The notes beneath the pieces were generated by a model that had not been told where the DNA came from, searched no databases, and saw only the letters and a list, made by a program, of their open reading frames with translations. Below, in pieces: positions 1-64,000 of a DNA stretch of 64,000 nucleotides. Within the stretch, counting starts at the first letter, position 1. The number at the start of each line of letters is the position of its first letter. This DNA comes from Isurus oxyrinchus (lineage: Eukaryota). A program made the translations under genes and the position numbers. The DNA is taken from contig JANJGN010000021.1 in the NCBI GenBank assembly GCA_026770705.1, positions 99,138,001 through 99,202,000 on the forward strand. Direction: 5' to 3'.

Positions 1-610
1 ATCTGTGGCAGGCAGGTTGGTGAAGATGAGGTCAAGTATGATTTTCCCTCTTGTTGCTTCCCTCACCACCTGCCGCAGACCCAGCCTAGCAGCTATGTCA
101 TTTAGGGCTCGGACAGTAATGGTGCTACCCAGCCACCCCTGGTGATGGACATTGAAGTCTCCCACCCAGAGTACATTCTGTGCCCTTACTACCCTCAGTG
201 CTTCTTCCAAGGGTGTTCAATATGGAATAGTACTGATTCATCAGCTGAGGGAGGGTGGTACGTGGTAACCAGCAGGTGGTTTCCTCGTCCTTGTTTGACC
301 TGATGCCATGAGATTTCATGGGGTCCAGAGTCGATGTTGAGGACTCACAGGGCAACTCCCTTCTGACTGTATACCACTGTGCCACCACCTCTGCTGGGTC
401 TGTCCTGCTGGTGGAACAGGACATACTCAGGGATGGTGATGGTGGTGTCTTGGACATGGTCTCCAAGGTTTGATTCCATGAGTATGGCTATTCCATGCTG
501 TTGTTTGACTAGTCTATGGGGCAGCTCTCCCAATTTTGGCACAAGTCCCCAGGTGTTAGTAAGGAGGACATCGCAGAGTCAACAGGGCTGAGTTTGCCGT
601 TGTCGTTTCC
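1..610 (-). mobile_element. Non-LTR retrotransposon fragment (CR1/L2-type), AP endonuclease region
   Basis: ORF 345..542 reads ELPHRLVKQQHGIAILMES...IPEYVLFHQQDRPSRGGGTVVY, typical of LINE endonuclease N-terminal motifs; decayed. Confidence 0.75.
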
Positions 611-679
611 AGTGCTTGGGTCAATGGCGGGTGATCAGTATGGTTTCATTCCTTTAAGTAGGCTTCACAGTAATTTGGT

Positions 680-995
680 ATATCTGAGTGCTTTGCTACT
701 CCTTTCAAGAGTCAACCACATTGCTGTGGGTCTGAAATCACATGTGGGCCACACCAGGTAAGGACGGCAGATTTCCTTCCCTGAAGGATATTAATGAGCC
801 TATTGGGGTTTTACAACAATCACCATGGTTTCATGATCACAATTACTGAGACTGAACTTTTAATTCCAGGCTAATTAATCAAATTTAATTTCCACCATCT
901 GCCATGGTGGGATTCGAACCTGTGTACCCAGAGCATTGGCCTGGGCCTCTGGAATACTGACCTGGTGACAATACCACTACACCTCCAGCTCCACC
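680..995 (-). mobile_element. tRNA-derived SINE
   Basis: Pol III B-box GGTTCGAATCCC on - strand at 909-920; body matches the SINE at 28675-29030. Confidence 0.7.
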
Positions 996-2022
996 AAAAG
1001 CTGCTGTAGGTAAGGCTTGGACTCAAAACCTTGGCAATTCAGACACCTCCATATTGCCATTTAATTAGCACACACCAACCGATTTCACCTGTAAAGTTTG
1101 AAAACGTGAAGCCTCGTGACATAATTTCTTTCAGGTATGAACTGGATGTTTGAATTTCTCTATAAAACAAACAGTCTCTCCGGAGATCCTAAAAAGACTA
1201 ATACAATCAACTACATGGAAAGCTCATGATACTGATACTGAGTGTACTCGTGAACTGAAAACCCATCATGGGTTTGTATTCTGTGTCCTCCAGATTCCAC
1301 AGGCTAGTGCCACGCCAGACAAGGTCCAGTTTGTAAAATGTTCCCAAATCCAGTATGTTTAAATGGTTAACACGTGGAACATGCATAAGCACGTTTCCAT
1401 TTTCTGCAATTATCGTCCAAGTTGACATGGTTAACCTGTCATTGCGTGAGCAGGAACATTGAGGCCTCCTCCCTACACACACATGCTCGGTAGTGTTAAT
1501 ATCTGTGAATTGTTCACCTCACATTCTCCATCCATGGGTGACGGCCTCTGTCCTTGATAATCTCCACTTCCTTATCTCACGGAGATATTGATTACAGAGA
1601 TTCCCATTCTCCTTTCATACTGCCTCCTGGATTCACACTGTCCATTCTGGAATACTGGAGAAGATCGAGCTCACCCCCATACACGTGAAAATACATTGAG
1701 GCGCAGCAAGAGGACAGGAATTCGCCAACAAGCTGCCCTTTCCTGGATGATCTCAACCATCTCACCATATTCTCAACTTGTTCAATCACAAACCCATCTC
1801 CTTACCTTCATCAATATAAATATACTTATTTAAAATACTTTGTAAATATCACAATCGGGACAGGGAGAAGGGACTGAATAACCCTCCATTTGTACATGAA
1901 TCATGGTGTCCCACACACTGTACACTCCAATGTCACAGTCTGCAGCATAACAGTGGCTGGGACCCTGCCTGGCACCCATTAAACAGGACATTCTGTGGGA
2001 GATACTACATCACTGATCTTAC

Positions 2023-2283
2023 CGGATGTCTGGTTTGTACTCTTCATTATTGTATTCAGACTCTTTCCTGCCATGTCTGATTGTTTGTTGCTCAGATCTG
2101 TGAGACGTTCCCAGAATTCCACATTGATAGCAACTGCCATGACCTGCAGCCTGGGGATGGTCTGTCAACCATTACTGTCATGATAATTAACTTGAACTCC
2201 ATTGACCAGAGTAACTTTTGAAACCTCAGGAAATCCTGTGATTCCAGAGACTGCAGTGTATATCACAGAAAATAAATTAGTGT
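2023..2283 (-). pseudogene. MHC class I-like gene A, alpha1 exon (in-frame TGA at 2165-2167)
   Basis: ttttccag acceptor and G|gtaag donor; 261 bp, same length as B alpha1; DTNLFSVIYTAVSGITGFPEVSKVTLVNGVQVNYHDSNG*QTIPRLQVMAVAINVEFWERLTDLSNKQSDMAGKSLNTIMKSTNQTS. Confidence 0.9.
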
Positions 2284-2330
2284 CTGGAAAACAAAAAAAA
2301 TTAAAGGTAGCTTAATAAACATTTACACAC

Positions 2331-3381
2331 TGTTATGGACAGAGTGAGAGAGAACTGCTGAAATTCCTGTTCCTTCTGTCTGTAACCAGTAAGCTTTTGA
2401 CAAGAGGTGTGCATGTGTGTGTGTGTGTGTGTTTTAACACCTTAGAGTGTGGAGAATTTGATGAACCAACAACAAGCTTCTTGTGGGTTTAAATAAAGAA
2501 AGATGGTTGCATGATTAATCACTTACCCTGAAATCTAACACTACGGCACCAACTCACACATACACATATACAAACACATTCAAGCAAAGTACAGTTGACG
2601 TGAATAGTGCGCTTTTACAAGTTATAAACAAAAGGAATAGTTCATAATTCACATGATTGCCTTGCTCGGGAAAACGTGTTACAAATCTGATAAAAAGATG
2701 TCCTGACTCTTGAAGTGTAGTTTGAGTGAATTTAACAGACAAAGTGTAAGGCCGCAGCTGTTTCAGGATTCTCTTGAGGACATCATGCAGGTCATGAAGC
2801 TGGTTGCCTGTAATCTCAGAACGATAGAGGTCAGTATCCTGTATTCTTGTTCCTAAAGTGGTACAGGTTTGGAGACCTCACAATGTTATGGTCTCCAGTT
2901 CTTAAGGCATAGACGTTATTGTCCTTTCTACCCTAACTTTCTGCAGACAGCAGATATAGATTAAAAGGAGATAAACGTGACTTCTCACTACCATGTGACT
3001 TCTCACTGTTCCTTTTTGAAATTGTGGTGGTGTCACCAGGTTAATAAGCCACATCCTGGTTTATTGTTTTAAGACATTCATCCTGAGGAGGTTAAGACTT
3101 TCACCTTCTTTGTTCCAATTCGGGAATGTCTTTTGATGGTCTTGGGGTACGTGTAGTTAACAACTTATCACCTGGGTTTTGCCCTTTTGTCTCAGTTAGA
3201 CAGTGAGTTGGTTTTTAATTATACAGGGGATGTCACCTGATCACCTTTGTGCATCTGATCAATGGCCTTGAAAGCACCTTAGTATCACATTGAAGCACAT
3301 TGCCAACTTCTTAAAGGGAAAGTCAGTTTGAAAGTATCCACCTTGAATAAAGTTCATTTCTGAAAATTTATGAATATAACA
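2331..3381. mobile_element. LTR-like element in gene A intron 1
   Basis: Termini TGTTAT...ATAACA (6-bp inverted ends); starts where homology with B intron 1 breaks; no clear TSD. Confidence 0.5.
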
Positions 3382-3444
3382 TGTCTATTCTGGGCTGACT
3401 GTTCCCATCACGAGGAAAAAAATGGAATCTTGACTATATATCCG

Positions 3445-4255
3445 AATGCAGCAAGGTCTGGACGATATCCAGGCTTGGGCTGACAAGTGGCAAGTAACAT
3501 TCACACCAAACAAGTGCCAGGCAATTACCATCTCCAACAAGAGGGAATCTAGCCATTGACATTCAATGGCATTACCATCACTGAATCCCCCACTATCAAC
3601 ATCCTGGGGGTTTACCATTGACCAGAAACTGAACTGGACTAGCCATATAAATACTGTGACTACAAGAGCAGATCAGAGGCTAGGAATTTTGAGCCAAGTA
3701 ACTACCTCCTGACTCCCCAAATCCTGTCCATCATCTACTAAGCACAAGTCAGGAGTGTGATGGGATATTCCCCACTTGCCTGGATGAGTGCATCCCAACA
3801 ACACTCAAAAAGCCTGACACCATCCAGGACAAAGCAGTCCACTTGATTGGCACCCCTTCCACAAACATTCACTTCCTCCACCACCGATGCACAGTGGCAG
3901 CAGTGTGTACCTTCTTCAAGATGTGCTGCATTAACTCAACAAAGCTCCTTCAACAGCACCTCCCAAACCCACAACCACTACCATCTAGAAGGACAAGGGC
4001 AGCAGGTACATGGGAACACCGCCACCTGGAAGTTCCCTTGCAAGCCACTCACCATCCTGACTTGGAAATATATCACCGTTCCTTCCTTCCAAAATCCTGC
4101 AACTCCCTCCCTAACAGCACTGTGGATGTACCTACACCACATGGACTGTAGCGGTCCAGGAAGGCAGTTCACCACCACCTTCTCAAGGGCAATTAAGGAT
4201 GGGCAATAAATGCTGGCCCAGCCAGTGACACCCACATCTCGTGAATAAATAAAAC
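3445..4255 (+). mobile_element. LINE 3' fragment (RT C-terminus and tail)
   Basis: Decayed RT C-terminal motifs (IQAWADKWQVTF); tail GGGCAATAAATGCTGGCCCAGCC resembles tails at ~28975 and ~60570. Confidence 0.75.
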
Positions 4256-7200
4256 AGAAACATTTTTTCCCTGGTTTTCCTGGTGAAGCAAGAGAAACAT
4301 GAACATCTCAAGCCCACACTCTGCTCTCATTCAGGTATCCACACATCCATCTTCCAACTGCTCCAGCTGCCACTGTCTGCAACAGTTAATTTTTCTGTTT
4401 CAGCTTTCAGTTCCTCATTGTCCTTTTTGGATGAGGTACACTTTTAATGAATTTCTTTTGGGTCTTGAAGTTTGGCTCTCGGAAGGCTTTAGTTCAGGAA
4501 CCTTGTGCCTTCTATCCTTTCTCCACTGTTTGTAGGAGTTTGGACATTTTAATCCAACAGGCATATTCCTCTAGACATACAGCCTGAATTTTCAGGCAGA
4601 TGGAGAGCCTCTCCATCGTTATGGAAATGGCGGCATAGACCTGTAGGAGAATGGGGGCGGATTCTAATGTGCACATCTGTAATGCACAGAGGCAACTTGT
4701 TAAACAGCTGCCTCAGGCTGATGTGATTTTTGTCAGTGGGGTGTCCAAGACATGGCTTGTGCACTTAGGCCTGGTAGAAGAAGGGCTAAAGCTACCAGTG
4801 CTGTTTGGAGAAGAAGAGTACTCGTTTGAAGAAATAAGGTGCCCCTTTGCATGTGATCGCATTATACATTTGGGGGAGGTCAGGTGCCCTTTGGAAGAGG
4901 TCAAGTGTCCTTTTGAATTAGTAAAAGTAGACAGAAACGTGTGTTAAAAAGTGCTTAATCTCATTGGAACTGCCAAGGTCATTGGAACTGTCAAGGTAAC
5001 TATCAAAAGAGTTGTCAACATTGCTGTCAGGAGAACAGAAAGCTTTATGGCATTTTGATCTCCTGCCTTTTAAATGTTTGGAAAAAAAAACTGTGCAGTA
5101 TTCAAGAAAAATCAGTGATTGCTATTTCGCTCTATCTGTTGCCATAAGGCTGAGGTCTCTCATTACAGGGTAGGTGTTCATGACTGATTTCACAACCTTT
5201 CATTATCACTGTGGGGTGTCTGTCAGTTCACAATTCAATTGACAGCTCCAAGTGGTTATAAACTCTTTGAAGTGATTCCATGAATTCAAATGCTTGATTT
5301 CTAAGGAATTAAAGGAAGTTAAATGTAGCAAATATGTTTTTATCAATGCGAGTGTTTCTTTTTTAAATACTGAATTCATCAATAGACACTTAAGAACTTT
5401 CTTTAATCAGTATTGGTCTTGTGGTCTATCAATAGTGCATACTGGGTGAGTTGGCATGGTAGGTTTAGGGGGGAAGGGTGGTGGGTAGGGGGCATGGGTT
5501 GACATGAGTTGACATGGGATCTATGAAGGGCTATGGGGTGGGTGAAGGGCATTGGTTGGTATGGAGCATATGAGGGGCCCCTGGGGGATGGGTACAAGGG
5601 CATATGTTGGCATGGAGGGTATTGTTTTGTCAATAAGACATGAAAGAAATCAAAACTGTGTACATCAGCCTTTATTCCTTTTTGCTATTTTTTAAATGGA
5701 CTTACTGCTGAACCAAAAAGATGGCTGCTATAAGTCACATGATCATAGGATTGGCCCTTTGTTCTGGAAGCTATCAATAGGAGTTAAAAGAAACAAAGAA
5801 TCCTTCTCTCAGCTTTGTGGAATCTCACACCCAATTGTAGGGACATTATAATCACAAAACCAGGCAGCCTGCAGAACAAAACTTGTTATTCCTGCAGAGC
5901 AGATTTGCTAACAGACCCATCTCATGCCTGGGGTTTTCCAAGTCCATTTCAGAATGAGATCATTGACATTGACCATGGGCTTCATTTGCATCTTGATAAG
6001 CTTACCCTTCAAGCAGAGTCAGAGGGTCTGTCCAGACAATGGCTTTCCTGACACAAGGTCCTTAACCTGGATGGTAGCTCTTTCAAAATCTAATGGCTGG
6101 GATATTATCAGTCCCGAAGCCAAAGCCAGCCCCAGACACTAGATAAACATCCCTTTTGAAATCATTGTAGGGAAAGAAGGTCACGTGACTCGAGTGGCTA
6201 TTCCAAAACCTCTATTTTCCTTTGGGAATTGAGAAATCCTCAGTCTGCTGAATTGCCAAGTAATCGAACAGACCAGCAGCAGGGCTCCCAGCTGACCAAG
6301 CAGCGGGTCACCATGTCTCAGCTCCCTGATGCCTATTTGTTTTAATCAGTCTCTGATCATCACCTGCCAAATGGTCTCAACATAGAAACCCCATCATGCT
6401 GCATTGTCATCCCTTTCAAGGATTTTCCTGTTGCTGTCTCCAAACAGGAACTCATCTGGACTGAAGTCCACCACAAAGGATGTTGACATTGAGCCCCTCT
6501 ATTCTATCACCCCTTGATGTATATGAGTCTTTGAGGTTGAGAGTGATCCCACCCCAAACCCCGCTGCCCACCCAGCCTCCCACTCCCGGGTTTCAATGTA
6601 CAATAAACTAATCTTCTGAGTTAATCACTAAGAGAGTTTGCTGCGTGTTACCTATAAAATCGTACCTCACAAACTTTGGGTCAGGGAAACACACCACAGC
6701 TTAGTTTAAAAATAATTCAAAACCATCTCTGCTCACGGCCAGATGGGGAGAAGATGGAGAAGTTCAGTTTGTCTCTCTCTCCTATCCAGAACAGTATGAG
6801 GTGCCATGCGAGGTGAGTGGGCATGGGGGGGCATGGGCTGTTAGGGATGGGCCATAGGAATGTGGCAGGAGGATGAGGGGGTCTGAGGGCTGCTTTTTGT
6901 TTTATTCCTTTCTCCATTTCTCCGCTAAAGGTAGAGCACTGGGGCCAAGCTTCCAAGCAGCGCACCCCCACGCCCGGCACGTTCCAAACTCTTTCTGGGG
7001 TCGCCCACCATCAGCTTCCAAGCAGCGCACCCCCACGCCTGGCACATTCCAAACTCTTTCTGGGCTCACCCACCATGACTCCCATTGTCGCCTTGTGCCT
7101 CCCTTACTGGCTGTACCCCCACACACCCTTCGCTCCCTGCCCCGCGAACAAATGGAACCAGATTCTGACCATCTGAAGCAACTTGCCCCAGGTGGGGTTT

Positions 7201-7362
7201 TCACAGCTGGGACTTGTACTATCTCTGTGTCCCTGACCCAGGGGTGAAAATTCAGGCCATAGTCTCCAGTGAGTTTAAGGCTAAGTGGAATCAAAAATAG
7301 GACTTCTGAGTCCATGAGGAGATCGAATGTGGCTGCTGAAGAAATCTCTTTTCTGTTACAAG

Positions 7363-8606
7363 GGGCAGAAACGGTTCAGATTTGCACTAAGTGCTGTATC
7401 TGGCGTGAAAAAGGGCGTTTTACCCATCGGCCAGAACGAGTTTTCACACCGTATCCCCTGCTTCCCACCTCATTAATTATACAGCCACAGGAAACACACG
7501 TCTCGCTGCCGGGCAGCCTCTGAATCGCCCGCCTCACCGTTTCCGCACTCCCAGTGCCACATCCAAACTGCAGCCACGCACACAGTTCTCAATGCTTGCA
7601 GCCCAGGTCTGCTCCAGTGAAGACATGGCCCTGAAAGCCAGGAAGAGTTCAGTGACCCATCACTGGTTTGCCTTTCAGGGGCCTGTCGTGATGTCCTCCA
7701 CCCCCACTCTGTCCGCAGGAGGTCCAGCAACCTCACCACTCCGGCTTGAGAGGTGGTGGCAGTGGTGGTCAGTGCCAACGCTGTACAGAAGACGTTGTCT
7801 ATCCAGTTTAGAAAGAGGATGAATGATCTCACCTGTACTGCCAGGGTAATGCAACCATCTCATCACTCTAAACTCACACAGTCACAAAGCCATCACACAT
7901 TCACTGGCATCTCACTCACTCCCAGCTCAAGGAGCATCACCGCCCACTCTCTCACAGACACCCTCACATCTCCATCTCGCCTCATCTCCTCTGGAGACTG
8001 CCTCCTCACCATCTCGAGGTCACTTGCACAGATCAACACATGCCCCCCACACACACCCTGGGTTACCCTCCTTCCCCAGTACAGCCCTCATTCTGCAGCC
8101 TCTTCCCTTACCTGAGGCCACTTCTCCCCTTTCCCCAAGCAAGTCCTAGTCTTGCAGCCATTGAAAAGTCACCCTCGCCTTACAGCTGGTCTGGTAGTTA
8201 GAAGCCTGCCTGTGAGCTCCTGTAAAGGTGATGTGGTGCTGCCTGTGAAGCCTGGCACTGGTGCTGCTTTAGGCAATCAAACCTCGAAGTCCCGAGTGAA
8301 GAGCAGCTCACTAGATGCACGTTGTTTACGTCCAGTTGTGAAACACGGTGATCTGCAATCACACCGACGTGCCTGGGTGATCCAGCGTAGGGGGATGATT
8401 CTGGCGAGCAGGGCTTATAATGAGATGCCAAAGTATTGAAATTAGGTTCCTGATGCGCAGCAGGTAACTTGTCTCAATATTGACAGGCAGAGCAGGCGAT
8501 CGTAAACTGGTTTTAGAGCCACGTGAAACCAATTTCTGTGATCTCCCGATATCTTCCCTCCCGCCTGCTATGATGTAACTGCAAACAGGAGTGAACGATT
8601 CTGCCA
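7363..8606 (+). mobile_element. Non-autonomous Harbinger-type element with Myb/SANT remnant
   Basis: Imperfect TIRs GGCAGAAACGGTTC / GAACGATTCTGCC; decayed VAVVVSANAVQK...RKRMNDL; related to the element at 51399. Confidence 0.55.
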
Positions 8607-8869
8607 AGGGTTTGGAATATGCAAATTTCTGTGACTGCATTTTTGTGCCTGCTTTAAAGTCTTTAACCCCTGAACTGCTGCTTCCACTACCAATGGGTTT
8701 AATCATTCAAGTTCTGGCACATTGATCATTCTTACCTCCAGGGTGACAGTGGGTGATAGACTCTCCTTAATCACCTGTACTGTGTCTTGACTCTCCTCCT
8801 GCACTTTGTTGTTCGTAGATTCTGACTAAATTGTTGGGTTTGGCCAGCTTTGAAAATTTAAACTTAAAC

Positions 8870-10545
8870 TCATAGATTCATAGATGTTTACAGCACAGAA
8901 GGAGGCCATTCAACCCATCATGTCTGTGCCACAACCTCAGTTGTGGCCTAACCAGTGCTTTATACAGTTTCAGCATAACCTCCCTGCTCTTGCATTCTAT
9001 GGCTCGGCTAATAAAGTCAAGTATCCCATATGCCTTCTTCACCAGCTTATCTACCTGGCCTGCTATCTTCAGGGAATTGTGGTTATGCACAAGGTCCCTC
9101 TGATCTTCAGTGCTTTCCAGGGTCCTACCATTCAGAGTGTAATCCCTTGCCTTGTTAGCCCTCCCCAAGTGCATTACCTCATACTTTTCTGGATTGAATT
9201 CCATTTGTCACTGCTCTGCCCACCTGACCAGTCCACTGATATCCTCCTGCAGCTTTCGGCTAACCTCCACACTATTTAACAACATTCATATACCTCTTGA
9301 TCATGCCCCCTACATTTAAGTCCAAATCATTTATGTACACCAGAAACAGCAAGAACCCAGCACTGGGCCTCTTGGAAACCCACTTCCAGTCACAGAAACA
9401 TCCCTCCACCATCACCCTCTGCTTTCTGCCTCTCAGCTAATTTTGGATCCAATGTGCCACTTTGCTTAGACCCCATGGGCTCTTACTTTCTTGACCAGTC
9501 TGCCACGAGGGACCTTATCAAAAGCCTTGCTAAAGTCCATGTAGACCACATCAAATGCATTACCCTCATCAACCCTCCTGGCTCCCATCAAAATCAAAAA
9601 TACCATTAAATTTGTCAAACATGACCTTCCCGTAACAAATCCATGCTGACTACCCCGATTAATCTGTGTCTCTCTAAGTGCAGATACATTCTGTCCCTTA
9701 GGATTCTTTCGAGTAACTTCCCCAACACCGAGGTTAGACTAACTGACCTGGAATTTCTTGGTCTATCCCTTCCCACCTTTTTTAATAACAGGACAACTTT
9801 AGCAGTCCTCCAGTCCTCTGGCGCCTCACCTGTGGCCAGAGAGGATTTGAAAGTTACTGCCACAGCCCCTGTTATCTCTTCCCTTGCCTCCCTCATCTGC
9901 CTGGGATACATCTCATCTGGGCCTACGGATTTATCCACTTTTAAGGCCACTAAACCTGCTACTACCTCCTCTCTCTCTGTTAATTTCCTCTAATATTTCA
10001 CAGTCCCCCACCCTGATGTCTATACCTGCGTCGTCCTTTTCCATTGTGAAGACCAAAGCAAAGTATTCATTGAGGACTATACATCTTCCGGGTCCACACA
10101 CAGATTACCTCTATGGTCCCTAATTGGCCCTGCTCTTTCCCGAGTTATTCTCTTGCCCTTTATATATTTAAAAAACCCCTTTGGGTTTTCCTTTATTCTA
10201 TCCACCAATGCTTTCTCATGCACTCTCTTAGCTTTCCTAATTTCCTTTTTAAGTTCCCCTCTGCACTTCTTATACTCTTCTAGGGACTCTGCCATATTGA
10301 GGCCTCGGTATCTGCCATAAGCTTCTCTTTTTTTAAAATCCTAACCTTTATGTCCCTTGATATCCAGGTTCCCTGGACTTGTCACCAGCTTTGTCATTAT
10401 GGGAATATATTTGCCCTGTATTCTCGCTATTTCCTTCTTGAATGCCTCCCATTGCTCTGACATAGTTTTACCTGCAAGTGGCTGCCCACAGTCCACTTGG
10501 GCCAAATCGTCTCTCACCTTAGTAACTTGACTGCTTGATCCTCCA
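8870..10545 (-). mobile_element. CR1-type LINE fragment
   Basis: MEFNPEKYEVMHLG; KVDKSVGPDEMYPR; PEDWRTAKVV; RSVSLTSVLGKLLE; IKENPKGFFKYI. Confidence 0.85.
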
Positions 10546-10554
10546 GTGGGCAAA

Positions 10555-11690
10555 TCAACAATGACTTTACTTTTATTTTCCTTGTGGTTTTCACAAGTGC
10601 ACCTTAGGGAGCAACGCCCTCCCTTTCCCCCTTACATTGTGGATGGCTTTTACCCCAATATGTCTCCTATGTCCTCTGGGGCATGACTGCTTGCAGGTGG
10701 CTGTCCAGCTTCTGCTGTATTTCCTGGTGGTACTTCAATTAGGTGAGGAATTTACCTCACTTTTCGCCTGCCTGTTTGGGTACTTTCCTTGCCTTTATTT
10801 AAATCCTTAAACACCGTTCCTGCCAACCAGACCTCTGGTACATTCCCTTTGACCTCTGCTGCTTTTACCTCAGCTCCTTTACATTCCTCTGTCTTGGCCT
10901 CCTGAAATCCTACTGGCTTTCCTTTAGCCTCTTTCACCTTTACTGGCCCTATCGTCCCCTGTTGGGATTTTGGGACTTCGTCAGCCCCCTGCAGCTGCAG
11001 AATTTTGCTTCTTCCCCTCAGTAGCTCCATCTCCGTGGGCTGTTCTAGACCCTCTAGAAACAATATCATTCTTCCCCACAAGGCACTGCCCAGCAATAGG
11101 CTGACCCTCTGCATTGGGAAGTTCAGAATGACCCCGACCATCACTACATTGGTGACCAGCTTACTGTGTAAGCAAACGGTAAATAAGGGAAGATGAAAAC
11201 ATTTGCCAGGAAGCCCTTTTACCAACACCGTGGTGTTTGTCCTGTGTTCAGGTGACATCTCTGTGTTTGAAGCCAACTACTAACCCTGAGGACAGTGATC
11301 TCTTTTCCTGGTGACTGGGATACAAAAGACTTCATTTTCTCTTTTCACAAAATGTTCTTGCAGCCAATGTGGTTCTCACCGATTAGGTTTGAGCAGAGGC
11401 CGATCACGTTCATGGCTGCAGACACTGTTCTGACTGCATCGCCTTCTGTTGGCTTTTTTTGGAACGACAACAATATTCCCTCATATTCCCAGACTTCACA
11501 CACTGAAAACATACTGGTTGTGCCCCTGCTGGTTTACCATCCTGGTTCCTGCTTTTAAAAGTTGGAGACTGCTCTATTTCCCTTCCCTGCTCTCCTTTTC
11601 ACTCAAGCCCATTTCTACTTCATCTGCATCCACCATATCTCTCCCTAGCTTGTAAGAGTTACCAGATCCAAGCTTATTTTGAGTTAGAGG
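10555..11690 (-). mobile_element. Ty3/Gypsy LTR retrotransposon remnant (gag zinc knuckle and protease region)
   Basis: Decayed knuckle CFQCVKSGNMREYC at ~11470-11515; ORF 10752..11276 LHSKLVTNVVMVGVILNFPMQRVSLLLGSALWG resembles the Gypsy protease C-terminal half. Confidence 0.6.
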
Positions 11691-12473
11691 TTGGGTTGTC
11701 AATTCACAGTGGTCTGATATTGAGCAGGTCCGTCTGACCAAGGAACATCTGGAGAGAGATATTGAGGAGGCCTGACCAGAGAACATCTGGAGTGAGGAAT
11801 TCAGGACAACCCAAGGGCAGGTCTGTTGTTTATCATCATAACCAGGGAATATGTGGTGTGAGTGAATTCCAGACTGAAATGAAGAGAAACAGGAATATTT
11901 GGGAGGATGAAGTCTGATACCATAGTGGAGGAACAGTCACTATGAACAGTCTGACTGTCAAACAGGGTGATGGACAATCCAGAGCAGGATCTTCACTGTC
12001 CCTCACAGAGCTTTTTAATCACCCCTTTATACAGGGTCAGGAGGATGGTGGTGGTCTGAGATAATCTGGCCTGTTCAACCGTGAGGGCATCACAGCTGAT
12101 CCTGGGGTGGGTTAAACATGGATTATCCTTCTCCTTTCCGTAGTGTTTTGAAGACCTTAGACCAGGAGTGATGAAACTGTTTTGCTTCTCCCAATCAATG
12201 TGAAAATTAAAAGTGTCCATTTGAACCATTTTCCATTTGCTCCAAGCTTCTCTGCTCTCGGTGTTTCTACATCCTGCTGTCAGGAGAGTTGGACACAAAT
12301 CCCATCAGGGTCTTAGAGACTGTGCTGACTTCAATGGTGTAAAATATCAGGCTGCCTGTATAACAGGGGGCTGATCAAACATCACCCATTTCAAACTCTC
12401 ACCGAAAGATTCCAATTAACCCCAGAGAGAGGGAGAGAGTGAGTGAGAATGGAGGTCTGAATTCTGTACTTAC

Positions 12474-12525
12474 CGGGAGAGACCCAGGAAAAACACAGGG
12501 AGATGGAGAAAAGGATCAGCAACAT
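12474..12525 (-). CDS. MHC class I-like gene A, leader exon
   Basis: ATG...MLLILFSISLCFSWVSP G|gtaagt; hydrophobic signal peptide, phase 1; identical to the gene B leader. Confidence 0.85.
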
Positions 12526-12548
12526 TCTGGGAATCCACTCTCCATGTT

Positions 12549-12590
12549 CCAATCAGGGGCTGGTAATGAAACATTCTGAGGGGGGAAACT
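12549..12590 (-). promoter_or_regulatory. Gene A proximal promoter motifs (CCAAT/Y-box, ISRE-like)
   Basis: CTGATTGG at 12549-12556 and GTTTCATTAC / AGTTTCCC on - strand; mirror of the gene B promoter. Confidence 0.45.
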
Positions 12591-12829
12591 AATACTGTTT
12601 ATAAACTGGGGAAAAACAACAAAAATAACAAATTTATCGAGGATCCATTTTCCTGTTTAACTCGAAACTTGATCATTTCCTTTTTATAGAACCAGAGGGT
12701 GAATGATTGGTTAGTTTCAGAAAAATAGCCAATTAAATGGATAGAGTCTTTTGTCACCAGTTACCAGGAAGATCAAACACTGACACAATAAAGCTGAAAT
12801 TTCAGCAGGAAGCAGGATCCGGGTATGTT

Positions 12830-14830
12830 TTGGGGTCAGGAAGCTGCCTCCGGTGGGAAGGTGATGAAAGTTCAGATTTCCACAGGGTTGCCCCTGTAAG
12901 TGATATGGAGACAGGTTCCCTGTCCACTTAGAGCCAGTGGGGGTGGGGATGGAGCTGGGACAGATGAAGTGTGGGACTGATTGACACTCCCCACGACAGA
13001 CATCACTGAAGCTGCTGCTTGTCCTCAAGGAGAAGCTGGTGCTTGTGCCAAAGCTCCCACAGCAGCAGAGGGAAGTGAGATGGCACAGGAGAGATGGAGG
13101 CCCTGGCACCTGGGACAGGGCTGCCCCTCACTTTATCGATGCCAACCTGGATGTAATGCTGGAGGCTGTGAGGGAGAGGAGGGAGGTGATCTTCCTGGAG
13201 GGTGGCAGGAGGAGGGCAGGGTGTCACACAGGGCACTGAGTGGGTCACTGGGGGGTGTTCTTACTGTCTCTCTCTCTCTACTGTTTTCCTCTCTTTACAC
13301 TGTGTAAATGATGACAGTTTCAGTCAGACGTTGGGGACTCTGGTTATTGCTGCAGAGACAGGAAAAGCGGGATGAGGTGGTGAAAGAGATAATGGGATCC
13401 TCCACAGTGAGGGGAACGCCTCTGGACAGATGTGCTCCCATCACTGATGGTCAGTGATGAGATATTCCAGGCTGCCTCTTCTATACCTGTATTAGCACAG
13501 GGATCTCAGAATCCCTTCCATGTCCTGTCCCTCACCCTGGGTTTGAGAGGGGGGTGGGGGGGGGGGGGATTCAGCTGAAACGTTCCTGAATCAGGAGGTT
13601 CCTGACATTCATGACATCCTCACGACCCCTTCACATCCCCAGCTGTACCCGGCCGCCTCACTGTGCAGCCAGGTCACCTCTCTGTTCAGTGTCATCTCCC
13701 TCCACCTCCACTTCCTCCTCCTCTCTCACCTCCTGTTCCTCCCCCCGATGAACTGTCTCAATCCAGGGCCTCACTATCCTCAGGGTCCACTCCTCTCTGG
13801 AGGGCCATGTTATGGAGAGAGCAGCAGACCACCACAGTGACCTGCAGGAGGGTACTGGAGGATCCACCCGACCCATTCACACACCAGAGTCACATCTTCA
13901 GAAACCCAATACCCTGATCAATGTTTCTCTGAGTGAGTCAGTGACATTGGGTGTATCACCTCTGTCCCTCTGGGACTCCAGTAGAGGGTGAGTAACAATC
14001 TCCTTCAGGGATTTCCCTTGTCCCCTCAGATCCATCCACACACTGTGGGGGTTGGAGTGAAGATGTGAGGCAGACTGGACTGGGGGAGGATGAAACACCA
14101 TTCCAGCTGCCAGGAGAGAGAGCGTGCACACATGGAGGGAGCTCTTGTTGTGGTCACAGACCAGGTGGATATTGAGCGGGTGGGTGTCGTTTCTGTTGAT
14201 GGATCTCACTGCAGGTCACTGGGCGTCTCGATGGCCACCTGGGTACAATGGATGGTGACCTGAACCAGGGAGAATCCGGTAATGGAGGTGAACACAATGC
14301 CCTCTGTGCCTGTGCTGCTGTGTCTGTTGTGAAATGCAAGTACTGTCCAGCTGTGGGAAAGAAGGCATCAGTGCCCAGCCAGATGCAGTGGTGGGCAGCT
14401 GTTTGTGAGATGTCAGTAAGGTCCTCAGCTGATCCAAGGAAGGAGCCAGGAGTGAAGAGGTTAAAGGGCACAGAGACATTGACAGTTACAGGAAGGACCT
14501 AGCGGCCATCGCTGTGAGGGTCCAGCTCTTTGGCAACAGGGTGCGGATGTCAGTGACCTTCTGCCTGAAGGGTCACTGTCTCCTGTGACCCTGGGTCTCA
14601 TTCATTTCCAGGTAGCTCCGTCTCTGCTGGTGAATCTTGTGTTGAAGGTATGATTTCCGTGTCCTTCCTGCCCCCTTTCCTCTCCTCTACCCTCTGGCTG
14701 TTCAGGGTTCTGCCTGTCCTGCAGACGGTGTTGTCCCTCTTCACACAATATTTGACAATCATGTCCCCATTGCCAGCTTCAGTCTTCCTCCTATATAGGT
14801 GGCTGTCCTATTGTGATTGACAGTCAAGCT
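12830..14830. mobile_element. Harbinger-derived remnants in the A/B spacer
   Basis: ORF 13039..13239 AAPHFIDANLDVMLEAVRERREVIF is Myb/SANT-like; 13900-14170 resembles a decayed transposase segment on the - strand. Confidence 0.5.
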
Positions 14831-14832
14831 AC

Positions 14833-15021
14833 AGTCAAACTAACAGGAAGAAAATGAGGGGAGGGAGTCAAACTAACAGGAGGAGAGTGAGGGGAGGGAG
14901 TCAAACTAACAGGAGGAGAGTGAGGGGAGGGAGTCAAACTAACAGGAGGAGAGTGAGAGGAGGGAGTCAAACTAACAGGAGGAGAGTGAGGGGAGGGGGT
15001 CAAACTAACAGGAGGAGAGTG
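14833..15021. repeat. 33-bp minisatellite, ~5.7 copies
   Basis: Unit AGTCAAACTAACAGGAGGAGAGTGAGGGGAGGG. Confidence 0.95.
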
Positions 15022-15684
15022 CAGTGAACAGGCTGAATCCCCCACACTGGCCTCTCTGCACATGACCCAAGTCCTGTTCCTCAATTACCCCTGTGCTCTT
15101 TGACCTACATTGGTTCCCAGTCAAGCAACACCTCAATTTTAAAATTCCAATCTGTCCACAGCCTTGTCCCTCCCTATTTCTGTAATCTCCTCCAGCCCCA
15201 CATCCCTGTGAGATATCTGTCCTCCTCTAATGCTGACTCTGTGAGCATCAGGAATTATAACCACCCACAATGGGGGCTGTGCCTTCAGCAGCCTCGGCCC
15301 ATAGATCTGGAATTCTCTCCCTCCACCTCTCAGCCTTTCTGTAAAACATTCTTAAAAACTTCTTCCCTGAGAAAGCTTGTGGGCATTGACCTGTGTGACT
15401 CAGGGTCATCCTTTGTTTTATAATGTTCCCCTGAAGCATCTTGGGGACGTTTCATTCGGTGAAAGGTGCTATAAATATAAGTTGTTGTTGTTTTCTTACT
15501 GCCAAAAATCTTAACCTGTCTCAGTTTGATCTTCCTAGTAACTGGTGACAAGTAACTGTTTATCCATTTCATTGGTATTTTTCTGAGACTAACCAATCAT
15601 TCACCCTCTGGTTCTATAATCAGGAAATTATCAAGTCTTGAGATAAACAGTTTGTGTTGTTTTTCCCAGTCTGTAAACAGGATT

Positions 15685-15725
15685 AGTTTCCCCCTCAGAG
15701 TGTTTCATTCCCAGTCTCTGATTGG
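15685..15725 (+). promoter_or_regulatory. Gene B proximal promoter motifs (ISRE-like, CCAAT/Y-box)
   Basis: AGTTTCCCC at 15685, GTTTCATTCC 15702-15711, CTGATTGG 15718-15725; second CCAAT near 15593; these motif classes are known in class I promoters. Confidence 0.5.
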
Positions 15726-15748
15726 AACAGGGAAAGTGGATTTCCGGA

Positions 15749-15800
15749 ATGTTGCTGATCCTTTTCTCCATCTCCCTGTGTTTTTCCTGGGTCTCTCCCG
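15749..15800 (+). CDS. Non-classical MHC class I gene B, exon 1 (leader)
   Basis: MLLILFSISLCFSWVSP, donor G|gtaagt. Confidence 0.9.
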
Positions 15801-16038
15801 GTAAGTACAGAATTCAGCCCTCCATTCTCACTCTCACTCTCTCTCCCTCTCTCTGGGGTTAATTGGAATCTTTTGGTGAGAGTTTGAAATGGGTGATGTT
15901 TGATTAGTCGCCTGTTATACAGGCAGCCTGATATTTTACATCATTGAAGTCAGCACCTGACAGCAGGATGTAGAAATACCGAGAGCAGAGAAGCTTGGAG
16001 CAAATGGAAGATGGCTCAAATGGATAATTTTAATTTTC

Positions 16039-16139
16039 GTAAAAGCAAAAAACTGCGGATGCTGGAAATCCAAAACAAAAATAAAAATACCTGGAAAAAC
16101 TCAGCAGGTCTGGCAGCATCTGCGGAGAAGAACACAGTT
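16039..16139 (-). mobile_element. 100-bp Penelope-like terminal fragment with 14-bp TSD
   Basis: Matches PLE tails; flanked by TAATTTTAATTTTC at 16025-16038 and 16139-16152; absent from the paralogous gene A intron. Confidence 0.8.
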
Positions 16140-16644
16140 AATTTTAATTTTCACATCGATTGGGAGAAGCTAAACAATTTCATCACTCCTGGTCTAAATC
16201 TTCAAAACACTACGGGGAAAAGGATATTCCATGTTTAACCCACCCCAGGATCAGCCGTGATGCCCTCATGGTTGAATAAACCAGGTTATCTCAAACCACC
16301 AACATCCTCCTGACCCTGTATAAAGGGGTGATTAAAAAGCTCTGTGAGGGACAGTGGAGATCCTGCTCTGGATTGTCCATCACCCTGTTTGACAGTCAGA
16401 CTGTTCATACAGTGACTGACCCCCACTATGGTATCACATTTCAACCTTCCAAATATTCCTGTTTCTCGTCATTTCAATCAGGAATTCACTCACATCACGT
16501 TTCCTGGTTATGATGATAAACAACAGACCTGCCCTCAGGTTATCCTGAATTCCTCACTCCAGATGTTCTCTGGTCAGGAGGGTCTCCTCAATATCTCTGT
16601 ATATAAATATTCGCAAACTCTCCCATTAATGTTTTTTTTTATAG

Positions 16645-16905
16645 AGACTAACTCACTGACTGTGATTATCACAGCAACCTCTGGAATCACAGATTTTCCT
16701 GAATTTACGAAAGTGGCGATGGTTAATGGAGTTCAGGTTAATTATCATGACAGTCATATTCAACGGAGCGTCCCCAGGCAGCAGTTCATGGCAGACTCTT
16801 TCGGTGTGGAATTCTGGGAATATCTCACAGACCTTGTGAAATCATTTTCCGACGGGGCAATGGAGAATCTGAATACGATATTGAAGAGCACAAATCAGAC
16901 ATCCG
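16645..16905 (+). CDS. Gene B exon 2 (MHC class I alpha1)
   Basis: ttttatag acceptor, G|gtaag donor; ETNSLTVIITATSGITDFPEFTKVAMVNGVQVNYHDS...PRQQFMA...EFWE...NQTS with the conserved N86 glycan sequon. Confidence 0.93.
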
Positions 16906-17113
16906 GTAAGATCAGAGATGTAGAATCACTCATTTACTGTCCTGTTTAATGGGTGTCAGAAAGGTTCCCCTCATAGTTACACTGCAGACTGTGATTTTGG
17001 ACTATATTATGTGTGTGACACCATGAATCTGGGGCCCATGGAGGGTTATTCAGTTCCCTCTCCCTGTTCTGATTGAGATATTTACAAAATTGTGTTCACA
17101 TTGATGAAGATAA

Positions 17114-18302
17114 GCCCTCAACCGTGTCCGGCCCATCTCCCGTGCATCCGCCCTCACGCCTCCTCCTCCCTCCCAGAAACATGATAGGGTCCCCCTTGTC
17201 CTCACTTATCACCCCACCAGCCTCCGCATTCAAAGGATCATCCTCCGCCATTTCCGCCAACTCCAGCATGATGCCACCACCAAACACATCTTCCCTTCAC
17301 CCCCCTTATTGGCATTCCGTAGGGATCGCTCCCTCCGGGACACCCTGGTCCACTCCTCCATCACCCCCTACTCCTCAACCCCCTCCTATGGCACCACCCC
17401 ATGCCCACACAAAAGATGTAACACCTGCCCCTTCACTTCCTCTCTCCTCACCGTCCAAGGGCCCAAACATTCCTTTCAAGTGAAGCAGCATTTCACTTGC
17501 ATTTCCCCCAACTTAGTCTACTGCATTCGTTGCTCCCAATGTGGTCTCCTCTACATTGGAGAGACCAAACATAAACTGGGCGACCGCTTTGCAGAACACC
17601 TGCGGTCTGTCCGCAAGAATGATCCAAACCTCCCTGTCGCTTGCCATTTTAACACTCCACCCTGCTCTCTTGCCCACATGTCTGTCCTTGGCTTGCTGCA
17701 TTGTTCCAGTGAAGCCCAACGCAAACTGGAGGAACAACACCTCATCTTCCGACTAGGCACCTTACAGCCTTTCGGTCTGAATATTGAGTTCAACAACTTT
17801 AGGTCGTGAGCTCCCTCCCCCATCCCCACCCCCTTTCTGTTTCCCCCTTTTCCCCCCCTTTTTTTCCCTATAAATTATATAGATTTTTCTTTTCCCACCT
17901 ATTTCCATTATTTTTAAATATTTTAAAATCTTTTATGCTCCCCCCACCCCCACTAGAGCTGTACCTTGAGTGCCCTACCATCCATTCTTAATTAGCACAT
18001 TCATTTAGATAATATCACCAACTTTTAACTTTAACACCTATGTGTTCTTTTGTACCATTGTCGCTGACATCTTTTGATGATCTGCTTCTATCACTGCTTG
18101 TCTGTCTACACAACCACCTCTCTCTCTCCCTATCTCTCCGCCCCACACACACACCTTAAACCAGCTTATATTTCAACTCTTTCTTGGACTCGAAATCAAG
18201 TTCTGTCGAAGGGTCATGAGGACTCGAAACGTCAACTCTTTTCTTCTCCGCCGATGCTGCCAGACCTGCTGAGTTTTTCCAGGTAATTCTGTTTTTGTTT
18301 TT
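17114..18302 (+). mobile_element. Penelope-like element, 5'-truncated (GIY-YIG endonuclease and pLTR)
   Basis: ORF 17309..17809 CNTC...NLVYCIRCSQCGLLYIGETK...RFAEH...EQHLIFRLGTLQPFGLN. Confidence 0.9.
18199..18237 (+). ncRNA. Minimal type I hammerhead ribozyme (variant core)
   Basis: AGTT-CTGTCGA-A-GGGTC atgag GACTC-GAAAC-GTC-AACT: stem I, core, stem II, palindromic ACGT stem III, GUC site. Confidence 0.75.
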
Positions 18303-18997
18303 AACACTACTGAGTATGTGTGTGTAGGGAGGAGGTCTCGATGTTCCTGCTCACACACTGACAGATTAACTGTTTGTACTTACACAGTAACTGCAGAAAG
18401 TGGAAATGTGCTTTTGCACTAACCTTATGTATGTTCCCCGTGACTGATCATTTAAAGATACTGGATTTGGCAACATTTTACAAACTATACCTTGTCTGGC
18501 ATGGCACTAGCCTGTGGAATCTGAAGGACACAGAATACAAACCCGTGATGGGTTCTCAGTTCATGGTGCACTCGGTATCAATATCACGAGCTCTGCATGT
18601 AGTTGATTGTATTAGTCTTGTTAGGATCGCCGGAGAGACTGTTTATTTTATAGAGAAATTCAAACATCCAGTTATTACCTGAAAGAAATTTTGTCACGAG
18701 GCTTCACGTTTTTAAATAACAAGCTTCACCGTATCGAAAAAAAATTAAACCAAGCAAGAACTGCTAACTTAACACAACAGTTTGTAAAGACTTAGAGTAT
18801 AAATTTAATTCCCCTTTTACTTCCTAGTTCCACCCAAGCATTCCCTTGTACATTGCAAGATCTTAAGGGTTCATTCACTTCTTCCTTTTGGAACAAAACC
18901 AAGTGTGCCACAGATATCTAGAATTCACTTTGATTTCTGCTCAGTGTTCCAGCTGTTCTCTGAAGTACAGATTTCATGAGGATCCTTCTTTTAACAT

Positions 18998-19482
18998 TGA
19001 ATATTGAATTCAACAACTTTAGGTCTTGAGCTCCCTTCTCCATCCCCACCCCCTTTCTGTTTCTTCTCCCTTCCTTTTTTTCCTCTGTTTTTCTCTTTTT
19101 TTTCTTTTCCAATAATTTATATAGATTTTTCTTTTCCCACCTATTTCCATTATTTTTAAATCTTTTATGCTCCCCCACCCCCACTAGAGCTATACCTTGA
19201 GTGCCCTACCATCCATTCTTAATGAGCACATTCGTTTAGATAATATCACCAACTTCAACATCTGTGTTCTTTTGTCTGTGACATCTTTTGATGATCTGCT
19301 CCTATCCTAAACCCCCCTCCACTTATCCCCGCCCCCCCACCTTAAACCAGCTTATATTTCCCTGTCCTTGTAAAGAAAGATCAGTTCTGATGAAGGGTCA
19401 TGAGGACTCGAAATGTCAACTCTTTTCTTCTCCACCGATGCTGCCAGACCAGCTGAGTTTTTCCAGGTAATTCCGTTTTTGT
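18998..19482 (+). mobile_element. Penelope-like 3' end/pLTR fragment
   Basis: Close copy of 17780-18300. Confidence 0.85.
19383..19421 (+). ncRNA. Minimal hammerhead ribozyme (canonical CUGAUGA core)
   Basis: AGTT-CTGATGA-A-GGGTC atgag GACTC-GAAAT-GTC-AACT. Confidence 0.75.
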
Positions 19483-20009
19483 TCCTTCTTTTAACTGTTG
19501 GCTAAGCAGCCCTCCAACTTTTCTTCAAAACCTCACAACTGTGGACCGCTCAGCTCAAGCTCAGGCTTCACAGCATTCCCAGTTGGTGATTTAAAATTCA
19601 GGAGCACTCCTGATTCTTAATGGCTTCTATGCACCTTGGCTTTGCACAGCCGCCAATTTCTTTCCCTCAGTCTGCTCCCACAGCTCCTGTCCACCTCTTG
19701 GCAGATATATCTCAACACCTCTCCTATTCATCAGCTCTTTAACACACATGGCAGGCTTGTCCAGCATACGGATGGCAGGCTGGGTTGCGGACCTGAAACC
19801 ATTGTATTTGGGCCCCGGAGCCATTGTTCAAAATGCCAGAAGGCAAGTGAAGTGAAGTTGAAGATTCTGCAAGGCTCTGCTCCTCCAACCACAGGCCGTT
19901 ACTCTCGTGTGTTCGTGGGAGAGAAACAATCTCTGATTGGATGAGCAGTGATCACCGGCAGCAGTAATTGTGCTGGGGAGAAAGAGGATTTCGTGGAGTG
20001 AAGAAGAGA

Positions 20010-20470
20010 GAGGTGCGGAGAGAGAAGGTGCCGCGGGAGGTGGGGAGAGAAGATGCCGCAGGGCGCGAAGAGATAAGGTGGTGTGGGGAGAGATGGTGCT
20101 GTGAGGAGAGATGGTGCCGTGAGGTGTGGGGAGAGAAGGTGCCGCGGGGAGAGAAGGTGCCGCGGGGAGAGTTGGTGCCGTGAGGTGTGGGGAGAGAAGG
20201 TGCCGCGGGGAGAGTAGGTGCCGTGAGGTGTGGGGAGCGAAGGTGCCGCGGTGGGGGTGGGGGGGGGGTGGGGGTGGGGGGGTGGGGGGGGGGGGGGGGG
20301 CGGCGGTGTAGAGAAGGTGCTGCCAGGCGCAGGGAGAGAAAGTGCCGCAAGGTGTGGGGAGAGAAGGATTCCCGGGGCGCGGGGAGAGAAGGTGCCACCA
20401 GGCGCGGGGAGAGAAGGTGCTGCGGGGAGAGAAGGTGCCACCAGGCGTGGGGAGAGAAGGTGCCGCAGGT
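20010..20470. repeat. G-rich minisatellite with poly-G tract
   Basis: Repeated GGGGAGAGAAGGTGCCGC units; G runs at 20250-20300. Confidence 0.9.
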
Positions 20471-21684
20471 ATCGGGCAGAGAGAGAGAGGCTGCTGGGCT
20501 GCGGAGCCTACTTTTGGCAGCCTGAACTCAAGTTCCAATTAACAGTATCCAATCTCAAAATTTTCCCTCTTTCCGGGAAGAAAATTCTCGAATCTTTAAA
20601 CTTTGTAACAAGTTTCTAACCCAAGACCGATCCAATTTAGGATTCACCATGATCACTTCAAATAGCCGAAATTCCAATCTACCCTGTTGAACATTAAAAC
20701 TACCTCGTTCTCACATGTGTAAAGTTGTATCCGGATTAAAATTCCCTCATGTATATCGAAATACCCTGGAATCGGGATTCTGGACAATAATTGTGGCTCC
20801 AAGTTCATACCTTGAAGATTTTACATCATTCATTCTGTCCTAAGATAGATCACAATCCCCGTTGTGAAATTTACTTTAACTCAAAAAAACTTATCCCAAT
20901 AAAAATCAGTTTCAGGAGAAATTTTAAAACATAATCATCCACACAAAATCTTTATCACACACACGTTGGGTGGAATTTTCCAGCCCCTCCCTCCACCCCC
21001 ACCACCCCCGAGGCAAGTTCCCCCACAGCGGGGTCCGGCGAGCCATTGAAATCCCCATTCACATCGGCGGGTCGGAAGATCCCACCGGCATGAGGGGACG
21101 GGAGAATTCCGGCCATTCTCTCCCTTGTGGAATCTTCCAACTCCATCTCCACCATATTCCTTTAACTTTATCCTCTCAAGCCATTGAATGTAGCACATAT
21201 TTTACAAAGGAACAAGAGAAATTAGCTTCAGCCCTGTGTTCGCAAAATTTTCTTTCTTCAAGGTACCTTTTGAAACACCTGGAAGTAGGAACTCAAGAAA
21301 AAGGTGAAATTTCACACTACAATATCCGAGCTTCAGATGAATCTTAAACCTAACAGTGTGGGAGAGGACCCCTATATCTCTTTCTCTCTCAGAACAAAGA
21401 ACACAGTCCAATACACATGTTATCATAACCTTTCTCAATTACACCGATTGAAAATATACAGCTTTTAAAACACATTAAACAACCAACTGATTTAAACCCA
21501 CAAACAGTAACAGACCACAAGGGGTTAAACTATGTTTAAATGACACAGACACTGCCTGGCAAATGCACAGAGAAACCAGAGATAAAAGACCCAGTCTCTC
21601 TCTCTCTCTCATTCAGCACAAGGCAACGGCACAGTTGGATTTAAAACACACAAACAGAAACTGAACCCATTCAAATACACACAA

Positions 21685-22377
21685 GGGGCTGAATTTCCCG
21701 CCCTGTTGGGGGGAAGTTGATGAGCGGACGCGTAATGATGCACTTCCGATCGATGCCCCCCATCAAAGGCGTAGCGCTATTTTACGTGGGTGGGCCAATT
21801 AAGGCCCGCCCAGCGTGATGTCTGCACAGAAGCGCTATATGGCGGGGGGATTCCTAAAATCGAGAGCGTGCACTTTCGCGCATGTGCACAAAAAAGCACA
21901 TTCATCTCCCTGAGGCTAAGTGCAGCCTCAGGGAGATTGGCTGTACATGTAAAAAAGATAAAAATAGAACAATAAAATTTCCCTTACATGTCCCTCATGT
22001 GACAATGTCACATGAGTTAGGACATGCCCATAATTTTTACACAATATTAAAAAAAATTAAAGCCTACATGAAACCTCATCCTGCCGGTGGATGAGATTTC
22101 ATGTTTTCTCTATTTGCCACCAGTGCTCCTGGACTGCCCACTAACCTTAAGGTTGGACGGGCAGGTCCTTTAATTATTTAAATGATCCTGTCAACGACCT
22201 CAATTGGCCATTGACAGGTCAGCGGGCCTGCAGCTGATTTTGCTGCGCCCCCCGCATTCCTGAAAATTTAAATTGGCTGTGGTGATGTCAGGAGTTCCCC
22301 CCTGATGTCACCGCATGTCATTTTACACGTTGGCGAGTGGGCCCTGCCCCCGTTCACCGACTCGTAAAATTCAGCCT
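21685..22377. mobile_element. Harbinger-type MITE
   Basis: TIR GGCTGAATTT / AAATTCAGCC; same family as 34736-35337. Confidence 0.75.
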
Positions 22378-22891
22378 TAGATTTCTTTTACCATTCACAC
22401 AGTGTTTTAATTACACTATGAGTCTATCAACTTAATTTCTTACTTTCCACTAAACATTTTCCATGACCCCAGAGTTTCACTTATATCTGAACCTTGTGCA
22501 AACAGCTGACAGAGGAGCACACTTCTACTCCTCTCAGCAGGGACCAGTACCAACCCATTTTCCCTTTGAGTTCCCAATTCCCTTGGCATGCTCTGCCTCT
22601 GACATTCTCTGGCTCCCGTAAAACCTTCCAACATCTCTCAGCTCAGTAAGCTGTTCTAACCAAATGCTCTGTTACCTTTTCAGCTCTTAGCTTTTTCTCT
22701 TCCATCCATTCTTGGATGAACAAGGCTTCTTCGAAAAGGACTCTGTCCCCCTCTTCCAGGCGCTCAGTGAGCAGTGTCTGGATCTGTTTATTAGAAAAAA
22801 GCAAAAAATTGCAGATGCTGCAAATTCAAAACAAAAGCAAAAATACCTGGAAAAACTCAGCAGGTCTGGCAGCATCTGTGGAAGGGAGTAC

Positions 22892-22930
22892 GGTTAATGT
22901 TTCGAGTCTGTATGACTCTTCAACAGAACT
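22892..22930 (-). ncRNA. Minimal hammerhead ribozyme motif (decayed)
   Basis: Reverse complement AGTT-CTGTTGA-A-GAGTC ataca GACTC-GAAAC-ATT-AACC. Confidence 0.55.
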
Positions 22931-25241
22931 AAGGAAAAATAGAAAAGGGGTGAAATATAAGCTGGTTTAAGGGGGGGTGGGACAAGAAGAATTGGATAGA
23001 GAGCCAGTGATAGGTGGAGATAACCAAAAGATGTCACAGACAAAAGGACAAAGAGGTGTTGAAGGTGGTGATATTATCTAAGGAATGTGCTAATTAAGGG
23101 TAGAAAGCAGGACGAGCAAGGTACAGATAGCCCTAGTGGGGGTGGGGTGGGGTGGGGTGAAGGGATCAAAAAAGACTAAAAGGTAGAGATAAAACAATGG
23201 ATGGAAATACATTTAAAAATAACGGAAATAGGTGGGAAAAGAAAAATCTATATAAATTATTGGAAAAAACAACAGGAGGGGGAAAATTGGAAAGGGGGTG
23301 CGGTTGGAGGAGGGAGTTCATGATCTAAAATTGTTGAACTCAATATTCAGTCCAGAAGGCTGTAAAGTGCCTAATCAGAAGATGAGGGCTGTTCCTCCAG
23401 TTTGCGTTGAGCTTCACTGGAACAATGCAGAAAGCCAAGGACAGACATGTGGGCATGAGAGGAGGGTGGAGTGTTGAAATGGCAAGCGACAAGGAGGTCT
23501 GGGTAATGCTTGCGGACAGACCGAAGGTGTTCTGCAAAGCGGTTACCCAGTCTGCGTTTGGTCTCTCCAATGTAGAGCAAACCACATTGGGAGCAACGAA
23601 TGCAGTAGACTAAGTTGAGGGAAGTGCAAGTGAAATGCTGCTTCACTTGAAATGTGTGTCTGGGCCCTTGAACGTGAGGAGAGGGGAAGTAAAGAGGCAG
23701 GTGTTGTATCTTCTGCGGTCGCATGGGAAGGTGTCGTGGGAGGGAGTTGAGGTGTAGGGGTGATGGAGGAGTGGACCAGGGTGTCATAGAGGGAAGGATC
23801 CCTATGGAATGCCGGTCAGGGGGGAGGGGATGAAGGGAAGATGTGTTTGGTGAGGGGATCATGCTGGAGTTGGTGGATATTGGTCTGACACTTCCCTTCC
23901 CTTCCTTGATCTCTCTGTCTCAATTTCTGGTGACAGACTGTCCACCAATATTCATTACAAGCCCACCGACTCCCACAGCTACCTCGACTACAGCTCCTCA
24001 CACCCCGCTTCCTGTAAGGACTCCATTCCATTCTCTCAGTTCCTTCGCCTCCGTCGCATCTGTTCTGATGATGCCACTTTCAAAAACAATTCCTCTGATG
24101 TGTCTTCCTTCTTCCTTATCTGAGGTTTTCCACCCACGGTGGTTGACAACCCTCAACCGTGTCCGGCCCATCTCCCACGCATCTGCCCTCACACCTTCTT
24201 CTCCCTCCCAGAAACATGATAGGGTCCCCCTTGTTCTCACTTATCACCCCACCAGCCTCCGCATTCAAAGGATCATCCTCTGCCATTTCCACCAACTCCA
24301 GCATGATGCCACCACCAAACACATCTTCCCTTCACCCCACCACCCCCCCCCAGCGGCATTCCGTAGGGATCATTCCGTCCGTGACAGCCTGGTCCACTCC
24401 TCCATCACTCCCTACACCTCAATCCCCTCCCACGACACCATTTCATGCAACCGCAGAAGGTGCAACACCTGCCCCTTTACTTCCCCTCTCCTCACCGTCC
24501 AAAGGCCCAGACACTCCTTTCAAGTGAAGCAGTATTTCACTTGCACTTCCCTCAACTTAGTCTACTGCATTCGTTGCTCCCCATGTGGTTTCCTCTACGT
24601 TAGAGGCACCAAACGCAGACTGTGTGACCGCTTTGCAGAACACCTTCGGTCTGTCCGCAAGCATGACCCAGACCTCCCTGTCACTTGCCATGTCAACACT
24701 CCACCCTGCTCTCTTGCCCACATGTCCATCCTTGGCTTGCTGCATTGTTCCAGTGTAGTTCAACGCAAACTGGAGGAACAATACCTCATCTTCCAACTAG
24801 GCACTTTACAGCTTTCTGGACTGAATATTGTGTTCAACAATTTTAGATCATGAACTCTCTCCTCCATTCCCACCCCATTTCCGATTTTCCCCCTCCTTAT
24901 TGTTTTTTCCAATAATTTATATAGATTTTTCTTTTCCCACCTATTTCCATTATTTTTAAATGTATTTCCATCCATTGTTTTATCTCTACCTTTTAGCCTT
25001 TTTTGATTCCTTCACCCCACCCCACCCCCACTAGGGCCACCAGTACCTTGCTCATCCTGCTTTCTACCCTTAATTAGCACATTCCTTTAGATTATATCAC
25101 CACCTTCAACACCTCTTTGTCCTTTTGTCTGTGACATTTTATGGTTATCTCCACCTATCACTGGCCCTCTATCCAGCTCTTCTTGTCCCAGCACCCTCCC
25201 CTTAAACCAGCTTATATTTCACTCCTCTTCTATTTTTCCTT

Positions 25242-25280
25242 AGTTCTGTTGAAGAGTCATGCGGACTCGAAACGTTAACT
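25242..25280 (+). ncRNA. Minimal hammerhead ribozyme motif
   Basis: AGTT-CTGTTGA-A-GAGTC atgcg GACTC-GAAAC-GTT-AACT. Confidence 0.7.
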
Positions 25281-25675
25281 GTGTTCCTTTCTGCAGATGC
25301 TGCCAGACCTGCTGAGTTTTGCCAGGTATTTTTGTTTTTGTTTATTAGACAACTTCTCTACTTCAAAAGGCACCTTGTCTCTGTTCTGTTTCTTTACCAA
25401 ACAGGAAGCTGCCTTCACACCCTCACACTAATTGAGCCTGTGCCTCGACCTCACGATATAATCTCTGATACTCCTTTCTATGTTCCTCTATTTTACAGAG
25501 CTGATAATTGCTCACAGTCTGTTCATGCCCATACTGTTGGGTGGCCCTTTCTGTCTTTAGTTCCTTAGGTTCCTTCATCAAGTGGTTAACTATCGCTTCG
25601 CTGCCTGAGGCCTGTTTTCTCAGGGCCTCTGCTTCTTGTCTGAGTTTAGCAATTCCACCCTGATCTTTACAGTTA

Positions 25676-28355
25676 AATCAAAAAGCTGCGGATGCTGGAA
25701 ATCCAAAACAAAAACAGAATTACCTGGAAAAACTCAGCAAGTCTGGCAGCATCGGCGGAGAAGAAAAGAGTTGACGTTTCGAGTCCTCATGACCCTTCAA
25801 CAGAACTGGGTGAATCCAAGGAGAGGGGTGCAATATAAGCTGGTTTAAGGTGGGCGGGGGGTAGGGGTAGGGGTTGGGTTGGGGGGAGAGAAATGGAAGG
25901 GGGGGGTGGTTGTAGGGACAAGCAGGCAGTGATAGGAGCAGATAATCAAAAGATGTCACAGACAAAAGAACAAAAGTACACAGGTGTTGAAGTTGGTGAT
26001 ATTATCTAAACGAATGTGCTAATTAAGAATGGATGGTAGGGCACTCAAGGTACAGCTCTAGTGGGGGTGGGGGGAGCATAAAAGATTTAAAAATAATGGA
26101 AATAGGTGGGAAAAGAAAAGTCTATATAAATTATTAGAAAAAAACAAAAGGAAGGGGGAAGAAACAGAAAGGGGGTGGGGATGGGGGAGGGAGATCAAAA
26201 CCTAAAGTTGTTGAATTCAATATTCAGTCTGGAAGGCTGTAAAGTGCCTAGTCGGAAGATGAGGTGTTGTTCCTCCAGTTTGCGTTGGGCTTCACTGGAA
26301 CAATGCAGCAAGCCAATGACAGACATGTGGGCAAGAGAGCAGGGTGGAGTGTTAAAATGGCAAGCGACAGGGAGGTTTGGGTCATTCTTGCGGACAGACC
26401 GCAGGTGTTCTGCAAAGCGGTCGCCCAGTTTACGTTTGGTCTCTCCAATGTAGAGGAGACCACATTGGGAGCAACGAATGCAGTAGACTAAGTTGGGGGA
26501 AATGCAAGTGAAATGCTGCTTCACTTGAAAGGAGTGTTTGGGCCCTTGGACGGTGAGGAGAGAGGAAGTGAAGGAGCAGGTGTTCCATCTTTTGCGTGGG
26601 CATGGGGAGGTGCCATAGGTGGAGGTTGAGGAGTAGGGGGAGATGGAGGAGTGGACCAGGGTGTCCTGGAGGGAATGATCCCTACGGAATGCCAATAGGG
26701 GTGGTGGGGTGGTGAAGGGAAGATGTGTTTGGTGGTGACATCATGCTGGAATTGGCGGAAATGGCGGAGGATGATCCTTTGAATGCGGAGGCTGGTGGAG
26801 TGATAAGTGAGGACAAGGGGGACCCTATCATGTTTCTGGGAGGGAGGAGAAGGCGTGAGGGCGGATGTGTGGGAGATGGGCCGGACACGGTTGAGAGCCC
26901 TGTCAACCACCGTGGGTGGAAAACCTCGGTTAGCGAAGAAGGAGGACATGTCAGAGGAACTGTTTTTGAAAGTAGCATCATCGGAACAGATGCGACGGAG
27001 GCGAAGGAACTGAGAGAATGGGATGGAGTCCTTACAGGAAGCGGGGTGTGAGGAGCTGTCGTCGAGGTAGCTGTGGGAGTCGGTGGGTTTGTAATGGATA
27101 TTGGTGGACAGTCAATCACCAGAGATTGAGACAGCGAGGTCAAGGAAGGGAAGGGAAGTGCAGGAGATGGACCACGTGAAAATGATGGAAGGGTGGAGAT
27201 TGGAAGCAAAATTAATAAATTTTTCCAAGTCCCGACGAGAGCATGAAGCAGCATCGATGAACCGGAGAAAGAGTTGTGGAAGGGGGCCGGAGTAGGACTG
27301 AAACAAGGAATGTTCCACATACCCCACAAAGAGACAGGCATAGCTGGGGCCCATGCGGGTACCCATAGCCACACCTTTTACTTGGAGGAAGTGAGAGGAG
27401 TTGAAGGAGAAATTGTTCAATGTGAGAATACATTCAGCCAGACAGAGGAGATGGTGGATGGGGATTGTTCGGGCCTCTGTTCGAGGAAGAAGCTAAGGGC
27501 CCTCAGACCATCCTGGTGGGGGATGGAGGTGTAGAGGGATTGGACGTCCATGGTGAAGAGGAAGTGGTGGGGGCTAGGGAACTGGAAATTGTTGATGTGA
27601 CGTAAGGTGTCAGAGGAATCACGGATGTAGGTGGGAAGTGACTGGACAAGGGGAGAGAGAAGGGAGTCAAGATAACGAGAAATGAGTTCCGTGGGGCAGG
27701 AGCAAGCTGACACGATTGGTCTACCGGGACAGTTCTGTTTGTGTATTTTGGGTAGGAGGTAGAAGCGGGCCGTCCGAGGTTGGGCGACTATCAGGTTGGA
27801 AGTTGTGGGAGGATTCCCAGAGGAGATGAGGTCAGTGACAGTCCCGGAAACAATGGCTTGATGTTCAGTGGTGGGGTCATGGTCCAGGGAGAGGTAGGAG
27901 GAAGTGTCTGTGAGTTGACGCTCAGCCTCCGCGAGGTAGAGGTCAGTGCGCCAGACAACAATGGCACCACCCTTGTCAGCGGGTTTGATGACAATGTCAG
28001 GGTTGGACCTGAGAGAATGGAGTGCAATAAGTTCAGAGAGAGACAGGTTAGAATGGGTGAGAGGAGCAGAGAAATTGAAATGACTAATGTCGCGCTGACA
28101 GTTCTCAGTGAAAAGATCAACAGAAGGTAAGAATCCAGAGGGCAGTGTCCAGGTGGAGGGAGAATATTGGAGGTGGGTAAAAGGATCCATTGAACAGGGA
28201 GAGGACTCCTGCCCAAAGAAGTGAGCCCAGAGACGAAGACGGTGGAAGAAGAGTTCAGCATCATGCCGAGCCCAAAATTCATTGAGATGAGGACGTAAGG
28301 GTATGAAACTAGGTCCTTTGCTAAGCACTGAACGTTCAGCGTCGGAGAGGGGAAG
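25676..28355 (-). mobile_element. Penelope-like element (RT + GIY-YIG + pLTR), frameshifted
   Basis: ORF 27417..28328 IKPADKGGAIVVW...YLLPKIHK...RPIVS...TMDVQSLYTSI; GVAMGTRMGPSYA; GIY-YIG ORF 26195..26695. Confidence 0.92.
25769..25807 (-). ncRNA. Minimal hammerhead ribozyme motif
   Basis: Reverse complement AGTT-CTGTTGA-A-GGGTC atgag GACTC-GAAAC-GTC-AACT. Confidence 0.72.
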
Positions 28356-28674
28356 TTCCTGTTCCTTGTGCCATTGTATTGGGTAATCATGTTAGTCAAT
28401 GGGAGGAAATGGTAAATCCCTGGTACCATTGTTCCATGATAACAATCAGTCAATCTCCAAACCCTTTTCTTGAGCCACTGTCTTTTAGCAAATGTCTGAA
28501 TTAACCCCTTGTTTCCCAGCCCACTGCTGTTGGCTGTAGCTTAGTTTCTGTGTTGTGGTAAAAGACATGAGGTCAAAACATTTCAGTAGGTTTGGGTTTT
28601 ATACTCCATAAATTTCCCAGGTGGAGGGGATTCCGCATGTACAATGACCATATAAATGTGATCAATTGCTATGA

Positions 28675-29230
28675 AGAGGATGTGGTGGCATAATGGTATC
28701 ATTATTGGATGAGTAATCTAGAGTGCCAGGGTAATTCTCTGGGTGTCGGTTCAAATCCCACCACAGGGTGAATTGAACAAAAAAGCCTTGAGTTAAAAGT
28801 TTAACAATGAGTGTGATTCCTTGTTGTATAAACCCATCTGGTTCACTAATTAGCAAAGGAAATCTGTTGTCTGGCCTACATGTGACTCCAGATCCACAGC
28901 AATGTGGTTTACTCTTAAATTCCTTTTGAAATGGCCTAGCAAGCCAATCAGTTGTCAAGGGCAATTGGGGATGAGCAATAAATGTTGGCCTAGCCAGCAC
29001 ATCCCCATCCCATGAACAAATAATAAAAAAGCCCTCTGACCATCGGTTCACCGATATCCTTTAGGGAAGGAAACCTTTACCCAGCCTGGCCAACGTGTGA
29101 CTCCAGACCCACAGCAATGTGATTGACTCCTAACTGTCCTCTGAAGTAGGCTAGCAAGCCACTCAGTTTTCAAGGGCAATTAGGGATGGGGAACAAAGGC
29201 TGCCATTAATGCTCACATCCTGATGAAAGA
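28675..29230 (+). mobile_element. tRNA-derived SINE plus a second partial copy
   Basis: A-box-like TGGCATAATGG, B-box GGTTCAAATCCC near 28748; LINE-like tail. Confidence 0.7.
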
Positions 29231-29890
29231 ATGAAATGCACTGTACAAGTAACATTCTCTGCTTTTTGTCAGACTTCACTATTTTATGCAGCATATTGAT
29301 GAAGACTTAATCAATACGAAAGAACAAGCAGATGTGATAGTTAAGATTTAGAGTGCAACTTGTATGTATTCCGAATCCCAGTTTCTCTGCAAGCAAGGAT
29401 GCATTTTACTGCTGGTTGATTCATTGTCTTTTAGTCTTCTCAATACACCTCCTTTTCCATTTTGCATAGTCTTCATTGTTCTTTTATTTACTTCTCGACG
29501 ATAGTGCTCATGTTGTCTTTCTAAATCTGCTTAGAATAGAATAAAGTTGGACCCCAGGCTTAACATGTGTGAGGGGCCTAAAGGCTTGTTTGGTCTTGTT
29601 AATCTTATCAAGAACAACATAACTGATCATTGGCAACCATGAACTGAAACCTTGGGAGCAATTCCCAATCATGTCACTTCTTACCCTATAGGTTTAGAAA
29701 CTTCCCCTGCTTTTTCTTTGAAGCTGAACATCAGGCCGCCATCTGGGCTTTCTCTGCTGCTAGTTTCAGAGTTTTCACCTTCTCAAACAGGCTCTGAACC
29801 ATTTTGCTCAGGTTTTAATTCCTGACTTCCACTTTCTTCCATCTCTGTACACTCTTTAATGTCCAAGGTTTGAAAAATATTTCAGCCAAT

Positions 29891-32133
29891 CAAATTTCTC
29901 CACATTGAACTTCATCTGCCACCTATCTGCCCACTCCACCAACTTGTCTTTGTCCGTTTTAAGTTCTACACTCTCTTCCTCACAGTTTACAATGCTCCCA
30001 AGCTTTGTATCATCTGCAAACTTTGAAGTTATCCCCTGCACACCAAGATCTAGATCATTAACATATATATCAGGAAAAGCAAGGGTCCCAATACCGACCC
30101 CTGGGGAACTCCAATACAAACCTTCCTCCAGCCCAAAAAATATCCATTGACCATTACTCCCTGCTTCCTATTTTTCAGCCAACTTTGTACCCACATTGCT
30201 ACTGGACTTTCAAAAGGCATTTGACACAGTACCAAACAACGACTTGTGAGATAAGTTATTGCCCATGCAATAAAAGGGACAGTTGCTACTGTCCATTTTA
30301 TTCCATGAGCAATAATTTTTTTCACAAGTCTGTTGTTTGGCACTGTGTCAAATGCCTTTGGAAAGTCCATGTGCACCACATCAACAGCATTACCTTCATT
30401 AACATTCTCTGTTACCTCTTCATAAAACTCCAGCAAGTTAGTTAAACACGATTTCCCCTTTTAAAACTCCATGCTGGCTCTTCCAAATCAACCTATATTT
30501 TCTATGTGACTACTAATTCTATCCCGAATAATTGTTTCTAAAAGCTTCCCCACCACTGAAATTAAACTGACTGGAGTGTAATTAGAACCTTTGGTTCCAG
30601 TCTGTTCAGCCAAGCTCCATTCTTGCCCCATTGAAGTCGACTCTCCTCCACATTGTCCTTTTCTACTGTCATCCTTACAATTATCCGCTTATCCTTACAA
30701 TCTTTTTTGAACAAGGGCGTAATGTTTGCAATTCTCCAGTCCTCTGGCACCTCCCCTGAGTCTAGGGAAGACTGAAAGATTATGGCCAGTGCCCCTCATT
30801 TCCTTCAATATCCTTGGCTGTATCTCATCGGGCCCCGGTGCCTTGTCATCTTTAAGTTCCGACGATTTATCCAACGCTTCCTCCTGATCAATTTTGAACC
30901 CTTCTAGTGACAGAGATTCCTTCTCTGTCACTGTAGCCTCGGTAGTATCTACCTCCTTGGTAAAGACAGATACAAAGTTTTAATTTAACACCTCATCCAT
31001 GCCCCCTGCCCCCATGCGTAAATCCCCTTTTAGGTCCCTAATCGGCCCTGCTCCTCCTTTTACCATCCCTTTTAATATTTATATGCTGATAGGAGACTTT
31101 GAGATTCCCCTTTATGTTGGCTGCCAGCCTTTTCTCATAGCTCGTCTTCGCTTCTCTAATATGCTTTTTCACCTCCCCTCTGAGCCTCTGTATTCCCCTT
31201 GGTTCTCAATTGTATTTTCTCCCTGACACCTGTCATGAGCACACTTTTTCTTCTTTATCTCAATTTCTATCTCCTTTTTCATCCAGCGAGCTCTGGATTT
31301 GTTTTCCCTACCTTTCCCTTTGACTGTGCCTGAATCATTTCTTCTTTGAAGGTAGCCCATTGTTCAACTACAGTTTTTCCCACCAATCTTTGGTTCCAGT
31401 CTGTCCAGCCCAGCTCCATTCTTGCCCCATTGAAGTTGATTCTCCTCCAATTAATTATTTTTACTCTGGATTGCACATTGTACTTTTATACTGTCATCCT
31501 AAACCTTATGAAATAATGATTACTGTCTCCTAAATGTTCACCCACTGACATTTGGTCTACTTGGCGCACCTCATTTCCAGGAACCAGGTCCAACAGTGTA
31601 TCTTTTCTTGTGGGATTGGGCACATACTGCTGTAGAAAATTCTCCTGAACACAATCTAGGAACTCTTGCCCCTCTCTGCCCTTTATAATGCCTCTATCCC
31701 AGTCTACATTTGGATAATTAAAGCCCCCCATTATCCTCTATAATATTTGAATTTCTCTGTAACTTCCCTGCAGATTTGTTCTTCTATGTCCTTCTCAGTA
31801 GTTGGCGGTCTATAGATTAAGCCGAGCAATCTATTTTTTGTTCCTTAGCTGTAGCCAAATTGATTCTGTCCTTGAACCCTCTGGGACATCCTCTATCCCC
31901 AGCACTGCATTGCTTTCCTTAACCAATAATGCCACCCAGTACCGCCCTCCATCCTCCTTTTCCTCCTTTCCTCTCTTTTCTGAATACCTTGTACCCAGGA
32001 ATATTTAACACCTTTTCCTGCTCTTCCGCAAGCCAAGGGTCTGTTATTGTCACAACATTATATTTCCACTTGGCAATCTGCGCCAGCAACTCCCCAATCT
32101 TATTTACTATACTTTGTGTATTCACACATTTGC
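29891..32133 (-). mobile_element. CR1-type LINE (endonuclease to RT), decayed
   Basis: MGGFNYPNVDW; DKAPGPDEIQPRILKE; VDVVHMDFPKAFD; GVPQGSVLGPLLF; KFADDTKL. Confidence 0.9.
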
Positions 32134-33609
32134 ACCCTGCCAAATCAAAAGCATCAAGAGCTAACACTGGATCATCCTCATCTCTCACCTCTAACACACG
32201 TGCATGTAATCTGAGTCCTTCTTGTTCCAGTTCTCAGTGTCTCTTTCTTTATCTTTTTCCTCTCTTTCTAACTACTCCCTTTCTATATTTTCTCTTTCTC
32301 ATTCTTTTCCTTCTTGGAATTCAACTTCTTTCATTTCATTTTCTTTTTCAAATTCAAGTTGTTTCATTTCTCTTTCTCTTTTCTTCTGCTCCCAGGGTCA
32401 TTCACTCCTTTTTAATTCAATTTTTTGCCAGTTCTACCTGAATATAAGTAGAACCATTATTGTCCTCCTGAAGCTTCGCGTGCTCAGCCAATTCTTCAAG
32501 TATCTCTGATTCCTTAGCTCCTGATTGTAGGCTGACCCCCGAATTCGCAGCAACAGCTTTTAGATCATCTTTGGTTAACTGTGCTCAGGCACCAAGAGAT
32601 AAATCTGTCCCCACCAAATGACAGCTTTATAACTCTCCGAGATTCACTGGTCCAATGCCCACCAAAAGACACACCTTTCCGGAACCTTCACAACACTTCC
32701 TCCTGGAATTGGCTCTTTTTGGACTCCTTTGCCAGCTGTGCCAGCACTTCCCACCTTAGCTGCATTTACATCCGGACTTTCACCGTCCAGCTGAACTGTT
32801 CGATAGGTCACCAGATAGTGGCAGATGTCGGAAAGATAATAAATTGAGAACCACGACTGAATAGAGAATGTTCAGAGGGAGTTGGAAGAAGACAAATAAG
32901 AGCAGCAAAGTCAAAGTTTGAGAAAAGATTGTCAATAAACATAAAAGAGAATCTCAAAGCCTTCAATAGATGTATCAATAGTAGAGGATTTTAAAAATAG
33001 GGGAGCAGCCAATTAGGGACTGATAAGAGGATTTACACATGGAGGCAGCGGCTTGACTGAGGTACTAAATGAACATTTTGCACCTGTCTTTACCAAGGAA
33101 GAGGATGCTGCCCAAGTCCTACCGACAGAGGGGGAGCTGCCAATAGCAGGCATGTCCGTAAAATTAGGCCTTGTGGCATAAATGGGACAATAGCAGCTTG
33201 GAGCTGGATTTTCTGGTTGTCAGTGGGGTAAAGGAGGTAGAACAGGAGGGGGACAATCTGCTCATTCCTCCCCCACAACCTTTCAGCACGTCAAATCAAG
33301 TCGGCTGGCCAATTAGCAGCCGGTGGAAATGCCGGCCAATTGTCATTTTGAAGGGGAGGCTCCGCGCCCAATCAGGCTTCTAGGGCGGGGATTCCAGTGG
33401 GAGAGGGGTGAGGCCGTGGACTGGAACTCCGCCCTGGCCCCCCTCCCTCTCACTCTCTACTTCATTGTTATGTCAGCCTGCGTTTCTCTTGTTGCTGCCG
33501 CTCTGCAATAGCTGCACATGGTCAGTGTAGCACCTACTTCACTCTGCAGCTCTCCTCTCGCTAAGACAACAGTCCCATCCTTTCCCGAGTACGATTACCA
33601 CTGCATCAA

Positions 33610-34590
33610 ACACTCATAGAATATTACAGCGCAGAGAGAGGACATTCAGCCCGTAAATAACGTTGGCTCTTTCTAACAGCGATCCAGTTAATCCCACAAA
33701 CCGACTTCATTCCCCAAAGCCCTGCAGTTTTGTTCCCTGTAGCTATTTATCCAAGTCCCTTTTGCAGGTGACTAATGAACCTGTATCCAATGCCCCATCA
33801 GACAGTGCATTCCAAATCCTCATGTTCTTCCCCATGTCACCTCCGATTCTTTTACCAATCACCTTAAATCTGCGTCCCCTTTATTATCGACCCATCAACC
33901 ATTGAAACACTTTCTCTTTATTTACTGTATTCATGATTTTAAGCAGCTCTAATAAATCTCCTCTGAACCCACTCTAAGTACAACAATCCCAGCTTCTCCA
34001 GTCTATCCATGTAACTGAAGTCCCTCATTGCTTTTCCGATTCTGTAAATCTCTTCCGTAACCTCTCCTAAGCCTTCATGCCTTTCCTGATTGTGGTGCAC
34101 AGAATTGGACACGATATTCTACCTGGGATTGAACTAATGTTTTCTGTAGGCTTAGCAAAGTCTTAGCAAGGCTCCTATGAGAGATGCCCCAGGATCCCAT
34201 ATATCCTTTTAACTGCCCTGTCAACCTGTGCTGCTACTTATATAGATTTGTGCAGAAGTCTCTTTTGCACCATGCTTAAAATTGAACAATTTATCTTATA
34301 TTCCCTCTCCTCCACCTTCCTATTAAAATCTATCACCTCACACTTTTCTGCACTGAATTTCATCTGCCACATGTCTGCCCAACTGACCAACGTGTCTATT
34401 TCTCTTGAAGTCTCTTGTTACCTTCCTCACTGTTTACTATATTTCCACGTTACGTATCCCCTGAGAATTTTGGAACTGTGCCATGTGCCAAGTCGAAGTC
34501 TTTAATGTATATTTTTTTAAAAACTGTGACTCTCCTACTGAACCCTGGGGAACATCACTGTACACCTTTATCTAGTCCAACAAGAAGCCT
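33610..34590 (-). mobile_element. CR1-type LINE 3' fragment
   Basis: Resembles 45925-46960 and 8870-9400. Confidence 0.65.
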
Positions 34591-34735
34591 TAACCATTAT
34601 TCTAGGTGGGAATGTAAGCTGTGAGGACACAAAGAGATTGCAGATATAGATGGGTTAAGTGAGTGGTTAGCAAGGTGGCAGATGGAGTATAAGGTGAGAG
34701 TGTGAGCTTATTCACTTTTATAGTAAGAACACAAA

Positions 34736-35337
34736 GGGCTGAATTCTCCCCCTGTTGGGGGTGAAGTTTAAGGGCAGGCGTGCACAGGCGCACTTCTGAT
34801 CGGCGCCCCTGATGGGGAGCACGACACCATTTTACGTGGACATGACGTCTACACGGAAGCGCTATGCGCACCCTGTGCGAGCGGGGCGATTCCCTAAATC
34901 GAGAGTGCGCTCTTTCGGGCATGCGCATAAAAGAGTGCACTCACCTCCCTGAGGCAAAGTGCTGTCACATGAGTTGGGACATGTCCATAATTTTTACCAA
35001 AGCTTTGTCAAAATTTTTAAAACCCTACATGAAACCTCATCCCGCCCATGGATGAGGTTTCATGCTTTTTCTAGTTTGCGCCGGGGCTCCTAGCCTGCCC
35101 GCTAACCTTAAGGTTGGATGGGCAGGTCCTTTAATTACTTAATTGACTCTGTCAATGGTCTCAGTTGGACATTGACAGGTCAGCGGGCCCGCAGCTGATT
35201 TCACTGCGCCCCTGCCTACCTGAAATTTAAATGGGGTGCGGTGATGTCGGGATTTCACCCTGTCGTCACCGCGTGTCATTTTATGCGTCAGCGAGCAGGG
35301 GGGACGAGGCCCACTCACCAACAGGAAAATCCTGCCC
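34736..35337. mobile_element. Harbinger-type MITE
   Basis: GGGCTGAATTCTCC...GGAAAATCCTGCCC, flanked by AAA/AAA; paralog of 21685-22377. Confidence 0.75.
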
Positions 35338-35689
35338 AAAAGCAGGAAATTTCTAAAGTGGTTGGAATCATCTATGGCCAGAATTTTCCGTTTGCCAGTC
35401 GGGCGGGCAGCCGATTGCCACTGAAGTAACGGGCCGCGGCGACATTTTCCGTGGGTGTGCCAATTAAGGCCTGCCCAGCGGGTTAGCAACTCCCATGGAG
35501 AATGGGAAAATAGTTGCAGGGGCGGGCGGCCTCAGACTGCTGGTTCCAATGTGGAGCCGGCAGCTGCATAAAGAGTGGCCAGGCAGCCTGCTTGAGGCAG
35601 TGCACCATGGCCACTCGGGGAGAGAGGGAGGGAGGTGCGAGTGGAGAGCAGCATGAGCAGGAAGAGGGGGGCAGGCTGCAGGAGAGGCC

Positions 35690-38425
35690 AGCGGGGGGCC
35701 AATGTGCCCCCCCTTGATTCTCTGATTCATGCTGTCCTCCTGCAAGAGGACTCTATCTGCCAGTACCTGCTGTATCCGGAGGATGGGAGGAGGAGGGTCG
35801 CCCATGTTACCAGCCATGCGTGGGAGGAGGTGGGTGACGCTGTCAGCGCCCATGATGATGTGCGGCGTACTGGTACCCAGTGCTGAAAAAGATTCAATGA
35901 TTGGCTGCGCTCTGGACGGGTGAGTACCATGTTGGCCTTGGCCATTTGACCCAGAAGGCAGCCTTAATCTTTGACCCCCGTCACCACCATGTCTTGCGGT
36001 CGTAACTGCAGAGGGCATCTGGCGCACGCTGGGTGGGCAAATGGATACTGACCATGTTTACATCAGCCTTAATGGTTGAGGTGAAGAAGGGTACTCCCCG
36101 CAGCATATGTTGGACTTTGTGGCATTTGAGTAGTCTGGGGGCAACCTGCAGGGGAGGACGCTACTCAGAACTCCATACACATTGTCATATTGATGGTAAT
36201 GAGATGGTGCAAGGGGTGTTTTGGGCAAGTGCCATCTGCTGGCATCGGCGCCACACCTAGTTGCACCTCCTTGCCATGGGCGCTAAGACCCGTGTGCTAT
36301 TCAAAGTGATGGACGCCGAATGTGTCCAAGCTGGCCGTTGGGGGCGGGGGTTGGGAGCAGCCGTACTATCTTCTGGGGACTGATCGCCAGTAGTGTGGAC
36401 AGGAGCTGCTGGAGGCCTCAGATGGGCCACTGTGGTTGGGGGCTGTGTGCATGTGCAGAGTACATGAGCGATCAGCCCCAATAAATCCTCTTCTCTGTTT
36501 TGCAGGCAAACAGTCACCACAGTGCCCTGGAGCGCCAGAGGACTGGAGGTGGGTGCGCCCTCCTGCAGCGCCTCACTCCTTTTGAAGAACAGGCCATGGA
36601 GTTGGGCAGGAGGCCAGGGCGGCCAGGGGCAGTAAGGCTCGTGTCCAGTGGCCAGGTATTTGAGGTCTACAGTCCCATCCACTATGTCTGCCCACCATCC
36701 AAACCACTGATGGTTGCTGTAATTGTTAATGCTGAAACAATGCTCATTCACAGACTGAGACACTCAGACGTGTGGGTCAAACAGAAGGGACCCTCATCCC
36801 CTTGAGGATTCGCATCTCCACCACCTTCCAAAGTCACCTTATCCCATTTGTGACCACTATCACCATGGTCTAACATGCCATTGGATCGCTGCTGCACAGC
36901 CAAAGACTTACTTCATCTTAGGGGGTTTGGGATCTCCAGCACCCTTTCAGCCAGTGCACCCCACATTACTCTGTCCAAAAGGTCCTCAGCACCTCAGCTG
37001 TGAACCTCATGGCACTCAGCTTAGATAAATGCCACCAGGTTACTCATCCCTGCACCAAGGGGAATTGTTGCCTTCTGCCCACCTGGTCTATGCCCCTCCT
37101 AACGGAATGACGGCCAATAATGTGACCTCTCAATCTCATGTGATCCACGGCAAATGTCGCAACTGTTTGCGATGTTTCTTCAGCCCCACAACTATCCAGG
37201 CCACAATGCATCCAGGACAGGTACCTCTGCACTCTCCACACTCCAATGGTACATAACATGCCATGTGGCATTCCTGAGGACATCTGACCAGCCTGTTTGC
37301 ATGTGCGTTTAATGGTTGGAGCTCCTCTTGACTCTTTTCCACCTCACCAATGTTCTTCTCCTAAGGGTCTTGAAGGGTGAGCGACTTATGAAGCTTGGGG
37401 GGAGAAAAGGATGAAAGGTTTAACTGACTGTACGCTAACTGATGCACTGTCCTTGTTAATTTCAGCATCACCACCAGAACGACCTGCACCTCAAAACCAC
37501 AGCCCCCCCTCCACACCTGAGGGCCAACATGTGCAACTTGCTGCACATCATTTCAGCCAGCCAGGCACCAGTGCAGACACACATACCTCTGTGGGGACTT
37601 TACCGTCAGCTAGTGTCCTGGGTCACAGTGGAGAGGGCACATCACAGTCGCTGGGGGAGATGGTAGGGGCAGAGAGTGCTGATGGCTCCAGCAGCCAGAG
37701 GGCTGCAGGGGATGAGGCACATGCTGAGTCTGGCAGTGATGATGTACCTTTGGAGTTGTCCCCACTGCAGCAGCTGCAGGACAGGCGGCAGGAAGTGTGT
37801 TTGCATCTGGCAGGTTTGCATGAAGGAATGGTTCAGTTGCTCTCTGCAATGGAGGAGTCCAGGCAGAGTGTACGTGAAGGTTTGACCCTCAGGGTATCAA
37901 GATTCCTTCAATGAGAGATTGGCAACTCTCATAGAGAGGGGCTTTCACCAAATGGATCAAAATATGATTGGGATATGCTCTGACCTGCAAGCCCTCACAG
38001 TGGTACTAGCCATGGGTGGTCATTCCTAATGTGGTAGATGTTGTTGGCACCAAGTGTCGGTGCTCAGTGCCCATTCATCTGCGGTGAGCAGGGAGGTCCA
38101 ATGTGACCTCACGTTGGTGCAGCAGTTGCCTGTCATCACTGTGAGCTCCTCTCAGGGAGCTCCAGATGAGGGCAGCCGGTCCTCCGCCCCTCTGCCAGTC
38201 AATGTTTCTTCCATTGAGGCTGTGACGACTGGGGAGGCGCCAGTTCTGGAACTGGCCACTTCCTCCCAGGTGGGGCCATCACAGGTTCCACAGCCCAGAG
38301 GACGCCCGCCAAGGTCATCGGGGCCAATAGGACAGCAGAGTCAGCAGGCTGTCTCACAAGCCACTCCGAGCGATGGGGTGGCACCTAGACATAGCACCCG
38401 CAAACGAAAGCATAAGGTATGTTAG
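35690..38425 (+). pseudogene. Harbinger Myb/SANT-like DNA-binding protein, multi-exon, disrupted
   Basis: LLYPEDGRRR...AWEEVGDAVSAHDDVRRTGTQC*KRFND; later segments 36500, 37411, 38054 end in a basic NLS-like HSTRKRKHK. Confidence 0.7.
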
Positions 38426-38732
38426 GCGCTCAATGGGTATGTCACTGGTGATTTTGTGTTGGCCTTAGAATAGGGAATATATTTTTGTGATCGCAAACAA
38501 GTGTGTGTTTTTGTTTTGGACAGAATAAAGTCCACCTTTGCTACCATGGCTGAGGATCTTTTGTTTGTGGTGCATTTTTCTTTTTCACATATTTATCATG
38601 AGTGTTTGAGTGGACATTGATGTTTCTGTACTAAGCCCTCGGTTGCAGCTGATGAGGTGGAAGATGTAGTACCTATGTGCCACGTGTGGAAGCGCCAGGC
38701 AATGCTGCTTCTGCTGATCCATGTGTGTGGAG

Positions 38733-39960
38733 CTAGCTGAAGGTTCTTTGGATTAAATTGTCCCGGGTGTCCCTGTGTCCTTGGTGCAGTAGCGGGTCAT
38801 CGTTCTGCCCCTCATCATTGCCCTGTGCTTCCTCATCCTCTGAGACACTGCTGGATTCATCATGTGCAGCCTCATCCAGGGCGTCAAGGTCTTCATCGTC
38901 AACTGCATCCCCCCTTTCCAGCACAAGATTGTGCAGAGCGCAGCATGCTACCACTATCAGGGGGACGCGATCTGGAGGGTACTGGAGTGCGCCCCCTGAG
39001 GGGTCCAGGTAACAGAAGCGCATCTTGAGAAGACCGATGGTTCTCTCCACCACAGTCCTTGTGGTGCCCTGGCTCCTATTGTAACGCTGCTCAGCTTCTG
39101 TTCTTGGATGGCGGAGAGGCGTCATGAGCCACCTTCTGAGGGGATAACCCTTGTCACCCAGCAGCCATCCATTCAGCTGAACCAGAGCACTGAAGAGCTC
39201 CAGCACTTGGGAGTGTCTGAGGACGTAGGTATCATGGGAGCTGCCTGGGTACCTTGCACAGACTTGTAAAATCTGCATCCTGTGGTCACACACTATCTGC
39301 ACATTCATGGAGTTCCTGTTGATGAAGGAACCGGGCTCACCCGCTGGCGCCTTGATGGCCACATGTGTACAGTCTATAGCACCCTGGACGCGGGGGAAGC
39401 CAGCAATGGCCGCAAAGCCTCTGGCTCACTCTATCTGACTTGCCTGGTCACAGTGGAAGTGGATGAAGATCGATACCCGTCTGAACAGAGCGTCTGTAAC
39501 CTGCTTGACACAAGTGTGGACAGCTGATTGGGAGACACCACAAAGATCACCCACCGAGCCCTGGAAGGAGCCTGAGGCATAGAAGTAGAGGGCAACTATG
39601 AGCTTCAGAGCCGTTGGCATGGGGTGTCCACCCACACTGTTAGGGGAAATCTCAGGGCCAATCATCTAATAGATATAGTTGACTGTCTCCCTTGAGAGAT
39701 GGAGCCTCCTTTGGCACTGCACCTCAGTCATATTGAGATAGCTGCTTCACCGCCTGTATACCCTGGCAGCAGGAGAGTGGCGTCTTCTATGGCCCCTTCC
39801 ACCTTGGACAACCTCTTGGTCCTACGCCCCTTGTGCCTGCGCCTGGCCTCCCAAAGCTGGCTCCCCTGGAGGCTGATTGTCCAGTCCTGGCCTCCACCTG
39901 ATTCTATCCCTCCCTTCCTCCTCAGGGGAGCTGTCTCCAGTGGAGAGGTCAGAACCCATA
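38733..39960 (-). pseudogene. Harbinger DDE transposase (HARBI1-like), disrupted
   Basis: ALYFYASGSFQ...GVSQSAVH; GAIDCTH; SMNVQIVCD; YPGSSHD; LLGDKGYP; [12 protein letters not shown]; stops at 39426-39428 and ~39666. Confidence 0.9.
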
Positions 39961-40411
39961 CCCAAGCTAAATGGAGGCCTCCGGAAAGCTGCAGGTCCGA
40001 TAAAGATTACTGTCTGCAGACTGGTTTCAAAGTACACAAGCAGCTCTTGGAAATCGATGAGAACTGCTAACAATCACACAGGCAACACTTTCAGCAATTA
40101 TAACTTCGTCATAAACATGAACAACCCCTCATGTCCCATATATCCCGACATTGCAAAAGTTTTCTTAAAAAAATCTCCTACCTGCCTGCCTGTTGGGCTC
40201 GTGCTCCGACCCGAAGTTCACACGGGCCCCTCAAAATCGTACATAATTGGCAAGTTAAGGGCTTTAACAAGCCCTTCAATTAAAGGTGGGCGAACTGATC
40301 GCGTCTGCCCACCAAAATATCGCGATGCTGCACGCTGACGTCGGCACACGTCACTTTATGCGCTGACGTGTAGGCTGCACCATCCACACGTCAGCCGGAA
40401 AATTCTGGCCC

Positions 40412-41590
40412 ATATGTTGATGCTCAGAGGGACTTGGGAGTACTCGCACAAGGAACACAGAAAGCCAGTAACAATAATTAAAGCAGAAAATGCTGGAAAC
40501 AGTCAGCAGGTCAGGCATCGTCTGTGGAGAGAAACTGTCTTAACGTTTCAGAACTGATGAAAGATCATCGACCAGAATCGAAAGCCTGTTTCTCTCTCCA
40601 CAGATGCTGCCTGACCTGCTGAGTATTTCAGCGTTTTCTGTTTCTTTTTCAGATTTCCAGCATCATCAGGATTTTGCCTTTTTGTTACAGAAAGTTAGCG
40701 TGCAGTTTCAGCAAGCTATTAGAGTAGCAAATGGCACATAAGTCTTTATTATGAGAATAAGGAAACATTGCTGCAATTGTGCAGGGTTTCGGTGAGATCC
40801 AGCTGGATGCTGTGTGCAGTTTTGGTCTCTATATCTCTTTTATGTCTTGGGTCTATGAGTTCACTAGTCGAGTAAACTCGAATTGCACGTCCTCATATAC
40901 CCTTGTTAGTTGATGCTCACTATTAATAATGGAGAGAGACTGACATAAGAACAATCTGTGATTGTTTATTGCAACAGAGGGCAGAATGCTAAATCCTCGC
41001 ATGCTCCCGCAACCACCTCCAGCTCTAGACTTACAGTGAACCAGGAGCCCACACTGTACAGTGATTGTTCAGCACTGTCACATCGTTAGTCCACTTGCAT
41101 TCTCATTAAGGTACATGGCACTCCACTTTACCACAATCTCAGAAAGAACGAATTTGCATTGGAGGCGATACAGCGAAGACTTGCTCCTGGGATGAGAAGG
41201 TCATCCAATGACGAGAGGCTGAGTAAATTGGGTCTGTACTCTCTGAAGTTTAGAAGAATGAGAGATGATCCCATTGAAACATTCTGAACGGGTAGAGTAG
41301 ACTCTGAAAGGTTTTCTCTGCTGGCTGGGGAATCTAGAACATGGAGGCACAAAGGATGATCAGTCCAGAGTGAGCTGGGGAGAAATTTCTACACTCACAG
41401 GGCTGGAATTCTCTACCCCAGAGGGTTGTGGATGCCCCATCGTTGAGTATATTTAAGGCTGGGATAGATTGTGGTCTCTCAGTAAATGAAGGGATTATGG
41501 GGACCAGGCAGGAAAATGGAGTACAGGCAAAAGATCAGCCATGCTCACACAGAATGACACCACATGTTCGAGGAGCTATATGGCCTATTG
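40412..41590 (+). mobile_element. CR1-type LINE 3' part, continuing 34600-34735 and 35338-35375
   Basis: QRDLGV motif at 40425; ERLSKLGLYSL...RRMR at ~41215; interrupted by nested elements. Confidence 0.7.
40465..40686. mobile_element. Fold-back mini element derived from a Penelope-like terminus
   Basis: Inverted arms CAGAAAATGCTG...GTCAGGCA..TCTGTGGAGAGA / TCTCTCCACAGATGCTGCCTGACC...TTTTCTG; central CTGATGA; TSD ACAGAAAG at 40457-40464 and 40687-40694. Confidence 0.7.
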
Positions 41591-41797
41591 ATGCTGTTTC
41601 TTTCCTTCTGTTTTTCACCCTGTTTTCTATCCCTTAGCCAATTTTGTTTACATCCTGCTGCCGCCTATTTTATCTCATGAGTTTTAGTTTTAGCAACAGG
41701 CCTATCACATAGTAGTTTCTTCCCTTCATTGAACAAGAGAGCAACAATTGCAATCCTCCAGTTCCCTGATTTTTGATCTTGGTTTGGCCATTGACAG

Positions 41798-42070
41798 GAA
41801 TCCATGTTTTCCAATGGATCACTATTATTGAGGTCACTGAAGATGGATCCATGAAGAGATCGATGCGGTATGGATTTGATGGAAAGGACTATATTAGTTT
41901 AGAGCCAGACAGAATGAGATGGGTCGCCACCAATCACATTGCAGTGAAGACTAAAGAGAAATGGAATTCCGATGACTCCTGGAACAAATATTGGAAATGG
42001 CAGTTGGAAATAGGTGTCCAGAATTTAAATACATATTTACAAGCTGGAAAGGAATATTTCAAAAGGAAAG
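41798..42070 (+). CDS. Gene B exon 3 (MHC class I alpha2; no cysteines)
   Basis: ttgacag acceptor, AAG|gtattt donor, 273 bp; GIHVFQW...YGFDGKDYISL...W...TKEKWN...YLQAGKEYFKRK. Confidence 0.93.
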
Positions 42071-42183
42071 GTATTTATATCAGTTTTGACCCCATTTTCT
42101 GATCCAACTTCACTGGTCTATGAAAGCGTTCTCCCATTATATTCCACGTCTATAGTTTGTGTTTTCACGCTTTCCCAATACAG

Positions 42184-42462
42184 TTCAGCCTGAAGTGTTC
42201 ATCTCCAGAAGTGACCCCAATAGTCAGTACAAGCCGCTCACTCTCTCCTGCCTGGTTACTGGGTTTTATCCTGTAGACATCGAGGTGAGCTGGCTAAGGA
42301 ATGGAGAGGTAATGTCTGAGACACTATCCTCGGGGGTTCGACCCAACCACGATGGGACCCATCAGATCCAGAAAGAGATTGAAATAAATGCTGGGGATGA
42401 GGATCAATACTCCTGTCAAATTGAACACAGCAGCCTGGCAGAGAGCAAGCTCTATCAGTGGG
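42184..42462 (+). CDS. Gene B exon 4 (alpha3, C1-set Ig)
   Basis: VQPEVF...LSCLVTGFYPVDIEVSWLRNG...PNHDGTHQ...YSCQIEHSSL...W; cag acceptor, G|gtaa donor. Confidence 0.96.
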
Positions 42463-42466
42463 GTAA

Positions 42467-42845
42467 NNNNNNNNNNNNNNNNNNNNNNNNNNNNNNNNNN
42501 NNNNNNNNNNNNNNNNNNNNNNNNNNNNNNNNNNNNNNNNNNNNNNNNNNNNNNNNNNNNNNNNNNNNNNNNNNNNNNNNNNNNNNNNNNNNNNNNNNNN
42601 NNNNNNNNNNNNNNNNNNNNNNNNNNNNNNNNNNNNNNNNNNNNNNNNNNNNNNNNNNNNNNNNNNNNNNNNNNNNNNNNNNNNNNNNNNNNNNNNNNNN
42701 NNNNNNNNNNNNNNNNNNNNNNNNNNNNNNNNNNNNNNNNNNNNNNNNNNNNNNNNNNNNNNNNNNNNNNNNNNNNNNNNNNNNNNNNNNNNNNNNNNNN
42801 NNNNNNNNNNNNNNNNNNNNNNNNNNNNNNNNNNNNNNNNNNNNN
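42467..42845. other. Assembly gap (N run) in gene B intron 4
   Basis: Run of n. Confidence 1.
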
Positions 42846-43019
42846 GATTAAGCCATAGCTTTTACTGATGTGTGAACACAGCCAAAAATCTCTTTGCTTT
42901 TTAACTTCTTCTAGATTCTGGACTAGATTCCAATTTGTCTTTCCCAGATTTAATGTGGATAATGCCACACTTCCCCATATTGGGGACAACTGTAGGAGAT
43001 GAAAATAACTCATTCAATC

Positions 43020-43460
43020 TGTCAATCTTCCTTTACTGTGTCTCCTAACTTAGTGCCATCTGTAAACTTGGATATACAACTCTCTGTTCCTGCATCCAAA
43101 TCATGAATATAGACGGTGAAAAGCTGAGGCCCCAGGACAGATCCCTGGGGAATACAATTTATGACATCCTGCCAATGGGAGCACATTCCCTTTATCCCCA
43201 TTCTCTGTCTCCGACCTCCCATCCAATTTTTTACCCCATGTCAAAGATCATCTCCATTTCCAAACACTCTGATTATTGTCAATAATCTCTTGTGTGGAAC
43301 CCGATCAATGACCTTCTAGAAGTCCATCTAGACCAGATCCATAGACACTCCCTTATCCACCATGTTACTGAGCTCCTCATAAAATTCAATGAGATGAGTC
43401 AGACATGAGCTCCCATTCACAAATCCATCCTGTCTCTCTTTGATCAGCTGATCTTTGTCT
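43020..43460 (-). mobile_element. CR1-type RT fragment in gene B intron 4
   Basis: IPQGSVLGPQLFTVYIHDLD...KFTDGTKL. Confidence 0.8.
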
Positions 43461-44036
43461 AAGTATCTGGAACTCAATCTCTGGATATTTGTGGAGATTT
43501 TTCTTTGATCTGGATTCTCTCACTTATTTCCTGTGTTGACCATGGTGGGTTCACAGCAGTAGTCTAGGACTAAGTCCTGCTGTTGGATTGTACTGAGTGC
43601 TTCTTCTGAAGTGTTTACTCTGTTTAGCTGTGGTTTTCCTCATTATCAGCTCAGCCCAGTTTCCTGCGGTCAGTTTCTAGCTCATCCCTTTGAAGTTTGA
43701 TGTGAAAAGCATCAGTGATGCTGCCTCCTGGGCCGTACAATGTAACCCTGGGGATTGAACAAGGACAGGACACTGAGACATCGGGGAGAATTAGAACTGA
43801 ACTATCCGGGAAGGGAACCCACGGGATTGGGACAACACGGCTTTTCCACCACCATCAATGGGACACTTTAGTGACTTGACTGGAGAGTGAAATCGGCGAG
43901 TGGAAAACCAGCGTTTCAACCAATCCCATCAATTCCCAATGGGCAGCTTTGGTTAAAATTGTCCCCAAATAAGACAGAACTGGGAATGGATCCGGGAACA
44001 GAGAGACAATCCTGATAGTATTCAAATGTGTTTCAG

Positions 44037-44153
44037 ACATCCCGGGAAACAGTGCAGGACGCTCCCATCTTGGAATGATATTTGGATTAGTCGCATTACT
44101 GGCTGCTCTACTTCTGATAATCGGAATAATCAACTGGAAAAGCAAACAGAAAG
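44037..44153 (+). CDS. Gene B exon 5 (connecting peptide/TM)
   Basis: tttcag acceptor, AAG|gtaaga donor; DIPGNSAGRSHLGMIFGLVALLAALLLIIGIINWKSKQK; missed by the ORF track. Confidence 0.88.
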
Positions 44154-44164
44154 GTAAGAATCAG

Positions 44165-44505
44165 AGAGAGGGGAATGAGGAACTGAGGGGACAGAGTGAG
44201 TGTGGGGGAATCTCCAGTACTGGGAGTACAGGACACTGAGAGGGGAGAGTGAGAGAGAGGGGAATGTGGAACTGAGGGGGCAGAGTGAATGTAGAGTAAT
44301 CTCCAGTACTGGGAGTACAGGACACTGAGAGAGGAGAGTGAGAGAGAGGGGAATGAGGAACTGAAGGGACAGAGTGAGCATGGGGGGAACCTCCTGTACT
44401 GGGAGTACAGGACACTGAGAGGGGAGAGTGAGAGAGAGGGGAATGTGGAACTGAGGAGACAGAGTGAGTGTGGAGAATTCTCCAGTACTGGGAGTACAGG
44501 ACACT
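44165..44505. repeat. ~89-bp tandem repeat in intron 5 (~4 copies; ~2 copies in gene C at 55800-55965)
   Basis: Recurrent CTCCAGTACTGGGAGTACAGGACACTG. Confidence 0.9.
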
Positions 44506-44829
44506 GTGTTGAATGGAACTGATTTAATTCCTACACACAAATACACACGTATAAACACATTTTGTTCCCTGTCTGACATTCCTTTGGGTGATCAGCCCAG
44601 ACCAGGTCTAATATTGATCACTAAACCCACCACACACACTCACATCCTCACCTACTGAATATCGATGGAATGAAACAGATCGACAGGATCTCCATAAAGT
44701 GTACGGATGGAGGGGAGTGTGGGATTGAGTATTTCTTACACAATCTCCATTCCCTCACACTTGTTGTGTTCTCACTCTCTGATAATGGATTATTCCCCAT
44801 TCTAACTGACATTTATTTTGCTTCTGCAG

Positions 44830-44862
44830 ATTCACCGAGTGTGACCTACACAACAGCTCAGA
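44830..44862 (+). CDS. Gene B exon 6 (cytoplasmic, Tyr motif)
   Basis: ctgcag acceptor, A|gtaagt donor; DSPSVTYTTAQ; paralogous exon in C. Confidence 0.85.
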
Positions 44863-45204
44863 GTAAGTGACTGAGGGACAGATAGTTGGGAATGAAATAG
44901 GAGGGATTGAAAGTTGTAGAATTACATTCTCCTGGGAATTCTCTGGAAGGAGATTCTCGATCCCACAGAGAAACAATCGGAAAGATGTGACTGGTCTTTG
45001 AAGTTGTTTTTCCAGATTTCACTCGGTTCCTCTGATAATCCGACAGCAACAGGGAAATTATGGACCCTTGTTCTGTTGGGTTTGTGAATTATTTTACAAT
45101 ATTGATGAACATTAATTGCACCAAGTATTGAAATAATTATCAGAGACTTTGTTATTTTCACGACGTTGACTAGGTCAGTCTAGAATTGGGTTCAGAATAG
45201 AGAC

Positions 45205-45797
45205 ATCTCCACCCCCTCCCTCTCCACCCCCTCCCTCTCCACTCCCTCCCTCTCCACTCCCTCCCTCTCCACTCCCTCCCTCTCCACCCTCTCCCCCTCC
45301 ACCCCCTCCCTCTCCACTCCTTCCCTCTCCACCCCCTCCCTCTCCACCCCCTCCCTCTCCACTCCTTCCCTCTCCACCCCCTCCCTCTCCACTCCTTCCC
45401 TCTCCACTACCTCCCTCTCCACCCCCTCCCACTCCACTTCCTCCCTCTCCACTCCCACCCTCTCCACTCCCACCCTCTCCACTCCTGCCTTCTCCACTCC
45501 CTCCCTCTCCACTCCCTCCCTCCCCACTCCCTTCTTCCCCACTCACTCCCTCTCCACTCCCTCTTTCTCCACTCCCTCCCTCTCCACTCTCTCCCTCTCC
45601 ACTCCCTCCTTCCCCACTCCCGCCCTCTCCACTCCCTCCCTCTCCACTCCACTCCCTCTCCACTCCCTCCCTCTCCACTCCCTCCCTCTCCACTCCACTC
45701 CCTCTCTACTCCCTCCCTCTCCACTACCTCCCTCTCCACTCCCTCCCTCTCCACTCTCTCCTTCTCCACTCCCTCCCTCTCCACTCCCTCCTCTCCA
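45205..45797. repeat. 15-bp pyrimidine minisatellite
   Basis: (CTCCACTCCCTCCCT)n, ~39 units. Confidence 0.95.
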
Positions 45798-45924
45798 CAC
45801 CTGGAGTCACTGACTCAGGGAGATGAACATAAGAAATAGGAACAGAAATGGGCCATTTGGCTGCTCAGACATGATCCACCATTCAATAAGTTCATGACTG
45901 ATCCTCAACAGCAACAGGAGACAA

Positions 45925-48680
45925 TGAATCACAGAATCACAGAATTGTTACAGTGCCGATGGAGGCCATTTGGCCCATCGTGTCTGCACCGGCTCTCCGA
46001 ATGAGCATTATGACTTAGTGCCATTCTCCTGTCTTTCCCCCGCACCCTTACACATTCTTCCCTTTCAGATAACGGTCTAATTCTCTTTTGAATGCTGCAT
46101 TTGAACCTGCCTCCACCACACTCGCAGGCAGTGCATTCCAAACCTTAACCACTCACTGTGTGAAATGTTTTTTCCTCATCTCACTTTTGCTTCTTTCGCT
46201 AATTACTTTAAACCTCTGCTCTCTCTTCCTGGATCCTTTCACAAGTAGGTACAGGTTCTCCATATCTACTCTGTCCAGACCCCTCATAATTTTGAAGATC
46301 TCAATTAAATCTCCTCTCAACCTGCTTTTCTCCAACTAAAACATTCATAACTTCTCCAATCTATCTTCATAACTGATGTTTCTCATCCTGGAACCACTCT
46401 CATGAATCTTTTCTGCCCTCTCTCCAATGCCTTCACATTCTTCCTAAATTGTGATGCCCACAACTGTACTCAAGACTCCAGCTGAGTTCTTACTAGTGTC
46501 ATATACAAGTTCATCTTCACCTCCTTGCTCTTTTACTCTGCGTCCCTAATAATAAAGCCCAGGCTGCCGTATGTTGTATTTGCCACGCTCTCAACCTGCC
46601 GTGCCACCTTCAATGCACATGTACACCCAGTTCCCTCTGATCCTGCAACCTCTTTAGAGTTATACCCCTATTTTATACTGTCTCTCCATGTTCCTTCAAA
46701 CAAAATTAATCACTTCACATTTCTCTACATTGAACTTTATCTTCCACCTATCCATTCATTCCACTAACTTGTCGATATCCCTTTGACGTTTTTCATTATC
46801 CCCTCACAGTTCACAATGTCTCCGAGTTTTGTATCATTCACAAACATTGAAATTGTGTCTTGTCCACCAAGGCCTTGGTCATTACTGTAGATCAGGAGAA
46901 ACAGTGGTCCCAACACTGACCCCTGGGAAACTCCCCTACAAACCTTCCCCCAGTCTGCAAAACATCCATTAACCACAACTCTCTGTTTCCTGTCACTCAG
47001 TTAATTCCATATCCATGTTGCTCCTGTCCTTTTTATTCTAAGAGCTATAACTTTGCTCACACATTTGTTATGTGGAACTGTATCAAATGCCTTTTGGAAG
47101 TCCGTGTTCACCACATCAACATCATTGTCCTCATCAATCCTCTTTGTTACCGGTTCAAAACACTCCAGCAAGTTAGTTCAACATGATTTTCCCTTAAGAA
47201 ATCCAAGTTAGCTTTCTTTATTAAACCGGCATTTGTCCACATGACTATTAACTTTATCCTGAATGATTGTTTCTAGAATTTTCCCCAGCACCGAAGTTAA
47301 ACTGACTGGTCCTTCCAGCCTTTTTTGAACATTTGCCATTCTCCAGTCCTCTGGCACCACCCCTGAGACTATGGAAGATGATAAATTATGGCCAGTGCCG
47401 CTGCAATTTCCACTCTCTCTTCTCACATTATCCTTGGGTGCATCTCATCCAGTCCCAGTGCCTTATCAACTCTAAGTACAGGCAGCCTATCTGATGCCTC
47501 CTCTTCAATTTTAAACTCCTCTGGTGTCGAAATTGCATTCTCTTATATCATGGCTTGTTTGGCTCCTTCTTCCTTTGTAAAGACAGATACAAAATATTCA
47601 TTTCATACCTCAGATATTCTCTCTGCCTCCATGTGTAAAACCCCTTTTTGGTCCCCATCATCTCTACTCCTCCTTTTAGTCATCCTTTTACTATTTACCT
47701 GCCTATATAAGACTTTGGGATTCCCTTTTATATTACCTGCCTGTCTCTTTTCATACTCACTCTTTGCTTCCCTTATTTACTTCTTCACGTCTCCCTTGAG
47801 CCTTCTATATTCAGCCTGGTTCTCACTGTTAGTTTCTGCCTGACACCTGTCACAAGCACACGATCTTAATTTCTACCTCCTTTGTCATCCAGGCAGCTCT
47901 GGGTTTGTTTGCTCTCCCTTTCCCTTTCGAGGGAATATACCTTGACTGTGCCTGAACTATCTCTTCTTTGCAGGCAGCCCGTTGACTATTGGCTGTTTTT
48001 CCTGCCAACCTTTGACTCACATTTATTCCAATTTTTCCATCGTCAGCCTAAACCTTATGATACAATGACCACTCTCCCTGAAATACTTTCCTATTGCTAC
48101 TTGATCCATTTGGCCCAACTCATTTCCAGGAGCCAGGTCTAATTGTGCCTCCATTCTTGTTGGACTGGATGTAGACTGCTGGAGGAAATAATCCAGAACA
48201 CAATCTAGTAATTCGACCCTTCATGCTAATACTATCCCAGTCTATATCTGAATAATTAAAGTTCCCCATTGCACGTGCATTATCTTTTCTGGGCCTCTCT
48301 GTAAGTTCCTTGCAAATTTGTTCCTCTACATCTTTCCCATTGCTTGTGGACCTACAGCGTACACAGAGCAATGTAACTGCACCCTTTTTGTTACTTATCT
48401 CTAGCCTAACACCTTCTCTCCTTGACCCCTCTGGGCCATCCTCATTCTCCAGCACTACAATACTTCCCTTAAACAATAGCACCACCCCTCCTCCTTTTCG
48501 TCCTTTCCTATCTTTCTTGAACACCTTCTATCGAGGGATGTTTAATGCCCAGTCGTGCAGTTCTTTGTGCCAGGACTCTGATATAGGCACAACATCACAA
48601 TTCCCCATGGTAACCTGTACCTGAAACTCACCAATCTTATTTATCACACTCTGTACATTCACACACATGCACTGTAACCC
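45925..48680 (-). mobile_element. CR1-type LINE, decayed
   Basis: KKDRKGRKGGGVVL; GNFNYSDIDW; PEDWRMANV; GVSQGSVLGPLF; EKSRLRGDLIEIFKIM. Confidence 0.9.
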
Positions 48681-49706
48681 TGAATTAGACTCCATTAATT
48701 TCTTTTATTCTGACCCCAACTATTAACTTCTGATTCCCTGCTCTAGTGCGATCTATCTTTCCCAGTATTCTGTGCACCTTGGCATCTCCTGCTTCCCACA
48801 TTCCTGCCAAGTTACTTAAAAGCCTTCCCAACCTCCCTTGGAAAACTTCAAACTGTCCCCTTGGAACAGAGAAGGTTAAGAGGTCATTTAATAGAGAGAT
48901 TCCAGATGAAGAAAGGTTTTGACAGAGTAGATGGGGAAAAATGAGTCTGTCTGGTGAGTGATCGATAATGAGAGGTTATAGATTTACAATCATTGCTCAG
49001 TGATCCAGAGAGGAGAAGAGGAGAAATGTTTTTCACTCTGGGACGTCGGGATCTGGAACGCTGCACCTGAAAATGTGGTGGAAGCTGATCCCATAAATAA
49101 TATTAAAAGGAATTGAACTGAGCGTGAGGAACTTACAGGGACAAAGACAAAAAGTTGGAATCTGGGTTGTTTCAAAGAGCCAGCAGGGGAAGATGGGCAG
49201 AATGGTTTCCTTTTGTGCTGAAAGTTATTATGGTTCTAGGGGACTTCACTTCAACCCGGTTACAATTCCACGTTCCCACTTCATTCCCAGATCCCTTGAT
49301 CCCCTCAGTGCTGCAGAATCGATGGATCTTAGTGCTGAATGTACTCATCACCTGATCATCCACAACCCTCTGGATAGACAATTCCAAAGATTCACAACTC
49401 TCTGAGTGAAGACATTTCTCCATCTCAGCCCAAACTGACTGATCCCTTATCCTGAGACTGGGAATCCTGGATCTAGACTCTCCAGACAGGGGAAAGAGTT
49501 TCTCAATGTCTTCCCCGTCAAATCCTCTCAGAATTTTATCTGTTTCAATGAGATCACCTCTTAGTCAAGTCAATACCGGAGAAGATAGGAACATTCTACT
49601 CAAATTCCACAGCAGGATTCACTGTCCTTCTCCAGTCAATTATCCTCCACTCCCTCACCATCCACTCTCTCACCCTCCATTCTCTCACCCTCTTTTATTT
49701 TCTCAG

Positions 49707-49744
49707 TTTCTGATGTCACTGTTCCAGAACGATCCAAGACCTAA
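49707..49744 (+). CDS. Candidate gene B terminal cytoplasmic exon (option 1)
   Basis: Strong polypyrimidine acceptor ttttctcag; phase 1 gives ISDVTVPERSKT*. Confidence 0.4.
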
Positions 49745-49782
49745 AGGGGAGCCGATGATGTAATGGTATTGTTGCAGCACTA

Positions 49783-49893
49783 ACAAAAACAGAATTACCT
49801 GGAAAAACTCAGCAGGTCTGGCAGCATCGGCGGAGAAGAAAAGAGTTGACGTTTCGAGTCCTCATGACCCTTCGACAGAACTTGATTAGAGAT
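49783..49893 (-). mobile_element. 111-bp PLE terminus carrying a hammerhead (49844-49882), inserted in a SINE
   Basis: TSD TTGCAGCACTA at 49772-49782 and 49894-49904; reverse complement CTGTCGA...GAAACGTC. Confidence 0.8.
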
Positions 49894-49974
49894 TTGCAGC
49901 ACTAGTTCTCCAAACACCCAGGGTAATTCTCTAGGGCCCTGAATTCAAATCCCACCATAACAGATAACCATAAC

Positions 49975-50160
49975 GCTGTCTCACCCTCTCAGACACTGTT
50001 AAATCCTGTCAGGCTAATTTCACTGCCCTTCTGACCGTGTCTCACCCTCACAGACACTGTTAAAACCTGTCAGACTAATTTCACTGCCCTCCTGACCCTG
50101 TCTCACCCTCCCAGACACTGTTAAAACCTGTCAGACTAATTTCACTGCCCTCCTGACCCT
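49975..50160. repeat. ~62-bp tandem repeat x3
   Basis: TCTCACCCTC.CAGACACTGTTAAA.CCTGTCAG.CTAATTTCACTGCCCT repeated. Confidence 0.9.
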
Positions 50161-50221
50161 GAACTGATTGCCCTGTTTCTGTCCATTCCTTACCTCGTGG
50201 GTTTACTGTGTTCCACTGCAG

Positions 50222-50810
50222 GACGTTCCCAGAGCCTCGTTGATGAATAACTGGATTAGCCTGTTCTAGTGTGAACACGGACATCATCGTCCAAGCTTCC
50301 ATATCACAGCAGACACACATAATCACAGCTCATTGTTTACACTGAGTGCTTTGATGAGGGAGATCTATTTATCCTGGGAATCTGCTTCCACAGATTGAAC
50401 AGTGGATCCTGGATCCACCAGGTTCGGATCCTGATTGTTCAAGTGAGACTTTCTCAAGTAGCGTTTCCATTCAGTATCCACATTGTGACGGCTCTCACAG
50501 TCGAAGGGAACTTCAGGGATGATTTTCCTTCACACTCGCTTATCTTCAACAACTTGTTCAGGTTGAGTGATTAACCTGAACAGAGTTAATGTCGTGAGGG
50601 AACTGAGAGAAACACATTTTATATTGATAAAAGCTGATCTATTTTGCACTTTCTGTTATGTCAGATTTATGCTGTTATATAATGTACATTTGTAAATTTT
50701 ACAACTAAAAACTATTTACAGAGATAAAACACATTTATATCTTCAAAGTTTCACTACAAATGCTGATAATTGTGGTTTGTTGTCAATAAATAATTGTCAG
50801 TAGTTGACTT
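50222..50810 (+). other. Candidate gene B terminal exon / 3'UTR with polyA signal (option 2)
   Basis: ttccactgcag acceptor; phase 1 gives RRSQSLVDE*; AU-rich tract, AATAAA at 50785-50790. Confidence 0.4.
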
Positions 50811-50974
50811 GTCTAAATTCTTCTTTACTGATTTCATAAGGAAGGTTTAATTCATTCACTCAGCAGCTTGTGGGTCTTGGAATGGCCAGTTGTTGAGGTT
50901 CAGTTTAATGTGAATGGAGTGAGTTCATACCAAATGTCAGCATCATTCACTGCTTTCCATCAGCATTTATTCAC

Positions 50975-51274
50975 TTGTTTACAGACAAGAAGATGACAGA
51001 GAAAAAGACAGACGAGAGGAAGACGTGTCATAACTTTAGTGAATCAAACTTCAACACATTTGCCAGTGAGGTGGAGCTGAAGTGTCTCCAGCATCTCAGT
51101 AATGAGAAGTGTGGGTTACCGAGTAAAGTTAGTGTCTTGGTGTGGAAGGAGGTGACAGAGAGTGTGACTGCTAACTGCACTGTTCCATGGTCTGCACAGC
51201 AATGTCGAAACGAATGGAATGAGTTCACACAATCTGACAGGGTTTGTAGAGTTCTTGCAGTTTTTATCATTTAA
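50975..51274 (+). mobile_element. Myb/SANT-like domain ORF, probably Harbinger-derived
   Basis: NFSESNFNTFASEVE...VWKEVTESVTA...WSAQQCRNEWNEF. Confidence 0.55.
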
Positions 51275-51398
51275 ATGTCCATTGAAGATTTAATGAATAA
51301 TGAAGTGAAGATCCTGTTAATGGGTTTATGGGTTGGTCAGGGGTAGATGATGTCAAGTGGTGGTAAAATGCAGTTGCCATTGGAGACACACTCACTGA

Positions 51399-53800
51399 GG
51401 GCAGAACATCCCAGATTTGACACTAGGTGCAGTAGCGGGTGGGAAAAGGACGTTTTACCCACTGGAAGCAATGGTGGCTTTTCACACTGTATCGTCCCAA
51501 TCCTGCCTCATTAATTATGTATTCCCGGGAAACAGGCCGTTTGGATGGTGGGGGGGGGGGGGGGGGGGGGGTTCTCATTTGCCCGCCATGCCATCACCTC
51601 GCTGCTTCATCACAATGGGCACCATATTTAAAGTGCAGCCGCGTGCACAGCTGTTCATGCTTCCAGCCCAGGACTGCTGCACAAGACATGACCCCGAAAG
51701 GCAAGAAGACAGCAGCCGCCTGGTTTAATGACACGTCCTTCAAGCACCTTTTGTACACAGTGCAGGCCCACTGTGATGTCCCCTAGCCCCGCTCTGGCTG
51801 CAGGAGGTTCAGCAAGATCAGTAATCCAGCTTGGTAGGTGATGGCAGTGGTGGGCAGCGCCAATGCCCTGTCAAAGAGGGCAGACAGCCAGTATCACTAC
51901 AGGGCAAATTGTCTCATTCGTTCTGCCAAGGTAATTCACTCTCCCCATCACTCTCAACTCTCACACTCACAAACCCATCACACATCCACAGGGATTTCAC
52001 ACCTCAAGGGACAACGCCACTAACTCTGACACACACCCTCACATCCCCATCAGGCTCATACCCTCTTGAGCTCATGTGCTCCACTCACCACACAAACATT
52101 CTACGCAGTGCCATGCATCCTGTTCACACACTCTCCATCTGTTTTTAAGCAGGAGAAGCTAGCTCATAGCAGGGAGAGGCCCTAGACTGGGGGAGGAGTG
52201 GCCCACATTAGGCCCCTCACTCACTTTGAGGAGTGTGTCATCACGCTGGCTGGTGAGAAAGTGGACCCTGCCTGTGGTGACAGTGAGGCCAGAGGCGAAC
52301 ACCCTCCATGTGGATCCTACACCACATCATCCTCTCTCAACACAACTGTGAGAGCTCTCTCTCTCTCTCCTGCTTTTCACTCTGCTGCCATGCACTAACT
52401 ATCTCTACTTTGGTTCACAGGGAGCTCTGCCCAGTGACCGACACCCTCAGCCAGCCAGTCCCTCAGCTCCATCCAGGTCCTCACCTCTAGCCAAGAGGAC
52501 ACTCCTCTATTGAAGAGCTGGAAATAAGCAGCCTGGATGACCCATCACAGCGCTTACCCACACGCTGCACCAGCACAGAGACACACACCTCGGTGGGACC
52601 CAGATCTAGAGCAGGTTCAGGTTCACATTCTGGTGGTCACCACACGGACATGTGTCTGCAGCAGGAGGAGGCAGGTTCAGCCAAGCTCCCCGGCACTCAG
52701 AGGACTGCTGGGGGAGAGGCATCTGTGAGGCCCGAGTCAGATGATGAACCTGTGGATTTGGCCTTCCAACTCATCGTGGAGAGTCAGCAGAAGGCGTGGG
52801 AACATCATGCAGAGCTGTTGGAAGCCCTCAACAAAGTGGCACACGAGTCGGAGGAGTGCGTCTACCTGCTCTCTGATGAAGTGGTGCCCACATGTGCGCA
52901 TATGGAGGCCTCCATGGGGAGTTTGGCAGACCCTGGTCCATCAAGAGATTGTGCTGACCTGCCATCCTTGGGGGAGCCATGGGTGAGTTCCTGCAGTGGC
53001 AACACGAGAGGGAAATGGGGCACCATGAGGTCCCGCCAGGTGCTCCTTCCCCTCCAGGAACCAGGCCGGGGCCCTCAGACACCCAAACGGAGGAGGAGCA
53101 GCAGCTGGACACCCCAGGACATCCATCCAGGGATCTCAGAGGCTGTCCTCTCCCTCCGAGTCTCCTTTGCCTGTGAGGTCTTCAACCTCGTCCTCTGTCA
53201 CTGCACAGGGAGCAGCAGGTCCACAGGAGGACAGCCAGAGCAAGCCCAGGCCCTCAATGCCTCGGCTCTCCAGAGGACCCACACTGAAGGCATCAGAGGC
53301 CACAGGGCCGACCATTGCCACAGGCTGTCTCCACCCCTGCTGCGGATGTCAGGGCAGCACCTAGAAGTCTAAGGCATTCAAAAGTTAAGCAATTCTGATC
53401 GCAGCTGGTTGTACGGGGTGAACACAATTTGTCACTTTACAATCTGAAAATATATTCATTTTCACTGTGTAATGTGTAATGGTGTCTTTAAGCTTCACTG
53501 ACAGGCTTCCCGAGTCCTCCCACTGCATCCCACGCCCCCTGCCCCTCACCCACCCCCACTAACAGTTCAGCTGCACACAGCCGGACGGTGAGTGATTCTG
53601 GAGGGAGAAGTGTGTGTGTGACAGGGCCTTTCAGAGCCTCGTGCAAACTCTCTCTCACACACACGGATCCTTCGTCCATCACACTTACTGTCCCGAGCAT
53701 TTTCAATGCTGCTGCTGGGGTTCTCTCTCAGGTGTCCATCTGAGCCGACCTGTATCTCCGCCCACCCACTGACCACACTCCCATACAGCACCTGATCTCA
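51399..53800 (+). mobile_element. Harbinger-type element with decayed Myb-like gene
   Basis: Starts GGGCAGAA like 7363; MTPKGKKTAAAWFNDTSFKHLL...VVGSANALSKR; right end not identified. Confidence 0.55.
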
Positions 53801-54274
53801 CCCATCACCACTCTGGTTTCACTTTCGCTTTAGCCAGCACGGTGCTGCTACAGTTTTTCCTTTGCTCTTCTGTCCTTTCCCCTCCCATTTCCTTTCCTCC
53901 ATCACTGTCAACCCTCTGGCATCACTTTCCTCCTCTCCTCCGTGACGTACCAGCCACAACCCTTTTCCTTCGGGAATGTCCAGGTGAACGTGCATGTTCC
54001 CTTCCTTCCCAAAAATCCTACCCCCATCCACATTCACCCCCCTGACCTCCTCCTTCCCACCCCCAGGGTCAGTGTTTGCCTCTGGATCCCTACCAACCTC
54101 CCTCGCTTTTCCCCTTCTACACAACCGTCGAACCCTCACCCACCCACCCTACTGCCTCACTCTGGCCTCGGTCACTCTCACCATTCCCTCATATCACACC
54201 TACCCTCAGTTCACTGCCCAGGAGGCCATCACGGACTTATCAGAGTTCTCTCTTGCACATTCACCTGGACATTC

Positions 54275-54545
54275 CCCTCTCCGAACTTCATCCCCTCTCT
54301 GCTCTCCTTCCTCTTCCTGCACTCCATCCCCCCTCTGAACTTCATCCCCTCTCTGCTCTCCTTCCTCTCCCCGCACTCCATCCCCCCTCTGAACTTCATC
54401 CCCTCTCTGCTCTCCTTCCTCTCCCTGCACTCCATTCCCCCTCCGAACTCCATCCTCTCTCTGCTCTCCTTCCTCTCCCCACACTCCATTCCCCCTCCGA
54501 ACTCCATCCCCTCTCTGTGCTCCTTCCTCTCCCCGCACTCCTTCA
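54275..54545. repeat. 54-bp tandem repeat x5
   Basis: CCCCTCTGAACTTCATCCCCTCTCTGCTCTCCTTCCTCTCCCCGCACTCCAT units. Confidence 0.92.
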
Positions 54546-55447
54546 CTTCTCTCGACTCCTCCCTCACTCTGAACTCCCTCCCTTTCACCTTCCACCTCCT
54601 TTATACCGGCCTCCCCAGTTGCTGTCTTCTCTGTTACACCTCATCACCCCCGTAACCCCTCCCCCTCCCAAACTCCCCCCCCCCCCCCCACCGACATCTT
54701 CATTTCCCCCCCTCCCAACTTCACCTCCCGACACCTTCATTCACCTCCATAACTTCACCCCCCCAACACCTCTTCCTCTCCCAGTCAATCCTAGACCTTC
54801 CGGTCCATCTCCTTCTCCCAAACACAGCTGAACCTGCCTTTCCACCCCCTCGACCATCATCTGTTGTGATCAGACCGTCAACAGTGACTTTCCACCTTCT
54901 GTGAGCTGCTTCACGGTGGATCCATGTCCATGAGAATCCACCCAGCTTCCCATGGACGTTCCTCCAGGATCCTGCTGAAATATGACTCATTAACATAAAT
55001 GTTATGAAATGTTTTAGACCAATTTTCTGAGGTTTACATTGTTCAACACTGATTACCTCGAAGGTCTTGCAATGGGGATTTGCTGTTAAAATAAAATGTC
55101 ACTTGTTTCACTCTCCATCTACACTGATCTTTGGTCTGATTTCCTGGGGGAGGGAGAGGGATTTTCTCCCTCCCAATGTCCAAATGTATCAGCCCCCAGC
55201 TGCTCTCCAGCTGCCCCGACAGCTGCAGTCGGAGTTTCCTCAGCTTCTCCGTGAGGCCTGGATCCAGTCACATCCATGTTTTGAAGTCAGATTAATCTTG
55301 GAATCTTTTAAATTACACCAGAGACCTTATGAGAAAAATTATTTCAGCTTTCAAGATCCTTTGAAAATCAGGACTTTTGAAAAAAATGAAACGTGCAGAA
55401 AATGTAAATGTGTTTCATTCCCAACAATCTGTCCCTCAGTCACTTAC

Positions 55448-55480
55448 TCTGAACTGTTGTGTAGTTCACACTTGGTGAAT
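55448..55480 (-). pseudogene. Gene C cytoplasmic exon
   Basis: DSPSVNYTTVQ with intact ag/gtaagt; flanks mirror 44480-44900. Confidence 0.85.
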
Positions 55481-55977
55481 CTGCAGAAGCAAAATAAATG
55501 TCAGTTAGAATGGGGAATAATCCATTATCAGAGAGTGAGAACAGAACAAGTATGAGGGAATGGAGATTGTGTAAGAAATACTCATTCCCATACTCCCCTC
55601 CATCCTTACACTTTATGGAGATCCTGTCGATCTGTTTCATTCCATCGATATTCAGTAGGTGAGGATGTGAGTGTGTGTGGTGGATTTAATGATCAATATT
55701 AGACCTGGTCTGGGCCAGTCACACAAAGGGAGGTCGGACAGGGAACAAGACGTGTTTATACGTGTGTATCTGTGTGTGGGAATTAAATCAGTTCCATTCA
55801 ACACAGTGTCCTGTTCTCCCAGTACTGGAGATTCCCCCACACTCACTCTGTCCCTTCAGTTCCACATTCCCCTCCCTCTCACTCTCCCCTCTCAGTGTCC
55901 TGTACTCCCAGTACTGGAGATTCCCCCACACTCACTCTGTCCCCTCAGTTTTACATTCCCCTCTCTTGGATTCTTAC

Positions 55978-56094
55978 CTCTCCGTTGCCTTTTCCAAATG
56001 AACATTCCAATTATCCCTAATATAAAAATTCCAGCTATCACTAATCCTGTTACAATTCCAAGAATTAGAAGATCTCCACTGTTTTCCAGAATTT
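55978..56094 (-). pseudogene. Gene C TM exon
   Basis: EILENSGDLLILGIVTGLVIAGIFILGIIGMFIWKRQRR; 117 bp as in B. Confidence 0.88.
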
Positions 56095-56173
56095 CTGAAA
56101 CACATTTGAATAATATCAGGATTGTCTCTCTGTTCCCAAATCCATTCCGAGGTCTGACCGGGGACATTGGCAG

Positions 56174-56353
56174 GATGAGTCTCATCGTGGTTGGGTCGAA
56201 CCCCTGAGGATAGTGTCTCAGACATTACCTCTCCATTCCTTAGCCAGCTCACCTCGATGTCTACAGGATAAAACCCAGTAACCAGGCAGGAGAGAGTGAG
56301 CAGCTTGTACTGACTATTGGGGTCACTTCTGGAGATGAACACTTCAGGCTGAA
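56174..56353 (-). pseudogene. Gene C alpha3 exon, 3'-truncated
   Basis: VQPEVF...SCLVTGFYP...PNHDETH then joins intron 4 sequence; second Cys and donor lost. Confidence 0.92.
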
Positions 56354-56461
56354 CTGTAATGGGAAAGGGTGAAAACACAAACAGTAGACAGACACTGAAT
56401 GGAATGGGAGAACGCTTTCATAGACCAGTGAAGTTAGATCAGAACATGGGATTAAAATGAT

Positions 56462-56737
56462 CTTTTCTTTCAAAATGCTCCTTTCCAGCTTCAAAATATC
56501 TTTTTAAATTCTGAAAACCTATTTCTTCTATATTCCATTTCCAATATTTGTTCCAGGATTCATTGGAATTCCATTTCTCCTTAGTCTTCACTTCAATGTG
56601 ATTGGTTGTGACCCATCTCATTCTGCCTGGCTCTAAACTAATATAGTCCTTTCCATCAAATCCAAACCGCATCGTTCTCTTTATGGAGCCTTCTTCAGTG
56701 ATCTCAACAATTTTTATCCATTGGAAAATGTGGATTC
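56462..56737 (-). pseudogene. Gene C alpha2 exon (no Cys; donor GT deleted)
   Basis: GIHIFQWIKIVEITEEGSIKRTMRFGFDGKDYISL...TKEKWN...YWKWNIEEIGFQNLKRYFEAGKEHFERK; AAAG|atcatt instead of AAAG|gtattt. Confidence 0.92.
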
Positions 56738-56787
56738 CTGTCAGAGAGCAAATGATGATGAATAATCAGTGGACTGGAGGATTGTAA

Positions 56788-58955
56788 TAAAAACAAAAAA
56801 CTGTGGATGCTGGAAATCCAAAACAAATACAGAATTACTGGAAAAACTCAGCAGGTCTGGCAGCATCGGCGGAGAAAACAAAGTTGACGTTTCGAGTCCT
56901 CATGACCCTTCAACAGAACTAAGTAAAAATAGGAGAGGAGTGAAATATAAGCTGGTTTAAGGTGGGGGGGGTGGGGCGGTGGTGGTGGGGGGAGAAGGGG
57001 GGTGGAGGTGGTTGTAGGGACAAGCAAGCAGTGATAGGAGCAGATAACCAAAAGAAGTCACAGACAAAAGAACAAAGAGGTGTTGAAGGTGGTGATATTA
57101 TCTAAAAGAATGTGCTAATTAAGAATGGATGGCTGGACACGCAAGGTACAGATAGCTCTAGGGAGGGTGGGGTGAAATAAGACTAAAAGGGCATAAAAGG
57201 TATAGATTTAAAAATAATGGAAATACGTGGGAAAAGAAAAATCTATATAAATTATTGGAAAAAAACAAAAGGAAGGGGGAAACAGAAAGGGGGTGGGGAT
57301 GGAGGAGGGAGTTCAAGCTCTAAAGTTATTGAACTCAATATTCAGACCAGAAGGCTGTAAAGTGTTTAGTCAGAAGATGAGGTGCTGTTCCTCCAGTTTG
57401 CGTTGAGCTTCACTGGAACAATGCAACAAGCCAAGGACAGACATGTGGGCAAGAGAGCAGGGTGGAGTGTTAAAATGGCAAGCAACAAGGAGGTCTGGGT
57501 CATTCTTGCGGACAGACTGAAGGTGTTCTGCAAAGTGTCACCCAGTCTGCATTTGGTCTCTCCAATGTAGAGGAAACCGCATTGGGAGCAATGAATACAG
57601 TAGACTAAGTTGGGGGAAATGCAAGTGAAATGCTGCTTCACTTGAAAGGAGTGTTTGGGCCCTTGGACGGTGGGGAGAGAGGAAGTGAAGGGGCAGGTGT
57701 TACATATTTTGCGTATGCATGGGGAGGTGCCGTAGATGGGAGTTGAGGAGTAGGAGGTGATGTAAGATTGGACCAGGGTGTCATGGAGGAAACAATCCCT
57801 ACGGAAAGCTACCGGGGGGTGAAGGGAAGATATGTTTGGTGGTGGCATCATGCTGGAGTTGGCGGAAATGGTGGAGGATGATCCTTTGAATGCGGAGGCT
57901 GGTGGAGTGATAAGTGAGGACAAGGGGGACCCTATCATGGTTCTGGGAGGGAGGAGAAGGCATGAGGGCGGATGTGTGGGAGATGGGCCGGACACGGTTG
58001 AGAGCCCTGTCAACCACCGTGGGTGGAAAACCTCAGTTAATGAAGAAGAAGGACATGTCAGAGGAACTGTTTTTGAAGGTAGCATCATCAGAACAGATGC
58101 GACGGAGGCGAAGGAACTGAGAGAATGGGATGGAGTCCTTACAGGAAGCGGGGTGTGAGGAGCTGTAGTTGAGGTAGCTGTGGGAGTCGGTGGGTTTGTA
58201 ATGGATACTGGTGGACAGTCTTATCACCAGAAATTAAGACAGAGAGGTCAAGGAAAAGAAGGGAAGTGTCAGAGATGGACCACGTGAAAATGATGGAGGG
58301 GTGGAGATTGGAAGCAAAATTAATAAATTTTTCCAGGTCCCGACAAGAGCATGAAGCTGCACCGAAGTAATCATCGATGTACCGGAGAAAGAGTTGTGGG
58401 AGGGGGCCGGAGTAGGACTGGAACAAGGAATGTTCCACATACCCCATAAAGAGACAGGCATAGCTGGGGCCCATGCGGGTACCCATAGCCACACCTTTTA
58501 TTTGGAGGAAGTGAGAGGAGTTAAAGGAGAAATTGTTCAGTGTGAGAACAAGTTCAGCCAGACGGAGGAGAGTAGTGGTGGATGGGGATTGTTCGGGCCT
58601 CTGTTCGAGGAAGAAGCTAAGGGCCCTCAGACCATCCTGGTGGGGGATGGAGGTGTAGAGGGATTGGACGTCCATGGTGAAGAGGAAGCGGTTGGGGCCA
58701 GGGAACTGGAAATTGTTGATGTGATGTAAGGTGTCAGAGGAATCACGGATGTAGGTGGGAAGGGACTGGACAAGGGGAGAGAGAAGGGAGTCAAGATAAC
58801 GAGAAATGAGTTCCGCGGGGCAGGAGCAAGCTGAGACGATCGGTCTGCTGGGACAGTCCTGTTTGTGGATTTTGGGCAGGAGATAGAAGCGGGCCGTCCG
58901 AGGTTGGGCGACTATCAGGTCGGAAGCTGTGGGAGGAACATCTCCAGACTGGAGG
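56788..58955 (-). mobile_element. Penelope-like element (RT + GIY-YIG + pLTR with hammerhead at 56882-56920)
   Basis: ORF 58139..59056 MDVQSLYTSI...GVAMG...RYIDD; VYCIHCSQCGFLYIGET; reverse complement CTGTTGA...GAAACGTC. Confidence 0.93.
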
Positions 58956-59159
58956 ATTGTAATTGTTACATTGAGATTAAAGCAAAATACTGCGGATGGT
59001 GGAAATCTGAAATAGAAACAGAAAATGCTGGAAATACTCAGCAGCTCAGGCAGCATCTATGCAGAAGGAAACGGAGTTTACATTCCGGTTGGTGACCTGT
59101 CATCAGTTCTGAAACATTGGACGAATTCATCGCGAGGAGCCAGGTCCTGCTTGTGGAGA

Positions 59160-59540
59160 ACAAAACAAAAATAAAAATACCTGGAAAAACTCAGCAGGTC
59201 TGGCAGCATCTGCAGTGAGGAACACAGTTAACATTTTGAGTCCATATGACTCTTCAACAGAACTAAGTAAAAATAGAAAAGAAGTGAAATATAAGCTGGT
59301 TTAAGGGGGTGGGGGTGGGGAGGTGGGGGTGGGACAGGTAGAGCAGGATAGAGGGCCAGTGATAGGTGGAGATAACCAAAAGATGTCATAGACAAAAGGA
59401 CAAAGAGGTGTTGAAGGTGGTGATATTATTTAAGAAATGTGCTAATAAGTGACATTAAGAGTAGAAAGCAGGACGAGCAAGGTACAGATAGCCCTAGTGG
59501 GGGTGGGGTGGGGGAATCGAAATAGGCTAAAAGGTAGACA
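59160..59540 (-). mobile_element. PLE terminal fragment with decayed hammerhead (59226-59264)
   Basis: Copy of 22830-23190; GAAA mutated to AAAA. Confidence 0.8.
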
Positions 59541-62299
59541 TAACACTTGTGGAGAGCCGGCTACAGACCCTCGCTGCCTCTTTTTGGGAAAGTCTGCGGA
59601 AGCACAATCCGAGTGGTGAGGCCACTGGCCACTGGCCAATCAGAGGCCAGCAGCTCTGGTACTCAGCAGCGCCCCAGGGAGGCAGTGGCAGCTGCAGGAA
59701 AATCACCTCCTGGAGATCCAGCCTTGTAGAGCGGCCCAGGTTACAGGCAGTTTGTGTGCCGGAGTCGGATCAGTGGTGCTGTTCAGGGTGTTGGGGCCAT
59801 GGGGTGAGGGGTGTAGAGGGGTGGCTCTCAGCAGCCCCCACCCTCCTTCCTGATGTCCAGTGCCTTGATCAGGCACCGAGTGCCGTTGATTGAGGGAAGC
59901 AGCACCCCCTCCCCCCCAATCCAGAAGTGATAAGCCGGCTGCATGGTTTCAGCCGCTGTGCACAACGCATGGTGACAGGCCGGCTTGTAGCTGTGTCAGT
60001 ACCAGTGGACACGGGATGAGAGCCTTAAATGGTCATTACTGAACACTGAGGGGCCTTAAGTGGTCATTACTGAACACTGAGGGGCCTCAATAGGAAGTGA
60101 GGCAGGAAAGTCGGCCATAGCCTTCCAATCCAGAACTGAATTCCGGCAACAGATTTCAGCAATGTCATCATCCCACCTAATTCCAGAGCCTTCCCAGCTC
60201 CAAGCTCACCACTAGCGACAGCAGAACTTTCCGCCCATGAAATCTGTTTCTCTCCACAAATGACATGGGCCATGTGCTGGTAAATGGGATTAGGTAGGTA
60301 GGTCAGGTGTTTCTCACGTGTTGGTGCAGACTCGATGGGCCGAAGGGCCTCTTCTGCACTGTGATTCTGTGATTCTGTGAAATGCTGTCTGACCTGTTGA
60401 GTATTTCCAGCATTTTCTGTTTTTATTAATATTCTTAAGTTCCTTCACTGTCGCTGGGTCAAAATCCTGGAACTCCCTCCCTAACAGCCCTGTGGGTGTA
60501 GCTACACCACATGGACTGCAGCGGTTCAAGAAGGCAGCTCACAACCACCTTCTCAAGGGCAATTAGGGAAGGGCAATAAATGTTGGCCCAGCCAGCGATA
60601 CCCACAACCCCATGAATGAATTTAAATAACGACCATTCTGTGTGGGTTGTATGAGTGCTCACTTAGCATCTCAACCAAGCCCCTGCCCCCATGTGTAAAT
60701 CCTGCTTTAGGTCCCTATTTGGCTGCACCCCTACTTTCAAAACCCTTTTACTATTTATATTCCCTATTGAACTCTTTGGGATTCCCTTTCTGTTAACTCC
60801 AATCGCTTCTCATATTTTCATTTTGCTGCTCTTTATTTTTTAATTTCCCTTCTGAACATGAACATTCTCTATTCAACTTGGTTCTCAATTTATTATCTTT
60901 CCGACATCTGTCACTATTTGGTGACCCATCGAACAGTTCAGATGGACGGTGAAAGTCCGGGTGTAAATGCAGCTAAGATGGGAATTGTTGGCACAGCTGG
61001 CAAAGGAGACCAAAAAGAGCTGATTCTGGGAGGAAGCGCTGTGAAGGTTCCTGAAAGGTGTGTTTTTTTTTGTGGGCATTGGACCAGTGAAACTCGCAGA
61101 GGTATAAAGCTGTAGTTGGATGTGACTCCGGAACTTATCCTGTATGAAAATGAAGATTAGAGTTAAAACCTGAGCAGAATGGTTCAGAGTCTGTTTGAGA
61201 GGGTGAAGGCTCTGAAACTAGCAGCAGAGAAAGCTTGGATAGTAGCCTGATGTTCAGCTTCAAAGAAAAGCAGAGGAAATTTCTAAACATGGAGGGTAAG
61301 AAGTGAGATGATCACTAATTTCTCCCAGGGATTTCCGTTCACAACAGCCACTATCCAGATCAGATGGATTTCCAGTAAGGATGTTGTCCTTGATAAGATT
61401 AACAAGACCGAACAAAGTGCAAAACCTTTGGAACCCTCATAGATGTTACCCAAACTTTACACCATTCTAAGCAGTGTTACAATCCCAGCTGATGTTAATA
61501 ATGGGCATGTCAGATCCCAGAGTGAAACATGGCTTGACCGATCCTAACGTTTTTTTCAGAAGCCTTGGAGGATAGTTACTGAACAAATTCACAGGAATCT
61601 GCTGATGAACTTATAATATAAAGAATGAAACATTTGAGAAAGATGAACAATATTACACCAGACAAAAAGGTTGGAAAGATCTCAATACAAACATAAGAAG
61701 ACAATTCAAATTCCCACTATTCCTTTACCCAGCAATATCATTACAGACATACAAACCAGTGAAGAGTTACCAGTAGCCCAACACAAAGGCTTCTCACTTG
61801 GGGCTGGTACAGTTGCAGATAATTATCTTCTGATGAATTCCTCAGCGTCCACTTGCTGTTTCTCACCAAACTCATATCTCTCGCCAAGACACCCAAAAAC
61901 TATACACTCACTCTTTCTTAAACTGCAGAACAAACAAATAAGTTCCTTAATCTCAGGCTTCCAGTACACCTCTACTAAATTGATTTCCTCTCTGAGTCCT
62001 CCAATCGATTATTCAGTTAACTACTGCCCCGATAGCCTTGTAGTTTTTTCTTCTCCGAGAGCTTAAAAATTTCTGTCTTCTGTCTCTGACACACATGCTG
62101 AATACCACAGTTGACAGATGCAACCAAAACAGATTCCATGGATTTCTCAACAATCCACCCAAACTGACGTTTGTCATATTGTGAGCCAACTAATCTCACT
62201 GAAACTTTGTCTTTCTCATTAAGGTTTCCAGTCTCAGGATTTGAAGATCACGTCTCTCACTGTGAATGCGGAAAACTTGGTCAAAACTGATTGGAACAA

Positions 62300-63420
62300 T
62301 TGTTGCCCAGCTGATCTAGTGCATGCATATTGTGGGATTCCGAACAACCTGTCAAACTTTCACATGCAACGCGAATGTCTTACAGCATTGCGAGGACTTA
62401 AGACCAACCCAGACATACACATTGGTAAACCTGACAAAGGGACAGGAATAGTCATCCTTAACAAGTGTGACTATATCAACAGGATACACCCCATTCTTAA
62501 TGACAGGTCCAAATTCGTATCCATTGGACCTGCCGCTCAACATGACTGGACAGCCCTGCTCGAAAGTAAGCTAAAAAGAAAATGCCTGCTGGACTTGTGT
62601 AAGAGTGATGAGCTGCCAGGTGATATATATTACAGAGCTTATCCTCACGGTTCGCTGTGTCCACGTATGTATGGGGTGCCTAAGACACACAAAGGTGATG
62701 TCCCCCTACACACTATCTTATCTATGACTGGCTCCACACAACATGAATTGGCCAAATGGTTTGGTGAATTGTTACAATCAGTTTCGACCAGGTTTTCACA
62801 TACATGGTGAGGGACTCCTTTGCATTTGCGAAGGCCATACAGGGCTTGTGTATTGATAGCAATGCTGTGCCCATGTGTTCATTGGACATTGCTAGTCTAT
62901 TCACCAATGTTCCACTTAAGGAAGCCAGAGATATTTGCGATCTAGAACCACCACCATTGCATATTTCTGATGTGTAGCTGCTACATTTGCTTATTTAAAT
63001 CGGCAGCTCCATGTAACAATTTCCTTACATGTCTTAATGGACTCCATCCTGTTCTCAAGCTCACGTTTGAAATGGAACAGTCAAATGAACTCCCCTTTCT
63101 TGACATACTAGTTGAGAAATCTGTTGGGGGGGGCGGGTCTATACCAAGGTAGACTCATTCCTCAGGGGAATGCCTTGACCAATCAGTTTCAAGCTGCCTG
63201 GTTTAAATTTCAAACAATGCTTGGCAGTTAACTGTCAGTCGCCATCAGTGGTGCATTCTCCATGGTAATGCCACTTGTCAAAAAATCAGCACTCTCTTCA
63301 CATAATGTATAAATTGTTGTTTTCCCCCTTATCTCTGTATTCTTGCAAGTGTCCCGATGAGTGCAAGACAAAAAGCTTTGACATGTGTCTTTTTTCACTA
63401 AATCTCAAGCTCTGTGCTCC
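62300..63420 (+). mobile_element. Second, divergent Penelope-like family (RT remnant)
   Basis: NPDIHIGKPDKGTGIVIL; PRMYGVPKTHK; SLDIASLFTNVP; EMEQSNELPFLDILV. Confidence 0.8.
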
Positions 63421-63436
63421 CAAACAATTATTTGAA

Positions 63437-64000
63437 GGTCATTGATGAAGCAGAGGAAGATGGTTGGGCCTAGGACATTGCCCTGAGGAACTCCTGCCGT
63501 GATGTCCTGAGGCTGAGATGACTGACCTCAAACTACCACCACCATCTTCCTTTGTGCTAAGTATAACTCCAACCATTGGAAACTTTTCCCCCTGATTACC
63601 ATGGACTCCAGTTCTGCTAGGGCTCCTTGATTCCACACTCGGTCTAATGCTCCCTTGATGCTAATGGTAGAGTGGGGGATATGCTGGGCCATGACGTTAC
63701 AGATTGTGGTTGCTGCTGCTGATGGCCCACAGCATCTCCTGGGTGCCCTGATTTGAGTTGCTAGATCTGTTTTAAATCTATCCCTTTTAGCACAGTGGTA
63801 GTATCACACAACACGATGGAGAGTATCCTCAGTGTGAAGACGGGACTTCAGCTCCACAGTGACTGTGCGGTGGTCACTCCTAGCGATACTGTCCTGGACA
63901 GATGCATCTGTAGCAGGCAGGTTGCTGAAGACAAGGTCAAGTAGGTTTTTCCCTCTTGTTGGTTCTGTCACCACCTGTCACAGAACTGGTCCAGCAGCTA
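63437..64000 (-). mobile_element. LINE fragment, same family as 1-610
   Basis: GVPQGNVLGP-like motif near 63470-63495; 63900-64000 matches 1-95. Confidence 0.75.

Follow-up and report, generated by a model that had tools for sequence, protein, structure and literature searches.

The hammerhead motifs of a Penelope-like element (PLE) family in the shark Isurus oxyrinchus mostly carry U at position 6 of the core (U6), where A is nearly invariant (A6), and U6 is the state of the youngest and intact copies. The reading we favour, with a probability of roughly 0.6, is an attenuated ribozyme: the source lineage would have fixed A6 to U, probably kept a low residual cleavage, and spread from RNA that was likely uncut.

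Hammerhead motifs and PLE copies in the window

The original prediction, made on a 64-kb window (the whole stretch of DNA analysed, 64,000 nucleotides), claimed eight 39-nt hammerhead motifs in Penelope termini, and all were found at their positions and on their strands (Table 1). U6 was present in seven of them (five CUGUUGA and two CUGUCGA) and A6 in the one at 19383; stem II was GGGUC/GACUC or GAGUC/GACUC in all eight, with a variable loop. The proposed 3′ half, GAAAC-GUH-AACU, was intact in 5/8 but altered in the motifs at 19383, 59226 and 22892, where CpG sites accounted for most of the changes. The motif at 19383 had been called the only canonical one; it was indeed the single A6 copy of the window but carried C15.2U. 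Its A6 is probably a back-change, since U6 was present in its nearest kin among the fetched loci (L073, with a rare upstream sequence in common).

The minimal type I layout was present in sequence: stems I and II, an extra base after A9, G10.1-C11.1 and the palindromic 15.1-16.1. Compared with the type I core (C3 U4 G5 A6 N7 G8 A9 / G12 A13 A14 A15.1 / U16.1 H17), the motifs departed from it at A6 (U in 7/8 window motifs and 88.6% of genome matches), and all other core positions agreed with it in the subfamily consensuses. At E ≤ 1, the covariance-model search suggested earlier as a check matched no Rfam hammerhead anywhere in the window, the A6 copy included.

The assignment of the motifs to PLE termini as minimal type I hammerheads held, as the host elements contained RT and GIY-YIG domains, with GIY-YIG above the Pfam cut-off in two window copies. 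A ninth copy, absent from the original prediction, started at the predicted cut site or at most 2 bases away (+34 to +36).

Table 1. PLE copies and hammerhead motifs in the window.
Feature	Position	Strand	Description
PLE copy	16042..16139	-	stub (ninth copy); 13-14-bp target-site duplication
PLE copy	17114..18301	+	5′-truncated; contains GIY-YIG end, pseudo-LTR and motif, ending 3′ at ~+103
PLE copy	18998..19483	+	5′-truncated end; 13-bp target-site duplication
PLE copy	22798..23880	-	5′-truncated; head to head with the 23884-25343 copy (inverted insertion)
PLE copy	23884..25343	+	5′-truncated; partner of 22798..23880 in the inverted pair
PLE copy	25671..28358	-	longest window copy; broken frame, GIY-YIG match 26198-26740, tailed 3′ end
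PLE copy	49782..49887	-	~105-bp stub from motif 5′ edge to first 3′ end; 11-bp target-site duplication
PLE copy	56790..58948	-	5′-truncated; RT domain RVT_1 (E 7e-8), 17-bp target-site duplication
PLE copy	59162..59508	-	short 5′-truncated end
Hammerhead motif	18199..18237	+	U6C7, stem II GGGUC/GACUC, GUC triplet; youngest subfamily
Hammerhead motif	19383..19421	+	A6 (probable back-change), C15.2U
Hammerhead motif	22892..22930	-	older U6U7 GAGUC subfamily; G16.2A and a stem I change
Hammerhead motif	25242..25280	+	older U6U7 GAGUC subfamily; GUU triplet
Hammerhead motif	25769..25807	-	U6U7 GGGUC
Hammerhead motif	49844..49882	-	U6C7
Hammerhead motif	56882..56920	-	U6U7 GGGUC
Hammerhead motif	59226..59264	-	U6U7 GAGUC; G12A and C15.2U

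An intact tandem source element with U6

Locus L058 was a triple tandem (spacings 3,353 and 3,340 bp) with U6 in all three motifs. Its open 926-codon frame contained RT (RVT_1, E 7e-8, at 415-579) and GIY-YIG (E 9e-4, under the Pfam cut-off, at 829-863), in line with EN+ PLEs, whose one ORF combines RT with GIY-YIG at its C-terminal end. The L058 tandem, the inverted pair at 22798-25343 and the two 3′ ends agreed with PLE architecture, in which tandems form pseudo-LTRs, 5′-truncated partners lie inverted and a tail spans 30-40 bp. The linker that joins RT to EN in the L058 translation was CX4CX2C; a CX2-5CxxC linker marks Neptune/Nematis (PMC8557442), and by this linker motif alone the family would be placed there. 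Across 217 codons at the ORF end, the U6 era left 22 synonymous against 15 non-synonymous differences (p 9e-6 to 9e-4), indicating that purifying selection continued through that era.

U6 as the majority state in the genome

A 19-base pattern gave 134,273 matches in the genome and its reversed control 3, indicating that the window motifs were not chance. Position 6 was U in 118,936 of the matches, A in 11,405 and G or C in 3,932; in an unselected 1.064 Mb, 49/61 motifs had U6. One identical U6C7 39-mer with its three CpGs intact, matched exactly by the motif at 18199..18237, occurred 52,044 times. These counts and the intact young U6 copies bore out the proposal that the family had spread with U6. 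The contrary outcome named beforehand, U6 limited to old decayed copies, was not seen, since U6 marked the youngest, intact copies. Decay of old copies as the origin of U6 was thus ruled out by the 52,044 identical 39-mers, the intact tandem L058 and the age series below, and the source elements themselves carry U6. In related PLEs elsewhere, searched with position 6 free, 23/24 motifs had A6, and all 24 had the same type I layout.

A first metagenome scan gave no relatives. Family sequence was present in assembled contigs of three organisms, with no other letter at position 6 among the matches listed; this uniformity weighs little because contigs break at variants. Older copies had a pyrimidine tract and AG at the motif start, resembling a splice acceptor; with contigs alone examined, 0 GT..AG joints were seen among the joints listed, which speaks neither for nor against splicing.

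Subfamily series and conservation of the motif

From old to young, the subfamilies were A6, U6U7, a probable C6 stage, and U6C7. C6U7 copies numbered ~1,240, whereas a control T-to-C site predicted ~144 (shares by eye, from the first 100 matches listed for each); position 6 therefore drifted again after U6, probably through C6. On the tree the C6 copies did not group together (5 rows required 5 changes), and this stage was drawn from counts and not from tree grouping. Mere CpG decay of U6C7 explained U6U7 in some young copies but failed for the GAGUC subfamily, in which U6C7 was found in 0/100 among the matches listed.

The U6 era saw changes at N7 and H17, in loop II and in one stem II pair (A-U to G-U); elsewhere in the core and in stems I and III no position changed. 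All five changes from the earliest U6 to the youngest consensus were at hammerhead-tolerant positions (p 0.017 for random placement). Required positions changed in 0/20, against 75/328 in the pseudo-LTR (p 0.006) and 6/62 in the downstream 62 bases (p 0.13, not significant). This pattern looks like ongoing selection on the ribozyme, and the U6 lineage may retain residual ribozyme function. A13 variants (384) were at background level; G5 variants (1,138) were above controls and scattered over all backgrounds, probably through G mutation bias, and may include minor source elements.

The fixed required positions, the changes at tolerant ones and the background level of A13 variants would also be expected if U6 were a working core, cleaving at a useful rate in a dimer or bound to protein, with selection for cleavage ongoing. 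A distant PLE (L355) with U6C7 and a U3-A8 pair points the same way, but, as this is a single copy with a frameshift, decay may account for its U6; position 6 also went on to C, and we consider such a core unlikely. It is likewise doubtful that the ribozyme is dead, its 39 bases being kept only through overlap with the start of transcription and with a signal for protein binding or reverse transcription at the RNA 5′ end, or simply showing few fixations in a single source lineage. The downstream 62 bases, about as conserved as the motif and not significantly faster than its required positions, agree with a dead ribozyme, but the fixed changes obeyed hammerhead rules.

Copy ends and the RNA template

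Of 73 unselected copies, 19 had 5′ ends at -10..+6, piling up at the first base of the motif (1.1 per base), and 1 had its end at +33..+37, around the predicted cut, suggesting that the copied RNA was likely an uncut template. The pile-up is as expected of a transcription start, and an internal promoter with Inr and DPE is known from Penelope (PMC2377424); both would suit a dead ribozyme. The 3′ ends were at +101-104 or +128-140 (42 and 30 of 78 copies). In the young family, 1,684 copies had a junction in +30..+40, and U6 junctions were in slight excess at +36 (17/100 among the matches listed, by eye; 8/33 junctions). This excess, partly due to microhomology, would favour a working core; copies starting at +36 numbered at most ~390-510, <1% of 52,044. 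Two A6-rich families (609 matches, mostly a 2-base deletion variant, and 85 matches) were compared; by eye, clean starts at +36 numbered 0 in the first and 3 or fewer in the second. Starts at the cut were not in excess among A6 subfamilies either, so uncut templates fail to tell U6 and A6 apart.

Taken together, the published position-6 mutants, the second drift at this position to C6, the predicted weakening of stem II and the uncut templates favour an attenuated ribozyme over a core that works fully. For the attenuated ribozyme we envisage the following, drawing on other hammerheads for the first step. Fixation of A6 to U in the source lineage would lower self-cleavage to a low residual level. 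The RNA would start at ~+1, so that the motif would form its first 39 bases; reverse transcription would begin internally at two 3′ sites, as in the anole element, and would pass through the uncleaved motif. The rest of the core would probably be kept by weak residual cleavage, dimer- or protein-assisted, and/or through an overlapping promoter or protein-binding role.

Comparison with known hammerheads and PLEs

The motifs resembled the minimal hammerheads of animal PLEs (Cervera and de la Pena 2014, PMC4209133) in their type I layout with short stem I, the extra base between A9 and G10.1, the G10.1-C11.1 pair, the absent loop 3 with palindromic ACGU, and their location after the ORF, in pseudo-LTRs and as genome-wide single copies. 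They differed in that A6 was present in 56/56 motifs of Fig. S3 of that study, whose search demanded A6, whereas U6 was both majority and youngest here; the natural core variant there was U3-A8. The ~119,000 U6 copies compare with 4,000 motifs in coelacanth and 9,000 in Xenopus (PMC4209133). Searches restricted to CUGANGA would overlook roughly nine of every ten motifs in the shark family. Our literature searches, with the small PLE hammerhead variants of Lunse et al. 2017 outside their scope, found no U6 or A6U PLE hammerhead.

Published position-6 changes were strongly impairing, which argues against a working U6 core: kobs of an A6C hammerhead was <0.1 per min (PMC3088659), and A6C in another gave 3.55e-6 against 0.3 per min at 0.3 mM Mg2+ (PMC7151607). 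Single mutants of the CUGA turn had low activity (PMC9901934), and the position-6 mutagenesis surveyed held no A6U rate. U6 likely slows cleavage, yet ~119,000 copies were made, which suggests that efficient self-cutting was not needed for the spread of these PLEs. A natural pyrimidine at position 6 is also found in the Bcep176 phage hammerhead (Perreault 2011, PMC3088659; Naghdi 2020, PMC7151607), which has A6C; the shark family probably passed through a C6 stage as well. Bcep176 is a single phage motif with measured activity, low in Mg2+ and good in Mn2+, unlike the U6 motif, which is minimal, dimer-requiring, of very high copy number and known from sequence alone.

The two 3′ ends here, ~30-35 bases apart past the motif, match the two internal RT starts and the 'tail' of PAc, a Poseidon element of the anole (Frangieh et al. 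2024, PMC11167929). Uncut RNA is the template in PAc and likely here too, and catalytic mutants of the PAc hammerhead left insertion in vitro unaffected. That hammerhead cleaves only with protein added, a point in favour of a working, protein-bound U6 core. The PAc ORF begins inside the hammerhead, whereas here the long frame has its first Met ~180 bases past the motif start; judged by the linker alone, the family bears the Neptune/Nematis mark rather than that of Poseidon. Naiad/Chlamys PLEs (Craig et al. 2021, PMC8557442) also reach high copy numbers although they have no canonical hammerhead; Naiad proliferates with none, and the authors suggested that hammerheads may be dispensable or parasitic. 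In those elements the motif is missing and the endonuclease is N-terminal, whereas GIY-YIG is C-terminal here and the core change can be followed through dated subfamilies.

The family is thus a natural experiment on the need for hammerhead cleavage in PLE movement: within one lineage, position 6 is A, U and probably C in different dated subfamilies, a tandem source copy is still intact, and >100,000 insertions followed the change. It would tell whether these elements can do without cleavage in vivo or whether a U6 core is tolerated when the RNA dimerises or protein is present. A further idea, which we hold to be improbable, is that A6 to U was an advantageous down-tuning that spared capped full-length RNA from self-cutting, so that one PLE lineage took over the genome. 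In that case the series A6, U6U7, weaker stem II, C6 and U6C7 would preserve, as fossils, the steps by which a retroelement shut down its ribozyme, and would directly support PLE hammerheads as brakes or passengers and not processing tools.

Predicted folding of the subfamilies

Predicted stem II pairing in the RNA +1..+60 fell from 0.44-0.51 in the GAGUC subfamilies to 0.01-0.13 in the later GGGUC ones, and in +1..+49 it was 0.86-0.93 against 0.04-0.36, being lower for every subfamily in the longer RNA. This weakening in later subfamilies is unfavourable to a working core. The active dimer was the predicted minimum-energy fold in no subfamily, and folding of bare 39-mer dimers gave no separation (A6U7 8.3 and U6C7 8.1 kcal/mol above the dimer minimum). 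Locking of the monomer in an inactive hairpin by U6 alone was not discriminating, as a competing helix was present in A6U7 too. At the U6C7 stage, an upstream segment was predicted to pair with G5-U6-C7.

Hammerhead motifs and their host element

The eight 39-base motifs of the original prediction were all present in the window (see table), with U at core position 6 (U6) in seven and A (A6) in one, and with stem II as GGGUC/GACUC or GAGUC/GACUC around a variable 5-base loop. The proposed 3′ half (GAAAC-GUH-AACU) was whole in five motifs and not whole in three. Copy 19383, described as canonical, did contain A6 but also C15.2U; because its closest kin among the fetched loci carried U6, its A6 is probably a back-change. 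An Rfam search of the window gave no hammerhead match at E ≤ 1.

Each motif lay near the 3′ end of a 5′-truncated element, and copies of sufficient length also had same-strand GIY-YIG or reverse transcriptase (RT) matches upstream of the motif. These matches, and a triple tandem elsewhere in the genome (L058; spacing 3,353 and 3,340 bp), supported the assignment of the motifs to Penelope-like element (PLE) termini. All three motifs of L058 carried U6 and C7 (U6C7), and its 926-codon open frame held RVT_1, a weak C-terminal GIY-YIG match and a CX4CX2C linker, a type described as a mark of Neptune/Nematis PLEs (PMC8557442). The named relatives of highest identity were from Chiloscyllium punctatum (69% and 65%); these and the MHC class I-like exon of the window point to a cartilaginous fish as the likely host. 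Among 78 copies, a few from sister families, in a 1.064-Mb sample chosen without regard to the motif, 42 ended near +101–104 and 30 near +128–140 (+1, first base of the motif), matching the pair of internal RT start sites and the tail reported for the anole element (PMC11167929). Head-to-head pairs were frequent, joined at or near the first base of the motif (e.g. 361250–361287, 501933–501973 and 1427237–1427277 of genome contig G000:C1).

The window also contained a transposase fragment of a PIF/Harbinger-type family, and two ends of a sister PLE family with decayed motif regions, one of which (near 40548) retained CUGAUGA. Several long open frames were due to the tandem arrays.

Features of the window
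Feature	Position	Strand	Detail
39-base motifs	18199, 19383, 25242	+	
39-base motifs	22892, 25769, 49844, 56882, 59226	-	
Stub	16042-16139	-	starts at or <=2 bases from predicted cut site; 13-14-bp target-site duplication
MHC class I alpha-domain-like exon/stretch	16416-16946	+	PF00129, E 6e-7
194-bp inverted repeat adjoining MHC class I-like stretch	16216-16409; partner 11941-12134		partner 4 kb upstream
DDE_Tnp_4 transposase fragment	38736-39425	-	E 4e-36
Sister PLE family ends	40476-40676; 58979-59087		72-79% alike; motif regions decayed
Tandem array	14800-15054		33-base unit
Tandem array	19989-20504		18/25-base units
Tandem array	45117-45772		15-base unit
Tandem array	54221-54635		18-base unit

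U6 as the source state

An exact 19-base pattern, a way of counting biased toward young copies, matched the genome 134,273 times (reversed control, 3), with U6 in 118,936, A6 in 11,405 and G or C in 3,932 matches. The unselected 1.064-Mb sample gave U 49, A 11 and C 1 (n=61). One identical U6C7 39-mer accounted for 52,044 copies, and on its background only 1,569 copies had a different base 6 (~89% C and ~6% A among the first 100, by eye). The proposal that the family had spread with U6 was borne out by the pattern matches, the identical 39-mers and L058; counted genome-wide, young copies included, U6 was both the majority and the youngest state. U6 is the source state of the lineage.

Trees built with the motif left out (midpoint root; 8 of 61 inner branches well supported) arranged the copies as a ladder that starts with A6, passes U6U7-GAGUC and U6-GGGUC (stem II 5′ arm) and ends with U6C7, along which copy divergence in the ORF end was ~5%, ~5%, ~3% (C6 group) and ~1%. 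A6U7 and early U6U7 copies overlapped in age (end branches 0.04–0.09 and 0.02–0.08), two long A6 copies in the ORF-end comparison were no more diverged, and A6 required three changes on the tree. A search of 80 metagenome loci from related PLEs that allowed any base at position 6 yielded 24 motifs on the sense strand, spread over 21 loci; 23 of them had A6 and one had U6 (antisense control, 3). The ladder and also these outgroups indicated the polarity A6 to U6. Fig. S3 of PMC4209133 has A6 in 56 of 56 motifs, A6 being a search requirement there. A distant PLE with a cysteine linker like that of L058 (L355:2793–2826, metagenome contig JAAUXV010067574.1; single copy, frameshifted) had a minimal motif with U3-A8, U6 and C7 ~280 bases past the ORF, possibly a second, independent U6 and possibly decay. 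During the U6 era, 217 codons at the ORF end accumulated 22 synonymous versus 15 non-synonymous differences, which argues that the lineage stayed autonomous.

5′ junctions of the copies

Copies of RNA cut at the predicted site, after H17, were expected to start at +36. Among 73 copies with a visible start, 19 began at −10 to +6, 9 at +7 to +32, one at +33 to +37, 3 beyond +37, 11 at −100 to −11, 11 at −1000 to −101 and 19 further upstream. The peak at the first base of the motif (1.1 per base versus 0.12 immediately upstream) is best read as the RNA 5′ end. A genome search found 1,684 young copies with a junction in +30 to +40; 17 of the first 100, by eye, started at +36, four of them joined through the stem I complement. 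Within 30 loci, 8 of 33 junctions were at +36, at least three explained by microhomology. Cut-site copies thus numbered at most ~390–510, <1% of the identical full motifs, and A6-rich families showed no +36 excess of the kind in young copies. Templates would then have been uncut in both the U6 and A6 states; the junctions do not demonstrate a loss of in vivo cleavage with U6, or its presence with A6. The window stub may be a single copy of cut RNA.

Cleavage and selection

A6 is the purine of the U-turn. A natural A6C hammerhead, in which one or two hydrogen bonds should be missing, had a kobs <0.1 per min (PMC3088659); in another, the rate in 0.3 mM Mg2+ was 0.3 per min before and 3.55e-6 per min after the A6C change, with 0.18 retained in Mn2+ (PMC7151607), and single and double CUGA-turn mutants had low activity, the C3-G8 swap excepted (PMC9901934). 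We found no measured A6U rate in these sources. Minimal PLE hammerheads cleave slowly even when they carry A6 (PMC4209133), and the anole one needs protein for cleavage, its catalytic mutants leaving in vitro insertion unaffected (PMC11167929). The U6 motif appears to descend from and work like the known PLE minimal hammerhead, differing from it at core A6. Literature searches found no U6 PLE hammerhead, though the text or supplements of Lunse et al. 2017 could already contain such variants.

We consider it probable (roughly 0.6) that the motif is an attenuated ribozyme in a lineage spreading from uncut RNA. We think both a working U6 variant and a dead vestige retained for an overlapping role unlikely. 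In favour of continued selection on the motif, 5 of 39 positions differed between the earliest U6 and youngest consensus (N7, a stem II pair that went from A-U to G-U, two bases of the loop, and H17, where C replaced U) and none of the 20 required ones (p 0.017 if the changes fall at random, p 0.006 if they follow the pseudo-LTR rate, 75/328; both post hoc), and A13 variants (384) were close to the T-to-C control (334). Against it, the downstream 62 bases were nearly as conserved (6/62 changed; p 0.13 at that rate), and position 6 seems to have moved a second time, to C, with ~1,240 C6U7 copies versus ~144 expected (shares by eye, first 100) and C6U7 in 7 of the first 100 G5 mutants, although C6 copies did not form a single clade. 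Predicted stem II pairing within +1 to +60 also fell from 0.44–0.51 to 0.01–0.13 in later subfamilies. G5 variants (1,138) exceeded controls but were scattered over backgrounds.

Upstream of the motif, the youngest subfamily had acquired a copy of the stem II 3′ arm; its predicted pairing with G5-U6-C7 averaged 0.46 over 22 copies, but predicted upstream pairing was also 0.39 in A6U7 copies (15 copies), and bare-dimer folding did not separate A6U7 from U6C7. The family gives natural alleles with which the need for PLE hammerhead cleavage is directly testable.

At the motif start, older subfamilies (window 25212–25243, 22929–22960 and 59263–59294) had a pyrimidine tract and an AG, resembling a 3′ splice site; no spliced joint at the motif start was found among the joints listed (contigs only). 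An intron of D. virilis Penelope ends at the motif start (PMC4209133). The youngest subfamily (window 18184–18198 and L058:4545–4559) had replaced this tract, stepwise, with a stretch that nearly copies the 3′ arm of stem II, plus GAA; its predicted pairing with the core was weak.

Follow-up and report, generated by a model that had tools for sequence, protein, structure and literature searches.

Gene B of the mako Isurus oxyrinchus is an intact, spliced MHC class I heavy-chain gene whose alpha2 domain lacks both cysteines of the C101-C164 disulfide. It lies in a 64,000-nucleotide stretch of contig JANJGN010000021.1 (positions 99,138,001 to 99,202,000), which is referred to as the window and whose first letter is position 1 of the coordinates given below. 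Very probably, gene B is a nonclassical class I gene of a shark-wide family, most likely UEA, which lost the disulfide through a Cys101-to-Val replacement in an ancestor shared with UCA. This best explanation includes a predicted class I fold and the likely binding of beta2m and of a hydrophobic ligand. The loss of the alpha2 disulfide is most likely an old trait common to the family and dogfish UCA, not the mark of a new lineage.

The exon model of gene B was built on white-shark P0003 (Carcharodon carcharias XP_041069585.1), the nearest named protein, which is 96% identical in alpha2. It comprises six exons on the forward strand with canonical splice sites throughout, phase 1 and an open frame, and the product shares 95% identity with P0003. 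The exons follow the class I domain order. Exon 1 encodes the leader peptide (15749..15800, GT donor at 15801), exon 2 the alpha1 domain (16645..16905; V7, F59 and S84, with the N86 glycosylation site kept), exon 3 the alpha2 domain (41798..42070) and exon 4 an alpha3 C1-set domain (42184..42462). The connecting peptide and transmembrane helix are located in exon 5 (44037..44153), and a cytoplasmic segment with a tyrosine motif in exon 6 (44830..44862). A probable last cytoplasmic exon at 49707..49744, also on the forward strand, is homologous to the tails of relatives, and a RefSeq isoform of the white shark corresponds to an alternative acceptor for it at 49291. Intron 2 spans 24.9 kb and is filled in part by several LINE fragments. 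It also harbors an open PIF/Harbinger-type transposase reading frame of 230 codons on the reverse strand (38736..39425; DDE_Tnp_4, E 3.7e-36), which is unrelated to the cysteine loss in alpha2.

Evidence for splicing comes from public contigs of one sample, in two (X1 and X3) of the four runs examined. These contigs join the 3' end of the gene's own alpha1 exon to the start of alpha2 and skip the 113-nt intron between alpha2 and alpha3 (42071-42183) at GT..AG; one contig begins at the acceptor of exon 5. The runs carry no RNA label on record and their RNA status is a guess, but the spliced joins mark the contigs as derived from transcripts. Gene B is therefore transcribed and spliced, and its treatment as a real gene in the preliminary description was justified. 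The 5' part of its own alpha2 exon was absent from the contigs of the runs X6 and X13, and none of the public-run contigs searched showed a junction from the transmembrane exon to the tail, including the probable last exon.

The alpha2 exon (273 nt, open, bounded by AG and GT, with a Pfam MHC_I match) contains no cysteine. Residue numbers were mapped by eye to HLA-A2, and shark UAA, UBA-like, UDA and UGA-like proteins carrying both cysteines served as reference for gene B and its paralog C. In this alignment positions 100-101 read Ile-Ile in gene B and Ile-Val in paralog C, and position 164 is a glycine in both. The codon at the C101 position is ATT in gene B (41827..41829, forward strand) and GTT in paralog C; that at the C164 position is GGT (42013..42015 on the forward strand in gene B). 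One codon is missing in gene B just before position 163, and the same gap occurs in its white-shark orthologue P0003. The preliminary description had read these residues correctly in both exons. It had also stated that gene B keeps the beta2m-contact residues H93, Q96, D119-G120 and D122 and both alpha3 cysteines, and all of them are present.

A protein search retrieved 67 relatives. The 66 that are named all originate from sharks and are spread across 13 species, with Heptranchias and Pristiophorus at one end and Carcharodon at the other. The family presumably spans six shark orders. There was no named record of it from rays or chimaeras, an absence limited by the holdings of the database, and ray records in a wider search were of the UDA type only. 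For the alpha2 domain 339 rows were aligned and 30 partial rows dropped. C101 is found in none of the 144 family rows and C164 in 13, whereas 159 of the 165 class I rows from outside the family have both cysteines, five have C101 only and one, Squalus UCA, has neither. Among unique domains the corresponding numbers are 0/98 for C101 and 10/98 for an orphan C164 in the family, against 150/155 with both cysteines outside it. The absence of cysteines from the alpha2 domain of gene B is thus a real feature and not due to chance. Loss of both cysteines, as had been claimed, applies to gene B and paralog C but not to the family as a whole, in which only C101 is always gone. Position 101 is a valine in 74 of 80 non-redundant members, and position 164 is occupied by G, F, Y, S, W, C or L. 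Losses of a single cysteine also occur sporadically outside the family: four unnamed class I proteins (P0174, P0176, P0187 and P0218; five domains) have kept C101 and lack C164.

The residues contacting beta2m are conserved in the same 80 members (H93, Q96, G120 and D122 in all, D119 in 78), and W133, W147 and W156 are likewise invariant. Judged by these conserved contact residues, the product of gene B likely binds beta2m. At position 27, where Y27 is a beta2m contact of alpha1, it has Met. The matches of a C1-set search of the mako genome were taken up by immunoglobulin-type exons, and beta2m was not recognized among them. In alpha1, 30 of the 80 members carry a cysteine at position 45 and a few have one at position 9 (P0017, P0025, P0046 and relatives; L025 and L026), with neither present in gene B. 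These residues are possible sites of an alternative bond or of dimer formation.

In the mako genome 14 of 20 alpha2 matches belong to the family of gene B and represent 12 copies; 11 of these are on C21 (98.97-99.31 Mb) and the twelfth is on C16. None of the 12 has C101, and C164 occurs in one broken copy (L009). This copy, at G000:C21:99015347, is frameshifted and has cysteines at positions 97 and 164; in P0062, its counterpart in the white shark, this region is affected by a truncation. The C16 locus (C16:53768374-53775200; L005, L055 and L056) is an apparently intact family member almost identical to white-shark P0030 of the MHC chromosome. Four copies look intact over alpha2-alpha3, and eight look broken at alpha1, alpha2 or alpha3 through stops, frameshifts or lost donors. 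Both neighbors of gene B are on the reverse strand. Paralog A has a leader exon at 12474..12525, an alpha1 exon with an in-frame TGA at 2023..2283 and a cysteine-free alpha2 outside the window (L004). Paralog C consists of alpha1 outside the window (G000:C21:99206148-99206405), a cysteine-free alpha2 (56462..56737; V101, G164) that has lost its splice donor, an alpha3 cut off after codon 59 by a deletion into the next intron (56175..56353) and a transmembrane exon (55979..56095). Paralog C is thus not an intact gene. In one X6 contig alpha2 is skipped and an alpha1 end of the A/C type is followed directly by alpha3 (at position 42183 of the window), which fits paralogs with a lost alpha2 donor such as C and L002.

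The many broken copies, paralogs A and C among them, would also be expected if the cysteine loss reflected decay, with gene B and its paralogs being pseudogenes or non-folding remnants. Mutation of the alpha2 bond, which is positioned at the A pocket, harms the folding of HLA-A2 and abolishes its binding to TAPBPR, according to PMC6926029. However, gene B is open and spliced, valine is near-fixed at position 101, and H93, Q96, G120, D122, W133, W147 and W156 do not vary. The dN/dS of alpha2 between gene B and six paralogs is below 1 (0.23-0.61), and orthologous sublineages extend across shark orders. Decay is hardly credible as an explanation against this background. As paralog C is broken, loss in both paralogs, the argument originally put forward, is weak evidence for a lineage trait, and the strong evidence is the family census. 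Together with the splicing of gene B and the tree it upholds the view that the loss is a trait of the lineage.

In a three-domain tree of 57 ectodomains the family forms one clade (100/98) and groups with Squalus UCA (99/95). On this tree C101 changes state once and C164 five times, and sublineages with orthologues span shark orders. A tree of alpha1 and alpha2 (28 rows, mixture model) also recovers the grouping with UCA (98/94) and the family (83/92). The trees were calculated without UFA and the 'UHA' query and contain no sequence labelled UEA. Squalus UCA forms a long branch (1.25-1.9) and has a best identity of about 30% to the family over alpha1 and alpha2. The single shared loss of the cysteine could for this reason be two losses, and the sister placement is good, not final. 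The UCA of Squalus acanthias (AAN78091.1 / Q8HWI9; P0172) resembles the family in V101, the missing Cys164, W97, W152, W156 and F116. This one sequence differs from gene B in its low identity, in having one of nine peptide anchors compared to five of nine, and in its leader. Assignment of gene B to UCA in the strict sense was rejected, since its best identity to AAN78091.1 is 30% and the family is sister to UCA and not nested inside it. An assignment to UDA was discarded as well: UDA has the C101-C164 pair, eight of nine anchors and a single copy, and a separate UDA gene adjoins the cluster. Classical class Ia (UAA) does not fit I101, G164, V7, F59, S84 and Q159, and gene B has five of nine anchors compared to eight of nine in UAA.

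The genomic neighborhood points to UEA. Beside the cluster, C21 harbors UDA at 98.93-98.96 Mb, a UFA-like gene at 98.91 Mb (L045) and two UGA-like genes at 98.45-98.55 Mb (L041, L042 and L044), with UBA-like genes beyond 99.6 Mb; these labels were assigned by eye against published queries, of which the nurse-shark one for UGA is, by the same kind of comparison, a match to PDB 9CH4. The alpha2 exons of the neighboring UDA, UGA-like and UBA-like genes and of UAA keep both cysteines; that of the UFA-like gene was not recovered. The family of gene B is the only large multicopy family adjoining UDA in the mako genome. PMC10751288 places single-copy UDA, multicopy UEA and UFA in one MHC-Ib cluster, and marks the white-shark gene LOC121291255 (P0005), a member of the family of gene B, as MHC-Ib in that cluster. 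UBA and UEA are named as the two expanded shark families in PMC12562908. The brd2 and b2m flanks of the MHC-Ib cluster were not located around the cluster on C21. UEA is said to occur in sharks and to be absent from rays and chimaeras, a finding attributed to Almeida et al. 2021, who reportedly also described it as distantly related to dogfish UCA, devoid of the invariant peptide anchors and equipped with a hydrophobic groove. Three sublineages of UEA are reportedly distinguished.

As described second-hand in PMC10751288 and PMC12562908, UEA agrees with the family of gene B in being multicopy, MHC-linked beside UDA, shark-only in searches and related to UCA. Degraded peptide anchors and a groove more hydrophobic than that of UAA may be further similarities, and no difference has been established. 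Members without the cysteines are already in print. Supplemental File 10 of PMC10751288, a collection of sequences 'previously reported for cartilaginous fish', contains a nurse-shark entry 'Gcirratum_UCA_NODE_26056' that belongs by eye to the family in all three domains and has Val101 and Leu164, as well as Squalus UCA with valine at both 101 and 164. A divergent 'UHA' query in the same file also lacks cysteines at positions 101 and 164 of alpha2. The nurse-shark entry bears the label 'UCA'. As UCA is presumably restricted to dogfish, we infer that this label is a working name of UEA.

Together these features make it highly probable that the family of gene B is the described UEA lineage; the assignment was made by description (position, copy number, range and UCA kinship) and not by reference sequences. 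It could instead be a lineage of its own that is not UEA, has not been described and is defined by the loss of the alpha2 disulfide. The sequences compared include none labelled UEA, the supplement of PMC10751288 nowhere contains the string 'uea', and no statement of a C101-C164 loss in a shark lineage was found in the literature searched; such a statement may be published elsewhere. However, a family member is on the list of previously reported sequences, the only large multicopy family by UDA is where PMC10751288 puts UEA, and the restriction to sharks and the kinship to UCA match what is reported of UEA. A separate lineage is therefore very unlikely. The preliminary description had considered either the UEA/UCA group or an undescribed sublineage; tree and neighborhood favor the former, and the published sequences without the cysteines speak against the latter. 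It had itself named membership in a described sublineage as the finding that would remove the novelty, and with a cysteine-less nurse-shark member and UCA in a published alignment this largely applies. The discovery is a modest one in this respect, as the lineage is almost certainly described.

The loss of the cysteines coincides with a remodelled N-terminal end of the groove. Gene B has V7, F59, S84, Q159 and N167 and keeps five of nine peptide anchors, with Y123, T143, K146, W147 and Y171 retained. None of the 80 family members has G100, and most are also without W167, Y7 and Y159. The N-terminal anchors and R84 are missing, whereas the C-terminal triad T143, K146 and W147 is mostly kept. 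According to PMC8236899, the alpha2 helix is raised by G100 together with the C101-C164 bridge, which allows W167 to close off the end of the groove, and the corresponding pair in the other half of the platform has disappeared several times. With G100 and C101 gone throughout, and W167, Y7 and Y159 in most members, the remodelled N-terminal end may no longer need the disulfide as a pin. We propose that C101V was fixed first, in the common ancestor with dogfish UCA, and that the orphan C164 would then have drifted separately in the sublineages, some of which still carry it. The residues G, F, Y, S and W at position 164 are each one base away from a cysteine codon, which fits an early C101V followed by repeated release of C164; reversion to cysteine at this position is possible. 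Val101 and the invariant or nearly invariant M114, W133, W147, W152 and W156 would pack the helix onto the sheet non-covalently.

An AlphaFold prediction of the orthologue P0003 with 44 family sequences yielded a normal class I fold with a pLDDT of 85 for the block containing position 101 and 91 for that containing position 164. The model speaks for the plausibility of the fold only and says nothing about stability. The helix had been described as not tethered to the sheet, which holds for the covalent bond but not otherwise, because Val or Ile is fixed at position 101 and the helix is predicted to be in place. A fold search with the model returned class I folds with Z of about 23. Chicken YF1*7.1 and MR1, which bind hydrophobic or small-molecule ligands, ranked first (Z 22-23), with all rows within 1 Z. 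As they tie with classical class I, these values have no bearing on the ligand; both proteins are possible functional analogues of gene B but not orthologous to it. Both keep the alpha2 disulfide. Shark UAA (Triakis AAB97342.1; PDB 6LUP) and UBA share with gene B the class I domain order, H93, Q96 and D122, but in contrast to it possess both cysteines, G100, W167, Y7 and Y159.

Groove hydropathy, calculated over a self-chosen list of positions, is 0.69 in gene B and 0.40 on average in the family (range -0.09 to 1.01). The value of gene B is above those of UAA (-0.15, 0.28) and UDA, and the family overlaps UBA-like proteins (0.35-0.53). From these residues, a lipopeptide, a fatty-acyl compound or a hydrophobic peptide whose N-terminus overhangs or is blocked has about an even chance of being the ligand. 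The kept T143, K146 and W147 could still hold a carboxylate end. The product of gene B may instead fold with beta2m around a closed or empty groove and, in the manner of FcRn, HFE or MICA, be recognized by a receptor independently of any ligand of its own. The lost N-terminal anchors would be in line with this, and the bulky residues W97, M114, F/Y116, W152, W156 and Y155, which point into or line the groove, would fill it. The retained C-terminal triad argues against such a closure. So does the strong divergence of alpha1/alpha2 groove positions between paralogs with a homogenised alpha3, a pattern in keeping with diversified ligand sites. A closed groove is accordingly rather unlikely; it bears on nothing but the ligand and would not conflict with membership in UEA. 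The favored ligand, at roughly even odds from the groove residues, is a hydrophobic one bearing a carboxylate end, ahead of a closed groove and of unusual peptides. A peptide ligand is possible, given the five of nine anchors kept.

The C101-C164 bond is regarded as all but indispensable, and dozens of shark genes do without it. If the broader scenario given below for UEA and UCA holds and is new to the UEA literature, the family is a natural experiment on class I folding without the invariant bond. Its members could serve as they are for finding out what keeps the alpha2 helix in place, if tapasin/TAPBPR is bypassed and which type of ligand is bound.

Shark UDA (QGX07421.1; P0169) differs from the family in its protein identity of about 35-38%, the kept C101-C164 pair, eight of nine anchors, its single copy and a polar groove. 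However, it is the adjoining gene, its leader peptide is the same as that of the family, and the promoter-leader DNA is nearly the same. The promoter region of gene B (15411..15748, forward strand) and its leader exon match, at 88% identity across 576 nt (15411-15956), a cassette 12.5 kb upstream of UDA alpha1 (L048, C21 about 98.955 Mb). A further 385 nt upstream of this match are 98% identical to the UDA cassette, so that the similarity extends over window positions 15039-15956 overall. In Pristiophorus and Chiloscyllium punctatum the leaders of UDA and the family have species-specific residues in common, which points to conversion between lineages about 37% identical in protein. The sequences suggest that a regulatory cassette has undergone gene conversion involving UDA and UEA-type genes; the literature consulted contained no mention of this shared cassette. 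A broader scenario is tentative. UEA and UCA may form an ancient, expanded and expressed group that dropped the disulfide in two steps (C101V, then C164 repeatedly) along with the entire N-terminal pocket, acquired an open-ended groove for lipopeptide-like ligands, and is co-regulated with the unrelated UDA by a promoter-leader cassette that conversion keeps identical in each shark lineage. Among seven paralogs at C21 98.97-99.33 Mb, dS is 0-0.07 in alpha3 compared to 0.18-0.55 in alpha2. By these values alpha3 appears to be homogenised by concerted evolution while the groove domains diverge.
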